Sequence record: PP971806.1
Source of the DNA: Escherichia phage GaoY1-9D
Direction: 5' to 3' (one strand)
DNA length: 50,368 nucleotides
Part shown: one piece after another, positions 1-50,368 of the stretch
How positions within the stretch are numbered: the first letter of the stretch is position 1
How the letters are laid out: each line of letters begins with the position of its first letter
The notes under the pieces: model-generated
Database searches by the model: none
Seen by the model: only the letters and a program-made list of their open reading frames with translations
What the model was told of the DNA's origin: nothing
Made by a program: the position numbers and the translations under genes

Positions 1-12
1 GTATCCTACGCA

Positions 13-714
13 ATGCATAAAAAAGAAATTGAGTCGTTACAGGCGCGTTTAAATGCCTTAGAATCGAATCAAAAACATCAAATTTCTGTGCCGTCAATTA
101 TCGCCGATCATGTTGAGCAAGCAATCCTCAAGGCGGTGGCTGGGAAGTTGACTCACGAAGCATGTGAGCAATTGCTCAAGGATTTGCCTAAGTACAATGG
201 CGATCCGTGTCACAGCACTGTCGATGCATTCGTGAATGAGCTTGCGGCTGGCCCAGGGAAAACCGTCGTAGATGATGGCGCAAAGTTTGATTATCTGACG
301 AAAGATGCCAAGTTCACTTTCGGTAGCAATTTCGGTGAAGGCAAGGAGCTTACCATGTCAACCGCGAAAATGGAACCACGAAGCGGCGGTTACGGTTATA
401 GCAATCGTCACGTATGGGCGGTGGGTGAATGTGAATCAGCACGCGATCGCAAGGTGGCTGTTTGCTATTACGTTGGCGGGAATGGCTTCATCAAGGGTGG
501 AGAATATGAGTATGAAGTAGACGAGTGTGAAACAGGTCATAAACCGAGCGTTATTCACATCACGCAAGATGCCTTCCTCTCTGGACTAAAAGGTGATTAC
601 CGCTGGAGAGCATTGAAAGTTGGTAATGTAATAAATGCTAATGGTGAGCTAGTTGACGCATACGCAACACTAAATATTAATGGCGGAGTAGTGGCTCAGT
701 TCTATATTAAATAG
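13..714 (+). CDS. hypothetical protein, 5' end cut by window; true start is the ATG at 50149 in the duplicated end
   Basis: ORF in frame with 50149..50368 through the 127-bp terminal duplication; stop TAG lies inside the cassette dyad. Confidence 0.55.
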   Translation: MHKKEIESLQARLNALESNQKHQISVPSIIADHVEQAILKAVAGKLTHEACEQLLKDLPKYNGDPCHSTVDAFVNELAAGPGKTVVDDGAKFDYLTKDAKFTFGSNFGEGKELTMSTAKMEPRSGGYGYSNRHVWAVGECESARDRKVAVCYYVGGNGFIKGGEYEYEVDECETGHKPSVIHITQDAFLSGLKGDYRWRALKVGNVINANGELVDAYATLNINGGVVAQFYIK

Positions 715-775
715 CACGTTTTGTTAAAAGGGGATTCATGCTGACTGGTATAATCCCCACATCAACCACACGAAA
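712..775 (+). promoter_or_regulatory. intergenic cassette copy (dyad TAGCACGTTTTGTTAAAA, hairpin, TGGTATAAT, box, RBS)
   Basis: dyad 712-729; inverted repeat GGGGATT/AATCCCC 730-758 containing TATAAT 749-754; ACACGAAAGG before ATG 788. Confidence 0.6.
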
Positions 776-787
776 GGAAGTTAACCA

Positions 788-1327
788 ATGAATCAGATGT
801 ACGCCATGATTAAGCACCACTTGAACACAGACGCAATCAATAAGCCAGTCTACCTGTTTGATTACGACGGAACTTTATCTGACGGATCGCATCGTTTGCA
901 TAAGTTGCCTACAAAGGATTTGCACCTTACTGAGTCATGGTCTGAGTTCAATCGACTTTCAGAATATGATCAGCCTATCGAGTCAACTATTCAGGTAATG
1001 AACAGCCTGTTTGACTCCGGCGCGTTCATCATTATTCTTACAGGGCGTTCAGACGAGGTGTGTGAGATTTCTACTCAGTGGCTTCATGATGCTGGAGCAA
1101 AATATAACGTTATGGTCATGCGCCAGGCAAGTGATAACCGAAAGGATACCATCATCAAAGAGGAGTTCTTGCGGTATATTGGCTTGCATCAAATTACGGC
1201 AGCATTTGATGACAGTCCTAACGTAATCGCTCACTTTCGAAGCCTAGGCATCACCACATACCAGGTGTGTGACTATGGCGATAAACTACATGCTGGCGTC
1301 GGATCGCATGGCGTGCATCATAAGTGA
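788..1327 (+). CDS. HAD-superfamily phosphatase (possible polynucleotide 3'-phosphatase)
   Basis: N-terminal motif YLFDYDGTLSDG (DxDGT); cassette upstream. Confidence 0.6.
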   Translation: MNQMYAMIKHHLNTDAINKPVYLFDYDGTLSDGSHRLHKLPTKDLHLTESWSEFNRLSEYDQPIESTIQVMNSLFDSGAFIIILTGRSDEVCEISTQWLHDAGAKYNVMVMRQASDNRKDTIIKEEFLRYIGLHQITAAFDDSPNVIAHFRSLGITTYQVCDYGDKLHAGVGSHGVHHK

Positions 1328-1447
1328 CGATATACGAACATAAATTCAGCAGCAGGGGCGTTGATATGCTCCTGCACTATGTAGACGAAAAATAGGCAAA
1401 GCTCATGCTTAAGACGCATGGCGGCACAATAACGAGGATTAACACAA

Positions 1448-2065
1448 ATGTCAAAGATTATCATTCTCAACGGTCCAGCTTCGGTTGGTAAAGACACGAT
1501 CGGCAACGAGCTCGCAGCGAATTACAAATGCATCCCGACCAGCTTCAAGCGTCCAATGTTTGAGATTGCAGCATCCATCCTTGGTGCCAGGGCTTTCTCA
1601 AAGTTCATCACCGCATACGACGACCGCGACCAGAAAGAGATGCCTCATGACTTTCTCGGTGGCAAGACCTGCCGTGAGTTCATGATCTGGATTAGCGAAA
1701 CAGTGGTCAAGCCGCTTTTTGGCAATCAGCAGTTCGGCAAATTGATGAGCGAACATATCCAGCTGTGTGATGAAGGCTTTAGCTTCGTTTGCACTGATGG
1801 CGGATTCCCAGATGAAGTAATCAGGCTCGTTGAAGATGGTCACGATGTTACCCTGGTCCGCCTGTTCATGGATGGGAAGACGTTCGAGGGAGATAGTCGT
1901 GATTATATCCGCATCAAGGAATCGCATTTCCCTGACTATAAGAAATATAACGAGAATGACGTTCATCTTGTGAATGGCGATATTGACGGCGGCGTCATGG
2001 CGGTTGTTCGCGCCTGCGGTATCCGTCCTGCAATCGACGAGTGGGCCGACGATATTCCTTGGTAA
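1448..2065 (+). CDS. P-loop kinase (polynucleotide or nucleotide kinase-like)
   Basis: Walker A GPASVGKDT near N-terminus; RBS AGGA upstream. Confidence 0.55.
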   Translation: MSKIIILNGPASVGKDTIGNELAANYKCIPTSFKRPMFEIAASILGARAFSKFITAYDDRDQKEMPHDFLGGKTCREFMIWISETVVKPLFGNQQFGKLMSEHIQLCDEGFSFVCTDGGFPDEVIRLVEDGHDVTLVRLFMDGKTFEGDSRDYIRIKESHFPDYKKYNENDVHLVNGDIDGGVMAVVRACGIRPAIDEWADDIPW

Positions 2066-2066
2066 A

Positions 2067-2130
2067 TAGCACTAATTGCTAAACCCGCCCCGGCGGGTTT
2101 TGTTATAGTTAGTTCACACCAAACGAGAGG
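2067..2130 (+). promoter_or_regulatory. intergenic cassette copy with terminator-like hairpin
   Basis: TAGCACTAATTGCTAAA 2067-2083; CCCGCC/GGCGGG hairpin then TTTTGTTATAGT; AAACGAGAGG before ATG 2139. Confidence 0.55.
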
Positions 2131-2138
2131 AAAGCAAT

Positions 2139-2297
2139 ATGATTACTATCAACCTGTCAGACAAGCAAGCTGCCGAGCTTAAAGAGGCGATTTCTATAAA
2201 GAAAATTCGATACGGCCAGCACGATCGCCCTGAAGTTATGAGGGAAGTAATTAAACAGATCAACAATCAACAATTTGACGAAAACGAAGGGGAATAG
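2139..2297 (+). CDS. small hypothetical protein (52 aa)
   Basis: ATG 2139 with cassette and RBS upstream; below the ORF-track size cutoff. Confidence 0.45.
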   Translation: MITINLSDKQAAELKEAISIKKIRYGQHDRPEVMREVIKQINNQQFDENEGE

Positions 2298-2299
2298 CC

Positions 2300-2698
2300 A
2301 TGAAGTTACGTTGCATAAAGATTAATCCATGCGCATCAGAATGGTTTAAGAAAGACTTTCAGGTTGGCAAGGTGTATGAGGCAGAGCGCGGTCGTGATAT
2401 CTACACAGGCACAGTAGATGTTATTGGTGGTAATGAAGGTATTGCTTGGTGCACTATACAGAAAGGAAGCAAATTCAACCTAAGCATCGGAAGTGGACCT
2501 GCTGTCACGTTCGAGCTGGTAAAGGGTCCGCGCCGCCTGGTTGTAACTGAAAAACGTGTAACTGGCGTATTGAACGACAAGCGAAAATTCCGCCGCATGT
2601 GCCGCCAGTACGGTAAGCTTCGATTCACTGAGCCTGGGATGTTCTGCTTTATCGCATGGCGAGCAATGAAAAAGAATGCACGAAATTACCAGCGATAG
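2300..2698 (+). CDS. hypothetical protein
   Basis: ORF with RBS GAAGGGGAA; stop TAG is first triplet of next cassette. Confidence 0.5.
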   Translation: MKLRCIKINPCASEWFKKDFQVGKVYEAERGRDIYTGTVDVIGGNEGIAWCTIQKGSKFNLSIGSGPAVTFELVKGPRRLVVTEKRVTGVLNDKRKFRRMCRQYGKLRFTEPGMFCFIAWRAMKKNARNYQR

Positions 2699-2760
2699 CA
2701 CTTTTTGTTAAAACTCAGAATCGGGGTGGCTGTATAGTTACCCCATCGAAACGAACGAGG
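2696..2760 (+). promoter_or_regulatory. intergenic cassette copy
   Basis: TAGCACTTTTTGTTAAAA 2696-2713; hairpin GGGGT/ACCCC with TGTATAGT; CATCGAAACGAACGAGG. Confidence 0.6.
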
Positions 2761-2768
2761 AAGCAGAA

Positions 2769-2981
2769 ATGAAAATTGAAATTATCGACGTGAATTACAA
2801 GCCGGAAGAAGATGCGATGACTCTTGAGGAGTGCGGATTTAAAGTTGGCGATGTTGTCGAGGTGTCCGGCGAATACAATAATGGCGACTTGTCGATTCAG
2901 GCAATCCGTAAGACTATGTTCGTCAATATCGGCAATGAAGTAAGTATTAGTGAGCATGAATACAAGGTGATCGAAGAATGA
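2769..2981 (+). CDS. hypothetical protein
   Basis: ORF preceded by cassette and RBS. Confidence 0.5.
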   Translation: MKIEIIDVNYKPEEDAMTLEECGFKVGDVVEVSGEYNNGDLSIQAIRKTMFVNIGNEVSISEHEYKVIEE

Positions 2982-3304
2982 TTTACATTCACACTTACGG
3001 AGTCGGCAAGTTCGGTAAAGAGATTCGCCGGACCGTTCACGAAACGAAGGAATCAGCCGAAGCGGCGCAAAAAGTTCTCGGCGGTGAGTTCAAGGCTTAC
3101 CGCGACGCAGAAGACTCAGTTGAATGCTGGCAGATTGAGCACATGCGCAATGTGCTGGAAAGCGAAGTGTCGGAACTTATCGACAACATGACGTGTCACG
3201 GCCCTGGCGGACCATGGGAAGAACCAGGCTCACCGGAATGGGATTGCGCCAAGGTTGACACAATGAACAAGATCAGCGAAATCATTGATGGGGTGTACGA
3301 ATAA
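2978..3304 (+). CDS. hypothetical protein
   Basis: ORF overlapping previous stop (ATGA). Confidence 0.5.
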   Translation: MIYIHTYGVGKFGKEIRRTVHETKESAEAAQKVLGGEFKAYRDAEDSVECWQIEHMRNVLESEVSELIDNMTCHGPGGPWEEPGSPEWDCAKVDTMNKISEIIDGVYE

Positions 3305-3543
3305 TGTTTGGATTAACTGATCCGCAGATGAACGCAGTAAAGGCAAAGGCCAAGCAATTAAACGCAGCGTATGCCACCCTGAGCAAGAAAGATCGCAAAG
3401 ATGATAAGATGGTTGCCTCAATTATTACCAAGCACCATGAGGCCGTAGCGACCATTATATCGCGCGACAAATTTGTGTGGATTGCTGGTTATCTTAAGGG
3501 GCTGGTTGGCAAACGTGAAAACGGAGAAAGTATCTATGAGTAA
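3304..3543 (+). CDS. hypothetical protein
   Basis: ORF, start overlaps previous stop. Confidence 0.5.
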   Translation: MFGLTDPQMNAVKAKAKQLNAAYATLSKKDRKDDKMVASIITKHHEAVATIISRDKFVWIAGYLKGLVGKRENGESIYE

Positions 3544-3730
3544 GATCAAGAATGGTGACGTGATCAAGTGTATCGGCGCGCGCGGTTATGAGTTCTTTAC
3601 TGGCTGCGAGTACACAGTGGAAAAAGTTGATTCCCAGGGATACGTTTACGTCTACAGTGACGAGGGGAACAAGGTCGCGATCGACTACCCTGTTTGCCCG
3701 ACGTATGGAACTTTCAAAAAAGTTGATTGA
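3536..3730 (+). CDS. hypothetical protein (64 aa)
   Basis: internal ATG 3536 with RBS GGAGAAAG; same frame as track ORF 3473..3730. Confidence 0.45.
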   Translation: MSKIKNGDVIKCIGARGYEFFTGCEYTVEKVDSQGYVYVYSDEGNKVAIDYPVCPTYGTFKKVD

Positions 3731-3915
3731 CAGCCATCTCACTGACTGGTATCTTTAATCTCGTAAACAGAAGAGGCCACCAAGTGGTAACGAGCGGTTC
3801 GTAAGCCGCAAATTGAAATAGCGCATCGCCAAAAGCAAAGTGTAAGTCGCAATAAAATCGAGGCATTGTGAAAGCCTGCCGGACTCCGTAACCGGACCTA
3901 ACAATGAGGTTTGAT

Positions 3916-4101
3916 ATGTTTGAAGTCAAGCTAACTATTTTGCTAATGGGGCGCACATGCGCATCGTGTAAGCAAAACTTTGAAGCAAAGGTTGAGGCCA
4001 GCAGCGCCGAAGAAGCCGTTTCAAAGGTGAAGGAAATGAGCGGAGTCGACACAACGACTCATAAATTTTTAGTTAATTATGTAAGGGGTATTTCATGCTG
4101 A
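3916..4101 (+). CDS. hypothetical protein
   Basis: ATG 3916 preceded by TGAGG; track ORF 3904..4101. Confidence 0.4.
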   Translation: MFEVKLTILLMGRTCASCKQNFEAKVEASSAEEAVSKVKEMSGVDTTTHKFLVNYVRGISC

Positions 4102-4316
4102 TGTTTATTTATGGTTTTATTTTCGCTTCCGTCCTGATCATTTCGCTTTCCTGCTCATGGGCAGCCAAGTTAATTAAGCGAGGTCAGTTCGCTCAAGCTC
4201 GATACGATGAGAAGAAAAAGCAGTGGCGCGTATCCGGCAAGTTTATCTCTGTGTTCAACGAGATTAACGACATTCGATCGGGGCGGAAGCCTGGGGCCAT
4301 AAAATACGTTGACTGA
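4095..4316 (+). CDS. small membrane protein
   Basis: hydrophobic N-terminus FIYGFIFASVLIISLS; followed by intrinsic terminator. Confidence 0.45.
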   Translation: MLMFIYGFIFASVLIISLSCSWAAKLIKRGQFAQARYDEKKKQWRVSGKFISVFNEINDIRSGRKPGAIKYVD

Positions 4317-4324
4317 TTCATTTA

Positions 4325-4349
4325 AGCATCCTTCGGGGTGCTTTTTTTA
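4325..4349 (+). terminator. intrinsic terminator
   Basis: hairpin AGCATCC-TTCG-GGGTGCT then T7. Confidence 0.7.
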
Positions 4350-4359
4350 TGACTGCGTG

Positions 4360-4388
4360 TTGACAATGATATATGGGTGCATTATTAT
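4360..4388 (+). promoter_or_regulatory. sigma70-like promoter
   Basis: TTGACA 4360-4365, 17-bp spacer, TATTAT 4383-4388. Confidence 0.55.
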
Positions 4389-4429
4389 TAACTCATCGGG
4401 GCGACCCACTAACCAGAAGGAGATTCAAA

Positions 4430-4666
4430 ATGATTACATTAAAAGCAATTCACAAAGATGGTAGCGAACAGGTTTTTGAGGTTAAGAATTTCGGCTACAG
4501 AGCAACGCAAAACCGAATTGATGCCGTTGATTGTGATTGCCAGCCATTCAGTATTTACCTTAACGATGACTCAGTTTCTGTTGTGTACGCAATGAATTCG
4601 AGAGGGGCAACTATTGGCAAGTACTTTCTTAACGATCAAGTAGGGCTACGAGATTATATTTCTTAA
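4430..4666 (+). CDS. hypothetical protein (moron-like gene)
   Basis: ATG 4430 with RBS AAGGAG; own promoter and flanking duplicate terminators. Confidence 0.5.
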   Translation: MITLKAIHKDGSEQVFEVKNFGYRATQNRIDAVDCDCQPFSIYLNDDSVSVVYAMNSRGATIGKYFLNDQVGLRDYIS

Positions 4667-4671
4667 ATACA

Positions 4672-4696
4672 AGCATCCTTCGGGGTGCTTTTTTTA
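4672..4696 (+). terminator. intrinsic terminator (duplicate of 4325..4349)
   Basis: identical hairpin AGCATCCTTCGGGGTGCT then T7. Confidence 0.7.
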
Positions 4697-4745
4697 TGCC
4701 TGCAATCTGGTATAATCCCTTCCTATTCAACAAGAGGATGAAACC

Positions 4746-5282
4746 ATGAAAGATGAAAACTTCACCAGCACCGCTCAAGAGAAGGTGCGCATTGGAAACT
4801 TCAAAGAGCTGTACAACAAAAAGTATGGCGACATTGCCAACCTGAACCATCGTCATCCAATGACGCCTGAGACTGTATTCAACCTTGCGGTTAAATATTT
4901 CTCATGGGCCGAGGACCAGGCAATTAAGGCAATCGAAACGGCGAGCTCCCAGGGCGTTGTCACTGAGAACCTAGTGCACAAGCCGCGAGTGTTCACGCTT
5001 AACGGCTTCCAGCTTTATTGCGGCGTTACCTCCGGTGCTATCCAAAGCTGGCGCGCGTCGCCTGGATTCTCTGAGGTAATGGAGTTCATCGACTCAGTAA
5101 TTATTGAACAGAAATATCAGTTAGCTGCGTCCAACCTTATCAACGCCGGATTCGTAGGCAAAGACATTGGTATCGACAAGGCGGCAGAAGTGAACGTGCA
5201 GAACAACGTATCGGCTGGCGCGGTGTCAGTAACTACTGATGAATTTAAAGAAGCCGTCAAGGATATTTTGGGGGAATTATGA
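4746..5282 (+). CDS. terminase small subunit (putative)
   Basis: position immediately upstream of and overlapping the large terminase; size 178 aa. Confidence 0.5.
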   Translation: MKDENFTSTAQEKVRIGNFKELYNKKYGDIANLNHRHPMTPETVFNLAVKYFSWAEDQAIKAIETASSQGVVTENLVHKPRVFTLNGFQLYCGVTSGAIQSWRASPGFSEVMEFIDSVIIEQKYQLAASNLINAGFVGKDIGIDKAAEVNVQNNVSAGAVSVTTDEFKEAVKDILGEL

Positions 5283-6865
5283 TCCAGTGGGAAGATCTCG
5301 ACCTTGCAAGAAAGCAGGCAATAAAGGCGCTATCTGAGCAGTCATTCGAAAAGATGTTGAGAATCTGGTTCCAGATCGGGCAGGCTCAGAAGTTCCAAAG
5401 CAACTGGCACTTCACTTACCTTTGCTGGAAGGTTGAGCAGATCATCAAAGGCGAGGCGCAGAACGTGATATTCAACATCACGCCAGGCTCCGGTAAGACT
5501 GAGATCTTCTCTATCCACATGCCAGTTTACGGAATGTTAAAGAGTCCGAAGGTTCGAAATCTTAACCTTTCGTTCTCTGACAGTCTGGTGAAGGATAACG
5601 GGATCAGGACGCGTGAGATTATCGGTTGCGATGAGTTCCAGGAGCTATGGCCTACCAAACTGGCTAAGGCGTCCGGTGGCGATATTACCGCGCTGAATGA
5701 TAACGATAAAGCGTGGCTGACGTTAACATCGCGCGCTATCGGTGGCCAGGTAACTGGTAAGCGTGGCGGATACATGGAAGACCCTGACAAGCCATGGAGC
5801 TTTACCGGAATGTTGACGCTTGATGACCCCGACAAGCCAAAGGATATGTACTCACCCGTTAAGCGGAAAGCGGCGCATACCCTGCTAAAAAACACCGTGC
5901 GATCTCGTCGCATGACAGACAGGACGCCATGTGTCGTGGTTCAGCAGCGGCTACACGTTAACGACTCGACGTGGTTCCTGATGAATGGCGGCATGGGCGG
6001 CATGAAGTTTGAGCAGGTAATCATTCCGGCGCTGGTAACTGAGGAATACAGAGACACGCTTCCTGACTGGTTGAAAGAGGAATTTGACAGAGACGTTCTA
6101 TCTTCCCCATCGGTAATGATTGACGGGGTTGAACACTTCTCTTTCTGGCCCGCGAAGGAAAGCGCAGAAAGCCTACTGGCGTTGCGCGAAGCTGACCTTT
6201 ACACCTTCGAGTCGCAGTATCAGCAGAAGCCAATCGCGCTTGGAGGTAACGCGTTTAAATCGGACTGGTTCCAGTATTACGGAGATGGCGAGAAGGCCAA
6301 CATGCCAAAGCCGGATCGCTTCGAATACCTTTTTACTACTGCGGATACGGCGCAGAAAGCCGAGGAAATTCACGACTACAGCGTCTTTGTTTTGTGGGGT
6401 AAGTATAAGGACCGCGTATATTTCATCGACGGCATTCGCGGTAAGTGGGAAGCGCCGGAACTTGAAAAGATGGCCCTTAACTTTTATGGCAACTGCTTCA
6501 AATGGGCGAAGGATAACAAGACTTCACTGCGCAAGGTTTACATTGAAGACAAGGCGAGCGGTACCGGCCTGATCCAGTCAATCAACAAGAAACTACCGAT
6601 TGATATTACGCCAGTTCAGCGAAATACGGATAAGGTAACTCGCGCAATGGACGCGGCGCCAATCATGAAAGCGGGGCGCTGTGTTTTTCCTGAGTCTCAC
6701 GAAATGTTAAGTGACATGGAGGTTGAGTTGGTTTCATTCACGTTTGATGATTCATCTCCTCACGATGACATTTGCGATAACGTCTTTGATGCTGTAAACT
6801 TTGAGATGAACTTGCTTGATGATCCGGTAGCGCGAATGAAACGATTAGCGGGAATGCGCAAATAA
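5279..6865 (+). CDS. terminase large subunit
   Basis: 528 aa; P-loop-like TPGSGKT near N-terminus; C-terminal acidic nuclease-type region; followed by portal. Confidence 0.8.
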   Translation: MIQWEDLDLARKQAIKALSEQSFEKMLRIWFQIGQAQKFQSNWHFTYLCWKVEQIIKGEAQNVIFNITPGSGKTEIFSIHMPVYGMLKSPKVRNLNLSFSDSLVKDNGIRTREIIGCDEFQELWPTKLAKASGGDITALNDNDKAWLTLTSRAIGGQVTGKRGGYMEDPDKPWSFTGMLTLDDPDKPKDMYSPVKRKAAHTLLKNTVRSRRMTDRTPCVVVQQRLHVNDSTWFLMNGGMGGMKFEQVIIPALVTEEYRDTLPDWLKEEFDRDVLSSPSVMIDGVEHFSFWPAKESAESLLALREADLYTFESQYQQKPIALGGNAFKSDWFQYYGDGEKANMPKPDRFEYLFTTADTAQKAEEIHDYSVFVLWGKYKDRVYFIDGIRGKWEAPELEKMALNFYGNCFKWAKDNKTSLRKVYIEDKASGTGLIQSINKKLPIDITPVQRNTDKVTRAMDAAPIMKAGRCVFPESHEMLSDMEVELVSFTFDDSSPHDDICDNVFDAVNFEMNLLDDPVARMKRLAGMRK

Positions 6866-6916
6866 TGTATAATGGCTAGGCTAACAACCTAGCCATTTTT
6901 ATTTGGAGAAAAGCAG

Positions 6917-8176
6917 ATGAGTAAAAAAAGCGTAAAGACCGACTCTTACAACAAGACGTTTAAGGGTGAAGGTACGGCAGGCGGCGCGCTTGCATCGCTG
7001 TATGATCAGATGTATGTGACGCAGTTTTACATTGATGATCCTATGGCTAAGAAAATTGTCGATGTTATTCCAGAGGAAATGGTTTTCCCTGGATTCGGCC
7101 TGGACGGGGTGAAGGATGAGAAGGCGTTCAAATCTTTGTGGGATGGCATGAAGCTTAACAAGCAGATTGTCGAGGCGTTCTCATGGGAGCGGCTTTATGG
7201 TGGTTCCGCTATCGTTGCCGTCGTCCGTGACAACCGACTCCTGACATCACCAATCAAGGAAGGTGCGCAGCTTGAATCAATCCGCGTCTACGAGAAAGAG
7301 CAGATCCGCATCAAGGACCGCGAGAAGAACGCGCGCAACCCTCGCTATGGTATGCCGAAGATTTACACCATTAACCCTGGCGGCAGCGTACCGGAATACG
7401 ACGTACACTACACGCGAATCTATGTTAACGGCGGCGAGCGCGTACCTAACTCACTTCGAGCGCAGAATAACGATTGGGGCGCATCGGTGCTGAGTAAGGG
7501 CTTGATTGACGCCATCCTGGACTACAACTACTGTGAAGAACTGGCTACTCAGCTATTGCGCCGTAAGCAGCAAGGCGTATGGAAAGTAAAAGGACTGGCT
7601 GATTTGTGCGACGATGACGAAGGGCGTTACGCGGCTCGACTGCGATTAGCTCAGGTTGATGACAATAGCGGCGTAGGCCGGACGATTGGCATTGATGCCA
7701 CCGACGAAGAATACGACGTCCTTAACTCAGACATTGGCGGCGTTGATGCTTTCCTGGATAAGAAGATGGACCGCATCGTCAACTACTCGCAGATTCATGA
7801 GATCATCCTCAAGAATAAGAACGTAGGCGGCGTGTCAGCGAGCCAGAACACAGCGCTTGAGACTTTCTACAAGATGATTGATCGCAAGCGTAACGAGTAT
7901 TACAGGCCGCTTCTGGAATGGCTTGTTCCGATGATTATTCAGGATGAGGAGTGGTCAATCCGCTTTGAACCGCTATCAATGCCAAGCGAGAAAGAGCAGT
8001 CCGAGACGTTGAAGAATAACGTTGATTCAATCTCAAAGCTGGTGGCGGATCAGGTCATTGACCGTGACGAGGCACGTGATACACTTGAGGCGATCTCGGA
8101 CTTTATCAAGATTCAAGGCCCAGCGCCGGAGCTTGAAATCGAACCAACTGACCCACAGGTGAGCAACGAGGAATAA
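6917..8176 (+). CDS. portal protein
   Basis: 419 aa ORF between terminase and head morphogenesis genes; acidic C-terminus. Confidence 0.75.
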   Translation: MSKKSVKTDSYNKTFKGEGTAGGALASLYDQMYVTQFYIDDPMAKKIVDVIPEEMVFPGFGLDGVKDEKAFKSLWDGMKLNKQIVEAFSWERLYGGSAIVAVVRDNRLLTSPIKEGAQLESIRVYEKEQIRIKDREKNARNPRYGMPKIYTINPGGSVPEYDVHYTRIYVNGGERVPNSLRAQNNDWGASVLSKGLIDAILDYNYCEELATQLLRRKQQGVWKVKGLADLCDDDEGRYAARLRLAQVDDNSGVGRTIGIDATDEEYDVLNSDIGGVDAFLDKKMDRIVNYSQIHEIILKNKNVGGVSASQNTALETFYKMIDRKRNEYYRPLLEWLVPMIIQDEEWSIRFEPLSMPSEKEQSETLKNNVDSISKLVADQVIDRDEARDTLEAISDFIKIQGPAPELEIEPTDPQVSNEE

Positions 8177-8178
8177 TC

Positions 8179-8952
8179 ATGAAGGTTAACGGCATTGTAA
8201 ATCAATGGAGTTACCCCGAAGCAAGCGAGCGGCAGCTTAGCCGCTCATTGTCAAACTTCGCAGGCGAGATGGCAAAGAAGGCCAGATCGCTTACTGGCGG
8301 TATGAGGTTTGACGCTTCGGACGAAGAAATCAATGATGCAGAAAGTGAGCTTGCGGAATATGCTTCCGGACTGATCGCGGCGATTGTTGCCACACTTCCG
8401 GCGCTAGCCCTGACTATCTACAAGTTTAACTCAAGGCAATTCCTCAATGTGGCGAGGAAAGCAGGTGGCGGAAAGAACCAGTCTGTGATCTTGCTTGGCG
8501 TGCTGGGAGCGAATGCCAATGAGTCGTGGTATCGAGAGAAGTCATCACAATGGCGCGGTTCGGCTGAGGCGAGTATTTTGAAGCTAGCGAGAGACATCAT
8601 CTCTGACTGGTCGCAAAACCTACGCGTCGAAAACGTGCGCAATAAAACCAGTCAGCAGATTGATGAAGTTTTAAAGCAGCGTTACAAGGTGTATACTGGC
8701 TGGACCGTGAATCGGTCACGTGGAATTGTGTCCACCTGGAACAGCGTACTGATGCGCCAGCGCCTGGATGATGCTGGAGTAACTCACTATTTCTGGCATG
8801 GTAAACTGGACGAGCGCGAGCGATTGCAGCACGTAAAATGGGAAGGTAAACGCATTGAGATCTCAAGTGACCATCCGTTCCCTGGGGAGCCTTACGGATG
8901 CCGTTGTTGGGCAGTTCCGGACTTCACAACAGCAAACGGGAAATCATCATGA
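8179..8952 (+). CDS. head morphogenesis protein (minor capsid protein)
   Basis: 257 aa ORF directly after portal. Confidence 0.55.
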   Translation: MKVNGIVNQWSYPEASERQLSRSLSNFAGEMAKKARSLTGGMRFDASDEEINDAESELAEYASGLIAAIVATLPALALTIYKFNSRQFLNVARKAGGGKNQSVILLGVLGANANESWYREKSSQWRGSAEASILKLARDIISDWSQNLRVENVRNKTSQQIDEVLKQRYKVYTGWTVNRSRGIVSTWNSVLMRQRLDDAGVTHYFWHGKLDERERLQHVKWEGKRIEISSDHPFPGEPYGCRCWAVPDFTTANGKSS

Positions 8953-9006
8953 TTAATGAGGAGAATTGGGATGTTTAAATTAACTGGATTTGGAGAGGGT
9001 TAGTAT

Positions 9007-10122
9007 ATGAAAGCTAAGCAAAGGTTTGATTACCTGTTATTTAAGGCGATAAAGGATGAGAATGGATTTATTTTTGATGTCCCAGTAGTTGCAAGGGTTG
9101 GCTTACAGGAGTATACGTTAGCAGATGGCTCAACCCAGAGGGAGTTCAGGCCAGAAAGTGAGGTTTTTGATATAGACTCACTGACTAGTTACAGAGGGAA
9201 GCCAATAACACTTGGGCACGTAACGGTAACTCCAGATAACGCAAAAGATGTTGTTGTGGGTAATTGTTCTGGAGAGGCTTTTGCTGATAGAGGTGAGGGT
9301 AAGGTAATGTGCCCGATCACCATAATGGACTCCGATGCAATTGCTGCTGCTGAGAGCGGCAAGGCTAGAGAGTTGTCAGTAGGATACACAGTTATTGAGA
9401 TTCACAAGGAAGGTTGGGGTTCAAATGCATCTGGTGAATATATTTTCAAAGACGACGTTGGGCCTGATATTAGCATCCCAGATGACTGGGTAGAGTTTGA
9501 CGTTCTACAGACAAAAATTAGGGTTAATCACGTCGCACTTGTTAGCAAGGGTCGAGCTGGTGTTGCCAGATTAAATCTTGACGGCTCAGAAGAAATTAAA
9601 TATGATGAGCATGTTCAATTAACCAATGAGGAAAGTAACATGACCGTAAAAATTAAAATTGATTCAGCAGAAGTGGAAGTGTCCAAAGACGTAGCTGACC
9701 ACATCGGCAAACTGCAAACCGCAGCAGAGCAAGCTGGTGCTAAAGTCGATGGCCTGCAAGCTGAGCGTGATGCGCTGAAAGCAAAGGTTGACGGCATTCC
9801 GGCTCAGATCGAAGCGGCTCTGGCGGAAGCAAAAGAAAAAGCTGACGCTCTGGGCGCTGTTCTCACTTTCGCTTCCGGCCTTGGCATCAAGTGCGACGGC
9901 CTTGACGAGAAAGCTATCAAGCTGGCAGTCATTGACGAAGTTCTCGGCATTGACGCGAAAGAAAAATCCGACGCATACATCAATCAGTCTTATGAAATCG
10001 CACGCGATTCTGATAAGATGGCTGCTCAACGCATTAAAGTGCACGGCGACAAAGCTGATGGCGCTCAAGGCGACAAAGCTGATGACGCGATCCCTGATCC
10101 GCAGGCGCGCTTCCGTAAGTAA
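9007..10122 (+). CDS. scaffolding protein, possibly with N-terminal prohead protease domain
   Basis: C-terminal Ala/Lys/Glu-rich coiled-coil-like region; position before capsid genes. Confidence 0.5.
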   Translation: MKAKQRFDYLLFKAIKDENGFIFDVPVVARVGLQEYTLADGSTQREFRPESEVFDIDSLTSYRGKPITLGHVTVTPDNAKDVVVGNCSGEAFADRGEGKVMCPITIMDSDAIAAAESGKARELSVGYTVIEIHKEGWGSNASGEYIFKDDVGPDISIPDDWVEFDVLQTKIRVNHVALVSKGRAGVARLNLDGSEEIKYDEHVQLTNEESNMTVKIKIDSAEVEVSKDVADHIGKLQTAAEQAGAKVDGLQAERDALKAKVDGIPAQIEAALAEAKEKADALGAVLTFASGLGIKCDGLDEKAIKLAVIDEVLGIDAKEKSDAYINQSYEIARDSDKMAAQRIKVHGDKADGAQGDKADDAIPDPQARFRK

Positions 10123-10175
10123 TAAAATGGCGGTCGAAAGGCCGCTTAATCTCTAAGTGAAAAAGGAAAAATATC

Positions 10176-10688
10176 ATGGCACTAATCAAAGCATCTTATA
10201 CGGTTAACCGTTCAAAAGCATATGCAGGACTGCTGGCTGACACCTCTCTCTACAACGTTGATGGAGCTTGTGCGGCGGCTAAAGAAATTAAGGTTGGCGT
10301 GGTAGTCGCCCTCGACCCTACTGGAAAGGTTGTTGATGGTCACAAAGTCGTAACTGACACCATCTCGGCAGAAACTCCAAACCTGGTTGGCGTATCAACC
10401 ATGTCTCACGCATACTCTCCGGAGGGTGTTTATGAAGAAGGTTCCGCAATCAACGTACTGACCAACGGTCGCGCATGGGTGCTGTGTGCTAAAGACCTGC
10501 CTGAAGTTAACAAAGAGTTCAATAAGCAGGTATTCTTGACCACTTCGGGTACTGTGGCGGCAACTGGCATTGGTACTGTTTACACCACCACTGGCGAGTG
10601 GCTAAAGACTGATAATGAGAACTTCGACATTATCAAAATCCAGGTTACTCAAGCTCAATTCCAGCTTCCGGCAAGTCCGGCAGCTTAA
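10176..10688 (+). CDS. capsid-associated protein (possible decoration protein)
   Basis: 170 aa, strong RBS, followed by terminator; position before major capsid. Confidence 0.35.
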   Translation: MALIKASYTVNRSKAYAGLLADTSLYNVDGACAAAKEIKVGVVVALDPTGKVVDGHKVVTDTISAETPNLVGVSTMSHAYSPEGVYEEGSAINVLTNGRAWVLCAKDLPEVNKEFNKQVFLTTSGTVAATGIGTVYTTTGEWLKTDNENFDIIKIQVTQAQFQLPASPAA

Positions 10689-10704
10689 TAGCTGAACCAT
10701 AATA

Positions 10705-10728
10705 GGGAGCCGAAAGGCTCCTTTTTTA
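10705..10728 (+). terminator. intrinsic terminator
   Basis: hairpin GGGAGCC-GAAA-GGCTCC then T6. Confidence 0.7.
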
Positions 10729-10767
10729 TTGCCAGAGAACGACATAATCGCTTAACATAAAAAGCTG

Positions 10768-10795
10768 TTGACCGTTTAACAAAAAATGCTATTAT
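10768..10795 (+). promoter_or_regulatory. sigma70-like promoter for capsid gene
   Basis: TTGACC, 16-bp spacer, TATTAT. Confidence 0.55.
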
Positions 10796-10845
10796 AGAGC
10801 CGTGAACTTAATCACGGCTTTCTAACAAACAAAGGAAAACAAATT

Positions 10846-11799
10846 ATGACTATGAAACTCGACGCTTTCGAGCAGAACATGATCACTACTGGTATGCGCC
10901 AGCTTGGCGTAAGCGGCAACAAAGCTGACCAGCTTGGCATCTGGACTGTAAAACAGATGACTCAGTTACTTAAGCGCCAGTATGAAGCGGCTTATCCTGA
11001 AACCTCCGCGCTGGCTCTGTTCCCTGTCACTACTGAGATTAGCCCGACCGCTAACCTGTTCGAATATCTCAAGTTTGACGGCGTGACCATGGCGAAGATT
11101 ATCGCTGACTACACCGACGACCTGCCAACTGTTGACGCTACTCACAGTATGGAATCTGGTCGAGTTCACCGCCTCGGTAACGCGTGGCTGATCTCTATCG
11201 ACGAGATTAAAACTGGTGCGGCACTTGGTTCAAGCCTGTCAGATCGTAAAGCGACTCTGGCGCGCGAAGGTCACGAAACTCTGGTTAACCAGTTGGTTTT
11301 CAAAGGCTCAAAGCCTCACAAAATCATCTCTGTTTTCGACCATCCGAACATCACCCGCGTAACATCCGCTACTGGCGCATGGGCTGACGCAGAGAAAGCA
11401 AGCGAAGAACTGACCGACCTGATCGAGAAGATGGAAACCCTGACCAATGGTCAGCACAAGATCACCGACATCGTCATCCCGCCGTCCCAGCGTAAATTGC
11501 TCGCTAAGCGTATGCCGGAAACCACGATGAGCTATCTGGACTGGTTCAAGTCTCAGAACGGTGGCATCACCATCTCTTCCATCTCCGAACTGGAAGACAT
11601 CGACGGCGCAGGCACTAAAGCTGTTCTTGCATATGAGAAAGACCCAATGAACATGAGTATCGAGATCCCTGAGTCTTTCAATATGCTCCCGATGCAGGCG
11701 AAGGATTTGCACTTTAAAGTCCCGTGCACTTCTAAGACTACTGGTCTGATCGTTTATCGACCGCTGACTATCATCATGCTGGTTGGCGTAGGTAAGTAA
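10846..11799 (+). CDS. major capsid protein
   Basis: 317 aa; own consensus promoter and terminator; position in head module. Confidence 0.65.
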   Translation: MTMKLDAFEQNMITTGMRQLGVSGNKADQLGIWTVKQMTQLLKRQYEAAYPETSALALFPVTTEISPTANLFEYLKFDGVTMAKIIADYTDDLPTVDATHSMESGRVHRLGNAWLISIDEIKTGAALGSSLSDRKATLAREGHETLVNQLVFKGSKPHKIISVFDHPNITRVTSATGAWADAEKASEELTDLIEKMETLTNGQHKITDIVIPPSQRKLLAKRMPETTMSYLDWFKSQNGGITISSISELEDIDGAGTKAVLAYEKDPMNMSIEIPESFNMLPMQAKDLHFKVPCTSKTTGLIVYRPLTIIMLVGVGK

Positions 11800-11804
11800 G
11801 ATAA

Positions 11805-11835
11805 AGCTCCTGATTAACGTCAGGGGCTTTTTTTA
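11805..11835 (+). terminator. intrinsic terminator
   Basis: hairpin AGCTCCTGA/TCAGGGGCT then T7. Confidence 0.65.
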
Positions 11836-11911
11836 TTGACATGCAACATCAAAACAATTACATTGAACACCTAGGCAATACACTCGTTAAACTAATCAAA
11901 AGGAAATAAAC

Positions 11912-12184
11912 ATGGCTAAGAAAAACGTCATTAAGAACATCGGCGCTTGTCTGGTTCGTATCGAAAAGCAAGATCTAAAACCTGATGACACTCTGGAAGT
12001 AACAGAGGAACAAATCAAATCCCAGGCGTTTAAATACCTGTTCTTACGCAAGGACATTGAATTTGACGATGATCCGAAGCGCACGCGTGAGTACATCGCT
12101 GAAATCAAAAAGGCCGCGAAGGTTAAGCCGGAAAAAGAATTGAAAGGTATTGAAGATCTTGAAACTGGCAAGGAATACAAATAA
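11912..12184 (+). CDS. hypothetical protein (Lys/Glu-rich)
   Basis: ORF with RBS AAAGGAAA; between two terminators. Confidence 0.45.
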   Translation: MAKKNVIKNIGACLVRIEKQDLKPDDTLEVTEEQIKSQAFKYLFLRKDIEFDDDPKRTREYIAEIKKAAKVKPEKELKGIEDLETGKEYK

Positions 12185-12190
12185 CCTATA

Positions 12191-12216
12191 GGGGCGCTGA
12201 TGCGTCCCTTTTTTTT
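12191..12216 (+). terminator. intrinsic terminator
   Basis: hairpin GGGGCGC-TGAT-GCGTCCC then T8. Confidence 0.65.
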
Positions 12217-12233
12217 AACATGAGGAAGCTACT

Positions 12234-12647
12234 ATGAATGAAGATCAGATTAAGGCGTTCGAATTTATGTGCCAGTTGGCCCCAGCGTTACGAAAGGTAG
12301 ATAGCGTCACCTTCCTGGCGTGGATAATGCTGGCTGAGTCATTCGTGTGCAAGAATAAATTCGGTGCTGACTATTACAAAGCACTGGCCCTGTACACCAT
12401 GCACTTGATGTTTTTGGATGGTGCAATGAAGGGAGAGAATGAAAGTCTGGAGAACTACTCACGGCGAGTAACGTCATTCTCCCTGAGCGGTGAATTTTCG
12501 ACTGGCTACGGATCTGTAACTCAGAACACTGATGGGCGTCAGATTACACAAACCCCATGGGGCAAAATGTACGACGTTCTCAACAAGAAGAAAGGCGGAG
12601 GCTTCGGCCTTATCTCTGGTATTCGGGCGCGGGGGTGTGTGCGATGA
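12234..12647 (+). CDS. head-tail connector or head completion protein (putative)
   Basis: position between capsid and tail genes. Confidence 0.4.
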
Positions 12648-13024
12648 TTGATTATAACGAAGTCCAAAGGCTTACCGATCAGGGGATTAATGCCTTCTCT
12701 GGAAACGATGAGGTCGGATTCGACATTATCATCTCTGGTGGCGGCGTCCAAATGGTTGACGGTGAAGAGGTGAAAGTACCGGAGGTTCTCGGCAAAGTTT
12801 TCGGCGCTGTACGAGCGATCAGCTATCACATGATTGATGGCGAATCTATCAGGCTGGGAGACAAGCGCGCATTCTTCTCTAACGTCACGCCGATTGAGAA
12901 CGGGATGATTATCATCCTTGATGGCCAGCACTGGCGAGTCGTTGACAATCGACCAGTTAACCCGACTCAATCTCACGTTATCGCATACCGTCCGATCTTG
13001 CGTAAGGTTGCGGCACATGGCTAA
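12644..13024 (+). CDS. head-tail adaptor (putative)
   Basis: ATG 12644 overlapping previous stop; position. Confidence 0.4.
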
Positions 13025-13460
13025 CTATATCGTCAGGAAATTCCAGGGCGATATAGAGAAGTGGATTAAGCAGGTGAAATCAGGCCTTGATGATGTTATT
13101 CGTGAGTTCGTCAAGGCTGTACACGCCGATTTAGTTAAAGGCTCTCCAGTCGATACAGGACGTTTTAGAGCTAACTGGCAGATAACCTATAATCACATCC
13201 CAATGTACGCGCTGAATGAGTATGATAAATCCGGTAACGCTACCATTGCAGCAGGCATACGAACAGCTAACGCATTGCCGTTAGGTCGTGGCGGCGCGGT
13301 AACTACCATCTATTTTTCTAACATGCTGATCTATGCAAATGCTCTGGAGTACGGACATTCACAGCAAGCTCCCGCTGGTGTGCTTGGTCTAGTGGCTATC
13401 CGGTTGAGATCTTACATGGCAGAAGCAATTATTGAATCAAGGAATAAAAATGGTTTATGA
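13017..13460 (+). CDS. neck or tail completion protein (putative)
   Basis: ATG 13017 overlapping previous stop; position. Confidence 0.4.
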   Translation: MANYIVRKFQGDIEKWIKQVKSGLDDVIREFVKAVHADLVKGSPVDTGRFRANWQITYNHIPMYALNEYDKSGNATIAAGIRTANALPLGRGGAVTTIYFSNMLIYANALEYGHSQQAPAGVLGLVAIRLRSYMAEAIIESRNKNGL

Positions 13461-13851
13461 CGATTATGACCTGGCGGTCGCGGCGCGCAAGGCGCTTTAT
13501 GGTGAGTTTGGTAGTCGATTCCCGATCATGTATGAGAACGTGTCATTCACCGAGCCTGATGATGGCTCTACGTGGTTGAAGTTTGATTACATTCCGGCAG
13601 AGAAGACGTATAAGTCTCTGAGCCGGAAGTGTATCAGGATCCGTGGACTCGTACAGATTGGCATCGTGTTCTCGCCTGATACTGGCATGGACGACGCGCG
13701 CAAGCTCGCAAAAGAAATTGCTAATTTCTTCGAAGATGGTAAAATCCTTTCTGTAGGTTTTATTTTTGAAGGCGCGAGCCAAAAGCCCGTGCAGAAATCC
13801 CAAAGAGGCTGGTTAATTCCAATCCGCTTCACAGTACAATACGACGAATAA
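13450..13851 (+). CDS. tail terminator-like protein (putative)
   Basis: ATG 13450 with RBS AAGGA; directly upstream of major tail protein. Confidence 0.4.
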   Translation: MVYDDYDLAVAARKALYGEFGSRFPIMYENVSFTEPDDGSTWLKFDYIPAEKTYKSLSRKCIRIRGLVQIGIVFSPDTGMDDARKLAKEIANFFEDGKILSVGFIFEGASQKPVQKSQRGWLIPIRFTVQYDE

Positions 13852-13864
13852 AGGAGCATTAACT

Positions 13865-14539
13865 ATGGCACTTCCTAACGGTTCCCAAATCTTTATTGAG
13901 CAGACCCGAGCAGCCACCGAAATCGAAGCAACCGCAGTGAGTAACGCGGAAAATCCGGTGGCGACTGTTGCGTCAACCACTGGCATTGTGAAAGGCGATT
14001 ACGTCCTGGTGCTGGAAAGCGTATGGGCTGCATTTAAAAACCGCGTAATGCGCGTAAAAGAAGTGGTTAGCGACACATCAATCACGCTTGAAGGCGACAA
14101 GAACACTTCCACGGCTGACCTTAACAAGTTCCCCGCTGGCGGCGCCTCCACCTTCGTTAAGATCGAAAGCTGGATTGAGATTCCATGCGTGAGCGACATC
14201 GCAAAATCTGGTGGCGAGCAGCAGTTCTATACCAAGCAGTGTCTTTCAGATGACCGTGAAAAGCAGATCCCGACCTTTAAATCTGCGACGTCCATCGCGT
14301 ATACGTTCGACTTCGACTACTCCAACCCAATCACACAGCTTCTGATTGGTTACGACGAAGACGGCAAGACGCGCGCTATGCGAATGTTTGTACCGAAGGC
14401 AAGCTATCCGATCCGAACCTTCTCTGGCACGCCATCTTTCGATGACATCCCTAACACGGTGATGAACGAAGATGAAACGACCGTCCTGACCATCTCGCTT
14501 GATGGCAAATATACTCACATGAAAGAGTTTGTTGCGTAA
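13865..14539 (+). CDS. major tail protein
   Basis: 224 aa, strong RBS AAGGAG, followed by terminator; precedes chaperone and tape measure genes. Confidence 0.6.
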   Translation: MALPNGSQIFIEQTRAATEIEATAVSNAENPVATVASTTGIVKGDYVLVLESVWAAFKNRVMRVKEVVSDTSITLEGDKNTSTADLNKFPAGGASTFVKIESWIEIPCVSDIAKSGGEQQFYTKQCLSDDREKQIPTFKSATSIAYTFDFDYSNPITQLLIGYDEDGKTRAMRMFVPKASYPIRTFSGTPSFDDIPNTVMNEDETTVLTISLDGKYTHMKEFVA

Positions 14540-14544
14540 TGCAA

Positions 14545-14574
14545 AGGGGGGCTATTGCCCCCTCTTTTTATTTG
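14545..14574 (+). terminator. intrinsic terminator
   Basis: hairpin GGGGGC/GCCCCC then T-run. Confidence 0.65.
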
Positions 14575-14613
14575 TGGTTTAATAGATACTCAATTAACTA
14601 GAGGGCATTTCAA

Positions 14614-14928
14614 ATGGCTGCAAAATTTAAAGTAACTTTGGGCGCACTGCCTGATTTCATTCTTCCGGTTTCTTTCGTCATGCCAAACGGAGATGAGGCT
14701 GAGATTAAATTCAAGGTTCGCCACAAGAAAGCAAGCGAAATCAAAGCACTATATGACGGCGAGGCGAAGGATTATACCTTTATCAACGAGGTTTGCACTG
14801 GCTGGGATCTGGAGGATGAGTTTAATTCCGAAAACGCACAGGCTATTGTTGATCTCTTCCCATCCATTGCACTGGCGCTGGCTCAAGCCTACATGGGCGC
14901 TCTCGTTGGTCAGCGAGTAAAAAACTAA
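14614..14928 (+). CDS. tail assembly chaperone (G-like)
   Basis: position before tape measure; ends at slippery AAAAAAC. Confidence 0.55.
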   Translation: MAAKFKVTLGALPDFILPVSFVMPNGDEAEIKFKVRHKKASEIKALYDGEAKDYTFINEVCTGWDLEDEFNSENAQAIVDLFPSIALALAQAYMGALVGQRVKN

Positions 14929-14942
14929 AAAGGGCGATCCGG

Positions 14943-15239
14943 TTGATGTTCCAAAAATCACCGACTGATGCAGAGCTTGAGGCGTACGGATTGACCCGTG
15001 AAGATTACGAGGATGAAGAGCCTGAGATATTAATCTTTGATGAGTCAATGTATCAGTCATGGGAGATATTCAACGCAATGAATACTCAGTGGAGATCATC
15101 CGGAGGCGTCCCTTACGGTCTTGATTATAATGTGTTGCCGATGTTGTTCAGAATCTATAAAATAGACGATGAGGAAATGGCACTCAATGATGTGCGAGTA
15201 ATGGAGGGCTTAGCCCTACAACTCATGCACAAAAAGTAA
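14943..15239 (+). CDS. tail assembly chaperone extension (T-like), probably expressed as G-T fusion by -1 frameshift
   Basis: ORF in -1 frame relative to 14614..14928; slippery heptamer 14919-14925. Confidence 0.45.
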   Translation: MMFQKSPTDAELEAYGLTREDYEDEEPEILIFDESMYQSWEIFNAMNTQWRSSGGVPYGLDYNVLPMLFRIYKIDDEEMALNDVRVMEGLALQLMHKK

Positions 15240-15241
15240 TA

Positions 15242-15265
15242 AGCGCCTACGGGCGCTTTTTTTTG
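15242..15265 (+). terminator. intrinsic terminator-like hairpin
   Basis: AGCGCC-TAC-GGGCGCT then T8. Confidence 0.5.
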
Positions 15266-18200
15266 TTTGGGGGTTTTATGACAGATAAATTTGCAGGGCT
15301 ATCTCTTGGTGTTGACGTTTCCCAGGTTGATAAGGCGGTGAAATCACTGGAGAACTTCTCCAAGGCTAACAATAAGGCGGCTGGCTCTATCTCTGATTTT
15401 GTCGATAATGAACAGGTGGCAAGGACGAAGGCAAAAGAGCTAGCGTCTGAATTGTCACGCCAGCGTTCCGAGTTCCAGAAGCTTGAGAGAGTCATTGACC
15501 CGACAGCTAGCAAAATGTCACGCCTTAAAACTGCTAGTGAGCAACTTGATGCGGCGTGGCAAAAAGGAGTTGTACCTGATAAAAAGTTTTTCGAATTAGG
15601 TGAAATGCTTGAGACGCAGAATAACGCGCTCATCAAGTCACGCTCTATGTTGACAGTGGAGGGGCGTGCTGCGGCGGAGAATGCCAAGCAGAAGGCCAGG
15701 GCCAAAGTTGATGCTGATAACTTCATTCGAAGCCTTGAGCGTCAAGCGCAAGCGGCTACGATGACGAAGCAAGAAATGCTTGAGCTCAGGGCTGCGGAGT
15801 TGGGCGTATCGGGCAAAGCGGCTCCTTTGATTTCTCAGTTAAATCAGCAAGCGGAAGCATTCAAACTCAGCGGAATCTCAGCGAGTGAATACCGAAACGC
15901 AATGAGGATGCTACCTGCGCAGATTACTGATGTTGTAACATCAATGGCGTCTGGGATGCCGATATGGATGGTTGCCATCCAGCAGGGAGGGCAGATCAAA
16001 GATTCATTCGGCGGAATTGGTAACGTGATGCAGTTAGCGAAGGATGGCGTGATTGATTATATATCATCCATTACAGAGCTTAAATCAGCATTCGAGGATG
16101 TAAGAACCTTGGGTCAAGATGCGATTACCAGATTCGGACGGGCGACAACGATTTTCGGCGGCGGCATTGTCACGGCGGTTGCTGCTATTGGTTATGCGGC
16201 TTACTCCTCATACTCTGAGCTGAAAGAGCTTCAAAGCGCTATCGTTCTGAGCGGTGGATATGCGGTTCAATCAGCGGCTGAAATGGATACATTGACCGAT
16301 GCGATCACCGAAAACAGCAAGGCAAGCGGCGGAGCGGTTAAGGATATCGCTGCATCCATGGCTAAGTCTGGCAAGTACACATCCGATCAAATCAAAATCA
16401 TCACCGCATCAACGGCGGATTGGGCGACAGTAACAGGAACAAGCGCAGATAAGATCATTGCGGAGTTCGATAAGATTGCAAAAGATCCGGTTAGCGGACT
16501 GACGGAGTTAAACAAGACATATAACTTCCTAGAGAAAGGCCAGTTAACATACATCAACAATCTTAAGAAAACGGAAGGTCAAACTGCGGCGGTTACTGCT
16601 GCGACGAAAATTTTCGCCGATGTAATGGATGATCGAATTGAAAGGCTTGCGGAATCAGCAAACCCACTAGAGAAAATGTGGTGGAATATCAAGAAATGGT
16701 CTAGCGACGCGTGGGATTCCGTTTCCGATAGGACGCTAGGGGCGCTAAATCTGATCACCGATGTAGTTGCTGGCACGGTTGAGCAGGTCAAAGTGATCCT
16801 CAACTATGGAGATCAGTACATTGGGGAGTTCGTCATTTCAGCTACAAAGGCGATGCAGGGGATTCCTGGCATGGGCACTTTCGGTCAATCGGTGATCGAC
16901 GAGCAGCAGAAAATTGTTGACGCAGCCAAAAAACAAAACGAGGAGTTGTCAAAATCCATCGCAGAGCGAGACGCTAGGATCAGAAAGGGGGAAATGGGCT
17001 ACTCGGAAGCGAGCAAGAATGAGAAGGTAGGAGACGGTTATTCGTCAAAAACAAAAGAAGCTGTAGACAAAGAGGCAGAGGATCTAAAAAAATTAAACAA
17101 GGAAAAGAAATACTCAGTCGAACAGGGTATTAAAATCACCGATCAGTACGAAATGGATATTGTCGCCTTGCAGTCTCAGCTAAAAGTACTGCAGGAGCAT
17201 AAGACCATCAACGACAGCATCAGCCAGCAGCGCAAAACGCAATGGAACGAGCAAGCGCGGATACTGATTCTGGAGGGTATCGCGGCGGATCAGAAAGGGA
17301 GAGCGCTGACGCAGGAAGAGAAATCAATCCTTTTAAACAAGGCCAAGATTCTAGACCTTGCGGAACAGAAAGCGGTGTTGGGGGATCAGATTGTTGTCCA
17401 AGAGCGTTTGAATAAGTTGCAGGACGATTCAGAGAAGTTCGTGAATAAGACTCTGGCGGCAACAAGATCTCTCAACGATACCAAAGCGATGGGCGACAGG
17501 GAGGCAAAACGCTACGCTGAAAGAGAGGCTATGAAAGCCGATTGGGCGAACAGGGGCGGGAAAGATGCTGATCCGGCACTAAAAAGAATGCTTGATGAGC
17601 AAGATAAGTACTACGCGGCGGAAGATGCTAAGCGTGCTGACTGGTTGGCTGGGGCTGAAAACGCTTTTGAAAACTACGGCGCAGCGGCAACGGATATGTA
17701 TACCAACGTTGGCAGTATCGCAACGAGCGCATTAAACGGAATGTCTGACATGATGACTGAGTTTTTGATGACGGGGCAGGCCAACTTCGCTGACTTCGCA
17801 AAGAGCATTATCAGCCAGATCATTAAGATGATCACGCAGATGGTAATCTTCAACTCAATCTCCGGCATGATGGGCGGCTCGGCTGGTGGTAAGGGATTCT
17901 CCTTCGCTAACTCAGGTTGGTTCGCCACTGGTGGCTACACCGGAGACGGCGGGAAGTATGAGCCAGCAGGAACAGTTCATAAGGGTGAGTTCGTCATGAC
18001 CAAGGAAGCTACGAAGCGAATTGGCGTCGATAACCTTTATCGAATGATGCGCGGTTATGCGAATGGCGGGATGGTTGGCGGAACGTCAAGCGGTGGCGGT
18101 GGCGGTACAATCATGGCTGGCGGAGTGACAATCGGAAGCATCCCTGTTAGCATTAATAACGGTAGCGATCCGAAGGGCATGGAGCAGGGCGTGAAAATGA

Positions 18201-18280
18201 TTTTCAAGCAAATGATTCAGGAATCATGCTCCCAGGGTGGAGAAGTTTACAACTACATCAACGGAAAAGCAGGAGCGTAA
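15263..18280 (+). CDS. tail tape measure protein
   Basis: 1005 aa, coiled-coil rich, hydrophobic segments and Gly-rich C-terminal region; position. Confidence 0.9.
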   Translation: MFGGFMTDKFAGLSLGVDVSQVDKAVKSLENFSKANNKAAGSISDFVDNEQVARTKAKELASELSRQRSEFQKLERVIDPTASKMSRLKTASEQLDAAWQKGVVPDKKFFELGEMLETQNNALIKSRSMLTVEGRAAAENAKQKARAKVDADNFIRSLERQAQAATMTKQEMLELRAAELGVSGKAAPLISQLNQQAEAFKLSGISASEYRNAMRMLPAQITDVVTSMASGMPIWMVAIQQGGQIKDSFGGIGNVMQLAKDGVIDYISSITELKSAFEDVRTLGQDAITRFGRATTIFGGGIVTAVAAIGYAAYSSYSELKELQSAIVLSGGYAVQSAAEMDTLTDAITENSKASGGAVKDIAASMAKSGKYTSDQIKIITASTADWATVTGTSADKIIAEFDKIAKDPVSGLTELNKTYNFLEKGQLTYINNLKKTEGQTAAVTAATKIFADVMDDRIERLAESANPLEKMWWNIKKWSSDAWDSVSDRTLGALNLITDVVAGTVEQVKVILNYGDQYIGEFVISATKAMQGIPGMGTFGQSVIDEQQKIVDAAKKQNEELSKSIAERDARIRKGEMGYSEASKNEKVGDGYSSKTKEAVDKEAEDLKKLNKEKKYSVEQGIKITDQYEMDIVALQSQLKVLQEHKTINDSISQQRKTQWNEQARILILEGIAADQKGRALTQEEKSILLNKAKILDLAEQKAVLGDQIVVQERLNKLQDDSEKFVNKTLAATRSLNDTKAMGDREAKRYAEREAMKADWANRGGKDADPALKRMLDEQDKYYAAEDAKRADWLAGAENAFENYGAAATDMYTNVGSIATSALNGMSDMMTEFLMTGQANFADFAKSIISQIIKMITQMVIFNSISGMMGGSAGGKGFSFANSGWFATGGYTGDGGKYEPAGTVHKGEFVMTKEATKRIGVDNLYRMMRGYANGGMVGGTSSGGGGGTIMAGGVTIGSIPVSINNGSDPKGMEQGVKMIFKQMIQESCSQGGEVYNYINGKAGA

Positions 18281-18283
18281 TAA

Positions 18284-18631
18284 ATGGCCCTAGACGTTTT
18301 CAAGTGGTGCGTACAGGTTCAGGATGGTGGCGGTGTGATGACCGTCACCAACAATGACAGGCAGGTGCAGTTTGGTAACGGATTCCGCCAGGTTGCATCG
18401 TCTGGCTATAACACTGAGCGACGAGAGTACGCAATAAGTTACGTTGGCAAGGACTGGAAAGAAGTGCGCGAATTTTTGCGATCGCACAGACTGAAAGCCT
18501 TTGCCTTTACCCCACCGGAGGACAAGATCGGCGTCTTCCTATTGAAGCCTGACACGCTGAATACTCAGCCAATCGGTCGAGGCCTTCTTGTCGTAAAATG
18601 CACCATTGTAGAAGCCTTCACAGCGGTGTAG
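18284..18631 (+). CDS. minor tail protein (M-like)
   Basis: 115 aa directly after tape measure. Confidence 0.6.
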   Translation: MALDVFKWCVQVQDGGGVMTVTNNDRQVQFGNGFRQVASSGYNTERREYAISYVGKDWKEVREFLRSHRLKAFAFTPPEDKIGVFLLKPDTLNTQPIGRGLLVVKCTIVEAFTAV

Positions 18632-18635
18632 AATA

Positions 18636-18660
18636 AAGCCTCCTAACGGGGGCTTTTTTA
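18636..18660 (+). terminator. intrinsic terminator-like hairpin
   Basis: GC hairpin then T6. Confidence 0.5.
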
Positions 18661-18674
18661 TTGGAGGTAATCCC

Positions 18675-19421
18675 ATGACACCTAAGTTTGAAAACGTATT
18701 GCAGGGGCTATTCCCTGGTGAGATCATGACGCTAATCGACGTTGACGGAACTAAATTCGGAGCAGACGTCTACCGATTCCACAACGAGAACATCCAGTTT
18801 ACGCCGGAAGAGATTCTTGCAGCAACACAGCCAGGCGGGAACCTTAAGCCAAAAACAATCAACTTTCAGGGAAATGAATATGGCGCACGCCCCTTCGGCA
18901 TCTCTGGAATTGACTTAAATGGTAATGGCAAGGCCGGAAAGCCTCAGCTATCACTATCTAACCTTGACAGCCGCGTATCGGCGCTTATCCGGTCCTACAA
19001 CGGCATGATGCAGGCCAAGGTGACTATCTGGATAACCTCACGCGAAATGCTCGGCAGCAACGGAGATGTTTCCCCAGGTGACTTCAGAAAATACGTTTAC
19101 TATGTTGAACGACCGAACTTCGTGGATCAGAACCTTGCGCGATTCGACCTGACATCACCATACGATATGGATGGCATTATGATCCCGCCGCGAGTTACTC
19201 AGAGTGTTTGCTTTTGGGCGCAGCGTGGATGGTATCGGAGCGGACGCGGTTGCGGTTATAATGGAAGCCGGATGTTTGACAAAGACAACAATCCAGTAAC
19301 TGATCCATCTCAGGACGTTTGCGCTGGAACTGTAACTGCCTGCAAATTACGATTTGGCGACAAAAATGAATTAGATTTCGGCGGATGCGCGGTCGCATCA
19401 CTTGACAGGAAAAACCAATGA
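18675..19421 (+). CDS. minor tail protein (L-like)
   Basis: 248 aa; C-terminal Cys cluster; position. Confidence 0.65.
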   Translation: MTPKFENVLQGLFPGEIMTLIDVDGTKFGADVYRFHNENIQFTPEEILAATQPGGNLKPKTINFQGNEYGARPFGISGIDLNGNGKAGKPQLSLSNLDSRVSALIRSYNGMMQAKVTIWITSREMLGSNGDVSPGDFRKYVYYVERPNFVDQNLARFDLTSPYDMDGIMIPPRVTQSVCFWAQRGWYRSGRGCGYNGSRMFDKDNNPVTDPSQDVCAGTVTACKLRFGDKNELDFGGCAVASLDRKNQ

Positions 19422-20143
19422 TTAACGGCAAAATTAAGATGGCAATCTTCGAACATGCAAAATCAGTTTACCCCAATGAATGTTGCGGGGTGGTTACTCA
19501 GAAAGGCCGAGTGCAAAAATACTGGCCTATTGACAACGTTCACTCAGAGCCGGAAAAAGGTTTTCAGCTTCATTCGGTACAATACGCCTGCATTGAGGAT
19601 GACGCAGACCTAACCACGATCGCTATCGTTCATAGTCACACTGGCGACGGGGCGACCACTTTACCAAGCGCTCACGACCTTTGCGTATTGAATGAGATGG
19701 AATTGCCATGGGTGATTGTAAGTCTGCCAGAAGGTGACATGAGAATCGTTCATCCAGAAGCCATGCCGCTGATTGGTAGGCCCTGGTCGCTTGGCTCATT
19801 CGATTGTTGGGGTCTGGTTATGGCGTGGCACAAAGAGCAAGGCGTGATCCTGAATGACTTCCGAAAGCCTTACGAATGGTGGAAGCCTGAGTATGGCGAG
19901 AATCTATACCAGGATAACTACATCAAAGAGGGATTCGTTGAAACAGGAAAAGATCCTGAACCTGGTGACATGGTAATCATGAAACTACAGGCCGAAGTAT
20001 GGAATCATGCGGGAATTTACCTTGGAAACAATCAACTTCTTCACCACGCCTTCGGTAAGCTGTCAAAGACGGATATTTACTCAGGCTGGTTCCAGGATCA
20101 TACAGTAATGGTTTGTAGGCATAAGGAGTTAGAGAAATGTTAA
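19418..20143 (+). CDS. tail assembly protein (K-like, JAB/MPN plus NlpC/P60-like)
   Basis: motif HSHTGDGATTLPSAHD; position after L. Confidence 0.7.
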   Translation: MINGKIKMAIFEHAKSVYPNECCGVVTQKGRVQKYWPIDNVHSEPEKGFQLHSVQYACIEDDADLTTIAIVHSHTGDGATTLPSAHDLCVLNEMELPWVIVSLPEGDMRIVHPEAMPLIGRPWSLGSFDCWGLVMAWHKEQGVILNDFRKPYEWWKPEYGENLYQDNYIKEGFVETGKDPEPGDMVIMKLQAEVWNHAGIYLGNNQLLHHAFGKLSKTDIYSGWFQDHTVMVCRHKELEKC

Positions 20144-20730
20144 AAACGATCAAGCTATCCGGCTCGTTGGGCCGTCGATTCGGTGTTTTCCATAAGTTCG
20201 ACGTTGACTCATACCCCGAAGCAATTCGGGCTTTATCATCCCAGGTGGAAGGGTTTAAGGAGTTCATGCAGAGTGAGATCGGCTCACGTATGCACTTCGC
20301 AGTATTCGTTGACGGAAAGAATGTAGGCCAGCATGACGAGGCGGCATTCGTTTGTGCTAAAGAGGTCCGCATTATTCCGATCCCTACTGGATCAAAAAAC
20401 GGCGGGATGTTCCAGATTGTTGTTGGCGCTGTAATGATGGTTGCGGCATTCTACACAGGCGGCGCATCACTGGCGCTAATGGGTACATTCGCAACATCAG
20501 CATTCATGATGGGCGGCGCGATGGTTCTCGGCGGCGTAATGCAGATGATTTCACCGCAGCAAGGCGGCTCAAAGATGGAGGTTCAGAGCAGCAAGAACAA
20601 GCCTTCATATGCGTTCGGTGGTGCAGTTAACACAACAGCAGCCGGAAACCCGATCCCTGTACCTTATGGGTATCGAACTGTTGGTGGGGCGACATTCTCC
20701 GCCTATAGCGTCGCAGAAGATATGTCATAA
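20137..20730 (+). CDS. tail assembly protein (I-like)
   Basis: 197 aa with Gly/Ala/Met-rich hydrophobic segment; position before J. Confidence 0.55.
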   Translation: MLKTIKLSGSLGRRFGVFHKFDVDSYPEAIRALSSQVEGFKEFMQSEIGSRMHFAVFVDGKNVGQHDEAAFVCAKEVRIIPIPTGSKNGGMFQIVVGAVMMVAAFYTGGASLALMGTFATSAFMMGGAMVLGGVMQMISPQQGGSKMEVQSSKNKPSYAFGGAVNTTAAGNPIPVPYGYRTVGGATFSAYSVAEDMS

Positions 20731-20735
20731 CTTAA

Positions 20736-20760
20736 GACCCGCCTTGCGCGGGTTTTTTTG
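20736..20760 (+). terminator. intrinsic terminator
   Basis: hairpin ACCCGC-CTTG-CGCGGGT then T7. Confidence 0.65.
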
Positions 20761-20807
20761 CGCCTGTATAATGAAACCTCTATAAATCGCACGAAAGGCT
20801 AAACATC

Positions 20808-23800
20808 ATGATTAAAAATAGTGTAGTGACTGGCCGGAAGGGTGGAAGCAGTAAGCCGCATACCCCACAGGAGATGGAAGATAACCTGATCTCAATCAAC
20901 AAGATTAAGGTTTTGCTCGCTGTTAGTGATGGCGAGGTTGACGCGAATTTCTCATTAAAGGACTTATATCTTAATGATGTTCCTGTAATTGCACCTTCCG
21001 GCGAGGTTAACTATGAAGGAGTAACGGCTGAGTTCAGACCTGGTACGCAGGCACAGGACTACATCAAAGGATTTAACGACACGGCTGCTGAGTTCACTGT
21101 AGGTCGTGAACTGAAAACAACGACGCCTTACGTGATTTCAGTAACAAACAAACAGCTTTCCGCTGTTCGCGTAAAAATCCTGATGCCTCGCGGCGTTACC
21201 ACGAAAGAAAACGGCGACATGGTTGGCGTGGTCGTGAAGTGGGCCGTAGATATGGCGGTTGATGGAGGGAGCTACCAGGAGGTTTTATCTGACGTCATCG
21301 ATGGTAAGACGATTAGCGGATATGACAAGACAAAGCGTATTGACTTGCCGTCGTTTAATAGCCAAGTCCTGCTTCGGGTTCGTCGTGTTACTCCTGATTC
21401 GGATAATGCAAGAGTTGTTGACGCGATCAACATTCAGTCATATGCGGAAGTTATTGACGCTAAATTCCGTTATCCTCTGACTGGTCTTGTTTACGTTGAG
21501 TTTAACAGTGAGCTTTTCCCGCAGATCCCAAGCATTAGCACAAAAAAGAAATGGAAGTTGATTAACGTTCCGAGCAACTACAACCCAGAGCTACGTGAAT
21601 ATAGCGGCACATGGGATGGGAGTTTTAAAAAAGCATGGTCAAATAATCCGGCGTGGGTGCTTTATGATTTGATCACCAATCAGAGATACGGGCTCGACCA
21701 AAGAGAGTTGGGGATCGCCGTTGATAAGTGGTCGCTATATGATGCTGGTCAATACTGCGATCAGAAGGTTCCTGACGGTCACGGAGGGTTGGAGCCTCGC
21801 TACCTTTGCGATGTGGTAATCCAATCTCAGGTTGATGCTTACAATCTGGTTCGAGATATTTGCTCAATCTTCCGAGGAATGAGCTTCTGGAACGGCGAGA
21901 GCCTTTCAATTGTCATCGACCGACCTAGAGAGGCGTCGTATATTTTCACTAACGATAACGTCGTTGATGGCTCATTTGCCTATACGTTCGCAAGTGAAAA
22001 AAGCATGTACACAACCTGCAACGTCACGTTCGACGACGAGCAGAACATGTACAGCCAGGACATTGAGGGGGTATTCGACCTTAACGCCTCATTACGCTTC
22101 GGTCATAATCCGACAAGCATCACGGCGATCGGGTGTACTCGACGCAGTGAAGCGAATCGACGGGGCCGTTGGGTTCTCAAAACAAACCTTCGCAGCACGA
22201 CGGTGAGTTTTGCTACTGGCCTTGAGGGTATGATTCCGATGATTGGCGACGTGGTAGCAATCGCTGATAACTTCTGGTCAAGTAACCTGACGCTTTCGTT
22301 ATCAGGTCGTGTGATGGAAGTGTCAGGCCTGCAAGTGTTCACACACTTTAAGGTCGATGCGCGCGCTGGTGATTTCATTATCGTGAACAAGGCTGACGGA
22401 AATCCGGTGCGCCGGACGATTTCAAAAGTTTCTGCGGACGGGAAAACCATTGAGCTTAACGTTGGATTCGGTTTTGATGTTCAACCCAACACAGTGTTCG
22501 CAATCGACCGCACTGATGTGGCCTTGCAGCAATACGTTGTAACCGGAATCACGAAGGGCGACGGAGACGATGAGTTCACGTACAGCATTACTGCAGTTGA
22601 ATACGATCCGAACAAATACGACGAGATTGACTACGGCGTAAATATTGATGACCGACCAACCAGTATTGTAGATCCTGACAACATGCAGCCACCTAAAAAT
22701 ATCAAGGTGTCTTCATATTCAAGGATTGTCCAAGGAATGAGCGTAGAAACTATGGTCATCTCATGGGACAAAGTTCAGTACGCTAGCAAGTACGATGTGC
22801 AGTGGCGCAAGGACAATGGCAACTGGATGAACGTACCGCGAACAGCAAACAAAGAAGTCGAGGTTGAAGGGATTTATGCAGGCAATTATCACGTACGCGT
22901 AAGGAGCATCTCAAGAGGCGAAAATGCGTCTCCATGGTCTGAGGTTGTGAGCGTTGGATTGACGGGCAAGATTGGGAGGCCAGATAAACCAACAGTCATA
23001 ACTGCATCTGACGATCAGGTATTTGGTATCAGGGTTAAATGGGGATTCCCTGAAGGCTCTGGAGATACCGCGTACACTGAGTTGCAGCAGATACCAGATA
23101 ATGGAGCCGGAGGTCACACAGGCGAGGAGAATGCAAGCCTGTTAACAATGATACCATACCCTCAGTACGAGTACTGGCACTCTACACTACCGGCAGGATA
23201 TGTGAACTGGTACAGGGCAAGATTGGTAGACAGGATTGGTAACGCCTCTGACTGGTCTGACATTGTTCGCGGAATGGCAAGCGATGACGTTGAGTCAATA
23301 ATTGGAGAAATAAAGGTTGATATCGAGAATTCCGAGGGGTTTAAGTACCTACAGCAGAACGCCATTGAGTCAAACGGAGCTATTCAGGCGCAGGCGGAAT
23401 CAATTCTTGAAAACGCACTTGCAAACGACACGGACGTGCGACGAATGACCAAGGAAAACGGCAAGCGTAAGGCTGAATACGTTCAGGCGGTGAATCTTAT
23501 TGCTGATGAAACTCAGGCTCGCGTAGAGGCTCTCACGCAGCTTAAAGCACAGATTGATGATGAGGTTGTAGCTTCCATAACTGAAGTTCAGACGGCACTA
23601 GCCACCGAAACGGAAGCTAGGACTACTGCCGACACTGCTTTAAGCGCTCAGATTGGCGACACGCAGGCCGCACTGAATGAAAAACTTGACTCATGGGTAG
23701 ATGCAGAATCAGCTGGCGCTCAGTACGGCGTTAAATTGGGCCTCAAATACAATGGGGTTGAGTATAGTGCAGGGATGAGCATGGAACTTGTTGGCAGCGG

Positions 23801-24188
23801 TGCTGGTGTTAAGAGTCAGTTCATCTTTGACGCAAACAGATTCGCCATCAGTAACGGGATTGGATCTGGTTCCGGTCAGTGGGCATTGCCTTTTGTTGTT
23901 GAGAGCAACCAGGTGTTCATCCAGAGCGCAGTGATCAAGGACGGCTCAATCACTAATGCCAAGATTGGTAACAGGATTCAGTCAAACGACTACGTTACTG
24001 GATCTCAAGGGTGGGCGATTGATAAGTCTGGCACAGCTGAGTTAAGTAACGCAACTGTAAGGGGGAATCTGTACGCAAATAACGGTAACTTCGCATTCAA
24101 TGGAACAAACAATACTGTTCAGATTAACAACAATGGAATTACAGTAAACTTACCGAATGGAGGAAGGGTTGTAGTTGGAGTATGGTAA
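20808..24188 (+). CDS. central tail fiber / host specificity protein (J-like)
   Basis: 1126 aa, last gene of tail tip block. Confidence 0.85.
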   Translation: MIKNSVVTGRKGGSSKPHTPQEMEDNLISINKIKVLLAVSDGEVDANFSLKDLYLNDVPVIAPSGEVNYEGVTAEFRPGTQAQDYIKGFNDTAAEFTVGRELKTTTPYVISVTNKQLSAVRVKILMPRGVTTKENGDMVGVVVKWAVDMAVDGGSYQEVLSDVIDGKTISGYDKTKRIDLPSFNSQVLLRVRRVTPDSDNARVVDAINIQSYAEVIDAKFRYPLTGLVYVEFNSELFPQIPSISTKKKWKLINVPSNYNPELREYSGTWDGSFKKAWSNNPAWVLYDLITNQRYGLDQRELGIAVDKWSLYDAGQYCDQKVPDGHGGLEPRYLCDVVIQSQVDAYNLVRDICSIFRGMSFWNGESLSIVIDRPREASYIFTNDNVVDGSFAYTFASEKSMYTTCNVTFDDEQNMYSQDIEGVFDLNASLRFGHNPTSITAIGCTRRSEANRRGRWVLKTNLRSTTVSFATGLEGMIPMIGDVVAIADNFWSSNLTLSLSGRVMEVSGLQVFTHFKVDARAGDFIIVNKADGNPVRRTISKVSADGKTIELNVGFGFDVQPNTVFAIDRTDVALQQYVVTGITKGDGDDEFTYSITAVEYDPNKYDEIDYGVNIDDRPTSIVDPDNMQPPKNIKVSSYSRIVQGMSVETMVISWDKVQYASKYDVQWRKDNGNWMNVPRTANKEVEVEGIYAGNYHVRVRSISRGENASPWSEVVSVGLTGKIGRPDKPTVITASDDQVFGIRVKWGFPEGSGDTAYTELQQIPDNGAGGHTGEENASLLTMIPYPQYEYWHSTLPAGYVNWYRARLVDRIGNASDWSDIVRGMASDDVESIIGEIKVDIENSEGFKYLQQNAIESNGAIQAQAESILENALANDTDVRRMTKENGKRKAEYVQAVNLIADETQARVEALTQLKAQIDDEVVASITEVQTALATETEARTTADTALSAQIGDTQAALNEKLDSWVDAESAGAQYGVKLGLKYNGVEYSAGMSMELVGSGAGVKSQFIFDANRFAISNGIGSGSGQWALPFVVESNQVFIQSAVIKDGSITNAKIGNRIQSNDYVTGSQGWAIDKSGTAELSNATVRGNLYANNGNFAFNGTNNTVQINNNGITVNLPNGGRVVVGVW

Positions 24189-24193
24189 TAGAT

Positions 24194-24222
24194 AAAGCCC
24201 CTTAATTGGGGCTTTTCTTTTA
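24194..24222. terminator. bidirectional intrinsic terminator
   Basis: hairpin AAGCCCC-TTAATT-GGGGCTT flanked by A-run and T-run; convergent genes either side. Confidence 0.65.
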
Positions 24223-25185
24223 ATACATGTTTGGGGTAAAAGGAAGTGCCATTGATATGTTTGTATCAAATGGAAATTGAGCACCTGATTGCGTTGAGTA
24301 GTTACCAATTACAGTACCTGGAACTGCTCTAACATTGCCACCTGACATACATATTCCCTTATACCTAAGATTGTTGTAACCTCCTGTCACTCTTGTTGTT
24401 GCTCCACATCTAAGTATAGGAAAGAACCCACCCACATATTGCCAGTTGTTATTGATCTGAATGAAACCACCAAGGACAAATGGCCTCCTCACACTTGAGA
24501 ACACTATCTGCCCGGCGGGATTGCTCATTGTAATACCCGGGCCTGGCGGTGGAGGTGTATTGTTAAATATAACAAGATTAACATATGTGCTTGCGGCAAC
24601 GTCATCAGTTCCTCCGTATGTTATGTCTCTACACCATATTGTTGACCCATCAGACTCCAATGATACGTTTTGGTTATCCCACATGCCAAAAGGTATCCCA
24701 GAAACCGGAAGACTTGCCGCGCCGTTAACTTGCAACCCCCCAACGTACGCTGCGCTCATTAACCTGGCATTGTTTGGTATTGCTGTAAAATTAGTTGAGT
24801 TCTCTACAAGCAATCCCTGATTTCCAGCTGCGGCTGGCAGTATCTCAAAGCAACTACCGTAGAATCTTAATAGTCTACCATTCGAACCGTTGAAGTTTCC
24901 GATCCCAATGCGCCCCACAGAATCGCTAACCTTTGAGAAACTATTGAGGAAGTAGACCTCTGGAACAACATCAAAATCGTCAACATAAACGGCCTGGGAT
25001 GGTAGGCAAAATGCAGTTGATCCTGGGGTCATTGTTAACCCAAAATCCCACGATGAGTTTGAAGATGGGAAACCATCAGCCTGAATTGCTCCAGATACGG
25101 CAGGCGCTCTCAATCCAGCGGTAATCTCCATCGCTGGCCTTCCGTCATTTAGGTCAATCAATATACCTTGAGGCATTATTTCCAC
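24220..25185 (-). CDS. receptor-binding protein (putative)
   Basis: 321 aa on opposite strand just downstream of J, co-oriented with a lipoprotein gene. Confidence 0.45.
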
Positions 25186-25421
25186 TCCTTAGACCCATGG
25201 TCAGCCACTGAACCACCGTAACCTCCACCAGCCTTGCTCTCAATACCAGCGTAGCGCACATCAACTTCACCAGCTGGTACAATCACGCCACCTTTCCACT
25301 TAGCCACGCACACGCCGTTTGCTTGCGTTGCACACCACCCTTCAGGGCGAGGGCCAGAAGAACAACCAACTGTCATGATCACTGCTGCTGCGATGATTGC
25401 CGATTTGATTAAGTTAGTCAT
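25176..25421 (-). CDS. lipoprotein, candidate superinfection-exclusion protein (Llp/Cor-like)
   Basis: signal peptide with lipobox MTVGC; directly upstream of putative RBP. Confidence 0.55.
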
Positions 25422-25505
25422 TTTGTTTTCCTTAGTAAGTATTTTTCGTTTCGATGAAGTAACTATACATGCAACTATCGTCGGAGTCTTTAACTATTCG
25501 TGCTA
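25422..25505 (-). promoter_or_regulatory. intergenic cassette copy (minus orientation)
   Basis: reverse complement reads TAGCACGAATAGTTAAA ... GTATAGTTA ... CATCGAAACGAAAAAT. Confidence 0.5.
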
Positions 25506-25938
25506 TTGTATACACGTAACCAATGTAACTCGATGTATACAATCCCATCCGCGAGAAATGATATACGCACTGTTACGCCAATTTACGCAATGGTTACATT
25601 AAAATATCTATATATATCAACCTTTTACTCTTATTATTATTATTATATATATTACTGTGTATATCATGTAACTACTTATATAGAGTGTTCCGCTTATAAA
25701 TTTCTAATATGTACATTTATACAGTATTTAATCACAAGCATACCAATGCACCATCCGCCAGAAGCGATATACACGATATACACGCTATTTACATCTAGCT
25801 ATAGCTGGGCATGATAGCCATTTTATGTAACTAGCGCCAATGTATACACATGATTACAGATACATACACGTAACCACTTGACTAATGCAACCAGTCGCGT
25901 ATAGTTAGCCACATCAACAACGAACGAGGATTAAAGAG
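25506..25938. repeat. AT-rich non-coding region with GTATACAC-type iterons and (TTA)n/(TA)n tract
   Basis: repeated TGTATACAC and GATATACAC; ACACGTAACCA twice; about 100 bp related to 46005..46100. Confidence 0.6.
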
Positions 25939-26979
25939 ATGACTAAGCCACTGTTTCAATATTTCACTTCAGAAGAAATGAGCAACGATTTCTATCACAG
26001 CAAAGATGAATGGACTGCTGAGTATGTCTCTGGTTCATCGTTGAGCAAGATTCACAGCTCATGCCCTGCGGCGTGGAAGTTTGAAATGAACTCTACGACT
26101 AAAGCTCTTGTTTTCGGCACTCAGTCACACACAAACTTTGAGAGCAAGACGCTGTTTGAACGTCAGTATCGCCGAGCACCGAAAGAAAGCGAGATTAAGA
26201 ACGTAATCACAAGCCAGGCAGCATTGGCAACGAAATTAAAATCATTTGGCCTGACTGGTACAAGCGGAAAGCAATATCCAGAACTGATCAAAATGATGGT
26301 TGATTGTGGCGAAGAACTCAACGTGATGTGGCTGATTGATATGATCGCACAGTGTCAGGCATGGGCCGATGGCGTGGAACTGGTTAAGGCGGAAGACTAC
26401 GATGCTTGCGTAAGTATGCGTCAGGTTCTTGAAATGATTCCTGAGCATAATGCTTGCATGAACAGTGAGACTGCATTCCGTGAGTATTCTTTATTCGGCG
26501 TGATTTGCGGTGTAAAAGTCAAGGTTCGTCTTGACCACGTTGACATCATTAAAGATCCAGAAGCAATACGCCGCATGGGTTACGATCCTGAGGTTCACCC
26601 TGAAATTGTCGTCATCACTGATTACAAAACGACAATGATCGCTAACCCGACAGAGTTCCCGCGCCTGGCTTTCAACCTTGGCTATTATCTCAAGATGGCA
26701 TTGCAGCGTGACCTGTTCGTCAAGTGCTTTGAAGAAACGCGTCCAGTTGTTGTGCGCTTGCTGGCCCAGGAGAAGAAAGAGCCTTACTTGCCTATGGCGT
26801 ACCGGATGAGCAGCGATCAGCTTAAGATTGGTCGCGCTCAGTATATGAGTGTTATTCACACGTTCTCAATGTGCGAGGCGAATGATGTGTGGCCTTCATA
26901 CAGCAACGGCGAACCTGAGATTGAGCTTGAAACTCCTGATTGGATTAAAAAGCAGTTCAAGCACATTCTGGAAGCGTAG
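25939..26979 (+). CDS. exonuclease of PD-(D/E)xK type (recombination exonuclease, putative)
   Basis: LDHVD ... VVITDYKTT motif arrangement; upstream of annealing protein and SSB. Confidence 0.5.
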   Translation: MTKPLFQYFTSEEMSNDFYHSKDEWTAEYVSGSSLSKIHSSCPAAWKFEMNSTTKALVFGTQSHTNFESKTLFERQYRRAPKESEIKNVITSQAALATKLKSFGLTGTSGKQYPELIKMMVDCGEELNVMWLIDMIAQCQAWADGVELVKAEDYDACVSMRQVLEMIPEHNACMNSETAFREYSLFGVICGVKVKVRLDHVDIIKDPEAIRRMGYDPEVHPEIVVITDYKTTMIANPTEFPRLAFNLGYYLKMALQRDLFVKCFEETRPVVVRLLAQEKKEPYLPMAYRMSSDQLKIGRAQYMSVIHTFSMCEANDVWPSYSNGEPEIELETPDWIKKQFKHILEA

Positions 26980-27050
26980 CACTTTTTGCTAAACACTAAC
27001 GCGGTGATTTGCTATAATCACCGTAAATCAAACGAAGTAAACAAAGGTAT
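26977..27050 (+). promoter_or_regulatory. intergenic cassette copy
   Basis: TAGCACTTTTTGCTAAA; hairpin CGGTGAT/ATCACCG with TGCTATAAT; AATCAAACGAAG. Confidence 0.6.
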
Positions 27051-27055
27051 ATATA

Positions 27056-27712
27056 ATGCGTACATCAGAGAAGTTTTCGAATGTTTCATCCGCTCTAATT
27101 GCAGCTAAAAAGCAGTTTGCCATCGCAAAAAAATCAGGCTATAACACTCACCTAAAAACTCACTACTCAAACCTGACGGACGTTTTGGAGGCGGTAGAGC
27201 CAGCACTGAAAGAACATGACCTGATGGTTATACAGTCGAATCTTGATACATCAACAGAAAAAGTAATGCACATTGAGACGATAATTCTTCACAGTTCAGG
27301 TGAGTGGCTGGCTTTTCAGTACAATATGCCTATTGAGAAGATTAGCGCCCAGGCATACGGCTCTACTACTTCATACGGTCGCCGTTACGCATTATGTGCA
27401 GCGCTTGGTATCACTCAGAGTGATGATGATGCAGAGATCGCAAAGCGCACAGCGGCAGACTACAAAAAGCTGATCGCCAACTGTGAAAAACTGGAAGACC
27501 TTCAAGTAATCTATAAGAGTGCGAAAGGTTCACTTAGTGCGGCGGAGTGGAAGATTGCAGAGGATCACTTGCAGAAGCGCAAGGCTGAGCTTAGTATCGG
27601 TAGTGCTCGCGGATTCCAGCCAGCCAAAAAGGCTGACGCTCAAAAGGTTGAGGATAAGGTTGCAAGCGCACCTTCTGAACCTGTACAATCTGAATCCATC
27701 GAGCAATTCTAA
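27056..27712 (+). CDS. single-strand annealing protein (Erf-like, putative)
   Basis: 218 aa between exonuclease and SSB. Confidence 0.45.
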   Translation: MRTSEKFSNVSSALIAAKKQFAIAKKSGYNTHLKTHYSNLTDVLEAVEPALKEHDLMVIQSNLDTSTEKVMHIETIILHSSGEWLAFQYNMPIEKISAQAYGSTTSYGRRYALCAALGITQSDDDAEIAKRTAADYKKLIANCEKLEDLQVIYKSAKGSLSAAEWKIAEDHLQKRKAELSIGSARGFQPAKKADAQKVEDKVASAPSEPVQSESIEQF

Positions 27713-27751
27713 TTAACGGGGCTTCGGCCCCGATCCAACAAGGAAAATAAA

Positions 27752-28201
27752 ATGCCACACGTAATCACTGGACAGATCCGCAAAGCACCATTCACCAAAG
27801 AAGGAAGTAACAATAATGGTCGCTGGAAAATGTACGCCGTCGAACTGTCAGAGCGTATGAAGATTCGCAATCAACAGGGCGAGGATGAGACGGTTTACAG
27901 TAACTACCGCGCTACGTTCTTCGCAAAAGAAAACGTTATGCAGTGGTATGATGAAGCGTTCCAGGAAGGTAAGGTTGTATCAATTTCTGCCGACACGCTT
28001 CACTTGGCGTCACGCCAGGGTAATGACGGCACTGTTTATGTAACCGCAGAGATGATCCGGCCTCAGTTGCAATTCAGCCAGCGTGAGCCATCACAGCAGG
28101 GCCAAGGCCAGCAGCAACAACGTCAGCAGCCTCAGCAGCAACAACGCCAGCAGCAGCAACCTAATCAATCAATGCAATTCGACGATGACATTCCATTCTA
28201 A
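27752..28201 (+). CDS. ssb: single-stranded DNA-binding protein
   Basis: OB-fold-like N-terminal region, Gln-rich linker, C-terminal FDDDIPF. Confidence 0.7.
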   Translation: MPHVITGQIRKAPFTKEGSNNNGRWKMYAVELSERMKIRNQQGEDETVYSNYRATFFAKENVMQWYDEAFQEGKVVSISADTLHLASRQGNDGTVYVTAEMIRPQLQFSQREPSQQGQGQQQQRQQPQQQQRQQQQPNQSMQFDDDIPF

Positions 28202-28202
28202 A

Positions 28203-28230
28203 TAAAAGGCCCCTTTCGGGGCCTTTTTTA
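28203..28230. terminator. bidirectional intrinsic terminator
   Basis: hairpin AGGCCCC-TTTC-GGGGCCT with flanking A and T runs. Confidence 0.65.
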
Positions 28231-30381
28231 TGAAACTCTAATGTTAAGGTTGCTTCCGTTATTTCTGTAGAATCCACCAACTGGAACGCCGACAGACGCC
28301 GCGGCGGAATCGCTATCAGCATCCCTGATTATTAACCCCCTATATTCAGAGCCAGCGTCATATGAATATCCATTTATTGTTGCCCCTCCAGATAATGAGT
28401 TAGTCTTAAGTGATAGACTACTATCTGTAACCTTGCTACCTCCGTAAGCGTAAATACCAAATTGCGAGCTGCACTTTCTCATGTCAACACCGTTAGCAAC
28501 AACAAGCCCATCAGGGTTGTTCCCAACTTTTAATCCGGCTAGCTTAGCTCCGTAGGTCGGTTCTGTTGTTGCATTCGGGTTAATTTGCTCATCAGACGCA
28601 ACTATTGCCCCACCCGTGATTGTTAAGTCAATATTTCCATAAGTTCCATCTATGGTTACAGCCCCGCCATCGCTTGACGTATATCCACCTCCAGTGATAA
28701 TGCAGTTATCTATGAAATTGTTAGTACCAGAGCCTTCGCCATCCCCAATGAAAACAACAGCGCATCTTTTAGCAACATCAAGCCACATGTTTGAGAATCT
28801 TGAGTACGACGTCCCGATGCACTGAACATGTATCCTTGTGTACTCTATCTTCCCACCAATAAAGGCAACACCAGAATGCGGACCCAACCTTATACCAACA
28901 CCAACAGTTTCCGACAATGAAGCAGGATCACTTCCTGAGTGGTATCCAATATCATTAATGTACATGCTTGTAATTGTTGAATCGCTTATGTTATTTGATG
29001 AATAGAACCCCGCTTCAACACACCCTGTAATCTGATCTCCGTAAGACCTGTGTAGACCTGCATTATCTGTCCTCAAACCAATCCTTGCGGCTCTAAACGT
29101 GCAGTTATTCCTTAAATGGTTATTGAATGACTCGGAGTTTGAGTTGTCGCTAAATCTCCTTCCGTATTCAATACAACAAACATCAGCACCCCTTGCGTCT
29201 ACGTCAATATTTGATATAGCTGTCTGCCTACAACCCCTAAAATCAAGAATCGGGTCAAGATATCCAAGAGAGTGATCACCAGCGAGCGCTATGGTTCCAT
29301 TCATATTTAAACCGCTATCAGAATAAGCCCACGAGGATAAAGGCCCAACAATTGACTTGCTACTACGCATCAAAATTGGTTTTTTAACGTAGTAATAATC
29401 ACCAATGTAGCACTCATTTACATATGGAGATGAAAGGCACAGGTTTATTGCTACCGAGTTATCAACGCTTGAATTGTGTGGGATTGCACCAAAAAACCTA
29501 ACATCAACAGGTCCTTTAAAAATACCACCAGAAAAACCATCCCTAAAAATCTGCGAAGATTCTCCAACGTTAATTACCAACCCGCCATCAGGTGTCATAT
29601 CTCTTGATTTTTCAACAGAAAAAATACCACCACCGCTATCATTGGTAGAAGAAATATTTTTAATAAAGATATAGTCACCATCATTTACATTACTATCAAG
29701 AACATCTCTTACAAAATTGAATGTCTTGAATTTTTGCTCTGATTTTGAGTAAACATCAAGGTTCTGCCTTGCAAGTTGCTTATCTGTTAAGTCCGATAGT
29801 GCCAAATCTTTTCTCAATAAGTTTTGCGTATCAAGTGATGCGGCATAATCAGCTGCCTCCTGAGCAGATGCTGCGGCAGAATCTTTGTCATTACTTGCCG
29901 AGATTGCGCTTGCGGCTGCGGCATTCTTATCAGATGATACTTGAGCAGCATCTGTGGCAACCTGGCTTCCAATAGTAACAACATCACTATGCTGCGAGTT
30001 AACCTGAGAAACCTTTGTTTCAAAGTCATTTGCATCGAAGTTGTTGAAAGCATCAACAGCATCGGCAACCTCTGTTTCGCGTGACTGATAGTAACGCAAA
30101 GTCTCGGCAACACCCTGAGCCAAACCCTGAACTGTAATCCCATCGTGCGCAAGGATCGCGTAACCTGTACCTGCTGGTGCTGTTTCACCATTTGGATTAT
30201 ATACAGATAAAGACGTATCACTAGCGATCTCAGTGATAGTGTAAATCTGCACCGGATCAGTTTTAAATACGATTGTGGCACCAACTCGAATTAGCGTCAG
30301 CGGCATAGCCCATTGAGTTCCAGCGCCAGTAACTTGACCGTTTTCTGTAAGGCTGGCTGTGCCAGTATCATAAATTGACAT
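28228..30381 (-). CDS. lateral tail fiber / tailspike-like protein
   Basis: about 718 aa; Ala/Ser-rich linker; Gly/Asn-rich repeat-like C-terminal region; start ATG 30381 with RBS AGGAG. Confidence 0.65.
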   Translation of the reverse strand: MSIYDTGTASLTENGQVTGAGTQWAMPLTLIRVGATIVFKTDPVQIYTITEIASDTSLSVYNPNGETAPAGTGYAILAHDGITVQGLAQGVAETLRYYQSRETEVADAVDAFNNFDANDFETKVSQVNSQHSDVVTIGSQVATDAAQVSSDKNAAAASAISASNDKDSAAASAQEAADYAASLDTQNLLRKDLALSDLTDKQLARQNLDVYSKSEQKFKTFNFVRDVLDSNVNDGDYIFIKNISSTNDSGGGIFSVEKSRDMTPDGGLVINVGESSQIFRDGFSGGIFKGPVDVRFFGAIPHNSSVDNSVAINLCLSSPYVNECYIGDYYYVKKPILMRSSKSIVGPLSSWAYSDSGLNMNGTIALAGDHSLGYLDPILDFRGCRQTAISNIDVDARGADVCCIEYGRRFSDNSNSESFNNHLRNNCTFRAARIGLRTDNAGLHRSYGDQITGCVEAGFYSSNNISDSTITSMYINDIGYHSGSDPASLSETVGVGIRLGPHSGVAFIGGKIEYTRIHVQCIGTSYSRFSNMWLDVAKRCAVVFIGDGEGSGTNNFIDNCIITGGGYTSSDGGAVTIDGTYGNIDLTITGGAIVASDEQINPNATTEPTYGAKLAGLKVGNNPDGLVVANGVDMRKCSSQFGIYAYGGSKVTDSSLSLKTNSLSGGATINGYSYDAGSEYRGLIIRDADSDSAAASVGVPVGGFYRNNGSNLNIRVS

Positions 30382-30405
30382 AATTTCAACTCCTATTTTT
30401 ATTGA

Positions 30406-30440
30406 TAGCACGAATTGCTAAAGCGCAGTATAGCATTACT
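30406..30440. promoter_or_regulatory. cassette-like dyad copy without downstream gene (orientation ambiguous)
   Basis: TAGCACGAATTGCTAAA 30406-30422 then GCAGTATAGCAT; followed by terminator. Confidence 0.35.
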
Positions 30441-30448
30441 TATTGCAT

Positions 30449-30470
30449 AAAAAAACCCGCCGTAGCGGGT
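30449..30470 (-). terminator. intrinsic terminator for primase operon
   Basis: hairpin CCCGC-CGTA-GCGGG with T-run on minus strand. Confidence 0.6.
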
Positions 30471-30475
30471 AATTG

Positions 30476-31420
30476 TTATGAGTACTCATCTATCAGATCC
30501 TGTGGTGTATATAGCTTTCGCTCAAGGCCCATTTTGAAGTTTCCGCCGTTCGGCACTACAACTTTTAAATCACGTTCATCTGCCATGTAAAGTGTGCGCA
30601 AATCATCAGCCGGACACGCTACGCGCAATTCACGTTCGCCACGATACCGATAAGCAACAATCTCAAGATTCTCAGGGGAGAAAGTAACCCATACTTCCTG
30701 GCTGGTTGCCATCTTCACGCGGTAGCCATCAATAAGGTCGCTTGTCATATATATAGCTGCATCATCCTCGCCACTCCCCAGTTTAACAACTGAGCCGCGA
30801 GAATAATCACGCGCAAGGAAAGTGTATTCGCCATTATCATAAGCAAACATGACGTTACACATATCCTCATCAATTCCGTCATGGTGGACCATGTAGCACG
30901 GTAGTGCGTGTATTAGCTCCTCAGTGCCATTCTGACGCACTTTTACGCCAACATCATATGAATCTTCGGTTAGGCACTCATACACGCTTAAATCGGTGCT
31001 CTCGCGCTTTTCTGTGCGCTCCATTACAGATACGCACGACTCATGATCCGCCATCTTGCCAAGGCCTTTCTCCGGTACGCGAGACGCCCTGCGGTAAGCC
31101 TTAGCTTTGTAATCCTGCGGAACTTTGCCAAGGAATCGACCGAGAATATTAATCACTTCACTGTAAGGCTCACCAGTCAGCTTCATCATCCAGCCAACAC
31201 CGGAGTCGTTACCGCACTGGTTACAGATTGCTCCACCGTCACCAGGGGAGTTAATGTTATCAGTCCAGCGGAAGCGATCCGATCCTCCACAATTAGGGCA
31301 CATCTGGTGCTTCTTATTGAACACGATGGACTGCAAACCACAAATTGACTGTAGCGCCTCCTTCCATAATCCCTTCATGTAAGGAAGCACCTCTTCTTTC
31401 TGGTAATTCATTTCGCTCAC
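30476..31420 (-). CDS. DNA primase (zinc-ribbon containing)
   Basis: CPNCGGSDRF ... CNQCG zinc-binding motif near N-terminus; replication module. Confidence 0.6.
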   Translation of the reverse strand: MSEMNYQKEEVLPYMKGLWKEALQSICGLQSIVFNKKHQMCPNCGGSDRFRWTDNINSPGDGGAICNQCGNDSGVGWMMKLTGEPYSEVINILGRFLGKVPQDYKAKAYRRASRVPEKGLGKMADHESCVSVMERTEKRESTDLSVYECLTEDSYDVGVKVRQNGTEELIHALPCYMVHHDGIDEDMCNVMFAYDNGEYTFLARDYSRGSVVKLGSGEDDAAIYMTSDLIDGYRVKMATSQEVWVTFSPENLEIVAYRYRGERELRVACPADDLRTLYMADERDLKVVVPNGGNFKMGLERKLYTPQDLIDEYS

Positions 31421-31434
31421 TGTATTTACTCCAA

Positions 31435-31468
31435 TAAAAAAGGTTGCACCAATTATGGCACAACCTTG
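31435..31468 (-). terminator. intrinsic terminator-like hairpin
   Basis: minus-strand hairpin AAGGTTGTGCC/GGTGCAACCTT then T-run. Confidence 0.45.
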
Positions 31469-31472
31469 ATTG

Positions 31473-31946
31473 TCATTCTTTAGCTTTTCGTGCTGCTTCG
31501 TTTGCCGCTTTAATTTTTCGCCATGATCGACACTCTGGTTTAGTGGCTAGTTCAGCCTCAGTGACGACGCGCAGCATGTGACGCTTTTTGCAACGCAGCG
31601 TCAGCGGCTTACCGTTCCCATCGAATTGCAGATCAGGTCGGCAGAATGTAGCGCGGAATCCTTCGCCAGTTCGCTTATATCGGTTGTGCGCCAGTTGAGC
31701 GCCGCGAGCCGACATCATTCCTCGTTTAAACCATTCCTCAACGGCCTGGCGACTAACCTTCAGTTGTTTTGCGATATTGGCCTTCGTTCCGTAGAAGTCG
31801 AGAACCATTTCCAGTCGCGCCCGAAGCCCGGCCTTTACTTCATCTTTTAAAACGTAGTAACCTGAGGGTCGTTTCCGTTGCTTTTTGTCTTCAGTTCGGA
31901 CTGTTCCGTTGTTGCCGTTAATGGTTCGCTTGTCGACTGCATTCAT
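31473..31946 (-). CDS. HTH DNA-binding protein (putative transcriptional regulator)
   Basis: helix-turn-helix-like segment TKANIAKQLKVSRQAVEEWFKRG; basic protein. Confidence 0.5.
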   Translation of the reverse strand: MNAVDKRTINGNNGTVRTEDKKQRKRPSGYYVLKDEVKAGLRARLEMVLDFYGTKANIAKQLKVSRQAVEEWFKRGMMSARGAQLAHNRYKRTGEGFRATFCRPDLQFDGNGKPLTLRCKKRHMLRVVTEAELATKPECRSWRKIKAANEAARKAKE

Positions 31947-31959
31947 CTCATCACCTCAA

Positions 31960-32038
31960 TAGCACTTTTTGTTAAACATTGGTTTCGAAGGTTGTTATTA
32001 TAACGTCAATCGAACGAACATGAAAGGCATTTAATACT
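31960..32038 (+). promoter_or_regulatory. intergenic cassette copy in divergent region
   Basis: TAGCACTTTTTGTTAAA; TGTTATTATAAC; AATCGAACGAAC; RBS GAAAGG. Confidence 0.6.
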
Positions 32039-34141
32039 ATGGCTATGCGCATTAAATCCATTAAAAAACAGATAGAGGAACTCGGTCCTCAGAAAATTAA
32101 AGAGATTCAGGATAAATTCACGTTCGGTGACATGGTTCCTTATGAATATCAATGCGTAATGTATGATGAGATCGGCAAGCGCATTGCTCGCTACAGACAT
32201 CCATTCATTGTCAAGGCGTCGGTGTCGGCAGGTAAAACAATCGGCTTTGCCATGATCGCATCGCGCGTCAAAGAGATGGGCTTGTCGATGATGATTCTTG
32301 CACGCCAGGGCGATATAGTCGCTCAGGATAGTGAGGAGATCTCAAACTTCGGCGTTCCTAACTCAGTTTACTGTGCTGGCCTGAACACAAAATCAGCTTA
32401 CTTCCCTATCGTTGTAGGCTCGGAAGGTTCGGTTGCGAACGGTCTGTTTAAGGCGCTCGGTGACTTTACACCAATGGTGCTTGGGATTGATGAATGTCAC
32501 CAGGTGGATTGGGAAGACCTTGCCGCCGCCATCGACAACGAAGAGACGATTGAAATGATGCTCACTGAAAAGGATGAGCGTGTATTCGTTGACTACCCGA
32601 AAAACAGCGAGGGCTATGTCAATGGATACCTTGATGGCGTAGAGGTTGGCGTTCAGGTGATGGATAAGCAATTGCTAATCAGCAGGAAGACTGGCGAGCC
32701 TGTTCTCGGCACCAAGCGAAGCCAGTACACTATCATAATCACTGAGTTGATGCGCCGCTGCAAAGAGAAGAACGGGAAGGAATTGCGCATCTTCGGCATG
32801 ACTGGTTCTGAATTCAGAGGGACAACTCCGATTGTTGTCGATAACCCTAAGTTACCTGGGTTCTGGCGTGAGCAGGTTACTAACATCGATACCAATTACC
32901 TTATTGAGTTCGGCTCCGTTGTTCCAACCATATTCGGAAGTGTCGGTGATGCTGGATACGATCTGGATGAGTTCAAGGCATCAGGCCAGGACGGGACGGC
33001 AGATTTTAGCCAGAAAGAAATGAAGGCGATGGAAAAGAAAATCCATGACAACGCCAGCATGACAAAGCGAATTATGGGGATGGTCGTAGAGGAAGCGAAA
33101 AAGCGAAATGGCGTACTGATTACGTGCGCAGGCCAGCGCCATTGCAAAGAGGCGTCGAGCTATCTGCCACCTGACGCTACCTATGAGATCATCACGGAGA
33201 AGACGAACACCAAAAAACGACAAGCGATACTGGAGGCGGCGAACCGTGGCGAGATCAAATACATATTCCAGGTGGTAGCGCTAACCACTGGCGTTAACGT
33301 TCCATTTTGGGATTTTTCGGTAATCCTGCGCAAGATCGGATCGCTTACACTGTTAATACAGTTACTTGGTCGCGGTATGCGATTGCTTAAGCCATGGCAA
33401 AAAGCCATGGGAATGGTTAAGGAAGATCACCTGGTATGGGATTTTGCTGGCACGATGGATGAGCTTGGTCAGCTTTACTTCGATCCGATTCTTGAAGAGG
33501 CTCAGTACCAGCGCCGCTTTGATGGTAAGAAAGAACCGAAAAAATGTGAACTGTGCGGAACCGAGAACAGTTTTTACGCCCGCCGCTGCATTCACAGAGA
33601 CGAAAACGGCAATCGGTGCGAGTATTTCTGGAAGTCTCGCATCTGCGAAGACCAGATTGATGATCGCACTGGAGAGGTTATCGTTAAGGGATGTGGCGCT
33701 AAGAATGACGTAGTGGCGAGAATATGCCGTTGCTGTGATGTTAGCCTGAAAGATCCCAATGATAATCTGACTGGTAAGGCTTACACCAAAAACGACTGGT
33801 GCACAGTTAACAGCTTTGAAGTAACACTGACACGTAACCAGACTGGTGTCCTTTATCGGTACGACCTGACAGACTCAGTGGGAGTTAACTTCATCGCGTA
33901 TGAGAAGTTTTTCCCTCAATCAACGGCGCAGGTATGTCACACGATATGGAAACAAAAAGGGGTATTGCCTCACGTGCATGACAGTAAGATCGCAAAATTA
34001 ATGGCGGCTTACAGAAGTGCCAAAATGATTTTAAACAACGCCCACCACATAGCACATCCTGTGCGGGTAACTCACCGCAAGAATGCAAAAGGTGAGGATA
34101 TTATCTCACGTAAGGATTTCGGATTGGACGGTAACTTATGA
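32039..34141 (+). CDS. SF2 DNA helicase (DEAD/DEAH-box type)
   Basis: Walker A SVSAGKT; motif II IDECH; 700 aa; C-terminal Cys-rich zinc-finger-like region. Confidence 0.8.
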   Translation: MAMRIKSIKKQIEELGPQKIKEIQDKFTFGDMVPYEYQCVMYDEIGKRIARYRHPFIVKASVSAGKTIGFAMIASRVKEMGLSMMILARQGDIVAQDSEEISNFGVPNSVYCAGLNTKSAYFPIVVGSEGSVANGLFKALGDFTPMVLGIDECHQVDWEDLAAAIDNEETIEMMLTEKDERVFVDYPKNSEGYVNGYLDGVEVGVQVMDKQLLISRKTGEPVLGTKRSQYTIIITELMRRCKEKNGKELRIFGMTGSEFRGTTPIVVDNPKLPGFWREQVTNIDTNYLIEFGSVVPTIFGSVGDAGYDLDEFKASGQDGTADFSQKEMKAMEKKIHDNASMTKRIMGMVVEEAKKRNGVLITCAGQRHCKEASSYLPPDATYEIITEKTNTKKRQAILEAANRGEIKYIFQVVALTTGVNVPFWDFSVILRKIGSLTLLIQLLGRGMRLLKPWQKAMGMVKEDHLVWDFAGTMDELGQLYFDPILEEAQYQRRFDGKKEPKKCELCGTENSFYARRCIHRDENGNRCEYFWKSRICEDQIDDRTGEVIVKGCGAKNDVVARICRCCDVSLKDPNDNLTGKAYTKNDWCTVNSFEVTLTRNQTGVLYRYDLTDSVGVNFIAYEKFFPQSTAQVCHTIWKQKGVLPHVHDSKIAKLMAAYRSAKMILNNAHHIAHPVRVTHRKNAKGEDIISRKDFGLDGNL

Positions 34142-34228
34142 TTACAGATTTGTTTTATGTGTGTAAAAGTGATTCTCTTAGATGGAAGGCTAAATCAAGT
34201 AAAAAACAAAAGAACAACATAGGCGAAG

Positions 34229-34639
34229 TTGCCGGGAAGCCCAAACAAAAATGGATACATAAGCGTAATGGTGATGGGTGAAAGGATTATGGCTCATCAC
34301 ATAGCCTGGGAAATTCACCACGGCTTTAGTGTTCCTTATGGTTTTGAAATAGATCACATCGACCATAACCCAAAAAACCAAGCCAAAGATAACTTGAGAT
34401 TGGTAAAAAGATATGATAACGCAAAAAATCTTTCAATGTCAAAATCAAATACTAGCGGAGTAACTGGAGTTTCACTATTCAAGAAAACTGGAAAGTGGAA
34501 AGCATCAATAAAGCATAACGGAAAGACGTATCACTTAGGTTATTTTAATGATATAGAAGAAGCAAGGGCGGCAAGAACCGAGGCGAATATTAAATATAAC
34601 TTCCACAAAAATCATGGAGATAAAAATGTCAATAATTGA
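34229..34639 (+). CDS. HNH homing endonuclease with AP2-like DNA-binding domain
   Basis: HHIAWEIHHG ... EIDHIDHNPKN; C-terminal SGVTGV ... YHLGYF; AT-rich; exact start uncertain. Confidence 0.7.
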   Translation: MPGSPNKNGYISVMVMGERIMAHHIAWEIHHGFSVPYGFEIDHIDHNPKNQAKDNLRLVKRYDNAKNLSMSKSNTSGVTGVSLFKKTGKWKASIKHNGKTYHLGYFNDIEEARAARTEANIKYNFHKNHGDKNVNN

Positions 34640-35057
34640 TAAAGGCGATTACCTGGAGTATTACACTCCAGACAAATCGGATACATGGACCGAGAACAAG
34701 CACCAGGTCGATTGCGTGACCTGGACGAAGGTTAGGCATTGTGATTTGCTGTTCTGGCACGCCGTTAATGAGAACAAGAAGCACATCCACACGGCGTTAA
34801 AGGATGCTCAGAGCGGGTTATTGAAGGGGGTTAGTGACTTTGTATTCCTTATAGGTCCGTTCGGTAAATATCCTTTCGGAGCCATAGAATTAAAGCGCGT
34901 CAATAAGAGCGGAAAAGGAAAGGCATCACCAGTCAGTAAGGAGCAGAAAGATTTCCTCCGGCGCGTCCGTGAGCGTGGCGGATTCGCGGCGGTGGCATAC
35001 GGCCAAGAGGAGTATAAGAAAGCTGTTCATGACATGCTGAATAGCACGAATTGCTAA
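34626..35057 (+). CDS. VRR-NUC-like nuclease (putative)
   Basis: GVSDFVFLIGPFGKYPFGAIELK (D ... ELK); protein ends MLNSTNC, read through cassette dyad. Confidence 0.45.
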   Translation: MSIIDKGDYLEYYTPDKSDTWTENKHQVDCVTWTKVRHCDLLFWHAVNENKKHIHTALKDAQSGLLKGVSDFVFLIGPFGKYPFGAIELKRVNKSGKGKASPVSKEQKDFLRRVRERGGFAAVAYGQEEYKKAVHDMLNSTNC

Positions 35058-35115
35058 AGAGGAATCAGTGAGGTGGTGTATTATCACCTCATCGAAACGA
35101 AGTAACCAACCAAGG
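35042..35115 (+). promoter_or_regulatory. intergenic cassette copy
   Basis: TAGCACGAATTGCTAAA; hairpin GAGGTG/CACCTC with TATTAT; CATCGAAACGAAG. Confidence 0.6.
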
Positions 35116-35123
35116 AAATCAAA

Positions 35124-35396
35124 ATGAAAAAGTCAATCATCGCTCTACTGGCAGTTGTGGCAATGGCAGGTTGTGCAGAAGATACCAAGTTTTACGATTG
35201 CGGTAAGGAATCATTCACAGTAACCAAGTCACAGATTGTTTCAGACAAGGGCGTTGTTATTGAGCGTGAAGGCGATCACTATGAACTGCAAACTTTCTTG
35301 GGGAAGGCGGTTTACAACGTGACTGAAAGTCAAGTCAAGGTTAGCGTAGGTGGGTTCGTTGCCGTAAATAACTGTAAAGTTACCGAGGTTAAATAA
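35124..35396 (+). CDS. small lipoprotein
   Basis: signal peptide with lipobox AMAGC; adjacent to dam start. Confidence 0.55.
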   Translation: MKKSIIALLAVVAMAGCAEDTKFYDCGKESFTVTKSQIVSDKGVVIEREGDHYELQTFLGKAVYNVTESQVKVSVGGFVAVNNCKVTEVK

Positions 35397-35397
35397 G

Positions 35398-36126
35398 ATG
35401 AACGACTCAAATGACAAAGATACCCATGACGCATTCGTTAGCTTTGAACAGATCGAGCGTGAAAACTTTGTTACCAATGCGCTTGTTCCTGGGAACGGTC
35501 ATTACCAGGCGGTCAAGCCTGATACCTTCTATCGGGTAACTGGAAACCGATACGCAGGAAGCAAGACGCCTGACGCTGTGCGTGACCTTTGGGCAACTGA
35601 CAGAGAAGTGATCTCATGGATGGAGTCGCGTTATGGTAAGTACGACATTGACGCCGCCGCCAGCGCTAATAATGCTGTTTGCGAAAAGTTCTACAGCGAA
35701 CAAGTGAACTGCCTCAAAATCTGGTGGGGTAGCAATAAGCACATCTGGCTGAATCCTCCGTACTCACATCCAGATCCTTTCGTGAAGAAAGCGATTGAGC
35801 AAATGGAACACAACAATCAGATTGATATGTTGCTTCCTGGTGATAACTCAACGGCGTGGTTTGCCGAAGCACGACGCAACGCGGCTGAAATCATCTGGAT
35901 TGAGGCGGACATCACAGAGATTGACAGTCAGGAATATTGCCGGACGGGGCGGTTGGCATTCATCTCTGGACTGACCGGAAAGCCTGTCGATGGCAACAAT
36001 AAAGGTAGCGTGATTTTTGTCATGCGAAAACTGCAAGAAGGCGAGACGCAGAAAACGACATACGTTAGCGTTGCCGATATTTGTCCTGGCGTAAGCCGTA
36101 AGAAACCACGTAAACGGAGTGTTTAA
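35398..36126 (+). CDS. dam: DNA N6-adenine methyltransferase
   Basis: catalytic NPPY motif (WLNPPYSHP). Confidence 0.8.
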   Translation: MNDSNDKDTHDAFVSFEQIERENFVTNALVPGNGHYQAVKPDTFYRVTGNRYAGSKTPDAVRDLWATDREVISWMESRYGKYDIDAAASANNAVCEKFYSEQVNCLKIWWGSNKHIWLNPPYSHPDPFVKKAIEQMEHNNQIDMLLPGDNSTAWFAEARRNAAEIIWIEADITEIDSQEYCRTGRLAFISGLTGKPVDGNNKGSVIFVMRKLQEGETQKTTYVSVADICPGVSRKKPRKRSV

Positions 36127-36127
36127 G

Positions 36128-36355
36128 ATGAGCAGTGTACAAATCAATTTAACCGACAAAGGTCAATATCTTTTATTCCGCGCGATCGTTTGTGAGGTGT
36201 TAACGAAAGCAGGCTTTAAGGGTGACGCTTGGGAGTTCTCGGATCTGGATATGTCATTCGAAGAAGTGCAGGATCAGCCGATTAACACATGGGCTAAAGC
36301 GATACGAAAGGATATGGAAGACTATAAACGCGATTGCCCCGAAGATTTCGCATAA
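36128..36355 (+). CDS. hypothetical protein
   Basis: ATG 36128 in frame of track ORF 36119..36355. Confidence 0.45.
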   Translation: MSSVQINLTDKGQYLLFRAIVCEVLTKAGFKGDAWEFSDLDMSFEEVQDQPINTWAKAIRKDMEDYKRDCPEDFA

Positions 36356-36420
36356 TAGCACGAATTGCTAAACATACCCGCCGCCGCGCGGGTATACTTC
36401 TTTCATACCAACGAGACGAG
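36356..36420 (+). promoter_or_regulatory. intergenic cassette copy
   Basis: TAGCACGAATTGCTAAA; hairpin ATACCCGC/GCGGGTAT; CAACGAGACGAGG. Confidence 0.55.
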
Positions 36421-36428
36421 GAATCACC

Positions 36429-36662
36429 ATGAAGAAGCAACCTTTTAGCACTTACAACCAGCAGGCATACCGTAAAAATATTTTACTGCCGCACCTGCTT
36501 CGCCTGGCTAATGAGTGCGCAAGTGAAGCGCTGTCGCTTGGTAAGGACGGCGGTCTTGACGAAGTGATTGCCGTTACTTATCTCAAGGGCGCTTATGGTC
36601 ACTTGCCGATCGCAGACTATCAAGCTATGTCAGGGAGCTTTGACATTTATGGTAACTGTTGA
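36429..36662 (+). CDS. hypothetical protein
   Basis: ORF after cassette. Confidence 0.45.
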   Translation: MKKQPFSTYNQQAYRKNILLPHLLRLANECASEALSLGKDGGLDEVIAVTYLKGAYGHLPIADYQAMSGSFDIYGNC

Positions 36663-36894
36663 GGTAGGTCGTCAGGCTGTTTGGGATCACTGCAAGGAGG
36701 CAGGCATAAGTGATGATATTGCTCTTATAGCAAAGTATTTCGATATTAAAGATATATGCGTCATTTTCAACGGAAAGATGACGTATATACACGAAAGGCC
36801 GCGTAAGCTTATCAGAGTTCCGGCAACTCCGGTTAAGATTGACTACAAGGCCTGCATTCAAGCAACGAAAGACGCAGCGAGAAGATATAAATGA
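36649..36894 (+). CDS. hypothetical protein
   Basis: internal ATG 36649 of track ORF 36568..36894. Confidence 0.4.
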   Translation: MVTVEVGRQAVWDHCKEAGISDDIALIAKYFDIKDICVIFNGKMTYIHERPRKLIRVPATPVKIDYKACIQATKDAARRYK

Positions 36895-37142
36895 GCTTAC
36901 CAGGCCTTGATTTTGACGCTGACAAATATCCGACTTGCAGCAACAACAATGAGACGTTCGCGATCATCCCTTTCGCTGACTGGTTGCCTTCTGACTTCGA
37001 AGATGTGCCATGTTCGCGCGGTGGCGGCTATCGCCTGATGTATTTTAGCCCGTCAACTGGTATGATGGTTCCCAGCGAATCAGAGATAACAGGCGAGGCG
37101 GTTGAACCAAATACTTTAACGACATGGTTGAAAAAGATTTGA
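36891..37142 (+). CDS. hypothetical protein
   Basis: ORF overlapping previous stop. Confidence 0.45.
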   Translation: MSLPGLDFDADKYPTCSNNNETFAIIPFADWLPSDFEDVPCSRGGGYRLMYFSPSTGMMVPSESEITGEAVEPNTLTTWLKKI

Positions 37143-37225
37143 TGCGCTGCTTAATTGCTGTATTATTACCGCCGCTAATTGGTTTTATTATCATCTACTT
37201 ACTAACACGATAAGGATTTACAAAA

Positions 37226-38356
37226 ATGGCTATTCAAAAAATCACTGACGAACAATTCATTGCTGAGCGCGAAGCTGGTAAAACACTCCGCCAGATTGCC
37301 CAGGAATACGGGATGAACATCCGCACCGTAGAGCAACGCTCAAGCAACCTGGCCAAGAAAGGTCACGGACACGGTAACAAAGCTGTTGCTAAATATGTTC
37401 CTGATGGATTCGCTGTAAAAGGCACGTCAACCATGATTGATGCGGAAGGTAACGAGAAGATCCGGTGGGTTAAGACCTCAATTGATAATGATCGCCTTGA
37501 GGTTCTGATGGAGCAGGCTCGTGAGGCATTCTGCTCAGAGTTGCCGAAGGCAGATGTGGTAATCCATTCAGGCAATGAGGTCAATTCTGAATTAATGACT
37601 CTTTACCCTATTTTCGATATCCATATTGGCATGATGGCACATCGCCATGAATCTGGTGAGAATTATGACACTAACACGGCAGAGAAATTAATGGGGTCAT
37701 ATTTTGACCACGCAATCTCTGTATCACCAGCCTCAGAGAAAGCTGTGATTTTAGTTGGTGGAGACTTCCTCCACTCTGATGGGTTGGAGGCGGTAACTCC
37801 AGCAAGCGGACACTGCCTTGATCAGGATAGCCGATATGCTAAGCTAGTTTATGTTGCGATTCGCTCAATTCGTGGTGCAGTAGAGAAGATGCTTAAAAAG
37901 CATAAAAATATCGAGATTCAGGTTATAGAAGGAAATCATGACCAAAGTGGAATGATTTGGCTTCGCGCAGCAATTGCTGCATTTTATGAAAACGAGAATC
38001 GCGTGTTTGTTGATACCAGTCCGGCAATCATGCATAAAACAAGATTTGGCTCAACACTACTTGGCTACACGCATGGTCACACCATGAAGAAGGCGGAAGG
38101 GAGATTGGCGGCAATGGCAACTGACTACCGTAAAGACTTTGGCGAATGTGAGTTTGTCTACTGCCACTCCGGCCACTTCCATCATGCAACTGTTACAGAA
38201 TGCACGCTTGGCATTGACGAAGTTCACCCAGCCCTGGCTAGTAAGGACGCATATGCAGCTCGTGGAGGTTGGAGATCATATCGTCAAGCGGCTGCAATCA
38301 TCTATCACAAAGAGTTTGGCGAGGTTGGTCGCCACATTTATCGCCCAGGTATGTAA
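37226..38356 (+). CDS. HTH domain fused to calcineurin-like metallophosphoesterase
   Basis: N-terminal TLRQIAQEYGMNIRTVEQ; motifs DIH, GGDFLHSD, EGNHD, GHTHG, HSGHFHH. Confidence 0.55.
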   Translation: MAIQKITDEQFIAEREAGKTLRQIAQEYGMNIRTVEQRSSNLAKKGHGHGNKAVAKYVPDGFAVKGTSTMIDAEGNEKIRWVKTSIDNDRLEVLMEQAREAFCSELPKADVVIHSGNEVNSELMTLYPIFDIHIGMMAHRHESGENYDTNTAEKLMGSYFDHAISVSPASEKAVILVGGDFLHSDGLEAVTPASGHCLDQDSRYAKLVYVAIRSIRGAVEKMLKKHKNIEIQVIEGNHDQSGMIWLRAAIAAFYENENRVFVDTSPAIMHKTRFGSTLLGYTHGHTMKKAEGRLAAMATDYRKDFGECEFVYCHSGHFHHATVTECTLGIDEVHPALASKDAYAARGGWRSYRQAAAIIYHKEFGEVGRHIYRPGM

Positions 38357-38357
38357 G

Positions 38358-38420
38358 TAGCACTTTTTGCCTAACATGTAGCGCCGGAAGGCGCTATATT
38401 CATATCTCACTCACAGAGGA
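38358..38420 (+). promoter_or_regulatory. intergenic cassette copy
   Basis: TAGCACTTTTTGCCTAA; hairpin TAGCGCC/GGCGCTA; GCTATATT. Confidence 0.5.
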
Positions 38421-38427
38421 TTCAATC

Positions 38428-38601
38428 ATGGTTAAATTATTTTGTGTTAAGAACACATCTAAAACCCTGCCTTTCACTGTTAAAAATCCGTACAGCGCCG
38501 AGTATCAAGGTGACGGTAACTACAAGATTTACGGCGACGATATGACGTGGATTTTTGCGCCTATTGATGGTGCGCTGGTTGAATTTATTATCGCTGACTA
38601 G
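38428..38601 (+). CDS. small hypothetical protein (57 aa)
   Basis: ATG 38428 with RBS AGAGGA. Confidence 0.4.
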   Translation: MVKLFCVKNTSKTLPFTVKNPYSAEYQGDGNYKIYGDDMTWIFAPIDGALVEFIIAD

Positions 38602-38626
38602 CGCATTAAAAACATAACGTTACGAA

Positions 38627-38653
38627 CGGGGAGCCTTTAGGCTCCCCTTTTTT
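38627..38653 (+). terminator. intrinsic terminator
   Basis: hairpin GGGGAGCC-TTTA-GGCTCCCC then T6. Confidence 0.7.
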
Positions 38654-38733
38654 GTGCTTCTTTTCTGTACCGTGCTAATGTATTATGTTTTTTACTAACT
38701 GAGATATTGACAAATAAATAAAAGGCGGATCAC

Positions 38734-38949
38734 ATGAGGGAAGTAATTAACGCTGCTACAGCGTCAACTGGTGGAGCTGCGGTAACTGGCGCGGCAACTG
38801 GTCAAATGACTATAGCAATAATCAGCCTTATCGCTCTAATCATTTTTGGTGCGTGGGGGGCTTACTGGAAGTTTAAAGATAGTCAGGCGATTCGGCGAGC
38901 TCTTGAATCAGGAGACTTAAAAACAGCAATCAAGATAAGGAGCAAGTAA
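38734..38949 (+). CDS. holin (putative)
   Basis: 71 aa with transmembrane segment; immediately upstream of endolysin. Confidence 0.55.
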   Translation: MREVINAATASTGGAAVTGAATGQMTIAIISLIALIIFGAWGAYWKFKDSQAIRRALESGDLKTAIKIRSK

Positions 38950-39435
38950 ATGAAGCAGAAGTTGGTCATTAGCGCAGCGACGGCTGCGGCAATATACATT
39001 GCAGCACCGCTCATTGAGCTCGTTGAGGGTGTGGAGAACAAGCCTTACATGGACATTGCCGGAATCCCTACGGTGTGTTCCGGTATTACTGGCCCCGACG
39101 TAGTTTGGGGTAAAACTTACAGTAACAGGGAGTGCCGGAACCTGCTGGAGAAACACATTCAGATTCATGCTAAGTATGTTCAGAATGCAGTCACCTACCA
39201 AATCTCACCGCAAACAAGGGCGGCTTTAATCAGCTTTAGCTACAATGTTGGCGGCTCAGCGATGAGGAAATCTACTGCCGTTAAGTTAATTAACCAGGGT
39301 AAGATTGAGCATGGTTGCAAGGCTCTCGGGATGTGGACAAAGGCTACCGTTAATGGCAAGAAGGTTGTCGTTAAGGGGTTAGTGAATCGCAGGAATGAGG
39401 AGATTAAGTTATGTTTAAGTGGATTGCGGCGTTAG
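38950..39435 (+). CDS. endolysin (lysozyme, T4-lysozyme-like fold)
   Basis: Glu ... Asp spacing in ELVEGVENKPYMDIAG typical of GH24 lysozymes. Confidence 0.75.
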   Translation: MKQKLVISAATAAAIYIAAPLIELVEGVENKPYMDIAGIPTVCSGITGPDVVWGKTYSNRECRNLLEKHIQIHAKYVQNAVTYQISPQTRAALISFSYNVGGSAMRKSTAVKLINQGKIEHGCKALGMWTKATVNGKKVVVKGLVNRRNEEIKLCLSGLRR

Positions 39436-39800
39436 TAATGTGCATGGCTTTATCTGGGTGCTCAGCAACATCTGCGCTGACTGGTTTAATTGGCAGCAAG
39501 CCAGAAATCAGTGCGCAGGCTGGGGCCGAGAACGTGAAGCAAACGGTAGGCGTTACCGGAAAGGTGGATAAGTCAAACGACAACGACACCACTATCAAAG
39601 ATTCAAAGGTAGGAAAGGTTGATACGTCAAACGGGAAGTCTGTCAGCACCTCAAGCATCAAGGCTGACACCATCATCGCTGATAATATTGAGATCAGGAA
39701 CGATGACTCGAAAGGTAATCTGATTGCCGGACTGGTATTCCTGTTCATTGGCATTCTGATGATTGCTATTTCAATTTGGCTGGAACGACGCAAAAAATAA
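39411..39800 (+). CDS. unimolecular spanin (lipoprotein with C-terminal transmembrane anchor)
   Basis: lipobox LSGC at N-terminus; C-terminal TM LIAGLVFLFIGILMIAISIWL; overlaps endolysin 3' end. Confidence 0.7.
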   Translation: MFKWIAALVMCMALSGCSATSALTGLIGSKPEISAQAGAENVKQTVGVTGKVDKSNDNDTTIKDSKVGKVDTSNGKSVSTSSIKADTIIADNIEIRNDDSKGNLIAGLVFLFIGILMIAISIWLERRKK

Positions 39801-39828
39801 AAGGAGCCGAAAGGCTCCCTTTTTTTAT
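39801..39828 (+). terminator. intrinsic terminator (same hairpin as 10705..10728)
   Basis: hairpin GGAGCC-GAAA-GGCTCC then T8. Confidence 0.7.
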
Positions 39829-39975
39829 CCAAATCTTTGCACCAGTAGCAACAATTCACCTTCATTATTGCACAATGTATGCTCATCACGTCGCCCTGCG
39901 CGCATGGATGAGTTAAGCATTGAAAGAAGGGCTTGGTTAAGACCATCCTCACTGATAGCATTCTCAGAACTGCAT

Positions 39976-40338
39976 CTAATTATCGCGTCGATTACGACCT
40001 GACTTTCCAAATAACTCTCCATCGCTCATCTTCTCTATGTTCATCATCTCCCATGTATAGCGATCACCCTCACCGCCATAGCACTTGAAATGAAATTCAA
40101 ATGGCCTTTTTTGCGCGCCCTTGGACCAGTACCAGTTATTCACGCCGTCAAGGTATCCTTCTGCCATACATCTTGCAATAAACTCCTTTGATGATGATGA
40201 TGCGAAATAGCGAGGAGTCACGCCTGCGGCCTTCGCAAGACGCTCGCACTCCCTGTGCTTGTATATGAATACCGCCAGGTGCTGACGGTTGAATTTTTCA
40301 TAGCCTTCGCAAAAACGGTACAGATCCAGAAGAAACAT
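39976..40338 (-). CDS. hypothetical protein
   Basis: ORF immediately downstream of P-loop protein gene, same strand. Confidence 0.5.
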   Translation of the reverse strand: MFLLDLYRFCEGYEKFNRQHLAVFIYKHRECERLAKAAGVTPRYFASSSSKEFIARCMAEGYLDGVNNWYWSKGAQKRPFEFHFKCYGGEGDRYTWEMMNIEKMSDGELFGKSGRNRRDN

Positions 40339-40341
40339 AAT

Positions 40342-41925
40342 TTACCCCAGCAGTCGCGGATTAATGTAAATTTTATCACCAATCAGGCAAGTGTAGTTTT
40401 TCTCATCCAGCATAGGGATCAGGTGATCTTTGATGCGAGTCATTACACCACTTTGCCCTTCAAAGGGTTTAACCTTACGAGCCGCTTCATATAGGGATCG
40501 GACACCTACAACGCCCTTCCCGTTCTTACCTTGCTTGATCAGAATATCGATCAGCTTATTCATCTCCGCATGGTCGCCAGCATGACCAGCAGCGTTTGCA
40601 GATGACAGATAAGTCTTACTCAGTTCCTGGAACATAATTACCGCTTCCTGCATTGTGTCAAGCTCAATCTCTCTAGACTTCTGCGGACTCCCGCCATTGG
40701 GATTAAACCAGTTACGCACAGTGTGAAGAACAGCAGCGATCCTGATAGCCTGCTTATCGAACTTACCCAGCGCTCCGCGAAGCATTGTGTGTGAATACTT
40801 CCCGCCGTCCGCAAGGTGAGGCTCCATATCCTGACGAGCACGGTTGAGATATTTCATCGCCGACGTGCTCACTGTTAGGTTGACTTCGTGTTCGCTCATG
40901 ATCTCATGGACCAGACGGAAGTAGTCCGCCTTGAGTCCGCCATCAATCGGCTCATATGTTGATTCGCCTTTCTCATCTACGAACACACGCTCACCAAGGA
41001 ATGACTTCTCACGCACAAGCAAGAAACGTTCTGACACACCGATACCACGCGCACCAGCATTCATGATCGCGTTGATTGTTTCATCCTGTGCAATTACAGA
41101 TATGCAGCCCATCGCAATGAAGCTCATGTTATTGTCTGCGTTCGCACGGGCGATAGACACGTTACCAGCATCCCATGCTTTCAGCACAAGCTCGCTGTTC
41201 GTTTTCTTTGAGCCGTCACCATAGGTCATGCCTAACAGTGAGTTCACGCTCGTTGCTTCATCCGAGATCACTGCAAAGTTGCCCTGGCGGTTGTTGATTC
41301 GCGCAAGACCTTCCGGCGTGGTGTCGGATACGGGGAAAACGATGTCACAGAGTCGTTCAAGTTTTTCTTCAAGTTCCTCTTTCTCATCAAACAGAGCCGC
41401 CATATCAGATGGTGATTTCTCCTGCTTCATCTCCTTGGATAGAGCGGAGAGCTTAGCCATAATCTTCTTGCGGTCACGCTTTCGGATCTCGTTGAGTCGC
41501 TCAGTCTCTGCGATCATTGGGGCCAGGGAAAGTGAGTTAATGGCTGATTTACCCGTCGATGGCGGCTGACTGGTTACGACGTACAGCGCGGTCGGCTGTT
41601 GTGTTCCGTGATACTCAACCGTAAATCGGCCCAGCATGGCGGCTGATATGCATCCGAGGAAATGCATGTAAGCGGACGACTCGGGGAACTGAACTGAACG
41701 AGCGGCATTGCTTGACAGCTTACCAACGACATCACAATCGTTACCAAGTGAGATAACCGGATATTTGTCACCGCCTGAGTCAATTTCTGTTGGGGCTTTC
41801 CAGAATGATTGGCTCTGCCTGTATCCGTTCGCATTGATGGCAACGCGCAAAGGTGGCAGGTTATCGGCAGCGGCTACAGCCATGACCTGATCGATTGACA
41901 ATTTATCTTCGTTGAAATCAAACAT
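40342..41925 (-). CDS. P-loop NTPase of unknown role (possible replication initiator or helicase-type ATPase)
   Basis: Walker A QPPSTGKSA; Walker B-like AVISDE; N- and C-terminal modules shared with 46901..47464. Confidence 0.55.
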   Translation of the reverse strand: MFDFNEDKLSIDQVMAVAAADNLPPLRVAINANGYRQSQSFWKAPTEIDSGGDKYPVISLGNDCDVVGKLSSNAARSVQFPESSAYMHFLGCISAAMLGRFTVEYHGTQQPTALYVVTSQPPSTGKSAINSLSLAPMIAETERLNEIRKRDRKKIMAKLSALSKEMKQEKSPSDMAALFDEKEELEEKLERLCDIVFPVSDTTPEGLARINNRQGNFAVISDEATSVNSLLGMTYGDGSKKTNSELVLKAWDAGNVSIARANADNNMSFIAMGCISVIAQDETINAIMNAGARGIGVSERFLLVREKSFLGERVFVDEKGESTYEPIDGGLKADYFRLVHEIMSEHEVNLTVSTSAMKYLNRARQDMEPHLADGGKYSHTMLRGALGKFDKQAIRIAAVLHTVRNWFNPNGGSPQKSREIELDTMQEAVIMFQELSKTYLSSANAAGHAGDHAEMNKLIDILIKQGKNGKGVVGVRSLYEAARKVKPFEGQSGVMTRIKDHLIPMLDEKNYTCLIGDKIYINPRLLG

Positions 41926-41929
41926 TAAA

Positions 41930-41995
41930 ATAACTCCTTAGTTGGTGCGCCAATGTTAACGCACCTATGGTAAAACCGCTTGCCAGAAAATGCTA
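41930..41995 (-). promoter_or_regulatory. degenerate cassette-like element
   Basis: minus strand TAGCATTTTCTGGCAAG then hairpin GGTGCG/CGCACC then RBS AAGGAG. Confidence 0.35.
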
Positions 41996-41996
41996 C

Positions 41997-42346
41997 TTAT
42001 TTATACGCCGCCTCAAATCGATAGGTTCCGCATACTGTTTCGAATCCGACATCATCCGAGCGGTACAGTTGCCAGGCTACGCCGTCGTTGTCGAAGATGT
42101 AACCAGCGTTACTACCGAGTCCTGCGTGCATGTCAACCTGATAGCGTTTACCTTGCGTGAAGTCTTTTTTAACGGAAGACTTGTGATTAATCTTCGTCAC
42201 GTAAAGGGTTTTGGTCTTAATGTATCGGCCATTGACGTCCAGGTTAACCCACTTGCCATCAACCTTGATTTGCTCTACCTCATCTTTCACGCGAGCTTTC
42301 AGAAGGCGGTTATCGGAGGTAACGAAGTTTTTGGTGGTGATTGTCA
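41997..42346 (-). CDS. hypothetical protein
   Basis: internal ATG 42346 with RBS AAGGAAA within track ORF 41997..42458. Confidence 0.45.
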
Positions 42347-42357
42347 TTTTGATTTCC

Positions 42358-42528
42358 TTATTTAGCGTAATTGGTAGAGAATTTAGCGCCAGCAAACTTT
42401 GATGGTTTACGGTTTGCATTGATTGTTTCATAAACCTTCTTAGTATCGCGAGCGTCAATTACCTCAAAAACCATCAAAGCGACCATTGGGAAAACTACTG
42501 CGATAACCATCAAAGTTAAAATAATCAT
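42358..42528 (-). CDS. small membrane protein (56 aa)
   Basis: internal ATG 42528; hydrophobic MIILTLMVIAVVFPMVALMVF. Confidence 0.35.
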   Translation of the reverse strand: MIILTLMVIAVVFPMVALMVFEVIDARDTKKVYETINANRKPSKFAGAKFSTNYAK

Positions 42529-42544
42529 TTTCTCTAGCTCTCGT

Positions 42545-42607
42545 TGTTTCGTTTCGATGGAGTAATAGTATCGCATCCTTGCGATTGTGTTTTAACAAAA
42601 AGTGCCA
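42545..42607 (-). promoter_or_regulatory. intergenic cassette copy (minus orientation)
   Basis: minus strand TGGCACTTTTTGTTAAAA; hairpin ATCGCA/TGCGAT; CATCGAAACGAAAC. Confidence 0.55.
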
Positions 42608-42855
42608 TTTGCTAGTTTGACATATCAATCCAAGAAAATACAAACTAACTCTATTCTAAATCAAACGGTATTGACCTATTGTAAAAGTACATATAACAAT
42701 CATAGTTATGTTTTGGTTGCACCGTCTCAGATAGACACGCCTTTACAGAATCGCGGTCAGATGGATCTACATGCTCAGCCTTAAGTAATGCTAAGATCTG
42801 GTTATAGCGCACCATTAGTTGTACAATTTGCTCCTGCCTCATATTATCTACCCCC

Positions 42856-43086
42856 TTAAAGTTGCTCGGCAATGTAAGAATGACAAGCGCGAAGCTTCAT
42901 TAATGCACTACCTTTCACTTCGCCTACTATGTTCATAACCTCTAATCGATCCTGTGGGTTCATCTTAGCGTGCCAGACATGGTTAGCAAGTTCCAGATTG
43001 CTCATGTTAGGTTCCATCTCAAGCAGCTCTCGCTCGAAGTCTATAACTTCTCTTGCAGCTTCTTTAAAGTTAATCATTTTCTTCAC
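42856..43086 (-). CDS. hypothetical protein
   Basis: ORF with RBS AAGGTG; cassette upstream. Confidence 0.5.
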   Translation of the reverse strand: MKKMINFKEAAREVIDFERELLEMEPNMSNLELANHVWHAKMNPQDRLEVMNIVGEVKGSALMKLRACHSYIAEQL

Positions 43087-43094
43087 CTTTCTTT

Positions 43095-43156
43095 ATTTCG
43101 TTTCGATGGGATGAATATACAGGAAAAGCCCCGAAGGGCTTTAGCAATTCGTGCTA
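43095..43156 (-). promoter_or_regulatory. intergenic cassette copy (minus orientation)
   Basis: minus strand TAGCACGAATTGCTAAA; hairpin AGCCCTTCGGGGCT; TGTATATT; CATCGAAACGAAAT. Confidence 0.6.
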
Positions 43157-43302
43157 TTTCGTGCTTTCTCTATCGCATTTAGCATTGTTTCATGGCTCTC
43201 GAGCAAATCCTCGTTAAACCAATCACCGCATGGCCATCCCTTTCCGCTATAGGCACTAATGACTTCCAGATCGAAGTAGTTTATCTCAGATGGCAGGAGC
43301 AT
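43141..43302 (-). CDS. small hypothetical protein (53 aa) ending NSTNC, translated through the cassette dyad
   Basis: ATG 43302 overlaps upstream stop; RBS GAGGTG; stop TAA inside dyad. Confidence 0.3.
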   Translation of the reverse strand: MLLPSEINYFDLEVISAYSGKGWPCGDWFNEDLLESHETMLNAIEKARNSTNC

Positions 43303-43541
43303 CACTTCACCTCATCAAAAGTTGCAACCCCAGGGATGAACATCCCAACCTTCCAGCCTGCGATAGCAACCCAGCCAGAATCGTGCTTGTGCGGTCGCTC
43401 AGCGCCATTAATCACCCATTCGTTCGGGATTGTCTTACCTTTAATGATTAGAGGCTCAGCGTCGTATACAGAGCCTTTTACGAACGGTGTCAAAACCTTC
43501 TTGTCGGTGCTGGTTATTACGTTAGTGCATCGAATCTTCAT
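43302..43541 (-). CDS. hypothetical protein
   Basis: internal ATG 43541 with RBS GGAG; track ORF 43302..43559. Confidence 0.45.
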   Translation of the reverse strand: MKIRCTNVITSTDKKVLTPFVKGSVYDAEPLIIKGKTIPNEWVINGAERPHKHDSGWVAIAGWKVGMFIPGVATFDEVK

Positions 43542-43542
43542 G

Positions 43543-43926
43543 TTAAACTCCGTAATCAATTTTTACGAGATGGCCATTATAGTAACCAAAGTTTTTAGGT
43601 AAAGCGTCATACTCAAAGAAATCTTTATCAAGTTTCTGCGGCTCATTTGACGCATATGTGTACAACCTCTCTAGCTCAATCCAGAACAAGCCTTTATGAT
43701 TAACTGGTCTTGCTCTGGTCATAACTACAACTAAGCCAAATTTATTTGAATACTTTATTGGACAAAGGAACTTATTGTCATAACCTTTCCATTGCCCTTC
43801 GGTTATGTTGCTTAACATACCTTGAACAAAATTCTTCCATGTGTTTGCTCTCGGTAGCTTTATGGCGTACTTTTTGGTTAAAATAACTAACCTTGTACCT
43901 CCAGATCTAATTATCTTCATTTCCAC
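43543..43926 (-). CDS. minimal protein-kinase-like protein (putative)
   Basis: ordered motifs RSGGTR, YAIK, YDALPKN, KIDYG in 127 aa. Confidence 0.4.
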   Translation of the reverse strand: MEMKIIRSGGTRLVILTKKYAIKLPRANTWKNFVQGMLSNITEGQWKGYDNKFLCPIKYSNKFGLVVVMTRARPVNHKGLFWIELERLYTYASNEPQKLDKDFFEYDALPKNFGYYNGHLVKIDYGV

Positions 43927-43929
43927 CCC

Positions 43930-44145
43930 TTAGAACGGTATTCCGTCATCAAATTTTAAGCGGTAGTCGAAGTCATCCCCGATCCCATCTACTGACTGGT
44001 TGCTTTCGCTTTCCAGATCCATATCCATAACGCCCAACGCGTCATCGAGTTCGATGCATCCGTAAGCAACCTTGAGCGCCCACTCTTCATTAAGTCCGGC
44101 TTCAAGTGCCGCGCGGTGGCGGCTCCAGAAATTATCTTGATGCAC
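43930..44145 (-). CDS. small acidic protein with SSB C-terminal-like tip (FDDGIPF)
   Basis: 71 aa, Asp/Glu-rich, ends KFDDGIPF; compare SSB end QFDDDIPF at 28201. Confidence 0.5.
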   Translation of the reverse strand: MHQDNFWSRHRAALEAGLNEEWALKVAYGCIELDDALGVMDMDLESESNQSVDGIGDDFDYRLKFDDGIPF

Positions 44146-44147
44146 TG

Positions 44148-44372
44148 TTAGCTCCAGGAATTGATGTAAAGTGAGTTATCGTTTAACAGGTTGACCATCT
44201 CGGCGCGGGTAAGGCTACGGATGATTGAGCCTGGATGAGTGCCAACAACGTAGCGGTCGAACTCACGGCGCGTAATGGTGATTTGGCTAACTCCTGCGGC
44301 GCGGTCAAGTTTGATGATTGCGCGGCCTTTGGCTTCGATATGTGCTACTACGTTCTGAGCTTTAACTGACAT
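44148..44372 (-). CDS. hypothetical protein
   Basis: ORF with cassette upstream. Confidence 0.5.
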   Translation of the reverse strand: MSVKAQNVVAHIEAKGRAIIKLDRAAGVSQITITRREFDRYVVGTHPGSIIRSLTRAEMVNLLNDNSLYINSWS

Positions 44373-44389
44373 TTTTACTTCCTCTTGTA

Positions 44390-44452
44390 TACTTCGTTTC
44401 GATGAAATGATTATGCCTCAATCCGTGAGGCTTAGTTTAGCAATTAGTGCTA
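44390..44452 (-). promoter_or_regulatory. intergenic cassette copy (minus orientation)
   Basis: minus strand TAGCACTAATTGCTAAA; hairpin GCCTCACGGATTGAGGC; CATCGAAACGAAG. Confidence 0.6.
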
Positions 44453-44453
44453 T

Positions 44454-44780
44454 TTATGCGATGTCGAACTCTGCCGCGTACGCTTCTTTGATACCCGATT
44501 CACGCATGGTGCGCTTGCTGATTTTGCGCGGGTGACGGTACTGAGCGTTAGGCTTAATCCACCAGAAGCAAGCAGTTTCACGAACGATTTCATAAGTGCT
44601 GTAACGAGTGAAAGTATCGCGCTCTGCGTCAGGTTGGGATACACAAGTCAGGTTCTTAACTTCCGGCTTGATTTCTTCCCAAACGAATGAATCCATACCG
44701 TTAACCTTGCAAGCTACCATCACATATTCAACGCCATTTTCGATTTTGATGATGTCGTTACCGCGATTTTCGTATTTCAT
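44454..44780 (-). CDS. hypothetical protein
   Basis: ORF with cassette upstream. Confidence 0.5.
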   Translation of the reverse strand: MKYENRGNDIIKIENGVEYVMVACKVNGMDSFVWEEIKPEVKNLTCVSQPDAERDTFTRYSTYEIVRETACFWWIKPNAQYRHPRKISKRTMRESGIKEAYAAEFDIA

Positions 44781-44789
44781 TTGCTTTCT

Positions 44790-44857
44790 CTATGTGTCTC
44801 GTTTCGATTAAGTAATAATACCCCATCGTGAGATCTGGCGTTTAGCAATTCGTGCTA
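44790..44857 (-). promoter_or_regulatory. intergenic cassette copy (minus orientation)
   Basis: minus strand TAGCACGAATTGCTAAA; TATTATTACTTAATCGAAACGAGAC. Confidence 0.6.
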
Positions 44858-44859
44858 TT

Positions 44860-45666
44860 TTATATGTCGCTGAAAACTTCACAGCTTTCACTGCAAGATC
44901 CGGTGTCGAATGATTTGGCCCCTCTAACCCTTGAGGCTATCTCATCTCTCGACTGTGGAAACATCTGTATAATGTCACCGATTGAGCGCCTTCCTCTGTA
45001 CATGTCAGATGATGATTCCTTTTTATTGTGCTCACTAATTGTGTCAATGAATAGCTTTGCAAGTTCCGGCTCATCTTTACACGCAAGCGCAATCTTAAGC
45101 TCTGACTTCTTGATGCAGAAAACGCAGTTACCAAGATGCTCATCAATTTCAAGGTCAAATGGCATGTCATGCCAGAAGTCGATAATGTCCTGTTTTTCGA
45201 AATCAGATATGTCAGCAAGGTAACTGAACCCATCGACGGGTTTTAGTCTCTTTGGCTCATCGGCACGAATACCAATCCATCTCTGATAATTACCCTTACC
45301 ATACTTCTCCTCGCAGTACTTCTCGAATGGCTTAGTCTTCATCCTGTTCGTACAGAATGGCCCGCCTTGGTATGGATTTCCGTACTTCCTTAGCATTCTA
45401 ATCCACCCAGTCAGATCATGGTGAATGTCATCGACGCTGACAACTTCGAAAGATGGAGCCCCGCGGAACTTATCGCTGGGCAAACATCTCAGGCAGGTTA
45501 TCGGCCTTGAAAGCATTGATGAGACTTTACGGATAAACTCATATGTCTTCGGATGCTCTGCTCCAGTGTCCATATAAATCACCTCCGCGTCAGGATGAAT
45601 CTTGAGTACCTCAAGTGTCATGTATGCCGAAGTCCTGCCGCCGCTAAAACTAATTACCTGATTCAT
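44860..45666 (-). CDS. PAPS reductase-family PP-loop ATPase
   Basis: PP-loop SFSGGRTSAYM at N-terminus; ATG 45666 with RBS AGGAG. Confidence 0.7.
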   Translation of the reverse strand: MNQVISFSGGRTSAYMTLEVLKIHPDAEVIYMDTGAEHPKTYEFIRKVSSMLSRPITCLRCLPSDKFRGAPSFEVVSVDDIHHDLTGWIRMLRKYGNPYQGGPFCTNRMKTKPFEKYCEEKYGKGNYQRWIGIRADEPKRLKPVDGFSYLADISDFEKQDIIDFWHDMPFDLEIDEHLGNCVFCIKKSELKIALACKDEPELAKLFIDTISEHNKKESSSDMYRGRRSIGDIIQMFPQSRDEIASRVRGAKSFDTGSCSESCEVFSDI

Positions 45667-45744
45667 TTCAACTCCTATTTGTGCGCTAAATAACAACCAG
45701 ATGATAGCAACTAACCCATGAATGGTCATTAGCAAAAAGTGCTA
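45667..45744 (-). promoter_or_regulatory. cassette-like element upstream of PAPS reductase gene
   Basis: minus strand TAGCACTTTTTGCTAAT at 45728-45744. Confidence 0.45.
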
Positions 45745-46373
45745 TTCGTTCGATTTATGGATTGTTGCAGCTATTGCAATGATTCACATGACTATTGCAC
45801 AGATAGCAATATTGCATCTATTGCAATGATGTTTTCTATTGTTGCGAATTGAGCAATGATTCATTGATGGGGGGAATGATGGGGTGATCAAGGATCACCT
45901 GATCGACTGGTAGGATTTTCCCGCCACACGCTTCTAGCGTATACGCGTTATTTATGTTATGCCATGTAGACACACCAGCACTCCGTAGGAATCATGTACG
46001 CATATCACGCTTAATTACGCCATGGTTACATTAAAATATCCTTATATAATAACCATTTATCTATATTATTATTATTAATATATATATATGTAGATAATGT
46101 AGATAGTGGATATGTGATATTGCGATAGTTTTCTATGATATTTTCCTACACCTGTAGGAATATGACGACATTGTAGGAATAAAAGGGCATGTAGGGGCCC
46201 ATTTGCTAAAAATCCTTATCTACAAACTATACGCAGACTTTACATTGAGCTATATCTGGGGCGATTGGTGGAAATATGTAACTAATCAGAAAATTTGCAC
46301 CGATAACACTTGATAACACGTAGATGTGTGATACTATGGAATCATCTTAGCGAAGACCAACCAATCAGGAGTA
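45745..46373. repeat. AT-rich non-coding region with TATTGCAATGAT repeats, GATC-rich palindrome, GTATAC and GTAGGAAT motifs and (TTA)n/(TA)n tract
   Basis: TATTGCAATGAT at about 45772 and 45819; GGTGATCAAGGATCACCTGATC; TGTAGGAAT three times; core related to 25560..25665. Confidence 0.6.
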
Positions 46374-46901
46374 ATGAGTATGTCAGAGCACAAAGAAGCA
46401 GTAAGCCTCGGTGACGTTATCCGCTACATGGCGGAGCAAGCGCTCAAGTCCGAGAACCGCAGCTACCACGTCCCAATCCATCTAATAGCTCGCCAGGTTT
46501 ACGGCCTCACATCTAGTGATATAGGAGGCATAAGTCGTGAGGATCTGGATGTAGGTGGCAAGTACAGTATGGCAAAGCTGAAGGCGTCATATGTCGCCAA
46601 TACGGTAGCCAGGATGCCAGAGATACAGGCGGCAAACGTTCGTGCAAAACTTTCAATTAAGGATGGTGATTTCGGTGATGACGTCGAGGTTCGGTGTGCT
46701 TATCTGTCTTTGGTTGATGGCGCAATCCAGACAGGAAAGCGAGTGAAGGCAAACTGCCAGATTGCAGAGAAGGCTGTGAGCGACTTTAAGGTCAAAATAC
46801 TCAAGCTGATGCCATCCGTGACTAACTTTGAGGGCGATGAGATTACAGGAGCCATCAAGGCAATCAAAATGTACCAGGAAATGATTAGGGAGACGAAATA
46901 A
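46374..46901 (+). CDS. hypothetical protein
   Basis: ATG 46374 with RBS AGGAG; first gene after AT-rich region. Confidence 0.5.
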   Translation: MSMSEHKEAVSLGDVIRYMAEQALKSENRSYHVPIHLIARQVYGLTSSDIGGISREDLDVGGKYSMAKLKASYVANTVARMPEIQAANVRAKLSIKDGDFGDDVEVRCAYLSLVDGAIQTGKRVKANCQIAEKAVSDFKVKILKLMPSVTNFEGDEITGAIKAIKMYQEMIRETK

Positions 46902-47464
46902 TGTGGATGTTTGATTTTAACGAAGAGAAGCTGACAGATGAGCAGATTATGAAGATTGCTACGGAAGATGGGATTCCACCACTACGAGTTGCAATCAATG
47001 CTAACGGATACCGACAGTCACAAAAGTACTGGTGCGAATTAGAAGTTATGCGTCGCGCAAACCTAAATCGTGAACAATGCGTCGTGGTTGAAAAGATCTG
47101 GAAGCAAGCGATAAATGGAAAAGGCGTTGTGGGAGTTCGCTCAACATATGAGGCGATCAGAAAGGTCCAGCCGTTCGTCGAGCGTAATGGAGTAATGAAT
47201 AACCTGATTGACAATATCCTACCATCACTACAGGACGCGGGAATCATTTGCCTTATTGGTGACAAGATATATGCACACCCATACCTGGTGGGCATGTATG
47301 GGAGAGACATCCACAAGTGGTGCGACTCATGGAGATCGGTTGAGCGCAAATCTCATAGCAAATTGCAGGCAAGCTCAGACATGATTCATGGCTATGATGC
47401 CGATGATGTCAGAAAGGCTGTCGAGTTTTATCGGAAAGCTAAATCACTCCTGAACGGTGAATAG
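46901..47464 (+). CDS. hypothetical protein, truncated paralog of the 40342..41925 P-loop protein
   Basis: shares MFDFNE-KL ... PPLRVAINANGYRQSQ and GKGVVGVRS-YEA-RKV-PF ... CLIGDKIY with the 527-aa protein. Confidence 0.55.
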   Translation: MWMFDFNEEKLTDEQIMKIATEDGIPPLRVAINANGYRQSQKYWCELEVMRRANLNREQCVVVEKIWKQAINGKGVVGVRSTYEAIRKVQPFVERNGVMNNLIDNILPSLQDAGIICLIGDKIYAHPYLVGMYGRDIHKWCDSWRSVERKSHSKLQASSDMIHGYDADDVRKAVEFYRKAKSLLNGE

Positions 47465-47525
47465 CACGAATTGCTAAACAATAAATCGGGTAGTCAGCTA
47501 TGATTACCCTATCGACAACAAAGAG
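47462..47525 (+). promoter_or_regulatory. intergenic cassette copy
   Basis: TAGCACGAATTGCTAAA; GGGTA/TACCC around GCTATGAT; TATCGACAACAAAGAGG. Confidence 0.55.
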
Positions 47526-47528
47526 GAA

Positions 47529-47738
47529 ATGATTATGGAAACTGTACGTATTGACGATGTTCACTTTGACCAAGCAGAGGTCAGCGTTAGAAAAACAGTT
47601 CGTGGGGCGGTTGTATCTCTAGACTTTGATCCTGACGACTACGCAGACTGTCAAACACTGATGCAATACTCACCTGATGCTGCCCGCAAATTAGCTGCGG
47701 CATTAATCCTTGCGGCAGACGAAGTAGAGGGGAAGTAA
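47529..47738 (+). CDS. small protein, paralog 1 of tandem triplet
   Basis: C-terminal motif DAARKLAAALILAADEVEG shared with next two ORFs. Confidence 0.5.
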   Translation: MIMETVRIDDVHFDQAEVSVRKTVRGAVVSLDFDPDDYADCQTLMQYSPDAARKLAAALILAADEVEGK

Positions 47739-47740
47739 TT

Positions 47741-47947
47741 ATGGAATCTGTAATTATCGAAGATTTCGCAGGTGACAGCACAGAGGTGTCAACATCCGTA
47801 TATTACGACGGCATCGTGAGCATTGACATTGACATTGACACCGAAGACCGTGGCTATAGCTCCACTATGGCTCATTACACACCAGAACAAGCACGCAAGC
47901 TGGCGGCGGCGCTTATCCTGGCGGCGGAAGAGGCAGACAATCAATGA
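47741..47947 (+). CDS. small protein, paralog 2 of tandem triplet
   Basis: C-terminal EQARKLAAALILAAEEAD. Confidence 0.5.
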   Translation: MESVIIEDFAGDSTEVSTSVYYDGIVSIDIDIDTEDRGYSSTMAHYTPEQARKLAAALILAAEEADNQ

Positions 47948-48162
47948 GAGACATTCGAGTTAACTCATCATGGAATCAGGAAACAGAAATCTCAGTAATC
48001 AAGGTTCCGTTCGGAAAGATGCGTAAGCGCGTGCACCTGGACCTTTCGCCGGATTCGCAAGTGGATGGCGCTGGCATGACATACACCGCAGAGCAGGCGC
48101 GCGAACTTGCTGCGGCGCTAATTAAGGCAGCTGAGGAAGTGGAGGCGGAAGTCGATGAGTAA
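47944..48162 (+). CDS. small protein, paralog 3 of tandem triplet
   Basis: C-terminal EQARELAAALIKAAEEVEAE. Confidence 0.5.
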   Translation: MRDIRVNSSWNQETEISVIKVPFGKMRKRVHLDLSPDSQVDGAGMTYTAEQARELAAALIKAAEEVEAEVDE

Positions 48163-48355
48163 ATTCAGGATCGCATTGATTGAAACAACAACCGCCTTCG
48201 GTCATCCGGTCAAGTGGTATGCCGTCCAGAAACGGGTGGCCTTGTTCTGGTGGGTGACAGTGGCACATGCAAGCCAGATTGACCAGGCTCGCTACTGGCT
48301 GCATAAGTCCGGCGCACCGCATCGCAAAGAGAATGTGGTGCGAGTGGTAGAATAG
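48155..48355 (+). CDS. hypothetical protein
   Basis: start overlaps previous stop; stop TAG is first triplet of cassette. Confidence 0.45.
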   Translation: MSKFRIALIETTTAFGHPVKWYAVQKRVALFWWVTVAHASQIDQARYWLHKSGAPHRKENVVRVVE

Positions 48356-48420
48356 CACTTTTTGTTAAAACTACCGTGAGTGCACTTGCTATAGTGCACT
48401 CATTGAATCGAAACAACCAA
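48353..48420 (+). promoter_or_regulatory. intergenic cassette copy
   Basis: TAGCACTTTTTGTTAAAA; hairpin GAGTGCAC/GTGCACTC with TGCTATAGT; ATTGAATCGAAACAACC. Confidence 0.6.
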
Positions 48421-48475
48421 TTAGTCTGATACTGTTTTAATATTGTATTTCCACTTAATTATTGAGGTTAAGGCC

Positions 48476-48688
48476 ATGTTAGTAAGACCAAAAATGAACA
48501 AGGTAGAGCTTGAAGGCGATAATGAGATTGTACTCACGCGTAAAAATGAAGGCATCAATTATGACATAAGAAATGAGAGCAATGTAGCAGTATGCATTAG
48601 CAACTTTAGCTTTTATGGATTGACGCAAAAAACCAGGTTAGGCAGATTCTTTGCAGCGATGAGGATTGTATGGAAATTCTGTAAATAA
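48476..48688 (+). CDS. hypothetical protein
   Basis: ATG 48476 with RBS GAGGTTAAGG. Confidence 0.45.
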   Translation: MLVRPKMNKVELEGDNEIVLTRKNEGINYDIRNESNVAVCISNFSFYGLTQKTRLGRFFAAMRIVWKFCK

Positions 48689-48706
48689 ACACTCAGGAGA
48701 ATCAGA

Positions 48707-48925
48707 ATGAACAACGAAGAAATGATTAAGATCCGTATTATCAAGTCTCCGTATCAGGGCGTTGACTCAAGCAAGCTGCCAGTGGTGGCGATGGCCTGGA
48801 AGTTGGTAGGCGATAACGAAGAGCCATTTTACATGGTTGACGCAGATTTCATTCCGGCGCTCAGCAAGAAAGGAATGGCACCAGGCGAATGGCCCTTTGC
48901 AGAGGATGAGGTTGAATTGCTATGA
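48707..48925 (+). CDS. hypothetical protein
   Basis: ORF with RBS AGGAGA. Confidence 0.45.
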   Translation: MNNEEMIKIRIIKSPYQGVDSSKLPVVAMAWKLVGDNEEPFYMVDADFIPALSKKGMAPGEWPFAEDEVELL

Positions 48926-49020
48926 AGTTCAAATTAGTTGACGTGCTGCAATTGCTTCTTGTTGGGTTATCCTGGGTGCTTCTGTTCCTGGTGATTATCT
49001 TTCTGGTAGTGGTTAAATAG
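48922..49020 (+). CDS. small hydrophobic peptide (32 aa)
   Basis: ATGA overlap with previous stop; LLLVGLSWVLLFLVIIFLVVV; stop TAG inside cassette. Confidence 0.3.
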   Translation: MKFKLVDVLQLLLVGLSWVLLFLVIIFLVVVK

Positions 49021-49095
49021 CACGAATTGCTAAACCTTCCGCAAGGCCATTTGATATAGTGGCCTTATTGAAGCAAAACAACCAATCACAGAGGA
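49018..49095 (+). promoter_or_regulatory. intergenic cassette copy
   Basis: TAGCACGAATTGCTAAA; hairpin AAGGCCA/TGGCCTT with TGATATAGT; ATTGAAGCAAAACAACC. Confidence 0.6.
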
Positions 49096-49102
49096 TTCAC
49101 AA

Positions 49103-49483
49103 ATGAAAGTACGTTTACTTAACCCGTCAATCTACTCCCTCAAACCAAACCAGAAACTTAGCGATTGGAGCAAGGTCGCCGATCCGGAAAGTTACCCCGT
49201 AGTGGTTGAGACTGATGATATCAGCCATGAACCTAAAATCATTCAGGATGCATTCAAGGATCGCGCTCTTGTCGGTGCTAGTGAGCTGGATCGTGTTTTT
49301 AACATGGGTGGAGGTTACAAACGAAGAAGCGACACGCAGCTTGGATGGTGGAACAATCAGAATAACTCAAGTCGCCCACATATCCCTAGTAACTCCTGGG
49401 AGCCAGTCGGCCCGTTCGATTTCTGGAACAAATTAAAGGCATCACGCGAAATTGGTGAAACTGTAGGTAAGGGTTACTTATGA
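49103..49483 (+). CDS. hypothetical protein
   Basis: ORF with RBS AGAGGA after cassette. Confidence 0.5.
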   Translation: MKVRLLNPSIYSLKPNQKLSDWSKVADPESYPVVVETDDISHEPKIIQDAFKDRALVGASELDRVFNMGGGYKRRSDTQLGWWNNQNNSSRPHIPSNSWEPVGPFDFWNKLKASREIGETVGKGYL

Positions 49484-49659
49484 TTACTTTATGCATCGTG
49501 CTTTACATCCTGGGCGCACTTCCGGTTTATGCAATTGCAAAAGATGTTAGCAATAGTGACAACAAGTGGTACGACATGGTAATCGTTGCCGCTATCTGGC
49601 CCCTGGCCATTTCGCTCGGAGTGGTCAAGGGCATCTACCAAAAGTTGAAGGAGCAATGA
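49480..49659 (+). CDS. small membrane protein (59 aa)
   Basis: ATG 49480 overlapping previous stop; two hydrophobic segments. Confidence 0.35.
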   Translation: MITLCIVLYILGALPVYAIAKDVSNSDNKWYDMVIVAAIWPLAISLGVVKGIYQKLKEQ

Positions 49660-49865
49660 TTATGATCCCGTTGAAGCCAATAGTTTTTATGCGTAATGGC
49701 ATTTGGTTTGCGGTAGTTTGTGGAACTGGATACGTCTATTCAAAAACAGCCGGAAGATGGTATAAGGCTTTAAGCCAGGCGATGGTATTTACTAATTTGG
49801 TTACAGCCATCCGAACAGGAACGGCATATCAGGTTAAGGGGTTAAAAAATGCAAGTCTACACTAA
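49656..49865 (+). CDS. hypothetical protein
   Basis: ATG 49656 overlapping previous stop; track ORF 49566..49865. Confidence 0.4.
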   Translation: MIMIPLKPIVFMRNGIWFAVVCGTGYVYSKTAGRWYKALSQAMVFTNLVTAIRTGTAYQVKGLKNASLH

Positions 49866-50067
49866 CAGTAAAGGCATCGAATTTTGTGCGGTCGGAGATG
49901 TTGTCCTGCGCACTGGTAGCGATGTCGGGGTTGTTAAAATCTCACGCATCACACAGGATCAGTTGGTAAAGGGCATCCAGGCTGGAATCTTTACCTATCA
50001 CTCATCGTTGACGGCTGATGATTACATCACACTTGATGCTGCGGTTCGCGTTGGGTTCATCGAATAG
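49849..50067 (+). CDS. hypothetical protein
   Basis: ORF; stop TAG is first triplet of cassette. Confidence 0.45.
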   Translation: MQVYTNSKGIEFCAVGDVVLRTGSDVGVVKISRITQDQLVKGIQAGIFTYHSSLTADDYITLDAAVRVGFIE

Positions 50068-50140
50068 CACTTTTTGTTAAAACTTGCTCGGAGACATTAG
50101 CTATAGTGTCTCCTGTCAAGTGAACACAAATCAACTGAGG
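50065..50140 (+). promoter_or_regulatory. intergenic cassette copy
   Basis: TAGCACTTTTTGTTAAAA; hairpin GGAGACA/TGTCTCC with GCTATAGT; RBS GAGGAA. Confidence 0.6.
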
Positions 50141-50148
50141 AATCACAT

Positions 50149-50368
50149 ATGAACAGCATCAACCGATATATCCCTGTGTCAGCGCCAACCAGCGTCAACA
50201 TTCACGGCGTCGGAATGCAATCCTGCGACGATGGAGCATGGGTATCCTACGCAATGCATAAAAAAGAAATTGAGTCGTTACAGGCGCGTTTAAATGCCTT
50301 AGAATCGAATCAAAAACATCAAATTTCTGTGCCGTCAATTATCGCCGATCATGTTGAGCAAGCAATCC
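50149..50368 (+). CDS. hypothetical protein, 3' end cut by window (same gene as 13..714)
   Basis: ATG 50149 with RBS; in frame with 13..714 across the terminal duplication. Confidence 0.5.
   Translation, partial: MNSINRYIPVSAPTSVNIHGVGMQSCDDGAWVSYAMHKKEIESLQARLNALESNQKHQISVPSIIADHVEQAI

Follow-up and report, generated by a model that had tools for sequence, protein, structure and literature searches.

Marbox-like boxes upstream of -35-less promoters in a T1-like coliphage: candidate sites for host MarA, SoxS and Rob

MarA, SoxS and Rob are monomeric AraC-family activators with two HTH motifs each, and are joined by RamA in Klebsiella and Salmonella. Their published binding site, the marbox (GCAHWWWWTGYYAAA), is asymmetric and bound by a monomer. 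Forward-oriented sites cluster near -41, in class II promoters that have no recognisable -35. A known class II example is micF of Escherichia coli, where 18 bp separate the end of the marbox ACAGCACTGAATGTCAAAAC from TAGAAT, RamA is placed at about -41, and sigma R4 is displaced (the +1 of micF is herein the annotated RNA 5' end). On the phage side, a 21-nt direct repeat of unknown function, aaATAGCACnnnTTGnTAAAA, is already in print for TLS and was noted too in T1, Rtp, and Rogue1, and the TLS authors detected only three sigma70-like promoters (PMC11447400). Hence, the cassette discussed here is not new as a repeat, contrary to the preliminary description.

The box and its likeness to the marbox

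The window—the whole stretch of 50,368 nucleotides that was analysed—is from a T1-like coliphage, a Nouzillyvirus-like member of Drexlerviridae. The oriented box aATAGCAC-N4-TTGYTAAAa occurs 20 times in it, as opposed to 0.1–0.4 times by chance, and a loose oriented pattern gives 20 matches compared with 0.41 in shuffles. When the training set of a position weight matrix is restricted to 91 boxes of seven other Drexlerviridae genomes (window excluded), the matrix recovers the identical 20 copies at ≥12 bits (0.1 in shuffles). The series runs from a first copy at 712 to a last cassette that ends near 50149, in line with the extent and the roughly 20 copies given before. The dyad given earlier as TAGCA-N5-TG(C/T)TA is correct, and its variant TAGCAC-N5 is off by one, the true form being TAGCAC-N4-TG; taken literally, that variant has one hit, which is within chance. 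Eighteen of the 20 copies are typical, meaning box, fixed distance, -10, CA start site, A/C-rich leader, RBS, and start codon; the copies at 10793(-) and 30404(+)/30422(-) are atypical. The structural region (about 2.9–24.2 kb) contains no typical cassette, as had been proposed. Each cassette fits an intergenic gap of roughly 75 bp, and the box often begins within or just past the stop codon that ends the preceding gene.

The search extends to related phages, with 109 cassettes pooled over eight genomes. The box is invariant across the family, and the pooled form, aAATAGCAC[T/G][T/A][T/A]TTG[C/T]TAAAa, agrees with the published marbox wherever the latter specifies a base, and it varies (positions 6–8 and 12) where the marbox has its degenerate W and Y. 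From 87 ChIP-seq sites of Salmonella MarA/SoxS/Rob/RamA (Table 1 of PMC10268841), a second matrix was built, whose consensus is GCACTAATTGCTAAA; this exact 15-mer occurs twice in the window, at 2069(+) and 44450(-). Ten window boxes are each outscored by at most three of the 87 ChIP sites. At ≥14 bits, the ChIP matrix finds 22 window sites, where shuffles give 0.74 (at most 4); the number per genome is 12–22 over the eight Drexlerviridae and one in phage lambda, taken as a control. The structurally characterised marbox of the mar promoter (MG1655) reads ATGCCACGTTTTGCTAAAT, where the phage boxes read ATAGCACGTTTTGCTAAAA. From this match, the box appears to be an asymmetric consensus marbox rather than the dyad of a dimer.

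Promoter geometry and the cassettes along the genome

TGYTA and the -10 are 22 bp apart in 14 of the 18 typical window cassettes (21 bp in two and 23 bp in two) and in 90 of the 109 pooled ones, which confirms the spacing of about 22 bp noticed earlier. Measured from the end of the 20-mer box, the gap to the hexamer is 18 bp (±1), exact in the same 14/18 and 90/109; this is the gap of micF. The -10 is a sigma70 hexamer, usually TGn/TATAAT-like and preceded by the G or TG typical of an extended -10. The cassettes lack a -35 hexamer, and a -35/-10 scan of the window shows no enrichment (37 hits against 35.8 expected). The +1, deduced from the -10, would be a CA start site 7 nt past the hexamer. 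Relative to this predicted +1, the box points forward, has its centre at about -40.5, and overlaps the -35 position, which is the class II arrangement. The leader box CATCGAAACGAA, reported before as a feature preceding the RBS, is indeed found there: it has six exact copies in the window, begins at the predicted -1/+1, and with up to two mismatches has 13 matches compared with 5.9 expected.

On the plus strand, cassette 1 (711..788) has its box at 711–730 (ATAGCACGTTTTGTTAAAAG), tggTATAAT with the hexamer at 749–754, a predicted +1 at 761, and ATG at 788; TAG 712–714 is the stop codon of ORF 13–714, and the hairpin GGGGATT/AATCCCC (730–758) encloses the -10. Cassette 2 (2066..2139) contains the ChIP consensus in its box (2066–2085), followed by tgtTATAGT (hexamer 2104–2109; predicted +1 2116; ATG 2139); its hairpin at 2084–2097, CCCGC/GCGGG and then TTTTG, is terminator-like. 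In cassette 3 (2695..2769), the box (2695–2714) supplies with its TAG the stop codon of ORF 2300–2698, and a hairpin at 2723–2744 encloses TATAGT (2733–2738), with the predicted +1 at 2745 in CATCGAAACGAA and ATG at 2769. Cassette 4 (25421..25506) is on the minus strand, with the box at 25506–25487 (ATAGCACGAATAGTTAAAGA), a 19-bp gap, TATAGT at 25467–25462, a predicted +1 at 25455 in CATCGAAACGAA, ATG at 25421, and no significant hairpin.

The recombinase gene is preceded by cassette 5 (26976..27056, plus strand), where the box (26976–26995) shares its TAG with the stop codon of the exonuclease ORF 25939–26979 and the hairpin CGGTGATT/AATCACCG (27001–27024) encloses tgcTATAAT (hexamer 27013–27018; predicted +1 27025; ATG 27056). 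Cassette 6 (31959..32039, plus), at the helicase gene, has its box at 31959–31978 and tgtTATTAT with the hexamer at 31996–32001 (predicted +1 32008; ATG 32039); the same bases read TATAAT on the minus strand, and the box would be about +11..+30 of the divergent regulator transcript. Also on the plus strand, cassette 7 (35041..35124; box 35041–35060) encloses TATTAT (35079–35084) in GAGGTGGT/ATCACCTC (35068–35092), with a predicted +1 at 35091 in CATCGAAACGAA and ATG at 35124, and in cassette 8 (36355..36429; box 36355–36374), the 3' arm of ATACCCGC/GCGGGTAT (36374–36395) runs into TATACT (36393–36398; predicted +1 36405; ATG 36429). Upstream of the lysis genes, cassette 9 (38357..38428, plus) has a degenerate box (GTAGCACTTTTTGCCTAACA, 38357–38376), the hairpin TAGCGCC/GGCGCTA (38376–38399), and TATATT at 38395–38400 (predicted +1 38407; ATG 38428).

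Five minus-strand cassettes follow. Cassette 10 (42528..42608; box 42608–42589, ATGGCAC...) has ATCGCA/TGCGAT in the spacer (42585–42570), TACTAT at 42570–42565, a predicted +1 at 42558 in CATCGAAACGAA, and ATG at 42528. Cassette 11 (43077..43157; box 43157–43138) has a terminator-like hairpin, GCCC/GGGC and then TTTTCC (43139–43128), TATATT at 43119–43114, a predicted +1 at 43107 in CATCGAAACGAA, and ATG at 43077. The box of cassette 12 (44372..44453; box 44453–44434) contains the exact ChIP consensus and is followed by GCCTCA/TGAGGC (44431–44415) and CATAAT (44415–44410; predicted +1 44403 in CATCGAAACGAA; ATG 44372). Neither of the last two has a significant hairpin: cassette 13 (44780..44858; box 44858–44839) carries TATTAT at 44820–44815, a predicted +1 at 44808 (AATCGAAACGAG), and ATG at 44780, and cassette 14 (45666..45745), at the first gene of the leftward arm, carries a box at 45745–45726 (…GCTAATGA), a 19-bp gap, tgcTATCAT (hexamer 45706–45701), and ATG at 45666, with no leader box.

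The remaining four are on the plus strand, each with its -10 enclosed. Cassette 15 (47461..47529; box 47461–47480, its TAG being the stop codon of ORF 46901–47464) has TATGAT at 47499–47504 within GGGTAGTCA/TGATTACCC (47488–47509), a predicted +1 at 47511, and ATG at 47529. Cassette 16 (48352..48443; box 48352–48371) has tgcTATAGT (hexamer 48390–48395) within TGAGTGCACT/AGTGCACTCA (48376–48403), a predicted +1 at 48402, and the next ORF start at 48443. Cassette 17 (49017..49103; box 49017–49036) has tgaTATAGT (hexamer 49055–49060) within AAGGCCATT/AGTGGCCTT (49043–49066), a predicted +1 at 49067, and ATG at 49103; it is identical in T1 and TLS, whereas in Klebsiella phage GH-K3, the hairpin shows compensatory changes (AACGTCA/TGGCGTT). 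Cassette 18 (50064..50149; box 50064–50083) has TATAGT (50102–50107) within GGAGACATTA/TAGTGTCTCC (50090–50113), a predicted +1 at 50114, and ATG at 50149.

Hairpins between box and leader

All five arm pairs quoted in the preliminary description are present, and stem complementarity exceeds that of shuffled controls, with a mean MFE of -10.3 compared with -4.4 kcal/mol. Against arm-shuffled controls, p is ≤0.025 in 13 of the 18 window cassettes; p≤0.05 is reached in 72% of cassettes. Outside the hexamer, G·T outnumbers A·C by 24 to 6 (p=0.0014; shuffles 499 to 419), a bias that points to folding in the sense-strand RNA. The favoured pairing register is symmetric about TGnTAT. The arms occupy the only two promoter segments that are unconstrained, namely the marbox-to-(-10) spacer and the discriminator, which is why the -10 lies so often in the loop. 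About a quarter of the detected stems are upstream of the -10, roughly half of those with an intrinsic-terminator-like T-run, and several cassette hairpins are annotated as rho-independent terminators in the T1 record. Thus, the idea of a terminator–promoter module fits part of the hairpin set, as terminator-like 3' structures, but only part. The RNA that folds would be the one reading through from the upstream gene; with a following U-run the hairpin would act as a terminator, and without one it is probably a 3' stem-loop that makes the upstream mRNA more stable or marks its end.

Candidate readers of the box and its reversed copies

Given motif and geometry, the cassettes, as promoters without a -35, are rather probably read by host MarA/SoxS/Rob. 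An activator on the forward marbox would take over -35 recognition and contact sigma70 region 4 and alpha-CTD, and early and middle phage promoters would be brought to the host RNA polymerase by whichever of the three is available: Rob constitutively, SoxS and MarA upon oxidative or antibiotic stress. If true, some 18 promoters of the phage would be tied into the host antibiotic and oxidative-stress regulon. Infection with other phages (P1vir, phiX174, and lambda) is reported to induce soxS strongly. Against it, unstressed cells contain little MarA and SoxS, most Rob is sequestered, and a virulent phage would run a risk by depending on them. Vc1 and Motto, phages reported from Vibrio cholerae and Pseudomonas aeruginosa, respectively, carry the same boxes in the same geometry, which speaks against the model insofar as these hosts may lack MarA/SoxS/Rob; the G+C content of Motto, 45%, is like that of an enterobacterial phage, so the objection is weaker but still stands. 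A further point against is that A1, T9, and T10 of the phage box are conserved beyond the requirement of the ChIP consensus, which may reflect a second constraint, either the TAG stop codon or another protein.

A phage-encoded reader could contact the box instead. TAGCA/TGCTA is a genuine partial dyad whose 10-bp half-site spacing would suit an HTH dimer, and a Cro-type HTH 'transcriptional regulator' (phrog_2856; 31473..31946, minus strand) neighbours the cassette system, is found throughout the family (824 phage records), has a 5' UTR that overlaps a box, and contains an invariant N-terminal arm and C-terminal block that could contact DNA or a host partner. A dimer is nevertheless not supported, since the pooled boxes are asymmetric—A-1, C5, T9, and AAA14–16 lack a symmetric counterpart, and position 12 varies between C and T opposite its invariant dyad partner G2—and match a site bound by monomeric two-HTH activators. 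The regulator, proposed earlier as the binder, has a single HTH and is a poor candidate, as no part of it varies more than the recognition helix, yet the box is invariant. Neither MarA nor SoxS has a homologue in the window by tblastn (MarA query sequence verified), and no AraC-type HTH is among the Pfam matches listed for 58 ORFs. What stands of the earlier dimeric-factor proposal is a -35-less, mostly extended -10-like (G/TG) promoter that needs a site centred near -40.

Weaker box variants lie at 20789(+) and at 31493(-), upstream of the primase gene. The latter (31440..31496, minus strand), between the regulator and primase genes, has the core GCACGAAAAGCTAAA (14.6 bits by the ChIP matrix) and an intrinsic-terminator hairpin at 31467–31440, AAGGTTGTGCC ATAA TTGGTGCAACCTT and then TTTTTATT, with CATAAT at the hairpin tip (loop and adjoining stem bases). 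The two atypical copies are reversed. At the tail-fibre promoter (30405..30435, minus strand), TGcTATACT (30435–30427) is followed by the reversed box (30422–30405) at about +1..+16, and by the RBS and ATG at 30411. The major-capsid promoter (10768..10795, plus strand) has TTGACC (10768–10773), a 16-nt spacer, and TGcTATTAT (hexamer 10790–10795); its minus-strand box (10793→10774, TAGCATTTTTTGTTAAA) covers the spacer and the first bases of the -10, possibly a repressing position, and this arrangement is kept in seven of the eight genomes (not noted in GH-K3).

Occurrence of the box within the genome and across the family

The genome of GaoY1-9D (50,368 bp, 46.5% G+C) is that of a T1-like siphovirus and shows ~90% identity to vB_EcoM-p111, 50EP, TH27, and ESCO41, with p111 being classified as Drexlerviridae, genus Nouzillyvirus. 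Rightward structural genes extend from ~4.7 to 24.2 kb of the window, and the rest contains, on both strands, small early genes, replication/recombination functions, and lysis genes. Rfam and tRNA scans returned no match. Classic contaminants of laboratories, T1-like phages are also common candidates for phage therapy; to our knowledge, their promoters have never been defined.

Upstream of genes, a 20-bp asymmetric repeat (aATAGCAC-N4-TTGYTAAAa; herein, the box) is found in the number previously claimed, about 20: a loose oriented pattern yields 20 copies in the window versus 0.41 in shuffles. The same 20 copies are recovered at a threshold of at least 12 bits (0.1 in shuffles) with an independent position weight matrix (PWM) trained on 91 boxes from seven other phages only. 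The motif had been given in two forms, one of which, TAGCA-N5-TGYTA, is correct and equals TAGCAC-N4-TG; the other, TAGCAC-N5-TGYTA, is off by one, and its literal form has one match in the window, which is within chance. When ORF ends are set against box coordinates, the TAG of the box turns out to be the stop codon of the upstream ORF at 712, 2696, 26977, 47462, 48353, and 50065.

A search of related phages, as had been proposed, finds the same box and downstream layout family-wide, with 20 copies in T1 and 18 in p111; the box also occurs in TLS, Salmonella SP-126, Klebsiella GH-K3, Vibrio Vc1, and 'Pseudomonas' Motto. The pooled set comprises 109 typical cassettes from eight genomes (18 of them in the window)—a cassette meaning a box followed by a −10 hexamer, a CA start site, an A/C-rich leader, a ribosome-binding site, and a start codon. 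A scan of viral_contigs for the box gave 23 single-copy matches in contigs that look unrelated.

The preliminary description did not recognize the box as a described element, but it corresponds to a published repeat. The 2024 re-annotation of TLS reports a 21-nt direct repeat, aaATAGCACnnnTTGnTAAAA, in 21 copies that are oriented with transcription and lie ~76 nt 5′ of start codons, and the same repeat was seen in T1, Rtp, and Rogue1 (PMC11447400). Only three σ70-like promoters were found in TLS, and the function of the repeat was left open between a stoperator, an enhancer-binding site, and a UP element (PMC11447400). The TLS repeat and the box are one element, agreeing in orientation and in distance to start codons; therefore, the box itself is not new. 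The TLS paper describes neither the fixed −10 nor the start-site and leader box, and it mentions neither a hairpin logic nor the marbox identity. In the literature library searched, no paper turned up by box sequences, by T1 transcriptome data, or by the marbox combined with Drexlerviridae, T1, or phage links the marbox to T1-like phages.

Promoter geometry and the marbox-like sequence

All 18 typical boxes of the window face toward the gene. The distance from TGYTA to the hexamer, previously estimated at about 22 bp, is 22 bp in 14 of these copies, 21 bp in two, and 23 bp in two; among the pooled cassettes, it is 22 bp in 90 of 109. Measured from the end of the 20-mer, the gap to the hexamer is 18 bp in 90/109 cassettes, 17 bp in 12, and 19 bp in 4. 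A CA dinucleotide follows the hexamer by seven nucleotides. With +1 deduced from the −10 as the A seven nucleotides 3′ of the hexamer, the 20-mer spans −50 to −31 with its center at −40.5 and the 15-mer spans −47 to −33, which bears out the earlier idea of promoters with a site near −40. The box overlaps the −35 position, which reads AAAACN. That no standard σ70 −35 is present, as had been noted, is borne out by this sequence and by a −35/−10 scan of 20 kb of the window, which is not enriched (37 matches versus 35.8 expected) and hence fits a genome largely without canonical promoters. The proposed extended −10 holds in part: most cassettes have its G or TG, but T at −15 is found in only 46 of 109. 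Many hexamers are weak, such as CATAAT, TACTAT, and TATGAT. The cassettes are very probably activator-dependent promoters that lack a −35 hexamer and, in most cases, have an extended-−10 G or TG.

The sequence of the box suggests which activator this could be. The marbox, the binding site of the host stress activators MarA, SoxS, and Rob (RamA in Klebsiella and Salmonella), is published as GCAHWWWWTGYYAAA; it is asymmetric and bound by monomeric MarA. The pooled logo of the 109 cassettes, a-A-T-A-G-C-A-C-[T/G]-[T/A]-[T/A]-T-T-G-[C/T]-T-A-A-A-a, agrees with GCAHWWWWTGYYAAA / AYnGCACnnWnnRYYAAAYn at every specified position, and the positions that vary among the phages are the degenerate positions of the marbox. 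By our calculation, an unrelated site would reproduce GCAHWWWWTGYYAAA by chance at ~2e-7 per register. The mar promoter of MG1655 contains the marbox ATGCCACGTTTTGCTAAAT, and the phage box ATAGCACGTTTTGCTAAAA is nearly the same. The 15-mers of 87 Salmonella MarA/SoxS/Rob/RamA ChIP-seq sites (Table 1, PMC10268841) give the consensus GCACTAATTGCTAAA, which is present exactly at window positions 2069 (+) and 44450 (−). On a PWM built from these sites, ten window boxes are outscored by at most three of the 87. At a threshold of at least 14 bits, 22 sites are found in the window versus 0.74 in shuffles (maximum 4), one in the λ control, and 12 to 22 in each of the eight Drexlerviridae genomes. Herein lies a difference from the host: chromosomal marboxes are degenerate, with a median of 11.4 bits, and the phage boxes, at 15 to 18.3 bits, come close to perfect.

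The earlier view of a dimeric factor on a dyad is not upheld by the asymmetric conservation and the match to the marbox. Two-fold symmetry is absent from the box, since A−1, C5, T9, and A15–16 are conserved without a symmetric partner, and position 12, the partner of the invariant G2, is either C or T.

What defines a class II marbox promoter is a forward site that overlaps the −35. ChIP combined with transcription start site mapping has placed forward marboxes in a cluster near −41; such promoters have no recognizable −35, and at micF, σ region 4 is displaced. RamA sits near −41 at micF and contacts σ region 4 and the α-CTD. In E. coli MG1655, the micF marbox ACAGCACTGAATGTCAAAAC ends 18 bp before TAGAAT (positioned by the annotated 5′ end). 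The phage cassettes resemble these MarA/SoxS/Rob (RamA) promoters of Enterobacterales in the 20-bp asymmetric marbox sequence, the forward box over the −35, the center near −41, the 18-bp gap, and the lack of a recognizable −35; with +1 deduced from the −10, every sequence-level feature of the class II marbox is found in them. Unlike the micF class, they number ~20 per 50-kb virulent genome, are fused to the upstream stop codon, and have RNA hairpin arms that flank the −10. Class II marbox-type activation by host MarA, SoxS, or Rob is the best-supported mechanism and, from the sequence, probably the right one. In the simplest reading, host MarA, SoxS, and/or Rob would bind the boxes. Rob is constitutive and has the highest affinity, yet is largely sequestered; other phages strongly induce soxS when they infect.

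Leader and hairpins of the cassettes

The leader box noted earlier is confirmed: CATCGAAACGAA starts at the CA, that is, at −1/+1, and is exact in six copies, with related A/C-rich sequences in some others. Family-wide, it is moderately conserved at 0.3 to 0.9 bits per position. It is regarded as the putative start site together with an initial transcribed region and 5′ UTR that are A/C-rich and unstructured.

The five hairpins quoted in the preliminary description are all present, and the stems exceed shuffled controls. For this comparison, the segment from the box end to +2 was folded, and the two arms were shuffled separately with the hexamer fixed; the mean minimum free energy across the 109 cassettes is −10.3 versus −4.4 kcal/mol (mean z −2.9). 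The hairpin reaches p ≤ 0.05 in 72% of the 109 cassettes and p ≤ 0.025 in 13 of the 18 in the window. The 91 stems detected comprise 46 with the −10 enclosed, 23 confined to the spacer, and 22 that overlap the hexamer. The arms occupy the spacer (−30 to −17) and the discriminator (−6 to −1), the only promoter segments without logo information, and because they are confined to these segments, the −10 is so often found in the loop. The preferred pairing register is symmetric about a TGnTAT loop. Outside the hexamer, G·T pairs outnumber A·C pairs by 24 to 6 in 68 unique stems (p = 0.0014), compared with 499 to 419 in shuffles; therefore, the structure is selected on the sense strand, which implies RNA reading through from the upstream gene and not a DNA cruciform. 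The stem AAGGCCA/TGGCCTT, shared by the window, T1, and TLS, is changed to AACGTCA/TGGCGTT in GH-K3 by compensatory or wobble changes, and another T1 cassette reads AAGGTCA/TGGCCTT.

At least three T within the next five nucleotides follow 14 of the 91 stems, including 2084–2097, 43139–43128, and 31467–31440 (CATAAT at the tip); these three are predicted to be genuine intrinsic terminators. The T1 record annotates several equivalent hairpins as terminators. The earlier notion of a terminator–promoter module is thereby upheld for some hairpins with a T-run but not for those that enclose the −10, where a T-run follows none of 46; such stems, without a U-run, would more likely act as 3′ stabilizers or pause signals. 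One could go further and regard the hairpin as the key of the cassette, namely as a terminator–promoter junction that ends the upstream transcript, with the box being terminator context such as a bidirectional A-tract. The significance of the hairpins against shuffles, the T-run on 11 of the 23 upstream-type stems in the spacer, the terminators annotated in T1, the G·U bias that indicates folding in sense RNA, and the primase cassette, a textbook terminator with CATAAT at the hairpin tip, speak for such a junction. Yet we consider it very improbable, since none of the 46 −10-enclosing stems has a T-run, five of the 18 window cassettes keep box, spacing, and −10 without a significant hairpin, and the box is conserved far beyond the need of any terminator context.

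Candidate readers of the box and promoters outside the typical cassette

The serious rival to activation by host factors is a phage-encoded class II activator, which we hold to be rather unlikely. It would keep the same architecture, an activator site at about −41 and a −10, and would place the reader in the phage: either the Cro-type helix-turn-helix protein at 31473–31946 (−; herein, the regulator), which had been suggested as box binder, or another small early protein. Such a reader would bind TAGCA-N5-TGCTA, whose TAGCA/TGCTA halves form a 5-bp dyad, perhaps as a dimer, and would activate in the manner of λ cI at PRM or Mu Mor/C; the identity to the host marbox would then be coincidence or deliberate mimicry. 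These systems likewise combine a poor or absent −35 with an activator site at approximately −42 (OR2 at −42 for cI at PRM, −43.5 for Mor and C) whose activator contacts σ region 4, and the phage described here too has a protein of the Cro/cI fold. Every genome examined has the regulator, as do 824 phage records. Its gene diverges from a box promoter, with a palindromic −10 common to both and the box in the 5′ UTR of the regulator, which is a classic autoregulatory layout. Boxes moreover persist in phages recorded on Vibrio and Pseudomonas: those of Motto (recorded host P. aeruginosa) and Vc1 (recorded host V. cholerae) have the same sequences and spacing, and this identity is a main caveat to the host-factor model. 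Motto has 45% G+C, which looks enterobacterial; the G+C content of P. aeruginosa is ~66%, far above that value.

Against a phage-encoded reader stands the asymmetric conservation of the box, in which the marbox explains every conserved or degenerate position and which chance would rarely reproduce at the rate calculated for GCAHWWWWTGYYAAA, whereas the λ and Mu sites are symmetric dyads read by dimers. The regulator is disfavored in particular. Its recognition helix (residues 66–75) is the most variable segment among 38 family members (2.08 bits entropy), with 16 residue types at position 66, and phages that share only 45 to 50% regulator identity have an invariant box. This is the opposite of the pattern expected for the reader of an invariant 17-bp site and differs from cI, Mor, and C, where the recognition helix is conserved with the operator. 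A phage-encoded activator would also leave nearly all non-structural promoters silent at entry. tblastn with MarA and SoxS against the window detected no homologue (best E-value 2.6), and no AraC-type helix-turn-helix is among the Pfam matches listed for the 58 non-structural ORFs (25 of 30 families).

Still less probable is that the boxes are negative or passive elements—stoperators, UP-like sequences, or decoys that titrate MarA/SoxS/Rob—next to extended −10 promoters that work unaided. Such promoters can do without a −35, each genome copy with its ~20 consensus sites would effectively act as a sink, and the box is oriented in the direction of transcription; reversed or misplaced boxes inside late promoters could only repress there. 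Stoperator, enhancer, and UP roles were proposed by the TLS authors, the first by analogy with mycobacteriophage L5 (PMC11447400). However, a stoperator or decoy needs no fixed 18-bp distance and orientation to the −10, as observed in 90/109 cassettes, UP elements are A/T-only while the box has an invariant GCAC and G11, and the rarity of T at −15 (46/109) together with the many weak hexamers makes unaided activity doubtful.

Other known elements were compared with the box and rejected. An L5-type stoperator consists of scattered sites without a fixed relation to promoters, whereas the box lies 18 bp from the hexamer in 90/109 cassettes, and a UP element does not account for invariant G/C positions and fixed phasing to the −10. 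The σ54 consensus TGGCAC-N5-TTGC requires an exactly spaced GG (−24) and GC (−12); the box, TAGCAC-N3-TTGY, has AG instead of GG in 107/109 cassettes and is 2 bp short. With the Lrp site, YAGHAWATTWTDCTR, only the outer YAGHA/TDCTR halves match (11/15), which accounts for neither the invariant C5 nor the conserved flanking AAA. T4 middle promoters likewise form a phage regulon without a −35 but with a conserved TGCTT-like box 5′ of a good −10. The MotA box is centered at −30, 11 to 13 bp from the −10, and requires phage MotA and AsiA; the phage box, in contrast, lies at −40, with 18 bp between it and the −10. The Pfam matches listed (25 of 30 families, 58 ORFs) include no homologue of MotA or AsiA.

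The regulator belongs to phrog_2856 with a weak P22_Cro match, and a PDB sequence search with it gave no match. Its N-terminal arm DKRTINGNNGTRRGKD (residues 5–29; DKRTINGNNGTRRGKDKKxRKRP) is almost invariant, basic, predicted to be disordered, and AT-hook-like, and a C-terminal block at residues 96–113 (G-RA--CRPD--FD-NGK) is nearly invariant. Together with the hypervariable helix, these two conserved segments suggest that the regulator has a conserved partner which is not a fixed operator. Across 31947–32038, the genes of the regulator and the helicase diverge, and their −10s are the two strands of a near-palindrome, TTATTATAA, at 31995–32003; therefore, RNA polymerase can occupy only one direction at once. 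The helicase box lies at about +11 to +30 of the regulator transcript.

With the box read as a consensus class II marbox, transcription in T1-like phages can be modeled concretely and tested cheaply. As a tentative extension, which we consider possible but rather doubtful, T1-like virulent phages (>800 sequenced genomes) may have given up autonomous −35 promoters and tied ~20 early/middle promoters per genome to the MarA/SoxS/Rob regulon. Their development might then be gated or boosted by bile salts, antibiotics, oxidative stress, or an infection-provoked soxS burst; reversed marboxes at the capsid and tail-fiber genes might mediate early repression of late genes by the same host factor, with the Cro-like protein later flipping the switch. 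If true, phage expression would be linked to the regulon of AcrAB-TolC efflux, porins, and oxidative defense, with a bearing on phage–antibiotic synergy and on infection in the bile-rich gut. The receptor of TLS is TolC, itself mar/sox/rob-regulated. Among known natural marboxes, the boxes would moreover rank as the strongest, which would make them useful as reporters or decoys.

Boxes are also found outside the typical cassettes. The major-capsid promoter at 10768–10795 (+) consists of TTGACC, a 16-nt spacer, and TGcTATTAT; a slightly degenerate reversed box, TAGCATTTTTTGTTAAA (10793→10774), takes up the spacer and the first bases of the −10. This layout occurs in seven of the eight genomes (the window, p111, T1, TLS, SP-126, Vc1, and Motto), and a marbox-binding protein would be expected to repress there. 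In the tail-fiber promoter at 30405–30435 (−), the extended −10 TGcTATACT is followed by a reversed box at ~+1 to +16. At tail gene J (20787–20810, +), a forward box, TCGCACGAAAGGCTAAAcatcATG, abuts the start codon without a −10 after it, an arrangement shared by TLS and SP-126. The tail-fiber and gene J boxes are both in non-activating positions at late genes. The tail-fiber gene (30411, −) and the first gene of the leftward arm (45666, −), otherwise unrelated, share the initiation region AAATAGGAGTTGAAAT(T)ATG.

Between the two divergent early arms, a 630-bp non-coding region (45746–46373) contains five CTATTGCA(A/C)-like repeats at 45770–45830, several GTAGGAA repeats at ~45985–46190, and a very AT-rich stretch at 46040–46110; possible roles are those of an origin, a pac site, or a control region for immediate-early genes. 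A canonical promoter, TTGATA-16-TGaTACTAT, is located just 5′ of gene 46374. A rare canonical σ70 promoter, TTGACT-16-TATAGT (10/12 matches), lies at 25878–25905 (+); it precedes the exonuclease gene at 25939, a gene without a box.

Follow-up and report, generated by a model that had tools for sequence, protein, structure and literature searches.

The closest described counterparts of the locus considered here are found in phages T4, T5 and Rao1. In T4, gp1 is the classic dNMP kinase, with hmdCMP, dGMP and dTMP as its substrates, and the essential residues of the phosphatase domain of polynucleotide kinase-phosphatase (Pnkp) are D165, D167, R176, R213, D254, K258, D277 and D278. T5 encodes Dmp, a characterised deoxynucleoside 5'-monophosphatase. 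The T1-like phage Rao1 has three contiguous genes, gp56 (phosphoesterase), gp57 (phosphatase) and gp58 (deoxynucleoside monophosphate kinase, DNK), in that order. The purified Rao1 DNK phosphorylates dAMP, dGMP and dCMP efficiently, dTMP too, and dIMP weakly; the K15A change inactivates it, and deletion of dnk lowers dATP with no measurable fitness cost (Zeng et al., bioRxiv 10.1101/2024.12.20.629578). Members of the DNK family are also known to set off the Kongming defence. The key biochemistry drawn upon below is that of a homologue, Rao1 DNK, as reported in this preprint.

The window, by which we mean the whole stretch of 50,368 nucleotides analysed (Escherichia phage GaoY1-9D, PP971806.1), belongs to a T1-like coliphage (Drexlerviridae, Nouzillyvirus). 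Its closest genome is that of Escherichia phage PH1062 (Drexlerviridae, Nouzillyvirus), which is 95% identical over positions 600-2300 and has both genes of interest, with protein identities of 100% (phosphatase) and 95% (kinase). An earlier note on this DNA had picked out two adjacent open reading frames as a split Pnkp-like pair for healing cut ends, with a dNMP kinase and nucleotide metabolism as the alternative, and its interpretation is partly supported by what follows. Both motifs that it named are present, FDYDGTLSDG at residues 24-33 of the ORF that starts with ATG at 788 and GPASVGKDT at residues 9-17 of the ORF at 1448-2065. The profile matches, together with hundreds to thousands of phage homologues for each, indicate that both are real genes and not chance ORFs. 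The features discussed below are the following.

746-754, plus strand: extended -10 promoter-like motif TGGTATAAT, a putative promoter 34 nt 5' of the phosphatase ATG
788-1327, plus strand, stop included: stand-alone HAD phosphatase with 179 aa, in the clade of Pnkp phosphatases and T5 Dmp (phrog_415)
1328-1447, no strand: intergenic spacer of 120 nt between phosphatase and kinase
1448-2065, plus strand: predicted deoxynucleoside monophosphate kinase (DNK) with 205 aa, in the family of T4 gp1 and Rao1 DNK (phrog_139)
2039-2062, plus strand: kinase C-terminal tail EWADDIPW, resembling the SSB tip (DDDIPF), after a disordered linker of variable length
2081-2100, plus strand: intrinsic terminator-like hairpin (AAACCCGCC CCGG CGGGTTT, then a T-rich tract), closing the two-gene unit
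37226-38356, plus strand: calcineurin-like metallophosphoesterase, annotated 'DNA repair exonuclease', 376 aa (phrog_704, 1.6e-149)

The two genes are probably co-transcribed, from about position 750 to the terminator at 2081-2100. The record of phage ETEP102 has a promoter annotated at the position equivalent to 746-754 and a terminator at the same place, 3' of its kinase. Searching the whole window for the TGGTATAAT pattern gave 3 matches against 2 expected, a count not above chance, and because the motif is not enriched the promoter at 746-754 stays a putative one. Neither a promoter nor a terminator was found on the plus strand of the 1328-1447 spacer, which in relatives measures 0-135 nt or is filled by an HNH homing endonuclease or by one to five small genes (vB_EcoM_50EP is one of the relatives on which this rests). 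Directly 5' of the pair lies an ORF of 233 aa (13-714, plus strand), whose PH1062 counterpart is a hypothetical protein and for which a PHROG search gave no match at E 1e-3 or better. Further along the plus strand, just 5' of terS, two identical terminator-like hairpins (AAGCATCCTTCGGGGTGCTT then a T-run) at 4324-4343 and 4671-4690 flank a small ORF (4373-4666), and a second copy of the TGGTATAAT extended -10 motif is found at 4708-4716, also 5' of terS.

The kinase is very probably a DNK. It matches phrog_139 ('dNMP kinase') at 3.6e-41, a family that also holds T4 gp1 (1.8e-65, with the gp1 sequence verified against 1DEK), and by BLASTP it is 51% identical (E 6e-53) to Rao1 DNK (R1DNK), whose sequence was taken from the preprint supplement, and 43% identical to the DNK of KarlJaspers (Bas06). 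T4 gp1 (1DEK) is nearest to the predicted model, which has the gp1-like fold over its full length, with a GKD(T) P-loop (G14-K15-D16-T17) that includes the catalytic Lys15; R76, E84, K88, D117, E123 and D149-S150-R151 are invariant. The family is large: at 50% identity it makes up 3,524 clusters, and it is found in 1,427 phage records. No domain of the Pnk type, an AAA_33-like 5'-OH polynucleotide kinase whose general-base Asp follows strand 2, was found in the protein. Sequence and profile searches against the PDB returned P-loop-level matches alone (guanylate kinases and AAA ATPases), and nothing usable came from Pfam, where the kinase has no family, or from NCBIfam. By analogy with Rao1 DNK, the gene product is a predicted ordinary phage dNMP kinase and not an RNA or DNA end-repair kinase. 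It is thus the alternative offered in the earlier note, a dNMP kinase serving nucleotide metabolism, that gains support from the Rao1 DNK homology, the membership of phrog_139 and the 1DEK-like model.

The phosphatase has ties to two characterised enzymes. It matches Pfam HAD_PNKP at 2.5e-18 (67 bits, with a cut-off of 27.6) and phrog_415 at 3.3e-62, the PDB sequence search finds T4 Pnkp and Pnkp1 at about 1e-6, and the nearest folds are those of Pnkp phosphatases. Profile searches bear on the earlier note in two directions: its phosphatase is a true homologue of the Pnkp phosphatases, while its kinase falls into the dNMP kinase family, against the headline of a split pair. In an alignment with the phosphatase domain of T4 Pnkp (T4 sequence verified), T4 D165 corresponds to D25 of the window protein, D167 to D27, R176 to R36, R213 to R87, D254 to D120, K258 to K124, D277 to D141 and D278 to D142. 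The whole set expected of a HAD 3'-phosphatase domain, that is, the DxDGT nucleophile motif and the equivalents of R176, R213, D254, K258 and D277/D278, is accordingly present, and the catalytic residues of the window enzyme are D25, D27, T29, R36, R87, D120, K124, D141 and D142. We found no Pnk-type kinase domain in the phosphatase or in its best 120 homologues.

T5 Dmp is a full-length member of phrog_415 (3.6e-57), while the T4 phosphatase domain has its own family, phrog_505, and reaches phrog_415 at just 2.6e-24. We built a profile of the phosphatase family from 66 sequences and compared it with other profiles by hhalign, obtaining a probability of 97.9% (E 5e-13) against T4 and of 96.2% (E 2.5e-9, over 139 columns) against the Dmp family. 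The phosphatase family and Dmp both carry, after motif I, an insert some 14 residues long that T4 Pnkp is without. The pairwise match to T5 Dmp is marginal (E 0.038), with D25 aligned to T5 D22, so that the conserved nucleophile Asp of the Dmp type is present along with the phrog_415 membership. T5 Dmp was not detected by Pfam HAD_PNKP, and a Foldseek search among viral models failed to tell the Pnkp-like relatives of the phosphatase from the Dmp-like ones. Among the proteins tested, T5 Dmp, a 5'-dNMPase, is the only characterised full-length phrog_415 member. The window protein is, as judged from its sequence, a catalytically intact, kinase-less HAD enzyme that has kinship with T5 Dmp as well as with the 3'-phosphatase of T4 Pnkp. 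In sequence space it sits between the polynucleotide 3'-phosphatases and the 5'-dNMPases, and sequence alone leaves its substrate unfixed because phrog_415 is shared with T5 Dmp, a 5'-dNMP phosphatase.

To see how the two genes are arranged elsewhere, we surveyed 80 viral loci carrying relatives of the kinase at 40-93% identity. In 64 of them a phosphatase gene lies 5' of the kinase gene on the same strand, and the order is never inverted. The two genes abut in 22 of these 64 loci, are separated by a window-like gap of 77-134 nt in 8, and lie 0.7-2.2 kb apart, with other genes intervening, in 34. A contiguous trio of phosphoesterase, phosphatase and kinase, as in Rao1, was found in 24 of the 80 loci, and Kagunavirus ST20 (Guernseyvirinae, a different subfamily) has it as well, with the genes overlapping. 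The counterpart of Rao1 gp56 in the window is the phosphoesterase at 37226-38356 (85% identity), which lies 35 kb from the pair and is the third member of the unit in other lineages. By eye, it has the motifs DIHIG, GGDFLHSD, GNHD and GHFHH (calcineurin-like), and its N-terminal 60 residues or so look like a helix-turn-helix; Pfam gave no match to it, and its PDB sequence matches were weak and not significant. An account of phage KanT1 reports that 'PNK' and dNMP kinase genes are the commonest ones after the 'DNA repair exonuclease', and independently proposes a role in nucleotide supply for them (PMC13164509).

A further sign of a link is the existence of natural fusions, proteins of 403-461 aa with an N-terminal HAD_PNKP phosphatase and a C-terminal DNK joined by a conserved linker (...GPELHG...). 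They come from three independent samples, in two forms that are just 37% identical, and are carried on phage contigs of 23-61 kb (L002, 6001-7212; L003, 6001-7242; L004, 1470-2711; proteins P0141 and P0271, also P0147). We considered whether the gene directly after fusions P0141 and P0271 might encode a ligase, which was ruled out, the gene being a phrog_704 phosphoesterase. In several phage lineages the phosphatase is thus tightly linked, at the genetic level, to both a dNMP kinase and a phosphoesterase.

Based on these data, we favour, at a probability of roughly 0.65, the reading that the pair forms a small accessory unit of nucleotide metabolism, in which the phosphatase clears phosphates that block salvage and the DNK makes dNDPs. 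T1 and TLS break down the host chromosome, whose nucleotides they use again (PMC11447400). In the scheme that we infer, degradation of the host chromosome during infection would yield fragments and nucleotides, and the phosphatase would remove blocking phosphates, either 3'-phosphates on DNA fragments or those of 3'(,5')-phosphorylated deoxynucleotides. The phage metallophosphoesterase 'exonuclease' and host exonucleases would then yield 5'-dNMPs, the broad-specificity DNK would turn these into dNDPs (an activity demonstrated for the homologue), and host Ndk would convert the dNDPs to dNTPs for phage replication. The specific part given here to the phosphatase, clearing 3'-phosphates in salvage, is more tentative than the unit as a whole, and we would put it at a little below even odds. 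Salvage would be accessory at best, since Rao1 loses no measurable fitness when dnk is deleted.

Further points count against a salvage unit. Descent from a common ancestor within a single phage family could account for much of the conserved gene order. Also, phrog_415 and the insert after motif I are common to the phosphatase and T5 Dmp, a 5'-dNMPase, and a Dmp-like activity would oppose the kinase. Nor is the pair obligatory. No phosphatase was found in the available flanks of the kinase relatives in 16 of the 80 loci, and the gene is lost from the Piccard phages and DTL, all close relatives: in AugustePiccard (MZ501051) the phosphatase is reduced to its last 24 codons next to an intact kinase, and in JeanPiccard (MZ501080) and DTL (MG050172) the gene is missing, the DNA match starting at its very end, with an annotated kinase in the former and one truncated to about 127 aa in the latter. 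The phosphatase losses and the truncated DTL kinase indicate that neither gene is essential and that some lineages are in the course of losing them.

This looseness suits a reading in which the two are independent neighbours, the phosphatase being a DNA 3'-end cleaner for replication, recombination or repair that opens nicks blocked by a 3'-phosphate to host Pol I and LigA, with inherited synteny and no coupling to the kinase. Spacing does vary, many relatives have other genes or an HNH endonuclease in between (in TLS the phosphatase and kinase are four genes apart), each gene is found without the other, and phages widely carry phosphatases of this family as stand-alone proteins. We nevertheless regard independence as unlikely, as it is at odds with the fusion proteins in a different phage lineage, with the overlapping or abutting genes of Kagunavirus and 22 of the 80 loci, and with an order that is never inverted in 64 loci.

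The affinity to Dmp allows a different role for the phosphatase, that of a (deoxy)nucleoside 5'-monophosphatase trimming dNMPs such as dAMP or dIMP and so tempering or hiding the DNK, as an anti-Kongming or pool-balancing device. The phrog_415 scores of T5 Dmp and the window enzyme are similar (3.6e-57 and 3.3e-62), the profile-profile match given above includes the insert that T4 Pnkp is without, and the Kongming authors note that Dmp homologues often co-occur with DNKs (bioRxiv 10.1101/2024.12.20.629578). Rao1 is Kongming-sensitive, however, even though the gene beside its DNK encodes a phosphatase (gp57) of 70% identity; dAMP rises 2-3 fold in Rao1 infection, and T5 Dmp had to be supplied in trans for rescue. 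These in vivo data argue, by analogy, that the Drexlerviridae phosphatase would not deplete dAMP. In addition, T1 and TLS put host nucleotides back to use instead of discarding them (PMC11447400), a futile cycle would presumably arise if one protein joined a dNMP kinase with a 5'-dNMPase, and both direct and structural similarity are stronger to the Pnkp phosphatases, T5 Dmp being below HAD_PNKP detection. Taken together, this makes a Dmp-like role for the window enzyme rather improbable.

A ligase was sought among the 41 ORFs of at least 140 aa in the window, and in the annotation of the 95%-identical PH1062 genome, and none was found, leaving the phosphatase with no dedicated ligase (Rnl) partner of the kind that goes with Pnkp; tRNA genes and Rfam families were sought across the whole window with the same result. 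The reading put first in the earlier note, a split Pnkp whose phosphatase removes 2',3'-cyclic or 3'-phosphates and whose P-loop protein phosphorylates the 5'-OH of defence-cut tRNA or DNA before a ligase reseals it, can draw on the true T4 Pnkp homology and full catalytic set of the phosphatase, on adjacency and fusions that superficially resemble a bifunctional end-healing enzyme, and on R1DNK assays that did not include oligonucleotides, but we judge it very improbable, as the kinase belongs to the wrong family for end repair (51% identical to Rao1 DNK, in phrog_139, with no Pnk-type kinase) and there is no ligase candidate, tRNA gene or Rfam match to sustain an end-healing counter-defence. 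A reading of the locus as a defence system (PADLOC) was rejected, the context being the early region of a lytic phage.

A side observation concerns the end of the kinase. Residues 197-205 have pLDDT below 50 in the predicted model, and the DDIPW tail is kept in relatives of the kinase with identities as low as about 42%, and is absent from the DNKs of Rao1, KarlJaspers and VAC2. The SSB of the phage itself (27752-28201, plus strand) ends in ...QFDDDIPF, and a DDDIPF-type end is the conserved SSB-Ct interaction motif (PMC5872125). A conserved protein of 71 aa (phrog_9085; 43930-44145, minus strand) ends in ...KFDDGIPF. Just 3 of the 539 open frames of at least 40 aa in the window have an SSB-tip-like ending, namely the SSB, the kinase and this small protein. 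The tail suggests that the kinase may dock on SSB-binding partners by mimicking the SSB C-terminus. One could go further and imagine that phosphoesterase, HAD phosphatase and dNMP kinase make up a physically coupled machine taking host DNA to dNDPs, with the kinase tethered through its DDIPW mimic to SSB-binding partners (exonucleases or the replisome) and the 71-aa FDDGIPF protein docking likewise. Such a machine would capture dNMPs at the site of their production or use, although we hold the idea to be a long shot.

The pair has already been annotated (for example in ETEP102) and discussed in print, and our additions are modest: the fusions, the membership of T5 Dmp and so-called PNKs in one family, the linkage statistics and the SSB-tip-like kinase tail. 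The result is mainly a correction, in that thousands of phage records give the name 'polynucleotide kinase' to a phosphatase that has no kinase. In public records the real kinase is labelled 'hypothetical', 'P-loop NTPase', 'phosphomevalonate kinase' or 'replication factor C' (large subunit). With its kinase read as a DNK, the window phage should, by analogy, be detectable by Kongming (KomABC). Phages carrying a DNK are predicted Kongming targets, which is relevant to the choice of therapeutic T1-like phages.

Compared with the known systems, the locus most resembles Rao1 gp57-gp58, with which it shares the phage family, the order of phosphatase before kinase and the P-loop lysine K15, at identities of 70% for the phosphatase and 51% for the kinase (gp58 being R1DNK); Rao1 gp57 is itself annotated 'polynucleotide kinase'. 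The Rao1 pair comes straight after the phrog_704 phosphoesterase gene, close to the lysis genes, and its two members are 50 nt apart, whereas the window pair lies in the early region 5' of terS, the phosphoesterase being 35 kb away, and has a gap of 120 nt. The window kinase also has the extra DDIPW tail that R1DNK is without.

T4 gp1 (1DEK) is a more distant relative, just 15% identical to the window kinase and aligned by a shallow profile over the first 37 columns only, and it has an insertion of 50 residues. R1DNK takes all four dNMPs, unlike T4 gp1. On the phosphatase side, T4 Pnkp (1LTQ / 5UJ0) and Pnkp1 (4XRP) differ from the window enzyme in having a Pnk-type kinase domain, and T4 Pnkp in not having the conserved insert, some 14 residues long, that follows motif I; the neighbouring kinase in the window comes from a different family, and the partner ligase is absent. 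T5 Dmp has phrog_415, the DxDGT...HR start and the post-motif-I insert in common with the window phosphatase, and differs from it in its length of 244 aa with a C-terminal extension and in going undetected by Pfam HAD_PNKP. T5 encodes a DNK as well, and its dmp and DNK genes are presumably not adjacent.

Follow-up and report, generated by a model that had tools for sequence, protein, structure and literature searches.

Between the last early operon and the packaging operon of Escherichia phage GaoY1-9D lies a segment (positions 4357 to 4703) that we interpret, with a probability of roughly three in four, as an accessory, horizontally exchanged, self-contained expression unit, i.e., a moron in the structural sense carried by a virulent Nouzillyvirus. 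The window analyzed here (PP971806.1; 50,368 nucleotides) spans a whole phage genome, 50,241 bp long, whose first 127 bp are repeated at the end; coordinates refer to this window, and all features located below lie on its plus strand. The closest relatives of GaoY1-9D are Drexlerviridae filed under Nouzillyvirus, with ~88 to 92% identity over 20 kb, and the genome is assignable by similarity to this T1-like genus of Drexlerviridae. Drexlerviridae are a virulent family, and a scan of ten large ORFs of the window revealed no integrase.

The cassette occupies a terminator-promoter junction between two operons. The fixed neighbors of the slot, given here as context only, are on the left a 73-amino-acid (aa) DUF7299 gene (4095 to 4316), the last gene of an upstream operon of small genes, and on the right the terminase small subunit gene terS (4746 to 5282), which overlaps terL directly and is followed, after terL, by the portal gene. 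The right border of the slot is formed by the promoter of the terS-terL packaging operon, which lies outside the cassette; its extended −10 element, TGGTATAAT (4708 to 4716), was kept in every relative examined, and the surrounding block, GGTATAAT, was invariant. The ETEP102 record annotates a promoter at a region overlapping this TGGTATAAT block. HNH genes are found 3′ of terS in Rtp, ETEP102, and contig L028, and none is located there in the window.

A preliminary description of this DNA had recognized a promoter, a gene, and a terminator inserted between operons in the manner of a moron, and this reading is borne out by 13 relatives with an empty site and by one, PH1062, with alternative cargo. 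At the sequence level, the unit combines extra DNA between otherwise adjacent genes, a promoter, a terminator, and deviant base composition, the features by which morons are defined structurally.

Repeated terminator

The cassette is bracketed by a 33-nt direct repeat, AAGCATCCTTCGGGGTGCTTTTTTTATG[A/C]CTGC, located at 4324 to 4356 and 4671 to 4703. The duplicated hairpin and T-run had been described as identical copies 348 bp apart; the duplication holds and reaches beyond these two elements, but the copies match at 32 of 33 positions and their starts are separated by 347 nt. Each copy contains a terminator hairpin with a 7- to 8-bp stem and a UUCG tetraloop, followed by seven T residues and ATGnCTGC, and in both copies the resident terminator is the AAGCATCCTTCGGGGTGCT terminator. 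In the upstream copy (4324 to 4356), which would end transcription of the preceding operon of small genes as its resident intrinsic terminator and mark the left joint of the cassette, the hairpin (4325 to 4342) and T-run (4343 to 4349) are followed by ATGACTGC; this copy persists singly in relatives with an empty site. The downstream copy (4671 to 4703) is the predicted terminator of the cassette and coincides with its right joint, where the 5′-edge AAGCAT overlaps the putatively donor-derived TAAATACAAGCAT. The predicted downstream terminator (4671 to 4695), an 8-pair UUCG hairpin plus seven T residues, was present in both the MFE and the centroid folds.

Terminators are short, G+C rich, and superficially alike, and a third hairpin in the window, at 18636, is 67% similar to the repeat, so we considered whether the repeat reflects chance, convergence of terminators, or assembly duplication and whether the ORF is not a real gene. 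We give this explanation almost no credence. The match of 32 in 33 nt takes in flanks outside the stem, and the 25-nt core of the repeat is present in exactly two copies in the window compared with zero in 100 shuffles. Metagenome contig L010 (SRR20950916) carries the DUF7299 gene, a terminator, the cassette, and a terminator in the same order as the window, with identical joints and differences at 8 of 380 nt; since this sample is independent, the repeat-cassette-repeat layout is not an assembly artifact. The ORF, in turn, has homologues in more than 20 protein clusters, a signature of purifying selection, and a confidently predicted fold.

Two classes of mobile element were rejected as explanations. 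An insertion sequence or transposon was dismissed because a transposase and terminal inverted repeats are lacking, the sole ORF (78 aa) is without a Pfam or NCBIfam match, and the flanking 33-nt repeat is a terminator. A homing-endonuclease cassette was dismissed because no endonuclease ORF is present in or beside the unit.

Empty, occupied, and alternative-cargo sites

The preliminary description had suggested comparing related phages for presence or absence of the segment. Thirteen relatives match the flanks in two pieces with exactly 347 bp missing, leaving one terminator copy directly before the terS promoter, and the homologous cassette is patchy in Rtp-like phages and Sashavirus. The empty-site records comprise P817, 50EP, TH21, TH27, BUCT-XGG-1, p111, XT34, P818, CJ19, TH30, ESCO41 (two records), and ETEP102; 12 of them are filed under Nouzillyvirus, and for ETEP102 no genus is given. 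In P817 and ETEP102, the site consists of the terminator, as a single copy of the repeat, and then ATGCCTGCAATCTGGTATAAT. Another Nouzillyvirus, PH1062, has filled the same slot differently, with the resident terminator followed by a different promoter, an unrelated 60-aa ORF, and a different terminator, AGCCCCTTAATTGGGGCT. The PH1062 cassette therefore resembles that of GaoY1-9D in its insertion point, its promoter-ORF-terminator layout, and its resident upstream terminator but differs in that ORF and promoter are unrelated and the downstream hairpin is of the Rtp type, so that no direct repeat of the resident terminator is formed.

Base composition also sets the cassette gene apart. The GC content of the coding sequence is 38.8%, at the 5th percentile of genome windows, compared with 46.5% for the genome, and its GC3 is 35%, compared with 45 to 60% in neighboring genes. 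Local flank trees (424 to 494 nt of mosaic phage DNA, without bootstrap) placed the two carriers among noncarriers, with all deeper branches cassette-less. In the left flank, the window and L010 differ at 16 positions, whereas L010 and the cassette-less p111 differ at only 5, and the carriers are not sisters. Because the deeper branches are empty and the composition of the coding sequence is foreign, these comparisons favor a gain of the cassette within a Nouzillyvirus sublineage. The identical joints of the window and L010 point to a single acquisition event, and since the carriers are not sisters in the left flank, this gain would have been followed by repeat-mediated losses or by transfer between Nouzillyvirus genomes through flank homology.

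The same data can be read in the opposite direction, with a cassette ancestral to Nouzillyvirus that the 13 relatives lost by recombination between the 33-nt repeats, which would make the repeat the cause of loss and not a scar of gain. Such a deletion would leave exactly the single-terminator site of the P817 type, and carriers that are not sisters in the left-flank tree do require some secondary loss or transfer. However, TH21, TH27/TH30, CJ19, 50EP, and ETEP102 all lack the cassette and PH1062 has other cargo, so many independent losses would be needed. Foreign composition of the coding sequence and the fact that the gene is most diverse in Rtp-like phages also speak against ancestry. Moreover, the joints fuse donor-type sequence to the edges of the recipient terminator at microhomologies, and an insertion would have to be invoked anyway. 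We consider ancestral presence followed by loss unlikely.

Joints and a model of acquisition

Comparison with a donor-like sequence, the Rtp-like contig L025, and with the empty-site recipients locates both joints (slashes mark the joint). At the right joint, the window reads TCTTAAATACAAGCAT/CCTTCGG (longer form, TCTTAAATACAAGCAT/CCTTCGGGGTGCT), L025 reads TCTTAAATACAAGCAT/AGAAAG (longer form, TCTTAAATACAAGCAT/AGAAAGAGAAAAAGAGTAA), and the recipients read TTTAAGCAT/CCTTCGG (longer form, TTTAAGCAT/CCTTCGGGGTGCT). Donor-type sequence thus appears to meet the resident terminator at the shared hexamer AAGCAT. The stretch of L025 beginning AATACAAGCATAGAAAG is a relic of an alternative C terminus (NTSIEREKE, then stop) that is still coding in L020. 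At the left joint, the corresponding sequences are GCTTTTTTTATGACTGC/GTGTTGAC in the window (longer form, GCTTTTTTTATGACTGC/GTGTTGACAATGATAT), GCTTTTTTTCGTCTGC/GTGTTGAC in L025 (longer form, GCTTTTTTTCGTCTGC/GTGTTGACGATGATAT), and GCTTTTTTTATGCCTGC/AATCTGG in the recipients; here the sequences have CTGC in common, preceded in both by a T-run. The bounds of the repeat run exactly from AAGCAT to CTGC. Both microhomologies are short (6 and 4 nt), and L025 resembles the window at the two ends only. The suggestion that the duplicated terminator is the scar of an acquisition gains support from this coincidence of the repeat ends with microhomologies to donor-like sequences.

We propose that the unit entered Nouzillyvirus from an Rtp-like source via two short-homology joints, one at CTGC just past the resident terminator and the other at AAGCAT, the 5′ edge of that terminator. 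On the recipient genome, the AAGCAT joint is upstream of the CTGC joint, and this stagger would have led to the 33-nt terminator being copied twice. The joints could have originated during coinfection, either by a template switch (e.g., at the hairpin) or by break-join between concatemers. Once in place, the repeat could allow the cassette to be lost again or to spread from one Nouzillyvirus genome to another.

A longer path to the same structure would have the cassette arrive with its Rtp-type downstream terminator, AGCCCCTTAATTGGGGCT, which gene conversion later replaced by the resident copy. PH1062 demonstrates the order of resident terminator, cargo, and Rtp-type terminator in a Nouzillyvirus, and the sequences after the two terminators are alike (TTTTTTA[C/T]G[C/T]CTG[C/T]AA), giving some homology on the 3′ side. 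On the 5′ side, however, homology stops at AAGCAT, and conversion would need the same microhomology joint as direct entry. An intermediate for Rtp18-family cargo was found in none of the collections searched, and the path requires one event more than the direct model. We regard it as quite improbable and retain direct entry through two joints as the preferred reading.

Promoter and leader

The near-consensus promoter previously reported between the repeat copies was found at 4360 to 4388, where TTGACA, a 17-nt spacer, and TATTAT match the sigma-70 consensus at 11 of 12 positions. Only one further 11/12 match was found on the two strands of the 50-kb genome, and its spacer is not 17 nt long. 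The cassette promoter is conserved in 19 to 22 homologous cassettes. Transcription is predicted to start near 4395, which leaves an untranslated leader of ~35 nt (4395 to 4429) with a 5′ hairpin, GGG-GCGA-CCC (4398 to 4407), and a Shine-Dalgarno sequence, AAGGAG (4417 to 4422), 7 nt 5′ of the ATG at 4430. Judging from the sequence, host sigma-70 RNA polymerase would initiate at this promoter with no need for a phage factor. The product would be a monocistronic mRNA of ~300 nt that carries a short hairpin near its 5′ end, leaves its strong ribosome-binding site exposed, and ends at the UUCG-loop terminator. The upstream terminator copy would insulate the unit from the preceding operon, and the downstream copy would insulate the terS promoter.

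Conservation in the unit is highest in the 42-nt stretch that separates the −10 box from the ATG, with a mean pairwise identity of 96.4% among 19 instances. In the same comparison, the protein-coding part reaches 87% over codons 1 to 20 and 66% over codons 21 to 40, with 57% at the third positions of codons 21 to 40. The leader was found with the Rtp18-family gene only, and because of this restriction we rejected the idea of a shared expression platform with swapped cargo. A search of Rfam with the cassette RNA gave no family above threshold, the sub-threshold matches being terminators only, and folding of the transcript indicated no unusual structure (z = 0.84 and 0.13), with the leader barely structured. 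The conserved leader may represent nothing more than an optimized start for translation, or it may function as a site of regulation.

In Drexlerviridae the unit is always found immediately upstream of the terS promoter, which, together with the unusually high conservation of the leader and a weak fold resemblance of the product to Hfq/Sm proteins, could be taken to mean that it is a regulatory module of the packaging operon in which the leader or the small Sm-like protein tunes terS-terL expression. We judge this very improbable and continue to view the cassette as an accessory unit.

The encoded protein

The unit contains a single ORF (4430 to 4666) with a strong ribosome-binding site, as described at the outset, and its product is 78 aa plus a stop codon and not 79 aa. 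An alternative 97-aa frame from 4373 starts inside the promoter, and its ATG is missing in homologues (e.g., L010 and JulesPiccard). The 78-aa ORF appears to be a real gene under purifying selection; dN/dS values between the window ORF and the Rtp-like and Sashavirus copies were 0.05 to 0.3 at dS values of 0.4 to 0.6. The product belongs to the Rtp18 family (phrog_3909), with a profile match (E value of 3.7e-15) that extends over profile positions 1 to 62 of 64. It is mildly acidic (8.8 kDa, pI 5.1) and predicted to be soluble and cytoplasmic, and AlphaFold models it with confidence (pLDDT, 87) as a small beta-barrel of six strands. VYAMNSxGxTIGKY is a conserved motif; when 21 proteins were aligned, the blocks TLK, G.E..FE, and YAMNS.G.T.G.Y proved invariant, and across 20 homologous clusters the motif YAMNSxGxTxGxY is invariant.

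The protein matches no characterized family, in agreement with its earlier description as uncharacterized; the role in host interaction or exclusion suggested there is a candidate function only. No match was obtained with the sequence profiles of Pfam, NCBIfam, PADLOC, or PDB, and in the BFVD viral structure library only uncharacterized phage proteins matched the model. A profile search against 1.8 billion representatives recovered only further small phage ORFs as homologues; matches to beta-propeller-like repeat proteins in that search were judged to reflect local similarity of a hairpin motif and not homology. Fold searches gave only noise-level likeness to DUF903 lipoproteins, CooT, Hfq/Sm, T4 Dmd, and YaeO. 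The barrels of T4 Dmd, YaeO/Rof, Hfq/Sm, and DUF903 (YgdI/YgdR) have no sequence relationship to the product, which is without a lipoprotein signal, and they serve as analogies only for how so small a protein might act.

A literature search found nothing on rtp18, on phrog_3909, or on morons in Drexlerviridae. Drexlerviridae differ in their sensitivity to host immunity in ways that lack an explanation (PMC8594841), and the Rtp18 family, being small, conserved, and phage restricted, is a plausible candidate for a contribution to these differences. The available part of the BASEL paper describes no phenotype that sets the carriers Bas02 and Bas03 apart from other Drexlerviridae.

Our best guess at a functional class, offered tentatively and at less than even odds, is a protein that is expressed early and binds or inhibits a host factor or defense system. 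This guess is suggested by a product that is small, soluble, phage restricted, patchy, and laterally mobile and by a promoter that would need no phage factor. In such a role, the 8.8-kDa barrel might, speculatively, bind a host or rival macromolecule in the early phase of infection. A more specific version is doubtful: the product would be a new counter-defense or host-takeover factor, plug-and-play among Rtp-like phages, Nouzillyvirus, and Sashavirus, and the near-invariant 42-nt leader would be a regulatory RNA, e.g., the autoregulation target of an Sm-like product.

Distribution of the cassette in other phages

In the phage collection, only Rtp (rtp18), IME253, ZL19, IMM-001, JeanPiccard, and JulesPiccard, all Braunvirinae, matched the protein. 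The gene lies just upstream of the terS promoter in Rtp, IME253, IMM-001, and ZL19, where terS falls inside the stretch examined; in JeanPiccard and JulesPiccard it lies at the end of the record and is followed by the same conserved −10 block. The site is empty in approximately 75 of 85 Braunvirinae records, where the upstream hairpin runs directly into CGTCTGCAATATGGTATAAT. Protein identity to the window copy is 92% for JulesPiccard and 68% for Rtp, and the nearest Rtp-like copies are ~89% identical to the window cassette in DNA. Diversity of the gene is greatest among the Rtp-like copies (48 to 92% aa identity).

Among 5.8 billion proteins, the family amounts to only 20 clusters, all on phage-sized or short contigs. 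Contigs of the Sashavirus/Nonanavirus (9NA-like) group carry the cassette at two different sites, and in these Sashavirus copies the Rtp-type upstream terminator has traveled with the promoter. At one of the Sashavirus sites, no insert is present in the cultured phage PJ16, and BDX09P1 contains other DNA. The gene was absent from 185,579 bacterial species genomes, 5,426 complete Escherichia coli genomes, and 72,556 plasmids, and with zero matches in these three sets a host or prophage origin was rejected. Because it is patchy in phages and absent from bacterial genomes and plasmids, the Rtp18-family gene is best regarded as an accessory gene exchanged among unrelated lineages of virulent coliphages.

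Comparison with known morons

Lambdoid morons, in the sense of Juhala and Hendrix, include the HK97/HK022 tail-region moron and lambda bor and lom. The GaoY1-9D unit resembles them in having a single ORF with its own predicted sigma-70-type promoter and factor-independent terminator, placed between genes that are adjacent in relatives, and in having a base composition that differs from its surroundings. It differs in that its carrier belongs to a virulent family, so that expression from a repressed prophage is inapplicable, in that it is bracketed by a duplicated resident terminator, and in that it is common to three unrelated groups of virulent coliphages. Since the carrier phage belongs to a virulent family, the unit is a moron in the structural sense only and not a lysogenic-conversion gene.

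The cassette is a clear but fairly ordinary moron, and it does not overturn current ideas. Its interest lies in an unusually clean natural record of single-gene trade by virulent phages, in which empty, occupied, and alternative-cargo sites can be set beside donor-like sequences. The position of the joints on the edges of terminator hairpins suggests that terminator-promoter junctions are preferred splice points. A further implication concerns phage engineering, for which the interval from the last early-region terminator to the terS promoter appears to offer a naturally permissive payload slot in T1-like phages.

The closest parallel is rtp18 of Rtp (YP_398962) and its homologues, in which promoter, leader, and ORF are homologous to those of GaoY1-9D and lie in the corresponding slot just 5′ of the terS promoter. 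The flanks differ: rtp18-type sites have two different hairpins, AGCCCTCGCTTGAGGGCT upstream and AGCCCCTTAATTGGGGCT downstream, whereas the window has two copies of one. In Rtp itself, the codon at the ATG position is ATT, and the annotated ORF reaches upstream into the promoter.

Recurrent use of the insertion slot

The slot that holds the cassette, at the junction between the upstream-operon terminator and the terS promoter, is occupied by other DNA in a second Nouzillyvirus. In phage PH1062 (L005, 738 to 1160), an unrelated unit made up of a promoter, a 60-amino-acid ORF, and a terminator lies in the same position, and this unit ends in the Rtp-type terminator AGCCCCTTAATTGGGGCT. Insertions have recurred at this slot. 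A tRNA-Arg lies a few hundred bases 5′ of the slot in several relatives (ETEP102, JeanPiccard, JulesPiccard, and OzMSK); no tRNA genes were found anywhere in the window.

Sashavirus-like metagenome contigs carry the cassette at two different sites, the first represented by three contigs (L013, L015, and L021) and the second by one (L018). At least two arrangements were found at the first site: one in which the Rtp-type upstream terminator and promoter accompany the cassette and another in which the cassette is fused 3′ of a resident promoter.

Variation among copies of the cassette gene and its leader

Annotation of the cassette gene differs among relatives. In phage Rtp (L003, 1533 to 1814), ATT occupies the position of the ATG found in every other copy of the cassette, and the annotated start of rtp18 is an upstream ATG located within the promoter. 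The intact 79-codon ORF of JeanPiccard (L002, 1517 to 1829) is split in its annotation into three small overlapping ORFs. In some Rtp-like copies (L025, 1431 to 1475; L020, 620 to 660), the stop codon is followed by the remnant of another sequence encoding a C terminus, NTSIEREKE*, and the first 11 nt of this remnant are still present in the window. Recombination has therefore exchanged the 3′ end of the cassette gene as well.

The untranslated leader (4388 to 4429) was found only with the cassette gene, and its mean pairwise identity across the window and homologous loci L002 to L028 (96.4%) is above that of the coding sequence. Of the 9 positions in the Shine-Dalgarno region CCAGAAGGA (4413 to 4421), 8 are complementary to TCCTTCGGG, which is present in both terminator copies (4329 to 4337 and 4676 to 4684). 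This match is probably due to chance, since terminators with CCTTC loops look like anti-Shine-Dalgarno sequences.

A dispersed motif and other repeats

The motif (A)ATAGCAC-N4-TG(C/T)TAAA, which contains the palindrome TAGCA-N5-TGCTA, occurs 20 times in the window, compared to 0.39 expected occurrences. Sites on the plus strand (712, 2067, 2696, 26977, 30406, 31960, 35042, 36356, 47462, 48353, 49018, and 50065) and on the minus strand (25505, 42607, 43156, 44452, 44857, and 45744) follow the orientation of the local genes. At ~17 sites, the motif is followed ~22 nt downstream by a TATAGT/TATAAT-like −10 element, often within a small inverted repeat, and then by the conserved leader CATCGAAACGAA. 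With its center near −42, the palindrome resembles an operator or activator site, which would define a phage-specific class of promoters. The motif is absent from the cassette promoter (4360 to 4388).

Two further repeats were identified. Positions 1 to 127 are duplicated exactly at 50242 to 50368, most likely as a circular-assembly overlap or terminal redundancy. The resulting unique length of 50,241 bp is, by coincidence, also that of the phage p111 record, although p111 lacks the cassette. A 71-nt direct repeat with 82% identity (25575 to 25645 and 46007 to 46077; 20 kb apart) terminates in a (TTA)n run, and both copies lie in regions where gene orientation switches.

Follow-up and report, generated by a model that had tools for sequence, protein, structure and literature searches.

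A probable LptD-type receptor-binding protein locus, with its partner lipoprotein, in Escherichia phage GaoY1-9D

The J-like tail-tip gene of Escherichia phage GaoY1-9D (PP971806.1) is followed on the opposite strand by a pair of genes which, from sequence comparison, very probably represents the LptD-type ‘bona fide RBP locus’ of the small siphophages (Drexlerviridae and relatives). This type of locus comprises a receptor-binding protein (RBP) and a lipoprotein which blocks LptD. The pairing of an RBP with a lipoprotein directed at the same receptor, put forward in an earlier note on this DNA, is upheld by homologs of both proteins that have been solved on LptDE (9rpt for the RBP and 9rps for Rtp45, the latter matching at E = 3.2e-35). 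The terminal receptor of the phage is most likely LptD, as predicted by homology. The window refers throughout to the whole stretch of 50,368 nt that was analysed.

Loci of this kind have already been described by Maffei et al. 2021, by Dunbar et al. 2025 and in a 2026 receptor-prediction preprint, and no new biology is added beyond those accounts. The value of the locus lies in a receptor that is predictable from sequence, namely LptD, an essential and conserved outer-membrane protein. Such a prediction is useful for choosing or engineering phages, for considering resistance routes (loops EL4, EL5 and EL11) and for considering cross-exclusion in cocktails.

Gene layout downstream of J

The coding features of the locus are as follows.

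20808..24188, + strand: lambda-J-like central tail-tip protein, context gene (Pfam domains, ORF list)
24220..25176, − strand: receptor-binding protein, 318 aa, DUF6453/PF20051, predicted LptD-type, homolog of Rtp44, RBP_Oeko and OzMSK_038 (Pfam, PDB, AF2/Foldseek)
25185..25190, − strand: Shine-Dalgarno AAGGAG for the RBP, 8 nt before ATG 25176 (read from the sequence)
25176..25421, − strand: predicted superinfection-exclusion lipoprotein, 81 aa, PF24052, Rtp45 family (Pfam, 9rps_D, Rtp45 identity)
25429..25433, − strand: Shine-Dalgarno AAGGA, 7 nt before the lipoprotein ATG (read from the sequence; conserved in CJ19, AHP24 and Rtp)

The J-like protein of 1126 aa contains the Pfam domains FNIII-A_GpJ, Phage-tail_3, fn3 and Phage_Tail_Tip. 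Its stop codon lies at 24188 and that of the RBP at 24220, with only a GC-rich hairpin between the two. The ORF list places the minus-strand frames at 24220..25185 and 25176..25421, and the lipoprotein and RBP genes overlap by one base in a TAATG sequence. Both are real genes because they match the Pfam families DUF6453 (E = 4.6e-138) and Phage_lipoprotein PF24052 (E = 2.9e-38). The opposite-strand lipoprotein and large-protein pair directly after J, as claimed in the earlier note, is therefore borne out by the ORFs, the families and the overlap. No model matching either protein was found in NCBIfam or PADLOC, and no known RNAs were returned by the Rfam and tRNA scans of the whole window.

The same arrangement of genes is present in ESCO41, AHP24, OzMSK, CJ19, Rtp, Bas01, Bas14 and CEB_EC3a. 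The Rtp44/Rtp45 pair of coliphage Rtp (Braunvirinae) shares the position after the J homolog, the opposite strand and the 1-nt overlap, although the backbone of the window is Nouzillyvirus-like, not that of an Rtpvirus. After ESCO41, the closest group of alleles is that of OzMSK_038/039 and the Rogunavirus phages (Rogue1, AHP24, AHS24 and C119), with an RBP of 77-80% identity and a lipoprotein that is 91% identical and also 81 aa long. In OzMSK the lipoprotein gene and the control region are separated by a DNA methylase gene, which is absent from the window.

The RBP most likely begins at ATG 25176, giving 318 aa, and not at GTG 25185, the start of the maximal ORF. This start is preferred because of the TAATG overlap, the AAGGAG located 8 nt upstream, the N-termini of the homologs, all of which begin M-[PAG]-x-G-I, and the homologous start annotated in ESCO41, AHP24, OzMSK and Rtp. 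GTG 25185 itself falls inside the Shine-Dalgarno sequence (25190..25185). The length of 321 aa given in the earlier note is that of the ORF from GTG and does not hold for the likely product. The Shine-Dalgarno sequence sits within the end of the lipoprotein gene, and a ribosome-binding site is annotated at the equivalent place in OzMSK. Translation of the RBP is probably coupled to that of the lipoprotein, given this placement and the TAATG overlap.

The receptor-binding protein and its predicted receptor

The match to DUF6453 (459.9 bits against a cut-off of 25) spans residues 7-298 of the 321-aa ORF and covers the entire profile (positions 1-291 of 291). Homologs of the RBP were found in 333 phage records. 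Against the PDB, residues 2-318 matched 9rpt_C, the Oekolampad RBP on LptDE, at E = 1.1e-68, with 141/313 positions identical (about 45%). The AF2 model of the RBP (mean pLDDT 88.9, pTM 0.87) consists of strands only, and no helix in it reaches 4 residues. In a Foldseek search of the PDB with this model, 9rpt_C was the sole match at E <= 0.001 (E = 4.4e-20, TM 0.84 target-normalised), the second-ranked match having E = 0.59.

Work on the BASEL collection (PMC8594841) and a 255-phage screen (bioRxiv 10.64898/2026.04.02.716166) have both linked the locus type downstream of gpJ to LptD. The same preprint defines an LptD-type RBP by >30% identity and >99% coverage to RBPs with experimental LptD dependence. 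The RBP of the window lies within these limits for OzMSK, Bas20, Oekolampad, Bas14 and Rtp44. Its identity, end to end in all cases, is 95% to ESCO41, 77% to OzMSK, 45% to Bas20, 41% to Bas14 and only 39% to Rtp44. Experimental LptD dependence has been recorded for OzMSK, Bas14 and Bas20, and OzMSK did not plate on either lptD loop-deletion mutant.

Oekolampad (Bas18, Dhillonvirus) belongs to a different phage group, and its full-length RBP homolog has been solved with LptDE by cryo-EM (PDB 9rpt/9rpw/9rqi). In RBP_Oeko the bond to LptD Ser350 is made by Gln299, and the protein of the window also has a Gln at the aligned position. Identity to RBP_Oeko falls to 20-30% in segments 31-120 and 241-270. 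The least conserved segments of the RBP are residues 31-120 and 241-255, and the receptor-contacting loops of DUF6453 RBPs have been reported to be variable. These segments may be compatible with a shifted binding mode or specificity. An alternative is that the locus does encode an RBP and an exclusion lipoprotein, but that another outer-membrane protein takes the place of LptD for this allele, or that a second receptor is needed and contacted through J. The variability of the tip loops within the family is in line with it, as is Bas01, which needs NupG besides LptD by way of a J domain, according to bioRxiv 10.64898/2026.04.02.716166. However, the experimentally assigned DUF6453 RBPs all target LptD, with the four locus families reported to be receptor-specific, and the closest tested relative, OzMSK, is LptD-dependent at 77% identity. 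The cognate lipoprotein is also 75% identical to the LptDE-binding Rtp45. As to a second receptor, the J segment 881-940 has 95-100% identity with Rtp43 and no more than 40-55% with the divergent segment of Bas01, which is presumably the one associated with NupG. The alternative is thus regarded as improbable.

Preference for LptD is consistent with the end of the J-like protein, in which one further feature was located.

24069..24185, + strand: last 39 codons of J, LYANNGNFAFNGTNNTVQINNNGITVNLPNGGRVVVGVW, putative docking segment for the DUF6453 RBP (J C-terminus comparison)

The last ~40 residues of J are of a variant common to the nine DUF6453 phages compared (ESCO41, CJ19, AHP24, OzMSK, Shfl1, Rtp, Bas14, Bas20 and Klebsiella NJS1) and absent from T1, which uses FhuA. 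The J proteins of Shfl1 and T1 align closely just upstream of the differing C-terminal segment. Roughly the final 72 residues make up the C-terminal half of the aligned J tail, and here the nine DUF6453 phages are 58-93% identical to the window, versus 38% for T1. GpJ C-terminal ends are described as receptor-specific in bioRxiv 10.64898/2026.04.02.716166. The J-like protein would carry the RBP at its distal end.

In the proposed mechanism, the 318-aa DUF6453 protein would be made as a component of the virion, and its conserved N-terminus would dock onto the J-like protein, at the conserved stretch of ~40 residues with which the latter ends. By homology to the solved complex, the distal loops of the RBP would enter the extracellular mouth of the LptDE LPS translocon (LptD EL3-5 and EL11). 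Insertion of the RBP in LptDE would then lead to irreversible adsorption and DNA ejection.

The claim of the earlier note that the locus determines host range stands for the terminal receptor only. LptD is essential and highly conserved (PMC8594841), and strain-level host range therefore probably rests more on the lateral fiber and host defences. A full division of roles, in which the locus fixes the terminal receptor and strain-level range is set mainly by a glycan-recognising lateral tail fiber (28228..30411) and host immunity, is possible but less likely than not. Maffei et al. (PMC8594841) found the lateral tail fiber loci to be the most variable region, some such phages depend on O-antigen or the LPS core (PMC8594841), and a fiber protein of 727 aa is encoded in the window on the minus strand, downstream of the genes for recombination. 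This division complements the assignment to LptD and does not exclude it. Point mutations in LptD are, even singly, enough to stop related phages from infecting, so the locus is still required for infection.

The lipoprotein and superinfection exclusion

Two features were predicted within the lipoprotein gene.

25365..25421, − strand: lipoprotein signal peptide, ending ...IMTVG-C20
25362..25364, − strand: codon of the predicted lipidated Cys20 (lipobox)

The match to PF24052 (130.1 bits against a cut-off of 27) covers positions 1-80 of 80. In the PDB the protein matches 9rps_D, Rtp45, to which it is 75% identical. A sequence search of the PDB with the lipoprotein returned Rtp45 alone and no Llp match. 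Residues G19, C20, C30 and C38 are invariant among 15 lipoprotein homologs, and the lipobox MTVGC named in the earlier note is confirmed by this invariance and by the signal peptide. Under the Lol-avoidance rule, Ser rather than Asp at position +2 directs a lipoprotein to the outer membrane. The +2 residue is Ser21, not Asp, and the protein should therefore be lipidated at Cys20 and, by this rule, sorted to the outer membrane.

Cys20, Cys30 and Cys38 are all kept in Rtp45, which has been placed on the periplasmic face of LptDE(M) by cryo-EM (PDB 9rps). According to bioRxiv 10.1101/2025.07.07.663478, which deals with the mechanisms of the RBP and the exclusion lipoprotein on LptDE, Rtp45 has a Cys30-Cys38 disulphide and a strand of residues 30-35 which pairs with LptD residues 318-323. 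These residues are CATQAN in the window versus CATQAS in Rtp45. Rtp45 is 76 aa long and the protein of the window 81 aa, with a 5-residue glycine-rich insertion (GGGYG-type) near residues 61-66. The exclusion lipoprotein of Oekolampad is only 35% identical to Rtp45, compared with 75% for that of the window. Rtp45 is said to have been proposed as a Cor-like exclusion lipoprotein by Wietzorrek et al. in 2006, reportedly along with inverted repeats for the regulator Rtp52.

The 81-aa protein would be exported and lipidated at Cys20, and Ser at +2 should place it in the outer membrane, on the inner leaflet. Its homology to Rtp45 suggests that it would bind LptD from the periplasm, at a site between LptE and LptM. 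Its hairpin would go up the LptD lumen and displace loop EL4, such that LptD no longer accepts the RBP. This block would protect infected cells from superinfection and spare the loss of progeny on infected cells and debris. For Rtp45, exclusion rests on binding and a steric rationale in the accessible portion of bioRxiv 10.1101/2025.07.07.663478, in which no in vivo exclusion assay was found.

A similar strategy is seen in T5 pb5 and Llp, where a dedicated RBP at the central fiber tip is accompanied by a small, periplasm-facing, receptor-blocking lipoprotein. The receptor of T5 is FhuA, however, and PDB sequence searches found no sequence relationship. The mode of action also differs, with Llp acting by long-range allostery and Rtp45 by steric displacement of loop EL4, as set out in bioRxiv 10.1101/2025.07.07.663478.

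A further alternative treats the 318-aa product as non-structural, a ‘membrane protein’ or moron, and the lipoprotein as an unrelated FhuA blocker of the Cor/Llp type. PHROG 1265 is labelled ‘membrane protein, moron’, the RefSeq homologs are named ‘membrane protein’ and one record labels the lipoprotein ‘Cor’. The modelled RBP is nevertheless an all-beta soluble fold matching a solved RBP, and the similarity to T1 Cor is confined to the signal peptide, with the PDB search giving Rtp45 and not Llp. This interpretation is thus hardly credible beside that of an LptD-type pair. A Cor/Llp identity (T1, phi80, N15, T5) was rejected for the lipoprotein, as only residues 1-24 align with T1 Cor. The T1 FhuA-type locus (ST32, ST31 and cor) sits at the same genomic site, flanked by J and the exonuclease VIII gene, and also has a minus-strand lipoprotein at its end. 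This identity was likewise rejected, since its two J-strand genes are unrelated to DUF6453 (BLASTP against ST31, E = 0.13), both genes of the window lie on the opposite strand and T1 has another J C-terminal end.

Module exchange and transcription signals

The non-coding features and the extent of the module are as follows.

24000..25500: module judged to be horizontally exchanged, running from the J end across the hairpin, RBP and lipoprotein to about 80 bp upstream of them (CJ19 identity profile)
24194..24224: hairpin AAAGCCCC-TTAATT-GGGGCTTT plus T-tract, common to the convergent J and RBP genes (terminator scan, folding)
25488..25700, − strand: conserved non-coding element upstream of the leftward operon, candidate divergent promoter/operator region (conservation, annotated promoters in relatives)
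25672..25667 and 25647..25642, − strand: candidate leftward promoter GTTACA, N19, TATAAT (weak consensus match)

The boundaries of the module were mapped with CJ19 and ESCO41. On either flank the window is about 86-99% identical to CJ19, the closest genome, falling to 47-80% between ~24000 and ~25500. On this profile, the J end, RBP and lipoprotein are an exchangeable module, because identity drops only within that interval. The mapped module (~24000..25500, including the last ~40-60 J codons) is the piece that would need swapping in order to retarget the phage. Within it, identities of the RBP and lipoprotein to the window are unequal, at 39% and 75% for Rtp, 41% and 74% for Bas14, and 76% and 41% for Shfl1. 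It is conceivable on these figures that the lipoprotein acts as a generic ‘LptD lock’, which would exclude every LptD-targeting siphophage whatever RBP allele it carries. In this speculative and rather unlikely scheme, the alleles of the two genes would reassort independently and the RBPs would diversify against the surface loops of LptD. The 81-aa insertion variant would be a distinct, longer plug, and the 200-bp TATACA-rich region would time early expression.

The hairpin at 24194..24215 consists of an 8 bp stem, in which 5 of the pairs are G-C, and a loop of 6 nt. Either strand can form it, with folding energies of −16.5 kcal/mol for the + strand and −15.4 kcal/mol for the − strand (z about −4.1 each). 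The + strand tail, UUUUCUUUU, is clearly that of an intrinsic terminator in the terminator scan, and the hairpin is the terminator for J. On the minus strand the tail, UUUAUCUAUUA, is weaker, and it did not pass the T-run rule of the scanner. In AHP24, terminators are annotated on both strands at the equivalent place, and the hairpin probably also terminates the leftward transcript. Of the bidirectional terminator described in the earlier note, the + strand half is thus secure and the minus-strand half less so.

The co-transcription of the lipoprotein and RBP genes, also proposed there, follows from their 1-nt overlap. A cassette promoter is not supported, as none was found adjoining the genes and the promoter scan gave only weak sigma-70 matches 200-250 bp upstream. 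The best leftward matches either scored 9/12, within the AT-rich stretch 25633..25667, or had a non-optimal 19-nt spacer. The upstream element at 25488..25700 is 92-100% identical to Rtp (about 95% over ~200 bp), although the RBP proteins are only 39% identical there. It is matched at 90% or more in 88 phage records, and annotations of AHP24 and CEB_EC3a place promoters inside it. These features suggest that leftward transcription probably begins at a divergent early-region promoter that is shared, and not at one belonging to the cassette. One leftward mRNA would start near 25630-25680, in the conserved divergent control region, carry both genes and end at the hairpin shared with J.

The 222 nt upstream of the lipoprotein, searched for a structured 5′ leader, fold no better than shuffles (z = +1.25), and conservation of this leader is therefore not explained by RNA structure. 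The word GTATACAC was rejected as a genome-wide operator, with only 3 copies in the window, a count reached by 6/100 shuffles. TATACA hexamers are locally enriched in the control region.

Organisation of the gene pair downstream of J

The genome is that of a T1-like siphophage of the Drexlerviridae. At whole-genome level it is closest to XT34 and to the Nouzillyvirus phages CJ19, p111 and ESCO41 (~88-92% nucleotide identity). As the earlier note had it, an opposite-strand gene pair lies directly after J, the tail-tip gene.

Features at the end of J
20808..24188, plus strand: J, 1126 aa, lambda-J-like tail-tip protein (Pfam FNIII-A_GpJ, Phage-tail_3, Phage_Tail_Tip)
24194..24215, both strands: hairpin AAAGCCCC-TTAATT-GGGGCTTT, six bases past the J stop codon, then TCTTTT
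24220..25185, minus strand: larger ORF (receptor-binding protein, RBP), maximal extent; stop codon four bases beyond the hairpin
25176..25421, minus strand: lipoprotein ORF, directly preceding the RBP ORF

At the junction of the two genes (minus strand, AAGGAGTGGAAATAATG), the last A of the lipoprotein stop TAA (25178..25176) is the first base of an RBP ATG (25176..25174). An AAGGAG lies 8 nt upstream of this ATG, and the alternative GTG at 25185 falls within that Shine-Dalgarno. All RBP homologues start M-[P/A/G]-x-G-I, and the one-base overlap is also annotated in ESCO41, AHP24, OzMSK, Rtp, CJ19, Bas01 and Bas14. The RBP is therefore 318 aa in length, starting at ATG 25176, and not the 321 aa first proposed. 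The overlap and internal Shine-Dalgarno point to one mRNA, with probably coupled translation.

The leftward transcript would be expected to end at the hairpin shared with J. This has a free energy of -16.5 and -15.4 kcal/mol, one value per strand, and 0/200 shuffles folded equally well on each strand. A bidirectional terminator had been suggested; folding on both strands agrees with this, but the U-tract, good on the plus strand, is only moderate on the minus strand.

Relationship to LptD-binding proteins

The 318-aa protein belongs to Pfam DUF6453 over its full length (E = 4.6e-138). Its sole match in a PDB sequence search, end to end, is chain C of 9rpt/9rpw/9rqi (E = 1.1e-68), with 141/313 HMMER-aligned positions identical (~45%). 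This chain is the RBP of Oekolampad (Bas18), reported from cryo-EM as inserted into LptDE, the lipopolysaccharide translocon, on its extracellular side (bioRxiv 10.1101/2025.07.07.663478). An AlphaFold2 model built on 38 homologues was all-beta and confident (mean pLDDT 88.9, pTM 0.87). The only significant Foldseek match of the model in the PDB was 9rpt_C (E = 4.4e-20; TM 0.84, normalised to 254 modelled residues), the next match having an E of 0.59. Members of this family are widely mis-annotated, as ‘membrane protein’ in RefSeq and ‘moron/membrane protein’ in PHROG 1265.

The 81-aa partner is assigned to Pfam PF24052 ‘Phage lipoprotein’ (E = 2.9e-38). The lipobox noted earlier is present, with Cys20 following a hydrophobic signal peptide, and G19, C20, C30 and C38 are invariant in 15 family members. 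Under the Lol-avoidance rule, a Ser at +2 leads to outer-membrane sorting, and the Ser at this position predicts the same for the present protein. The sole match in the PDB sequence search is 9rps chain D (E = 3.2e-35; 75% identity), which is Rtp45, the superinfection-exclusion lipoprotein of phage Rtp, described on the periplasmic face of LptDE (bioRxiv 10.1101/2025.07.07.663478). Rtp45 is reported to have a Cys30-Cys38 disulphide and to form a beta-sheet between residues 30-35 and LptD 318-323 (bioRxiv 10.1101/2025.07.07.663478); these residues are CATQAN here versus CATQAS in Rtp45. Unlike Rtp45, the present lipoprotein contains a glycine-rich insertion of five residues at about residues 61-66. 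The family has two length classes, 76-aa and 80/81-aa, and the insertion marks the latter, including the Rogunavirus and OzMSK proteins. One public record names the Rtp45-type lipoprotein ‘Cor’.

Maffei et al. 2021 (PMC8594841) assigned the allelic variants of a ‘bona fide RBP locus’, sited downstream of gpJ, to their respective receptors, and lptD mutations occurred in mutants resistant to Bas01, Bas02, Bas14, Bas18, Bas19, Bas20 and Bas25 (PMC8594841). OzMSK was resisted by both lptD loop-deletion strains (PMC13035648). A 2026 preprint describes four locus-encoded protein families, unrelated to one another and specific for FhuA, BtuB, LptD and YncD respectively (bioRxiv 10.64898/2026.04.02.716166), and places a phage in the LptD group at >30% identity over >99% coverage to the RBP of an LptD-assigned phage. 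The present RBP was above these values against every LptD representative compared, with identities of 77% to OzMSK, 45% to Bas20, ~45% to Oekolampad, 41% to Bas14 and 39% to Rtp44, the Rtp homologue. As negative controls, the FhuA locus protein ST31 of T1 had no significant similarity to the RBP (E = 0.13), and the likeness of T1 Cor to the lipoprotein was confined to the signal peptide. The gene arrangement of the T1 locus also differs.

The last ~40 residues of J (LYANNGNFAFNGTNNTVQINNNGITVNLPNGGRVVVGVW) are common to all DUF6453-carrying phages in the comparison, which span four different taxa. They are absent from T1 J, though it is nearly the same as Shfl1 J just upstream. This end of J is a further independent indicator of LptD as the receptor. 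Bas01 is reported to require NupG besides LptD, through a J domain (bioRxiv 10.64898/2026.04.02.716166). J residues 881-940 (23448..23627) are 95-100% identical to Rtp43, the J homologue of Rtp, and 40-55% to Bas01; flanking J is 50-80% identical to Rtp43. On this pattern the segment is a recombination patch within J. It is also the only one where Bas01, with 33 extra residues, departs strongly from Rtp. If the Bas01-divergent segment is the NupG-associated domain, the present J may lack a domain of this type, for which the evidence is weak.

The locus is of the same type as Rtp44/Rtp45, functionally and by descent. Every defining feature of that type open to sequence comparison was found, and LptD binding and exclusion are predicted. 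The proposed pairing of an RBP with a receptor-blocking lipoprotein is supported by the homologues solved on LptDE. RBP_Oeko is described as binding an open LptDE state and contacting loops EL3-5 and EL11 (bioRxiv 10.1101/2025.07.07.663478). For related phages, the single LptD substitutions D352Y and Y671N abolish binding and infection. Rtp45 is placed between LptE and LptM, its hairpin extending up the LptD lumen and displacing EL4 by up to 20 Å, a shift that does not allow the RBP to bind (bioRxiv 10.1101/2025.07.07.663478). By homology, the present RBP would bind open LptDE through EL3-5 and EL11, and its lipoprotein would sit between LptE and LptM, its hairpin shifting EL4 and blocking the RBP. 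The best-conserved part of the RBP is the N-terminus (residues 1-30), placed at the model ‘base’ by the OzMSK authors (PMC13035648); from this conservation, its probable docking site is the conserved C-terminus of J. The T5 pair pb5/Llp on FhuA works alike but is unrelated, and Llp exclusion is reported as allosteric, that of the Rtp45 type as steric (bioRxiv 10.1101/2025.07.07.663478).

The probable divergent control region

Non-coding features upstream of the pair
25422..25938: AT-rich spacer, 517 bp, from the lipoprotein gene (minus) to an exonuclease-VIII-like gene (plus)
25488..25700: conserved element, 92-100% identical to Rtp

The promoter is the weakest point of the account. The earlier note gave the cassette its own promoter, but the minus-strand scan returned only 9-of-12 matches, at 25667..25633 and 25840..25811. 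More probably, the pair is the end of a leftward operon, which would be driven from a divergent control region that also serves the exo/erf/ssb operon. This reading follows from the observations below. The element is conserved beyond its flanking genes (protein identity to Rtp in the neighbouring RBP is just 39%), being matched at >=90% in 88 phage records of Braunvirinae, Rogunavirinae-related phages and Nouzillyvirus, always at the divergence point of leftward and rightward operons. Leftward promoters are annotated inside it in AHP24 (GTTACA-N19-TATAAT) and CEB_EC3a. Finally, extra minus-strand genes intervene between element and lipoprotein in relatives: rha in ESCO41, an anti-repressor in CEB_EC3a, a methylase in OzMSK, two genes in Veterinaerplatzvirus 2005IV and four in Bas01. 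The types comprise rha/anti-repressor, Dcm-like or other DNA methylases, a DNA-binding protein and hypothetical proteins. The present phage is the minimal version, with zero extra genes at 25422..25500; the ESCO41 insertion point maps to ~25480-25500.

The spacer contains 11/28 of the window's TATACA/TGTATA hexamers and all three of its TGTATACA palindromes, along with one repeat of 13 nt, exact (ATACACGTAACCA, at 25510 and 25864), and another of 22 nt (at 25545 and 25751). Such sequences may be operator sites for a regulator of the phage. Among rightward promoter matches, TTGACT-16-TATAGT (25878..25905) is the best. Leader RNA structure upstream of the lipoprotein gave no signal (z = +1.25).

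Module exchange and host range

Identity to the closest genome, CJ19, is ~86-99% up to ~23900, 47-80% from ~24000 to ~25500 and ~80-100% thereafter. The dip indicates that the exchanged piece comprises the last ~60 J codons, the hairpin, both genes and ~80 bp upstream; on this comparison the locus is a mobile module. RBP and lipoprotein identities are discordant (Rtp 39%/75%, Bas14 41%/74%, Shfl1 76%/41%, ESCO41 95%/84%), which argues for recombination between the two genes and different histories. The RBP falls in a sub-clade sharing common motifs with ESCO41 (95%), Rogunavirus alleles (80%), OzMSK, Shfl1 (76%) and CJ19 (65%). The closest database proteins to the pair are 94-95% identical, and the locus represents a new allele, carried by a new phage.

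In Klebsiella Webervirus NJS1, a DUF6453 homologue (33% identical; 1501..2457 of the stretch compared, unannotated in RefSeq) lies on the J strand directly after J, with no adjacent lipoprotein. The same holds for an E. coli prophage copy in GCA_003773125.1 (48% identical; 6001..6957 of the stretch compared), with an integrase ~3 kb downstream; in a second contig with this protein, a Phage_tail_C_2 fiber gene comes next. The family thus also occurs in temperate phages and in the other gene orientation. The lipoprotein is likewise absent from Bas20. Seven records named ‘Campylobacter phage’ and one named ‘Pseudomonas phage’ contain coliphage-like copies of the locus.

With an essential, conserved protein as its target, the locus sets the terminal receptor, and the suggestion that it determines host range holds in that sense. 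At strain level, the lateral fiber and host defences are probably the more important determinants. A 727-aa putative lateral tail fiber/tailspike gene (28228..30411, minus strand), with no Pfam match and annotated as tail fiber in relatives, is likely the other host-range determinant.

Follow-up and report, generated by a model that had tools for sequence, protein, structure and literature searches.

The 517-bp divergent gap at 25422-25938 in the genome of Escherichia phage GaoY1-9D (PP971806.1; the whole 50,368-nt stretch that was analysed is referred to as the window) emerges as the best available candidate for a replication origin of the T1 family. This gap (region A) is one of two related control regions, the other being the divergent gap at 45736-46373 (region B). 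Judged from sequence anatomy, the central ~370 bp of region A, above all 25545-25680, and a paralogous segment of region B (45990-46106) are best explained as replication-origin-type elements. It is a serious possibility, to which we would give a little less than an even chance, that both cores are origins of the iteron/AT-rich kind and that an MCM-like winged-helix helicase serves them. Our search of the literature found neither a mapped origin nor mapped transcription start sites for the T1 family, and no origin was found in the genome papers on phages TLS (PMC11447400) and SU57.

The phage is a T1-like siphophage (Drexlerviridae, genus Nouzillyvirus), and the record closest to region A is that of Escherichia phage vB-EcoS-XT34, with 97% identity over 25422-25938. 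Region A extends between two ATG codons, that of a lipoprotein gene on the minus strand (25176-25421; PF24052) and that of a plus-strand PDDEXK/RecE-like exonuclease gene (25939-26979), which is followed by genes for an Erf recombinase and then an SSB-like protein. The original prediction of a non-coding half-kilobase gap between lipoprotein and recombination genes is confirmed by these ATG-to-ATG bounds and by the lack of codon-phase bias between them. The "RBP" that it placed beside the lipoprotein gene turned out to be a DUF6453 protein, encoded next in the same direction, for which a receptor-binding role is not demonstrated. GC skew in the window tracks gene orientation and is uninformative on origins.

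Both flanking genes have their promoters at the edges of region A. The lipoprotein-operon promoter unit on the left (25445-25506, minus strand) consists of a direct repeat (DR) copy ATAGCACGAATAGTTAAAG at 25488-25506, a −10 hexamer TATAGT (25462-25467) 20 nt beyond the DR, and a leader box CATCGAAACGAA at 25445-25456; the whole block is conserved in an 18-phage alignment. This DR copy has diverged from the 21-nt direct repeat found across the family (it has one mismatch in TTG); like the TLS-type repeats (aaATAGCACnnnTTGnTAAAA), it lies upstream of a gene in the same direction. The DR was first described in phage TLS, where its function was given as unknown (PMC11447400). The same layout of DR, fixed −10 hexamer and leader occurs in 15 of the 16 DR units of the window, and because of the fixed distance to the −10 hexamer the 21-nt DRs are considered parts of promoter units, which answers part of the open TLS question on 21-nt intergenic repeats. 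The exonuclease-gene promoter on the right (25878-25938, plus strand) is a sigma-70 promoter, TTGACT-16-TATAGT (25878-25905), followed by a leader and a ribosome-binding site; with 10 of 12 consensus matches it is the best site in the region, and it is kept within Nouzillyvirus. The edges of region B are alike, with a DR unit on the left, which holds another diverged copy of the TLS-type repeat, and TTGATA-16-TACTAT on the right. In region A the TLS-type repeat covers only the leftmost ~60 bp, as part of the promoter unit, and its motif is distinct from that of the repeat arrays described below. The test for divergent sigma-70 promoters was positive at the edges of region A only. Because both flanking genes are already served by promoters at the edges, the central ~370 bp are not the basic promoter of either neighbour and need another explanation. 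The divergent regulatory hub that was one of the earlier proposals thus holds for the outer edges (25445-25506 and 25878-25905) and not for the centre.

Region A is rich in short repeats. Five of the eight TATACAC copies in the window fall in region A, where 0.08 are expected; the relaxed motif TATAC(A/G)C has 16 copies in the window, 7 of them in region A and 3 in region B, and ATGTAAC occurs 8 times, with 4 copies in region A and 2 in region B. Moreover, ATACACGTAACCA is present twice, at 25510 and 25864, and the tract TCTTATTATTATTATTATATATATTAC at 25629-25655 has the form (TTA)n(TA)n. The iteron-type repeats, the twice-present repeat and the (TTA)n/(TA)n tract of the original prediction are therefore all present and strongly enriched. 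Its repeat unit stands as to enrichment, and is better given as a pentamer, TAC(G/A)N, repeated 9-11 bp apart. Region A has 25 such pentamers in 517 bp against 5.0 expected, and the window has six runs of at least three phased pentamers (five in region A and one in region B) compared with 0.5 in shuffled sequence.

These repeats are arranged around an AT-rich core. The outer array a1 (25505-25541), ATTGTATACA...TGTATACAAT, forms a perfect 10-bp inverted repeat around CGTAACCAATGTAACTCGA and carries four reverse-oriented pentamers at 8-10 bp steps, with 90-96% column conservation. A box, CCATCCGCGAGAAATG, at 25545-25560 (plus strand) precedes the main left array a2, and its second copy at 25751-25766 precedes array a3; the two copies belong to a 22-nt direct repeat of 86% identity, and the box at 25545-25560 is kept in relatives and recognisable in T1 as CCTCCATCCGACCGC. 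Array a2 (25561-25599, plus strand) comprises TACGC at 25564, 25574 and 25584 and TACAT at 25595; with steps of 10, 10 and 11 bp, it is the sole four-copy phased run in the window. The AT-rich core at 25594-25654 (~60 bp, 89% A+T) contains (TTA)4(TA)4 and is a candidate unwinding element; an IHF consensus match, TATCAACCTTTTA, lies inside it at 25614-25626. To its right, the pair CTGTGTATATCATGTAACTAC (25655-25675) contains the reverse pentamers TGTAT at 25657 and TGTAA at 25666, inverted relative to a2, and 62 bp separate the last forward pentamer from the first reverse one. The order of the central module is hence the CCATCCGC box, four forward pentamers, the AT tract, and two pentamers of opposite orientation. 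Farther right is a smaller AT-rich stretch (25693-25733, 83% A+T), which ranks third among the least stable 40-mers genome-wide (z = 3.9), followed by a second repeat unit (25751-25835, plus strand) made up of the CCATCCGC box, array a3 at 25766-25794 (two copies of GATATACAC and TTTACAT) and two downstream motifs, the palindrome AGCTATAGCT (25797-25806) and ATGTAACTA (25825-25833). This unit is paralogous to 46221-46285 in region B, and within it 25762-25781 is 94% conserved. Array a4 (25840-25877, plus strand), TGTATACACA...ATACATACACGTAACCAC, has at least three phased pentamers and abuts the exonuclease promoter; homology to Braunvirinae stops within it, near 25858.

It is also evident that regions A and B share their core. 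The region B core at 45990-46106 reads TACGC, CACGC, TACGC and TACAT, then an AT tract at 46029-46089 and the tandem pair TGTAGATAA / TGTAGATAG. The two cores align over ~115 bp with 79% mean column identity and near-perfect blocks GGTTACATTAAAATATC and TATTATTATTATTA. The earlier estimate of ~100 bp at ~80% identity between region A and the 46-kb region is borne out, and the homology is longer than was stated, with a second block at 25777-25835 and 46228-46285. The core variants CTATATATATCAACC and CCTTATATAAYAACC occupy A or B depending on the phage, and this swapping between loci suggests that the two cores may be functionally interchangeable or equivalent. Region B has in addition a conserved TTGCA repeat array and a cluster of three GATC sites, neither of which occurs in region A. 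The second copy adjoins unrelated genes, so the adjacency of region A to recombination genes, originally taken as a clue, is probably incidental.

No 60-mers in the genome are less stable than the AT cores of A (z = 5.2) and B (z = 5.55, the least stable of all), and the third-ranked 60-mer has z = 3.6. In phage T1, too, the two least stable 60-mers fall at the positions of A and B, with z = 5.5 and 5.8, and in a Klebsiella Webervirus the region-B equivalent has z = 5.6 with inverted CTTACC/GGTAAG on its flanks.

To see how far this layout extends, we compared relatives of the phage. Of the phage records, 135 contain the region A core and 128 contain region B, and they span Nouzillyvirus, Braunvirinae (Rtp) and Rogunavirinae; the repeats are thus conserved in related phages, where their absence had been named as evidence against the original prediction. 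Several phages keep only the gap, with its neighbours replaced or with genes inserted (Rha, methylases, small ORFs). In an 18-phage alignment, 25602-25681 is 98-99% conserved across genera, with variable flanks, and over 15 phages the columns of the AT core reach the same 98-99%. Among the available Escherichia phages the pentamer core hardly varies, and the winged-helix and iteron loci are tightly linked. The layout of A and B recurs in nine other A- or B-type loci, of which eight belong to other Escherichia and Shigella phages and one is T1 region B. Of 11 such loci, all but T1 region A have forward pentamers, three or four in number, at 9-11 bp steps; the pentamers are kept and the spacers between them vary. 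Seven of the 11 loci place the first reverse pentamer 60-62 bp beyond the last forward one, even though the tract contains a microsatellite. The T1 sequence at A and B is unalignable beyond low-complexity matches; its region B tract is flanked by two copies of TTACGCC, and its region A has phased TGTAACAG / TGTATATCG / TGTAACAG repeats to the right of the tract. A BLAST search with the core for satellites or replicons that reuse it gave no match in 72,556 plasmids and 5,426 E. coli genomes. An exact-pattern scan of 185,579 bacterial and archaeal genomes gave one match, in a contig of 46.7 kb that probably comes from a contaminating phage, and a 17-mer scan of viral contigs gave mostly chance matches in unrelated large contigs.

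The origin reading is proposed because this anatomy matches the origins of SaPI Rep helicases. The C-terminal winged helix of SaPI Rep binds penta- or hexanucleotide iterons, which flank an AT-rich region in opposite orientations, and the helicase loads itself (PMC9371898). Like the SaPI Rep and SCCmec Cch origins of Staphylococcus islands, which have multiple short iterons of 5-6 nt, region A has its 25 pentamers where 5.0 are expected, and like the SaPI Rep origins it has an AT-rich centre with at least two iterons per side in opposite orientation, here four forward and two reverse. As in SaPI Rep elements, the same genome encodes an MCM-like helicase with a C-terminal winged helix. This DUF3987 protein of 527 aa (40342-41925, minus strand) has an MCM-like AAA+ core and is the candidate origin-binding, self-loading helicase; DUF3987 proteins have been proposed as replicative SF6 helicases (PMC4889955). 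The second gene to the right of region B encodes a motor-less paralogue of 187 aa (46901-47464, plus strand), which shares 69% identity with the helicase in the N-terminal 42 aa and 45% in the C-terminal winged helix. Searches of the PDB by sequence gave nothing significant for either protein, and fold comparison alone was informative. There are also differences from the staphylococcal elements. SaPI origins are immediately downstream of the rep gene, whereas here the helicase gene is separated by 3.8 kb from region B and by 14.4 kb from region A, with cores at ~25.6 kb and ~46.05 kb. Unlike in SaPI and SCCmec, the element is found twice per genome, each time between divergent promoters, with asymmetric arrays (4 + 2, plus outer arrays) and with the motor-less winged-helix paralogue. 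Some support from context comes from a distant phage with a DUF3987 helicase of 34% identity; a divergent gap of 620 bp lies directly upstream of its helicase operon and contains AT tracts flanked by GGGGG/CCCCC repeats.

Several other replication systems share parts of this design. Satellite phage P4 has two cis sites, ori and crr, which lie several kb apart, have the same short repeats and are bound by the alpha primase-helicase. The present phage is similar in having two distant cis sites with shared short repeats and a primase (30476-31420) with a P4-alpha / T7-gp4-type zinc ribbon (PF08273); unlike P4, which combines primase, SF3 helicase and origin-binding domain in one polypeptide, it encodes the primase separately from an SF6-like helicase. 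Bacillus phage SPP1 has two origins, oriL and oriR; in each, a single origin-binding protein has repeated boxes next to an AT-rich region. The two candidate origins here resemble them in number and in having repeats beside an AT-rich region, whereas the box sequences and the proteins (G38P, a DnaB-type helicase and a loader in SPP1) are unrelated. The lambda origin likewise has iterons next to an AT-rich region and is activated by nearby transcription, as is proposed here. An origin of lambda type was nevertheless rejected: lambda has four iterons of 18-19 bp inside the initiator gene O and uses host DnaB, and here the repeats, with cores of 5 bp every 10 bp, lie in a non-coding gap. In TLS, lambda-like iterons were sought in the helicase gene and none was found (PMC11447400). 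A DnaA-dependent origin of the oriC type was rejected as well; neither A nor B has a TTATNCACA box, the two copies of which in the window are elsewhere, TATACAC resembles this box at only 7-8 of 9 positions, and region A, with no GATC at all, has no GATC cluster.

In the mechanism that we propose, the TAC(G/A)N pentamers are sites at which a winged-helix protein would bind along one face of the helix. Candidates for this protein are the C-terminal domain (residues ~436-527) of the DUF3987 helicase, the motor-less 187-aa paralogue, or both. Because the pentamers are one helical turn apart to the left of the AT tract and inverted on its right, two complexes would face each other, spanning the fixed ~61-bp tract, which is predicted to be where the genome melts most readily. 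By the twin-domain model, in which transcription drives supercoiling, outward transcription from both edge promoters may add negative supercoiling between them and help the tract to open. The helicase would then load itself, and the separately encoded zinc-ribbon primase would prime synthesis. The original prediction had left a choice among a replication origin, a recombination hotspot and a divergent regulatory hub, and it is supported in part; the origin appears to fit best by anatomy, namely opposed phased repeats, the least stable duplex, a paralogous copy and the helicase. A fuller version of this reading is possible but doubtful: that T1-like phages start replication at two paralogous origins, with the helicase self-loading as two opposed complexes on inverted arrays across the 61-bp tract and the conserved motor-less winged-helix copy acting as a licensing or competing factor. 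Several observations weaken the origin reading. The helicase gene is adjacent to neither core, and winged-helix domains are common, so that structural matches do not imply sequence-specific binding of the pentamers. The 98-99% identity of the AT core is tighter than an unwinding element needs, which points to extra sequence-specific contacts such as promoters or IHF, and weak promoter-like hexamers, marked as promoters by other annotators, occur on both strands of the core. Two copies would be equally expected of two similarly regulated control regions. Moreover, T1-like phages encode RecE/Erf, and much of their replication may depend on recombination.

The most substantial alternative to an origin is that A and B are transcriptional control hubs, in which the arrays would be operators for a phage regulator or a host factor and the core would hold overlapping divergent early promoters; we regard this as conceivable, though rather unlikely. 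Both regions are indeed divergent gaps with edge promoters, and hexamers can be found in the core on the plus strand (TTTACT-18-TATATT) and on the minus strand (GTTACA followed by TATATA at 17 nt or TATAAT at 19 nt), where annotators of EC3a and AHP24 have marked promoters. However, these core promoters match the consensus at 9 of 12 positions, their count is not above shuffled controls (7 vs 3.4 ± 2.1), and better promoters sit closer to both flanking genes. The conservation of the exact core sequence would suit contacts with protein and RNA polymerase, whereas the extreme instability on the genome scale and the fixed 60-62 bp length are not required of a promoter, and the candidate −10 that follows array a3 is not kept in relatives. 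The phage does have a candidate for a Cro-like regulator (157 aa, 31473-31946) with a predicted HTH, a match to phrog_2856 (E = 5.6e-84) and a weak match to P22_Cro, but phased arrays are found nowhere else in the genome, including the divergent promoter region of this regulator itself (31946-32039). A comparison by eye with consensus sequences gave no convincing match to LexA, CRP, TyrR or PurR sites.

The remaining alternatives have much lower probability than an origin. It is improbable that the shared module serves DNA packaging (pac) or the binding of nucleoid proteins (IHF, H-NS) and neither replication nor transcription. The TTGCA array and the three-GATC cluster of region B would fit such a role, and region B contains an end of the T1 reference record, which has a 2.8-kb terminal repeat feature, and of several other records; yet the array and the cluster are peculiar to B, and headful packaging of T1 starts from a single pac site. 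The IHF match in the region A core is of a kind common in AT-rich DNA, and the region B core of this phage lacks it. A role of region A mainly as a recombination junction is likewise improbable. Under this explanation the gap would be a conserved linker for module exchange by the phage RecE/Erf or a host system, and its similarity among phages would come from frequent exchange and not from a sequence-specific function. Homology breakpoints and gene insertions in relatives do cluster at the borders of the conserved core, ~25511 and ~25858, which are common to many phages, with different genes (Rha, Dcm or other methylases, small ORFs) inserted there, and core variants have been shuffled between A and B; it is in this clustering alone that the predicted recombination hotspot finds support. 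Such behaviour fits any conserved cis element, and exchange leaves unexplained the helical phasing, the inverted layout and the fixed tract length, as well as the same design in T1, whose sequence has diverged beyond recognition by BLAST. Hardly credible, finally, is a small protein or a non-coding RNA. ORFs have been annotated here (RobRod40 CDS0029, OzMSK_041, ETEP102_47/48), as a hypothetical protein in several GenBank records, but the 104-aa ORF at 25500-25814, the sole long one in the gap, was rejected as a gene: variable alignment columns are distributed 37/42/36 over the codon phases, and relatives have frameshifts and one to seven stops in the frame. Against an RNA, the whole window has no Rfam match at gathering thresholds, no intrinsic terminator was found in region A, and the nine-phage RNAalifold consensus of 25655-25858 contains only an invariant long-range inverted repeat, with invariant paired columns, no compensatory base changes and a covariation term of −0.19.

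T1 is one of the original seven T phages, and its replication origin has never been located. The present analysis gives two precise and conserved candidate sites of ~120 bp each, together with named candidate binding proteins, in a layout already known from staphylococcal islands. T1-like phages are frequent contaminants of fermentations and are also used in therapeutic cocktails, and knowledge of their origin and initiator would help to engineer or block them. If the reading of two origins with opposed helicases is true, it would make T1 a bacterial model for the recognition and melting of origins of the MCM type.

The role of a 21-nt intergenic repeat (DR) was left open in the genome paper on phage TLS (PMC11447400). 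Copies of DR (ATAGCACnnnTTGnTAAA) are located in the window at 711, 2066, 2695, 31959, 35041, 36355, 47461, 48352, 49017 and 50064 on the plus strand and at 25506, 43157, 44453, 44858 and 45745 on the minus strand, and an odd copy is present at 30405 on the plus strand. A −10-like hexamer is found 37–39 nt from the DR start in 15 of the 16 copies (exactly 38 nt in 12 of them), DR itself lying ~19 nt upstream of the hexamer, and a CATCGAAACGAA leader often follows downstream. Because the spacing is nearly constant and the leader is often present, these sequence features point to DR as an upstream promoter element. The TTGnTA of DR is 22 nt away from the hexamer, a distance too large for a −35 element; this suggests that the predicted DR promoters need an activator or sigma remodelling. 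Nine of the 16 units have a strong hairpin (z ≤ −2.7) that either includes the −10 hexamer or lies directly beside it. The PAPS reductase-like gene (44860–45735, minus strand; phrog_33262, E = 2e-91) is the immediate left-hand neighbour of the second divergent gap (region B). Its listed TTG start overlaps a DR promoter unit, and thus its real start codon must be further downstream.

In region B, TTGCA-type repeats (ATTGCAATGAT and variants of it) form a highly conserved array at 45755–45865. The T1 reference record, whose features include a 2.8-kb terminal repeat, begins within its counterpart of this array, and several other GenBank records also start or stop there. The array is thus a candidate pac site. 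Three GATC sites are located within 20 bp at 45886–45904, and the candidate site may respond to Dam methylation. On the right side of the AT tract of region B, the window carries two tandem 9-mers, TGTAGATAA and TGTAGATAG (46086–46106), which correspond to TGTATATAA and TGTATATAG in Msk, to two copies of TGTATATCT in IME542 and to two copies of TGTATACCG in Sd1. In the comparison of the window with sequences L018–L022 and L029–L035, the 9-mers vary among phages, yet they co-vary inside each phage; the pair shows concerted evolution.

Regions A (the first divergent gap) and B have a second, paralogous block in common, ATAC(A/G)C..TTTACAT..GAGCTATAGCTGG..ATGTAACTA (25777–25835 versus 46228–46285), which includes a 10-bp palindrome, AGCTATAGCT; the −10-like hexamer downstream of this block is not conserved. 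Hypothetical-protein ORFs homologous to window positions 25500–25814 have been annotated in the region A gap (RobRod40 CDS0029, OzMSK_041 and ETEP102_47/48). The reading frame of the window ORF and its homologs is not conserved and their substitutions show no codon-phase bias, so that both the window ORF and the GenBank ORFs within such gaps are probably false gene calls.

Among 185,579 bacterial and archaeal genomes scanned, the core motif matched a single "bacterial genome", a contig labelled Nitratidesulfovibrio liaohensis (NZ_VSMK01000220.1, 46,669 bp). Its 46.7-kb size and the core motif make it probable that this contig is the genome of a T1-like coliphage contaminating the assembly. In a distant phage (Logan contig ERR13868529_8668, 78 kb), one operon holds a DUF3987 helicase, a ResIII helicase, a DUF3799 exonuclease, AAA_24 and SSB. 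Directly upstream of this replication operon is a divergent gap of 620 bp (7060–7680), with AT tracts that have many GGGGG/CCCCC repeats on their flanks, which looks like an origin in its sequence. The second gene to the right of region B in the window (46901–47464, plus strand) encodes a conserved 187-aa paralog of the DUF3987 helicase (40342–41925, minus strand) that lacks the AAA+ motor. The two proteins share 69% identity over the N-terminal 42 aa and 45% in the C-terminal winged helix, and most of the 259 homologs of the 187-aa protein are on contigs of T1-like size. This protein may be a regulator of, or a competitor for, helicase binding at the putative origin.

Follow-up and report, generated by a model that had tools for sequence, protein, structure and literature searches.

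The window analysed here, a stretch of 50,368 nucleotides from Escherichia phage GaoY1-9D (sequence record PP971806.1), very probably carries a free-standing homing endonuclease gene (HEG) of the HNH_3 plus AP2 type, present as a copy that is broken as written (34138-34639, plus strand). The phage is a Nouzillyvirus-like coliphage (Drexlerviridae, T1-like) and this region is 92-94% identical to the one of Nouzillyvirus phages such as PH1062, 50EP and BUCT-XGG-1. The gene order is superfamily-2 DNA helicase (32039-34141, plus strand; 700 codons, Pfam Helicase_C and ResIII, annotated as helicase in relatives), HNH-AP2 gene and VRR-NUC nuclease gene (34626-35057, plus strand; Pfam VRR_NUC, E = 1.2e-9), the last being the target of the insertion and the host gene of the element. 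HNH-AP2 proteins, which have an N-terminal HNH and a C-terminal AP2 domain, are a described HEG family of phages, cyanobacteria and ciliates/protists (Magnani et al. 2004, ref. 45 in PMC10448857). Thousands of HNH-AP2 genes are annotated in the phage database. Interpretation of the insert as a mobile element is strongly supported by sequence comparison with the empty and occupied sites of related phages.

Reading frames, frameshift and domains of the endonuclease gene

The earlier note on this DNA had assigned a single ORF to positions 34142-34640. Such an ORF does not exist, as the frame is closed by a TAG at 34220-34222 and the N-terminus of the protein is encoded in another frame. ORF A (34138-34281, plus strand; 47 codons) extends from an ATG at 34138, which is the original VRR-NUC start codon, to a TGA at 34279-34281. 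Its codons 1-33 are the genuine N-terminus of the HEG product (MITDLFYVCKSDSLRWKAKSSKKQKNNIGEVAG) and the last 14 form an out-of-frame tail. The second frame, which carries HNH_3 and AP2 (34229-34639, plus strand), is open from after the TAG to a TGA at 34637-34639, and both frames are open across 34223-34278. Alignments to the copies of the same lineage in L005, L006 and L012 locate the +1 frameshift at a GGG run with one extra G (34234-34236, plus strand). The window reads GCC GGG AAG where contigs L005 and L006 read GCC GGA AGC; a third intact copy, L012 (JGI Ga0079226), has the same reading at the indel as these contigs, and the fragment P0013, which reads GEVAGSPNKNGY, also agrees with the intact relatives.

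Removal of one G yields 501 nt, that is 166 codons and a stop. The corrected translation is over its full length 98% identical to P0001, an intact metagenomic protein of 166 aa, and 88% identical to P0002, also metagenomic. It matches PHROG 99 at 1e-55, and in tblastn the joined-frame protein can be aligned over its entire length to intact HNH-AP2 endonucleases from thousands of phages. An intact ORF is thus found in the orthologues P0001, P0002 and L012 but not in the window, where the frameshift cuts codons 1-33 off from the catalytic and DNA-binding part. The window copy, as written, is broken and probably dead. An N-terminally truncated product may be initiated at an internal start codon (TTG 34229, or ATG 34268, 34274 or 34289). 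According to the AlphaFold2 model (see below) it would miss the N-terminal β strands formed by residues 6-8 and 14-16, and a restart at any of the ATG codons would also cut strands 41-45 and 48-51. Exact matches to ORF A, to the four possible ORF B products, to VRR-NUC and to the helicase were searched in a collection of 15 billion proteins and none was found.

The extra G aside, L005 and the window are identical over 34186-34648, as opposed to 5-22 mismatches in most flanking 100-nt bins. The extra G being their sole difference in this segment, it either arose by mutation very recently or is a homopolymer error. Comparison of the frame-corrected gene with L006 (31 synonymous and 24 non-synonymous differences) gives a dN/dS of 0.145, which indicates that the lineage was recently functional and kept under purifying selection and leads to the same two explanations for the frameshift: inactivation in the very recent past, or faulty sequencing. 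We lean towards a genuine and very recent inactivating mutation, which would be the stage of the homing cycle at which an HEG degenerates. There is also a considerable chance that sequencing or assembly miscounted a short homopolymer and that the real phage gene is intact, its enzyme being functional and active. The indel does fall in a G run and is the only difference from L005 in 463 nt, all four other copies of the lineage are in frame, and the dN/dS value bears no sign of relaxed constraint. However, a run of two to three G is short for a homopolymer error, and broken HEGs are common, as illustrated by the in-frame TAA of the BUCT-XGG-1 gene and by a frameshifted HNH-AP2 gene reported from ICP1 phages (PMC10448857).

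The two domains announced in the earlier note could be located. Its four motifs (HHIAWEIHHG, EIDHIDHNPKN, SGVTGV and YHLGYF) are all encoded in the 34229 frame, which is matched by PHROG 99 (“HNH endonuclease”) at 3e-51. The HNH_3 nuclease domain (34289-34423, plus strand) was identified by its match to Pfam HNH_3 (PF13392; E = 1.4e-13, 50.6 bits against a cut-off of 24.8), covering profile positions 2-45 of 46. The residues invariant in an alignment of 56 sequences, D72-H73 (34352-34357), N85 (34391-34393) and N97 (34427-34429), are all kept in the window frame (EIDHID...DNLRL...DNAKN). Predicted catalytic roles were assigned by analogy with I-HmuI: a general base at D72-H73, a structural Asn and a metal-binding Asn. 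The predicted catalytic His is the one of EIDHID and none of those in HHIAWEIHHG.

The AP2-type DNA-binding domain (34457-34585, plus strand) is a three-stranded sheet followed by a helix. Its match to Pfam AP2 (PF00847; E = 4.8e-5) scores 24.0 bits and stays under the gathering score of 33.3, so that the domain does not pass at profile level. A sequence search of the PDB with phmmer returned only a marginal AP2 match (WRI1, E = 0.28), making a structure-based search necessary. An AlphaFold2 model was built on P0001, which is 98% identical to the window protein, from the 56-sequence alignment (mean pLDDT 92.2). It features strands at residues 111-114, 119-126 and 129-136 and a helix at 139-152. 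The top Foldseek match of this model in the PDB is I-HmuI (1u3e; probability 0.97), which also supports the HNH_3 assignment. Its C-terminal part matches the AP2 domains of TEM1 and ERF1 (7et4_A, 7et5, 1gcc_A) with probability 1.00 and an rmsd of 0.9-1.7 Å over 46-53 columns; the WRI1 chains (7wq5) are also matched with probability 1.00 but at an rmsd of 2.5-5.2 Å. The AP2 assignment for the window protein rests on this model of its close homologue, in which the two-domain HNH plus AP2 architecture is confirmed.

Empty sites, occupied sites and spread of the lineage

Alignment to the empty alleles of PH1062 and 50EP defines an insertion of 491 bp relative to HEG-less phages (34149-34639, plus strand). 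The earlier note had advised a search for an empty site in relatives and had held that presence of the gene at this position in all of them would refute its mobility. That condition clearly fails: the HEG is absent, and no compensating gene is found, in eight of the ten closest phage relatives (PH1062, P817, TH27, p111, CJ19, TH21, 50EP and TH30), whose empty junction is one contiguous match of 131/131 nt and whose spans are exactly 491 nt shorter than in the window. Phage TLS also has an empty site at the identical insertion point (ATG GTT ACT GAT / AAA GGT GAT TAT CTG GAG TAT TAC; the slash marks the position of the insert).

In the two other relatives, ETEP102 and BUCT-XGG-1, this exact nucleotide position is occupied by other HNH genes. 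These are 58-63% identical to the window HEG in nucleotide sequence and 47-48% in amino acid sequence, and for this reason are considered separate lineages. The gene of ETEP102 (L002) is intact (165 codons, WYD65321.1). The different HNH-AP2 gene of BUCT-XGG-1 (L001, 2339-2821) has its in-frame TAA at codon 48 and is annotated as two CDS of 47 aa and 104 aa. Three occupied sites were seen in Nouzillyvirus-like genomes; the gene is disrupted in two of them, by a frameshift in the window and by a nonsense codon in BUCT-XGG-1. Another small indel polymorphism of the module is a 43-codon ORF of ETEP102 (3592-3723), found between a small gene of 90 aa and dam, that the window, PH1062 and 50EP lack.

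At least three other phage backbones have a member of the window HEG lineage inserted at this very position, with 89-99% nucleotide identity. Identity to the window is 99.0% for the HEG of L005 compared to 90.4% and 93.5% for its helicase and VRR-NUC flanks, respectively; the corresponding values are 88.8% versus 63.7% and 61.6% for L006, whose backbone is Tlsvirus-like (~76% identity to TLS), and 91.4% versus 61.4% and 67.2% for L012. Empty sites, presence of one lineage in diverged backbones and an HEG identity far above that of its flanks bear out the earlier proposal of a mobile homing endonuclease in the replication module. The zero-mismatch tract shared with L005 is confined to the HEG, ending at most 10 nt past its 3′ end and ~50 nt inside its 5′ end, and long co-conversion tracts are not preserved as judged from this alignment. 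Changes in the L005 copy (2336-2836), three non-synonymous and one synonymous, all fall within its first 16 codons. One of them is W16C, at a position where W is kept in the window, L006 and L012, and all substitutions between the window and L005 HEGs are in the first 50 nt.

A stretch of 36 nt of the gene (34571-34606, plus strand) is identical to the HEG of ETEP102 and the last ~65 nt of the two genes are ~90% identical, compared to ~50% elsewhere. This patch is missing in L006, and suggests recombination between rival HEGs at their 3′ ends, or with the target flank. A phage collection of 50,697 records contains no close DNA relative of the HEG, the only match there being ETEP102 (74% over the 3′ half). 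There is also no close relative in IMG/VR, the best match having 51% amino acid identity, and an exact pattern scan of it gave no match. On these sequence comparisons the gene represents a new HEG lineage with a defined target, less than 60% identical in amino acid sequence to anything in the phage collection.

The insert has a G+C content of 0.354, compared to 0.478 in the helicase gene and 0.488 in the VRR-NUC gene, in line with the AT-richness noticed before. Only 0.8% of the 491-nt windows across the 50 kb have such a low value. The strongest other low-G+C islands (0.33-0.37) are found at ~25250-26100 and ~45600-46500. They were rejected as further mobile genes as they are mostly intergenic, lying between divergent genes (25422-25938 and 45736-46373), and contain no HEG; both are probably promoter or regulatory regions. 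Weaker dips occur at ~29200-29900, within a tail-fibre-like ORF (28228-30411), and at ~42250-42850. A tblastn search of the window with the corrected protein detected no second HNH-AP2 copy at E < 1. Relatives have two to four HNH-AP2 copies at other sites (four places in BUCT-XGG-1, three in TH30 and ESCO41, two in CJ19), implying that in the window the homing sites used elsewhere in this phage group are empty.

This distribution bears on whether the protein could be a domesticated phage factor, either an AP2-type regulator or a nuclease that works with the helicase and VRR-NUC in replication or recombination. The gene sits in a replication/recombination module with its translation probably coupled to the helicase, and co-option of an HNH protein has a precedent in HK97 gp74, which acts with terminase (PMC10448857). 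We consider a domesticated factor very improbable, since the gene is absent from eight of the ten closest relatives with nothing to compensate for it, is replaced by HNH genes of separate lineages in the two others, has spread horizontally across backbones, and is disrupted both in the window and in BUCT-XGG-1.

Junction design and expression

In the empty alleles the TGA of the helicase gene overlaps the VRR-NUC ATG (ATGA) and VRR-NUC starts with ATG ATT ACA GAT AAA GGC GAC TAC (MITDKGDYLEYY). The allele of PH1062 and 50EP contains GGTAACTTATGATTACAGATAAAGGCGACTACCTGGAATATTAC across the site. The window departs from the empty alleles after ATGATTACAGA and rejoins them at TAAAGGCGA, which gives the coordinates of the insert and places it 11 nt inside the VRR-NUC coding sequence, with an ambiguity of 2-3 nt in its boundary due to GA(T) being present at both ends. 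The HEG, described before as lying between the helicase and a VRR-NUC-like gene, does adjoin both, but it is inserted within the coding sequence of the second rather than between the two. It takes over the VRR-NUC start codon and first codons (MITD), and the helicase stop codon now overlaps the HEG start codon (ATGA). This overlap puts the HEG in place for translation coupled to that of the helicase, and we infer such coupling from the sequence arrangement.

The loss of the VRR-NUC start is matched by a replacement at the other end of the insert. The last 24 nt of the HEG contain a putative Shine-Dalgarno sequence (GGAG, 34616-34619) followed six nt on by an ATG (34626-34628; whole element 34616-34628, plus strand), from which VRR-NUC reads MSIIDKGDY..., its N-terminus being MSIID... 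instead of the MITD... of the empty alleles. VRR-NUC most likely begins at this ATG and not at the upstream ATG 34614, because the gene calls of L005 and L006 use it, placing the start 14 nt before the HEG stop. The ORF delimited mechanically starts at ATG 34614; the product from 34626 is likely 143 aa long. The 3′ end of the HEG therefore overlaps the start of the downstream gene, as had been noticed, and the GGAG and ATG brought in there give VRR-NUC predicted translation start signals of its own. ETEP102 (MAIKDKGDY) and BUCT-XGG-1 (MKTDKIDY) have their own new VRR-NUC starts in an equivalent arrangement, and a new Shine-Dalgarno sequence and ATG are conserved at the 3′ end in all three HEG lineages. 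A scan for promoters and terminators over 31800-35500 gave counts equal to or below those of shuffled sequences, and nothing specific to the HEG.

Expression of the HEG could in principle take place in spite of a real frameshift if ribosomes bypassed it by a +1 slip of low efficiency, for example of tRNA-Pro at CCC-A (34240-34243), a device that would throttle a potentially toxic nuclease. Enterobacteria are prone to +1 slips at CCC-N. A slip at CCC-A would yield ...GEVAGKP-NKNGYISV..., one residue off the intact protein, and since both frames are open there a slip anywhere in 34223-34278 would give a near-native product. Yet the four other copies of the lineage can be translated without a frameshift, and the site, which is not conserved, lacks a stimulatory element as well as an A-site codon that is slow or a stop. 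The case for a bypass is wholly inferential and we regard a programmed one as highly doubtful, an inactivated copy being the preferred reading.

Many HNH endonucleases are intron-encoded, as is I-HmuI, and the insertion point does fall 11 nt behind an ATG within a coding sequence, but a group I self-splicing intron of VRR-NUC carrying the endonuclease ORF can be dismissed almost with certainty, given that the ORF fills the insert from first to last nt with no room for a ribozyme core, no Rfam family matches 33800-35100 at E ≤ 1, and VRR-NUC has a new Shine-Dalgarno sequence and ATG downstream in all three HEG lineages. A transposon or insertion sequence was also rejected, as the insert has no terminal inverted repeats and no target-site duplication beyond the 2-3 nt GA(T) ambiguity.

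Related systems, proposed homing and significance

Within the HNH-AP2 family the window HEG can be compared to the “IPA-HNH” genes of ICP1 (gp59, gp209 and the frameshifted gp115-116; PMC10448857). Both types encode HNH plus AP2 proteins, are free-standing and sporadic, lie beside essential replication genes and undergo occasional frameshifts. The ICP1 proteins are, however, too diverged to be recognized by Pfam HNH_3, of which the window HEG is a canonical member (50.6 bits). Its lineage also has, unlike the ICP1 family, a target of its own at the 5′ end of VRR-NUC in Drexlerviridae. Comparable in design are the HEGs of ETEP102 (WYD65321.1) and BUCT-XGG-1 (WVX93024.1/WVX93023.1), which belong to the HNH-AP2 family and share the insertion point, the capture of the start codon and the provision of a new VRR-NUC start.

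I-HmuI of Bacillus phage SPO1 (PDB 1U3E), the best structural match, is a site-specific phage homing enzyme to which the window HEG product can be likened, and has the same HNH ββα-metal nuclease after an N-terminal β region. It differs in being encoded by a group I intron, in its C-terminal helix-turn-helix in place of AP2 and in being a nicking enzyme, and its sequence identity to the window protein is ~20%. The Mob family of T4 (MobA-E) resembles the window HEG in that its HNH_3 genes are free-standing insertions, located either within conserved phage genes or between them. The T4 mob genes spread by homing with co-conversion of their flanks. Mob proteins combine HNH_3 with a zinc-finger, not AP2, and are found in myoviruses at other targets (domain comparison in PMC10448857).

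The homing steps proposed for the lineage are modelled on the established behaviour of HNH homing endonucleases such as I-HmuI and T4 Mob. In a cell infected by both types of phage, the AP2 domain would bind the target in an HEG-less genome, at the conserved 5′ end of VRR-NUC, where the predicted target is ATG-RTY-ACW-GAT/AAA-GGY-GAY-TAY-CTG-GAR-TAT-TAC (the slash marks the insertion point). The HNH ββα-metal site would then nick or cut near this target, and recombinational repair from the HEG-containing genome would copy the HEG into the HEG-less one.

A bolder synthesis can be drawn in which the helicase/VRR-NUC junction of Drexlerviridae is a contested landing pad for at least three HNH-AP2 lineages, ~50% diverged, that share the same cassette design and recombine at their 3′ ends, and in which a +1 slip at CCC-A allows the window copy a trickle of expression. 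If true, it would define a cassette design made of start-codon capture and a replacement Shine-Dalgarno sequence and ATG, and the window copy would be a frameshift-throttled homing endonuclease. We assign a very low probability to this combined scenario and retain the interpretation of a mobile HEG whose copy in the window is broken as written.

The relevance of this locus is mainly for annotation and for phage comparative genomics, and no new biological question is opened by it. It should be annotated as a disrupted HNH-AP2 HEG and neither as two hypothetical ORFs nor as one intact gene, and 34626 should be entered as the start of VRR-NUC. The conserved target and the natural filled and empty alleles make the specificity of AP2-guided cleavage directly testable. 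The locus offers a natural example of an HEG that has entered a host gene a few codons after its start while carrying replacement translation start signals for that gene, of competition between several HEG lineages for a single site, and of the cycle of gain, spread and decay of an HEG.
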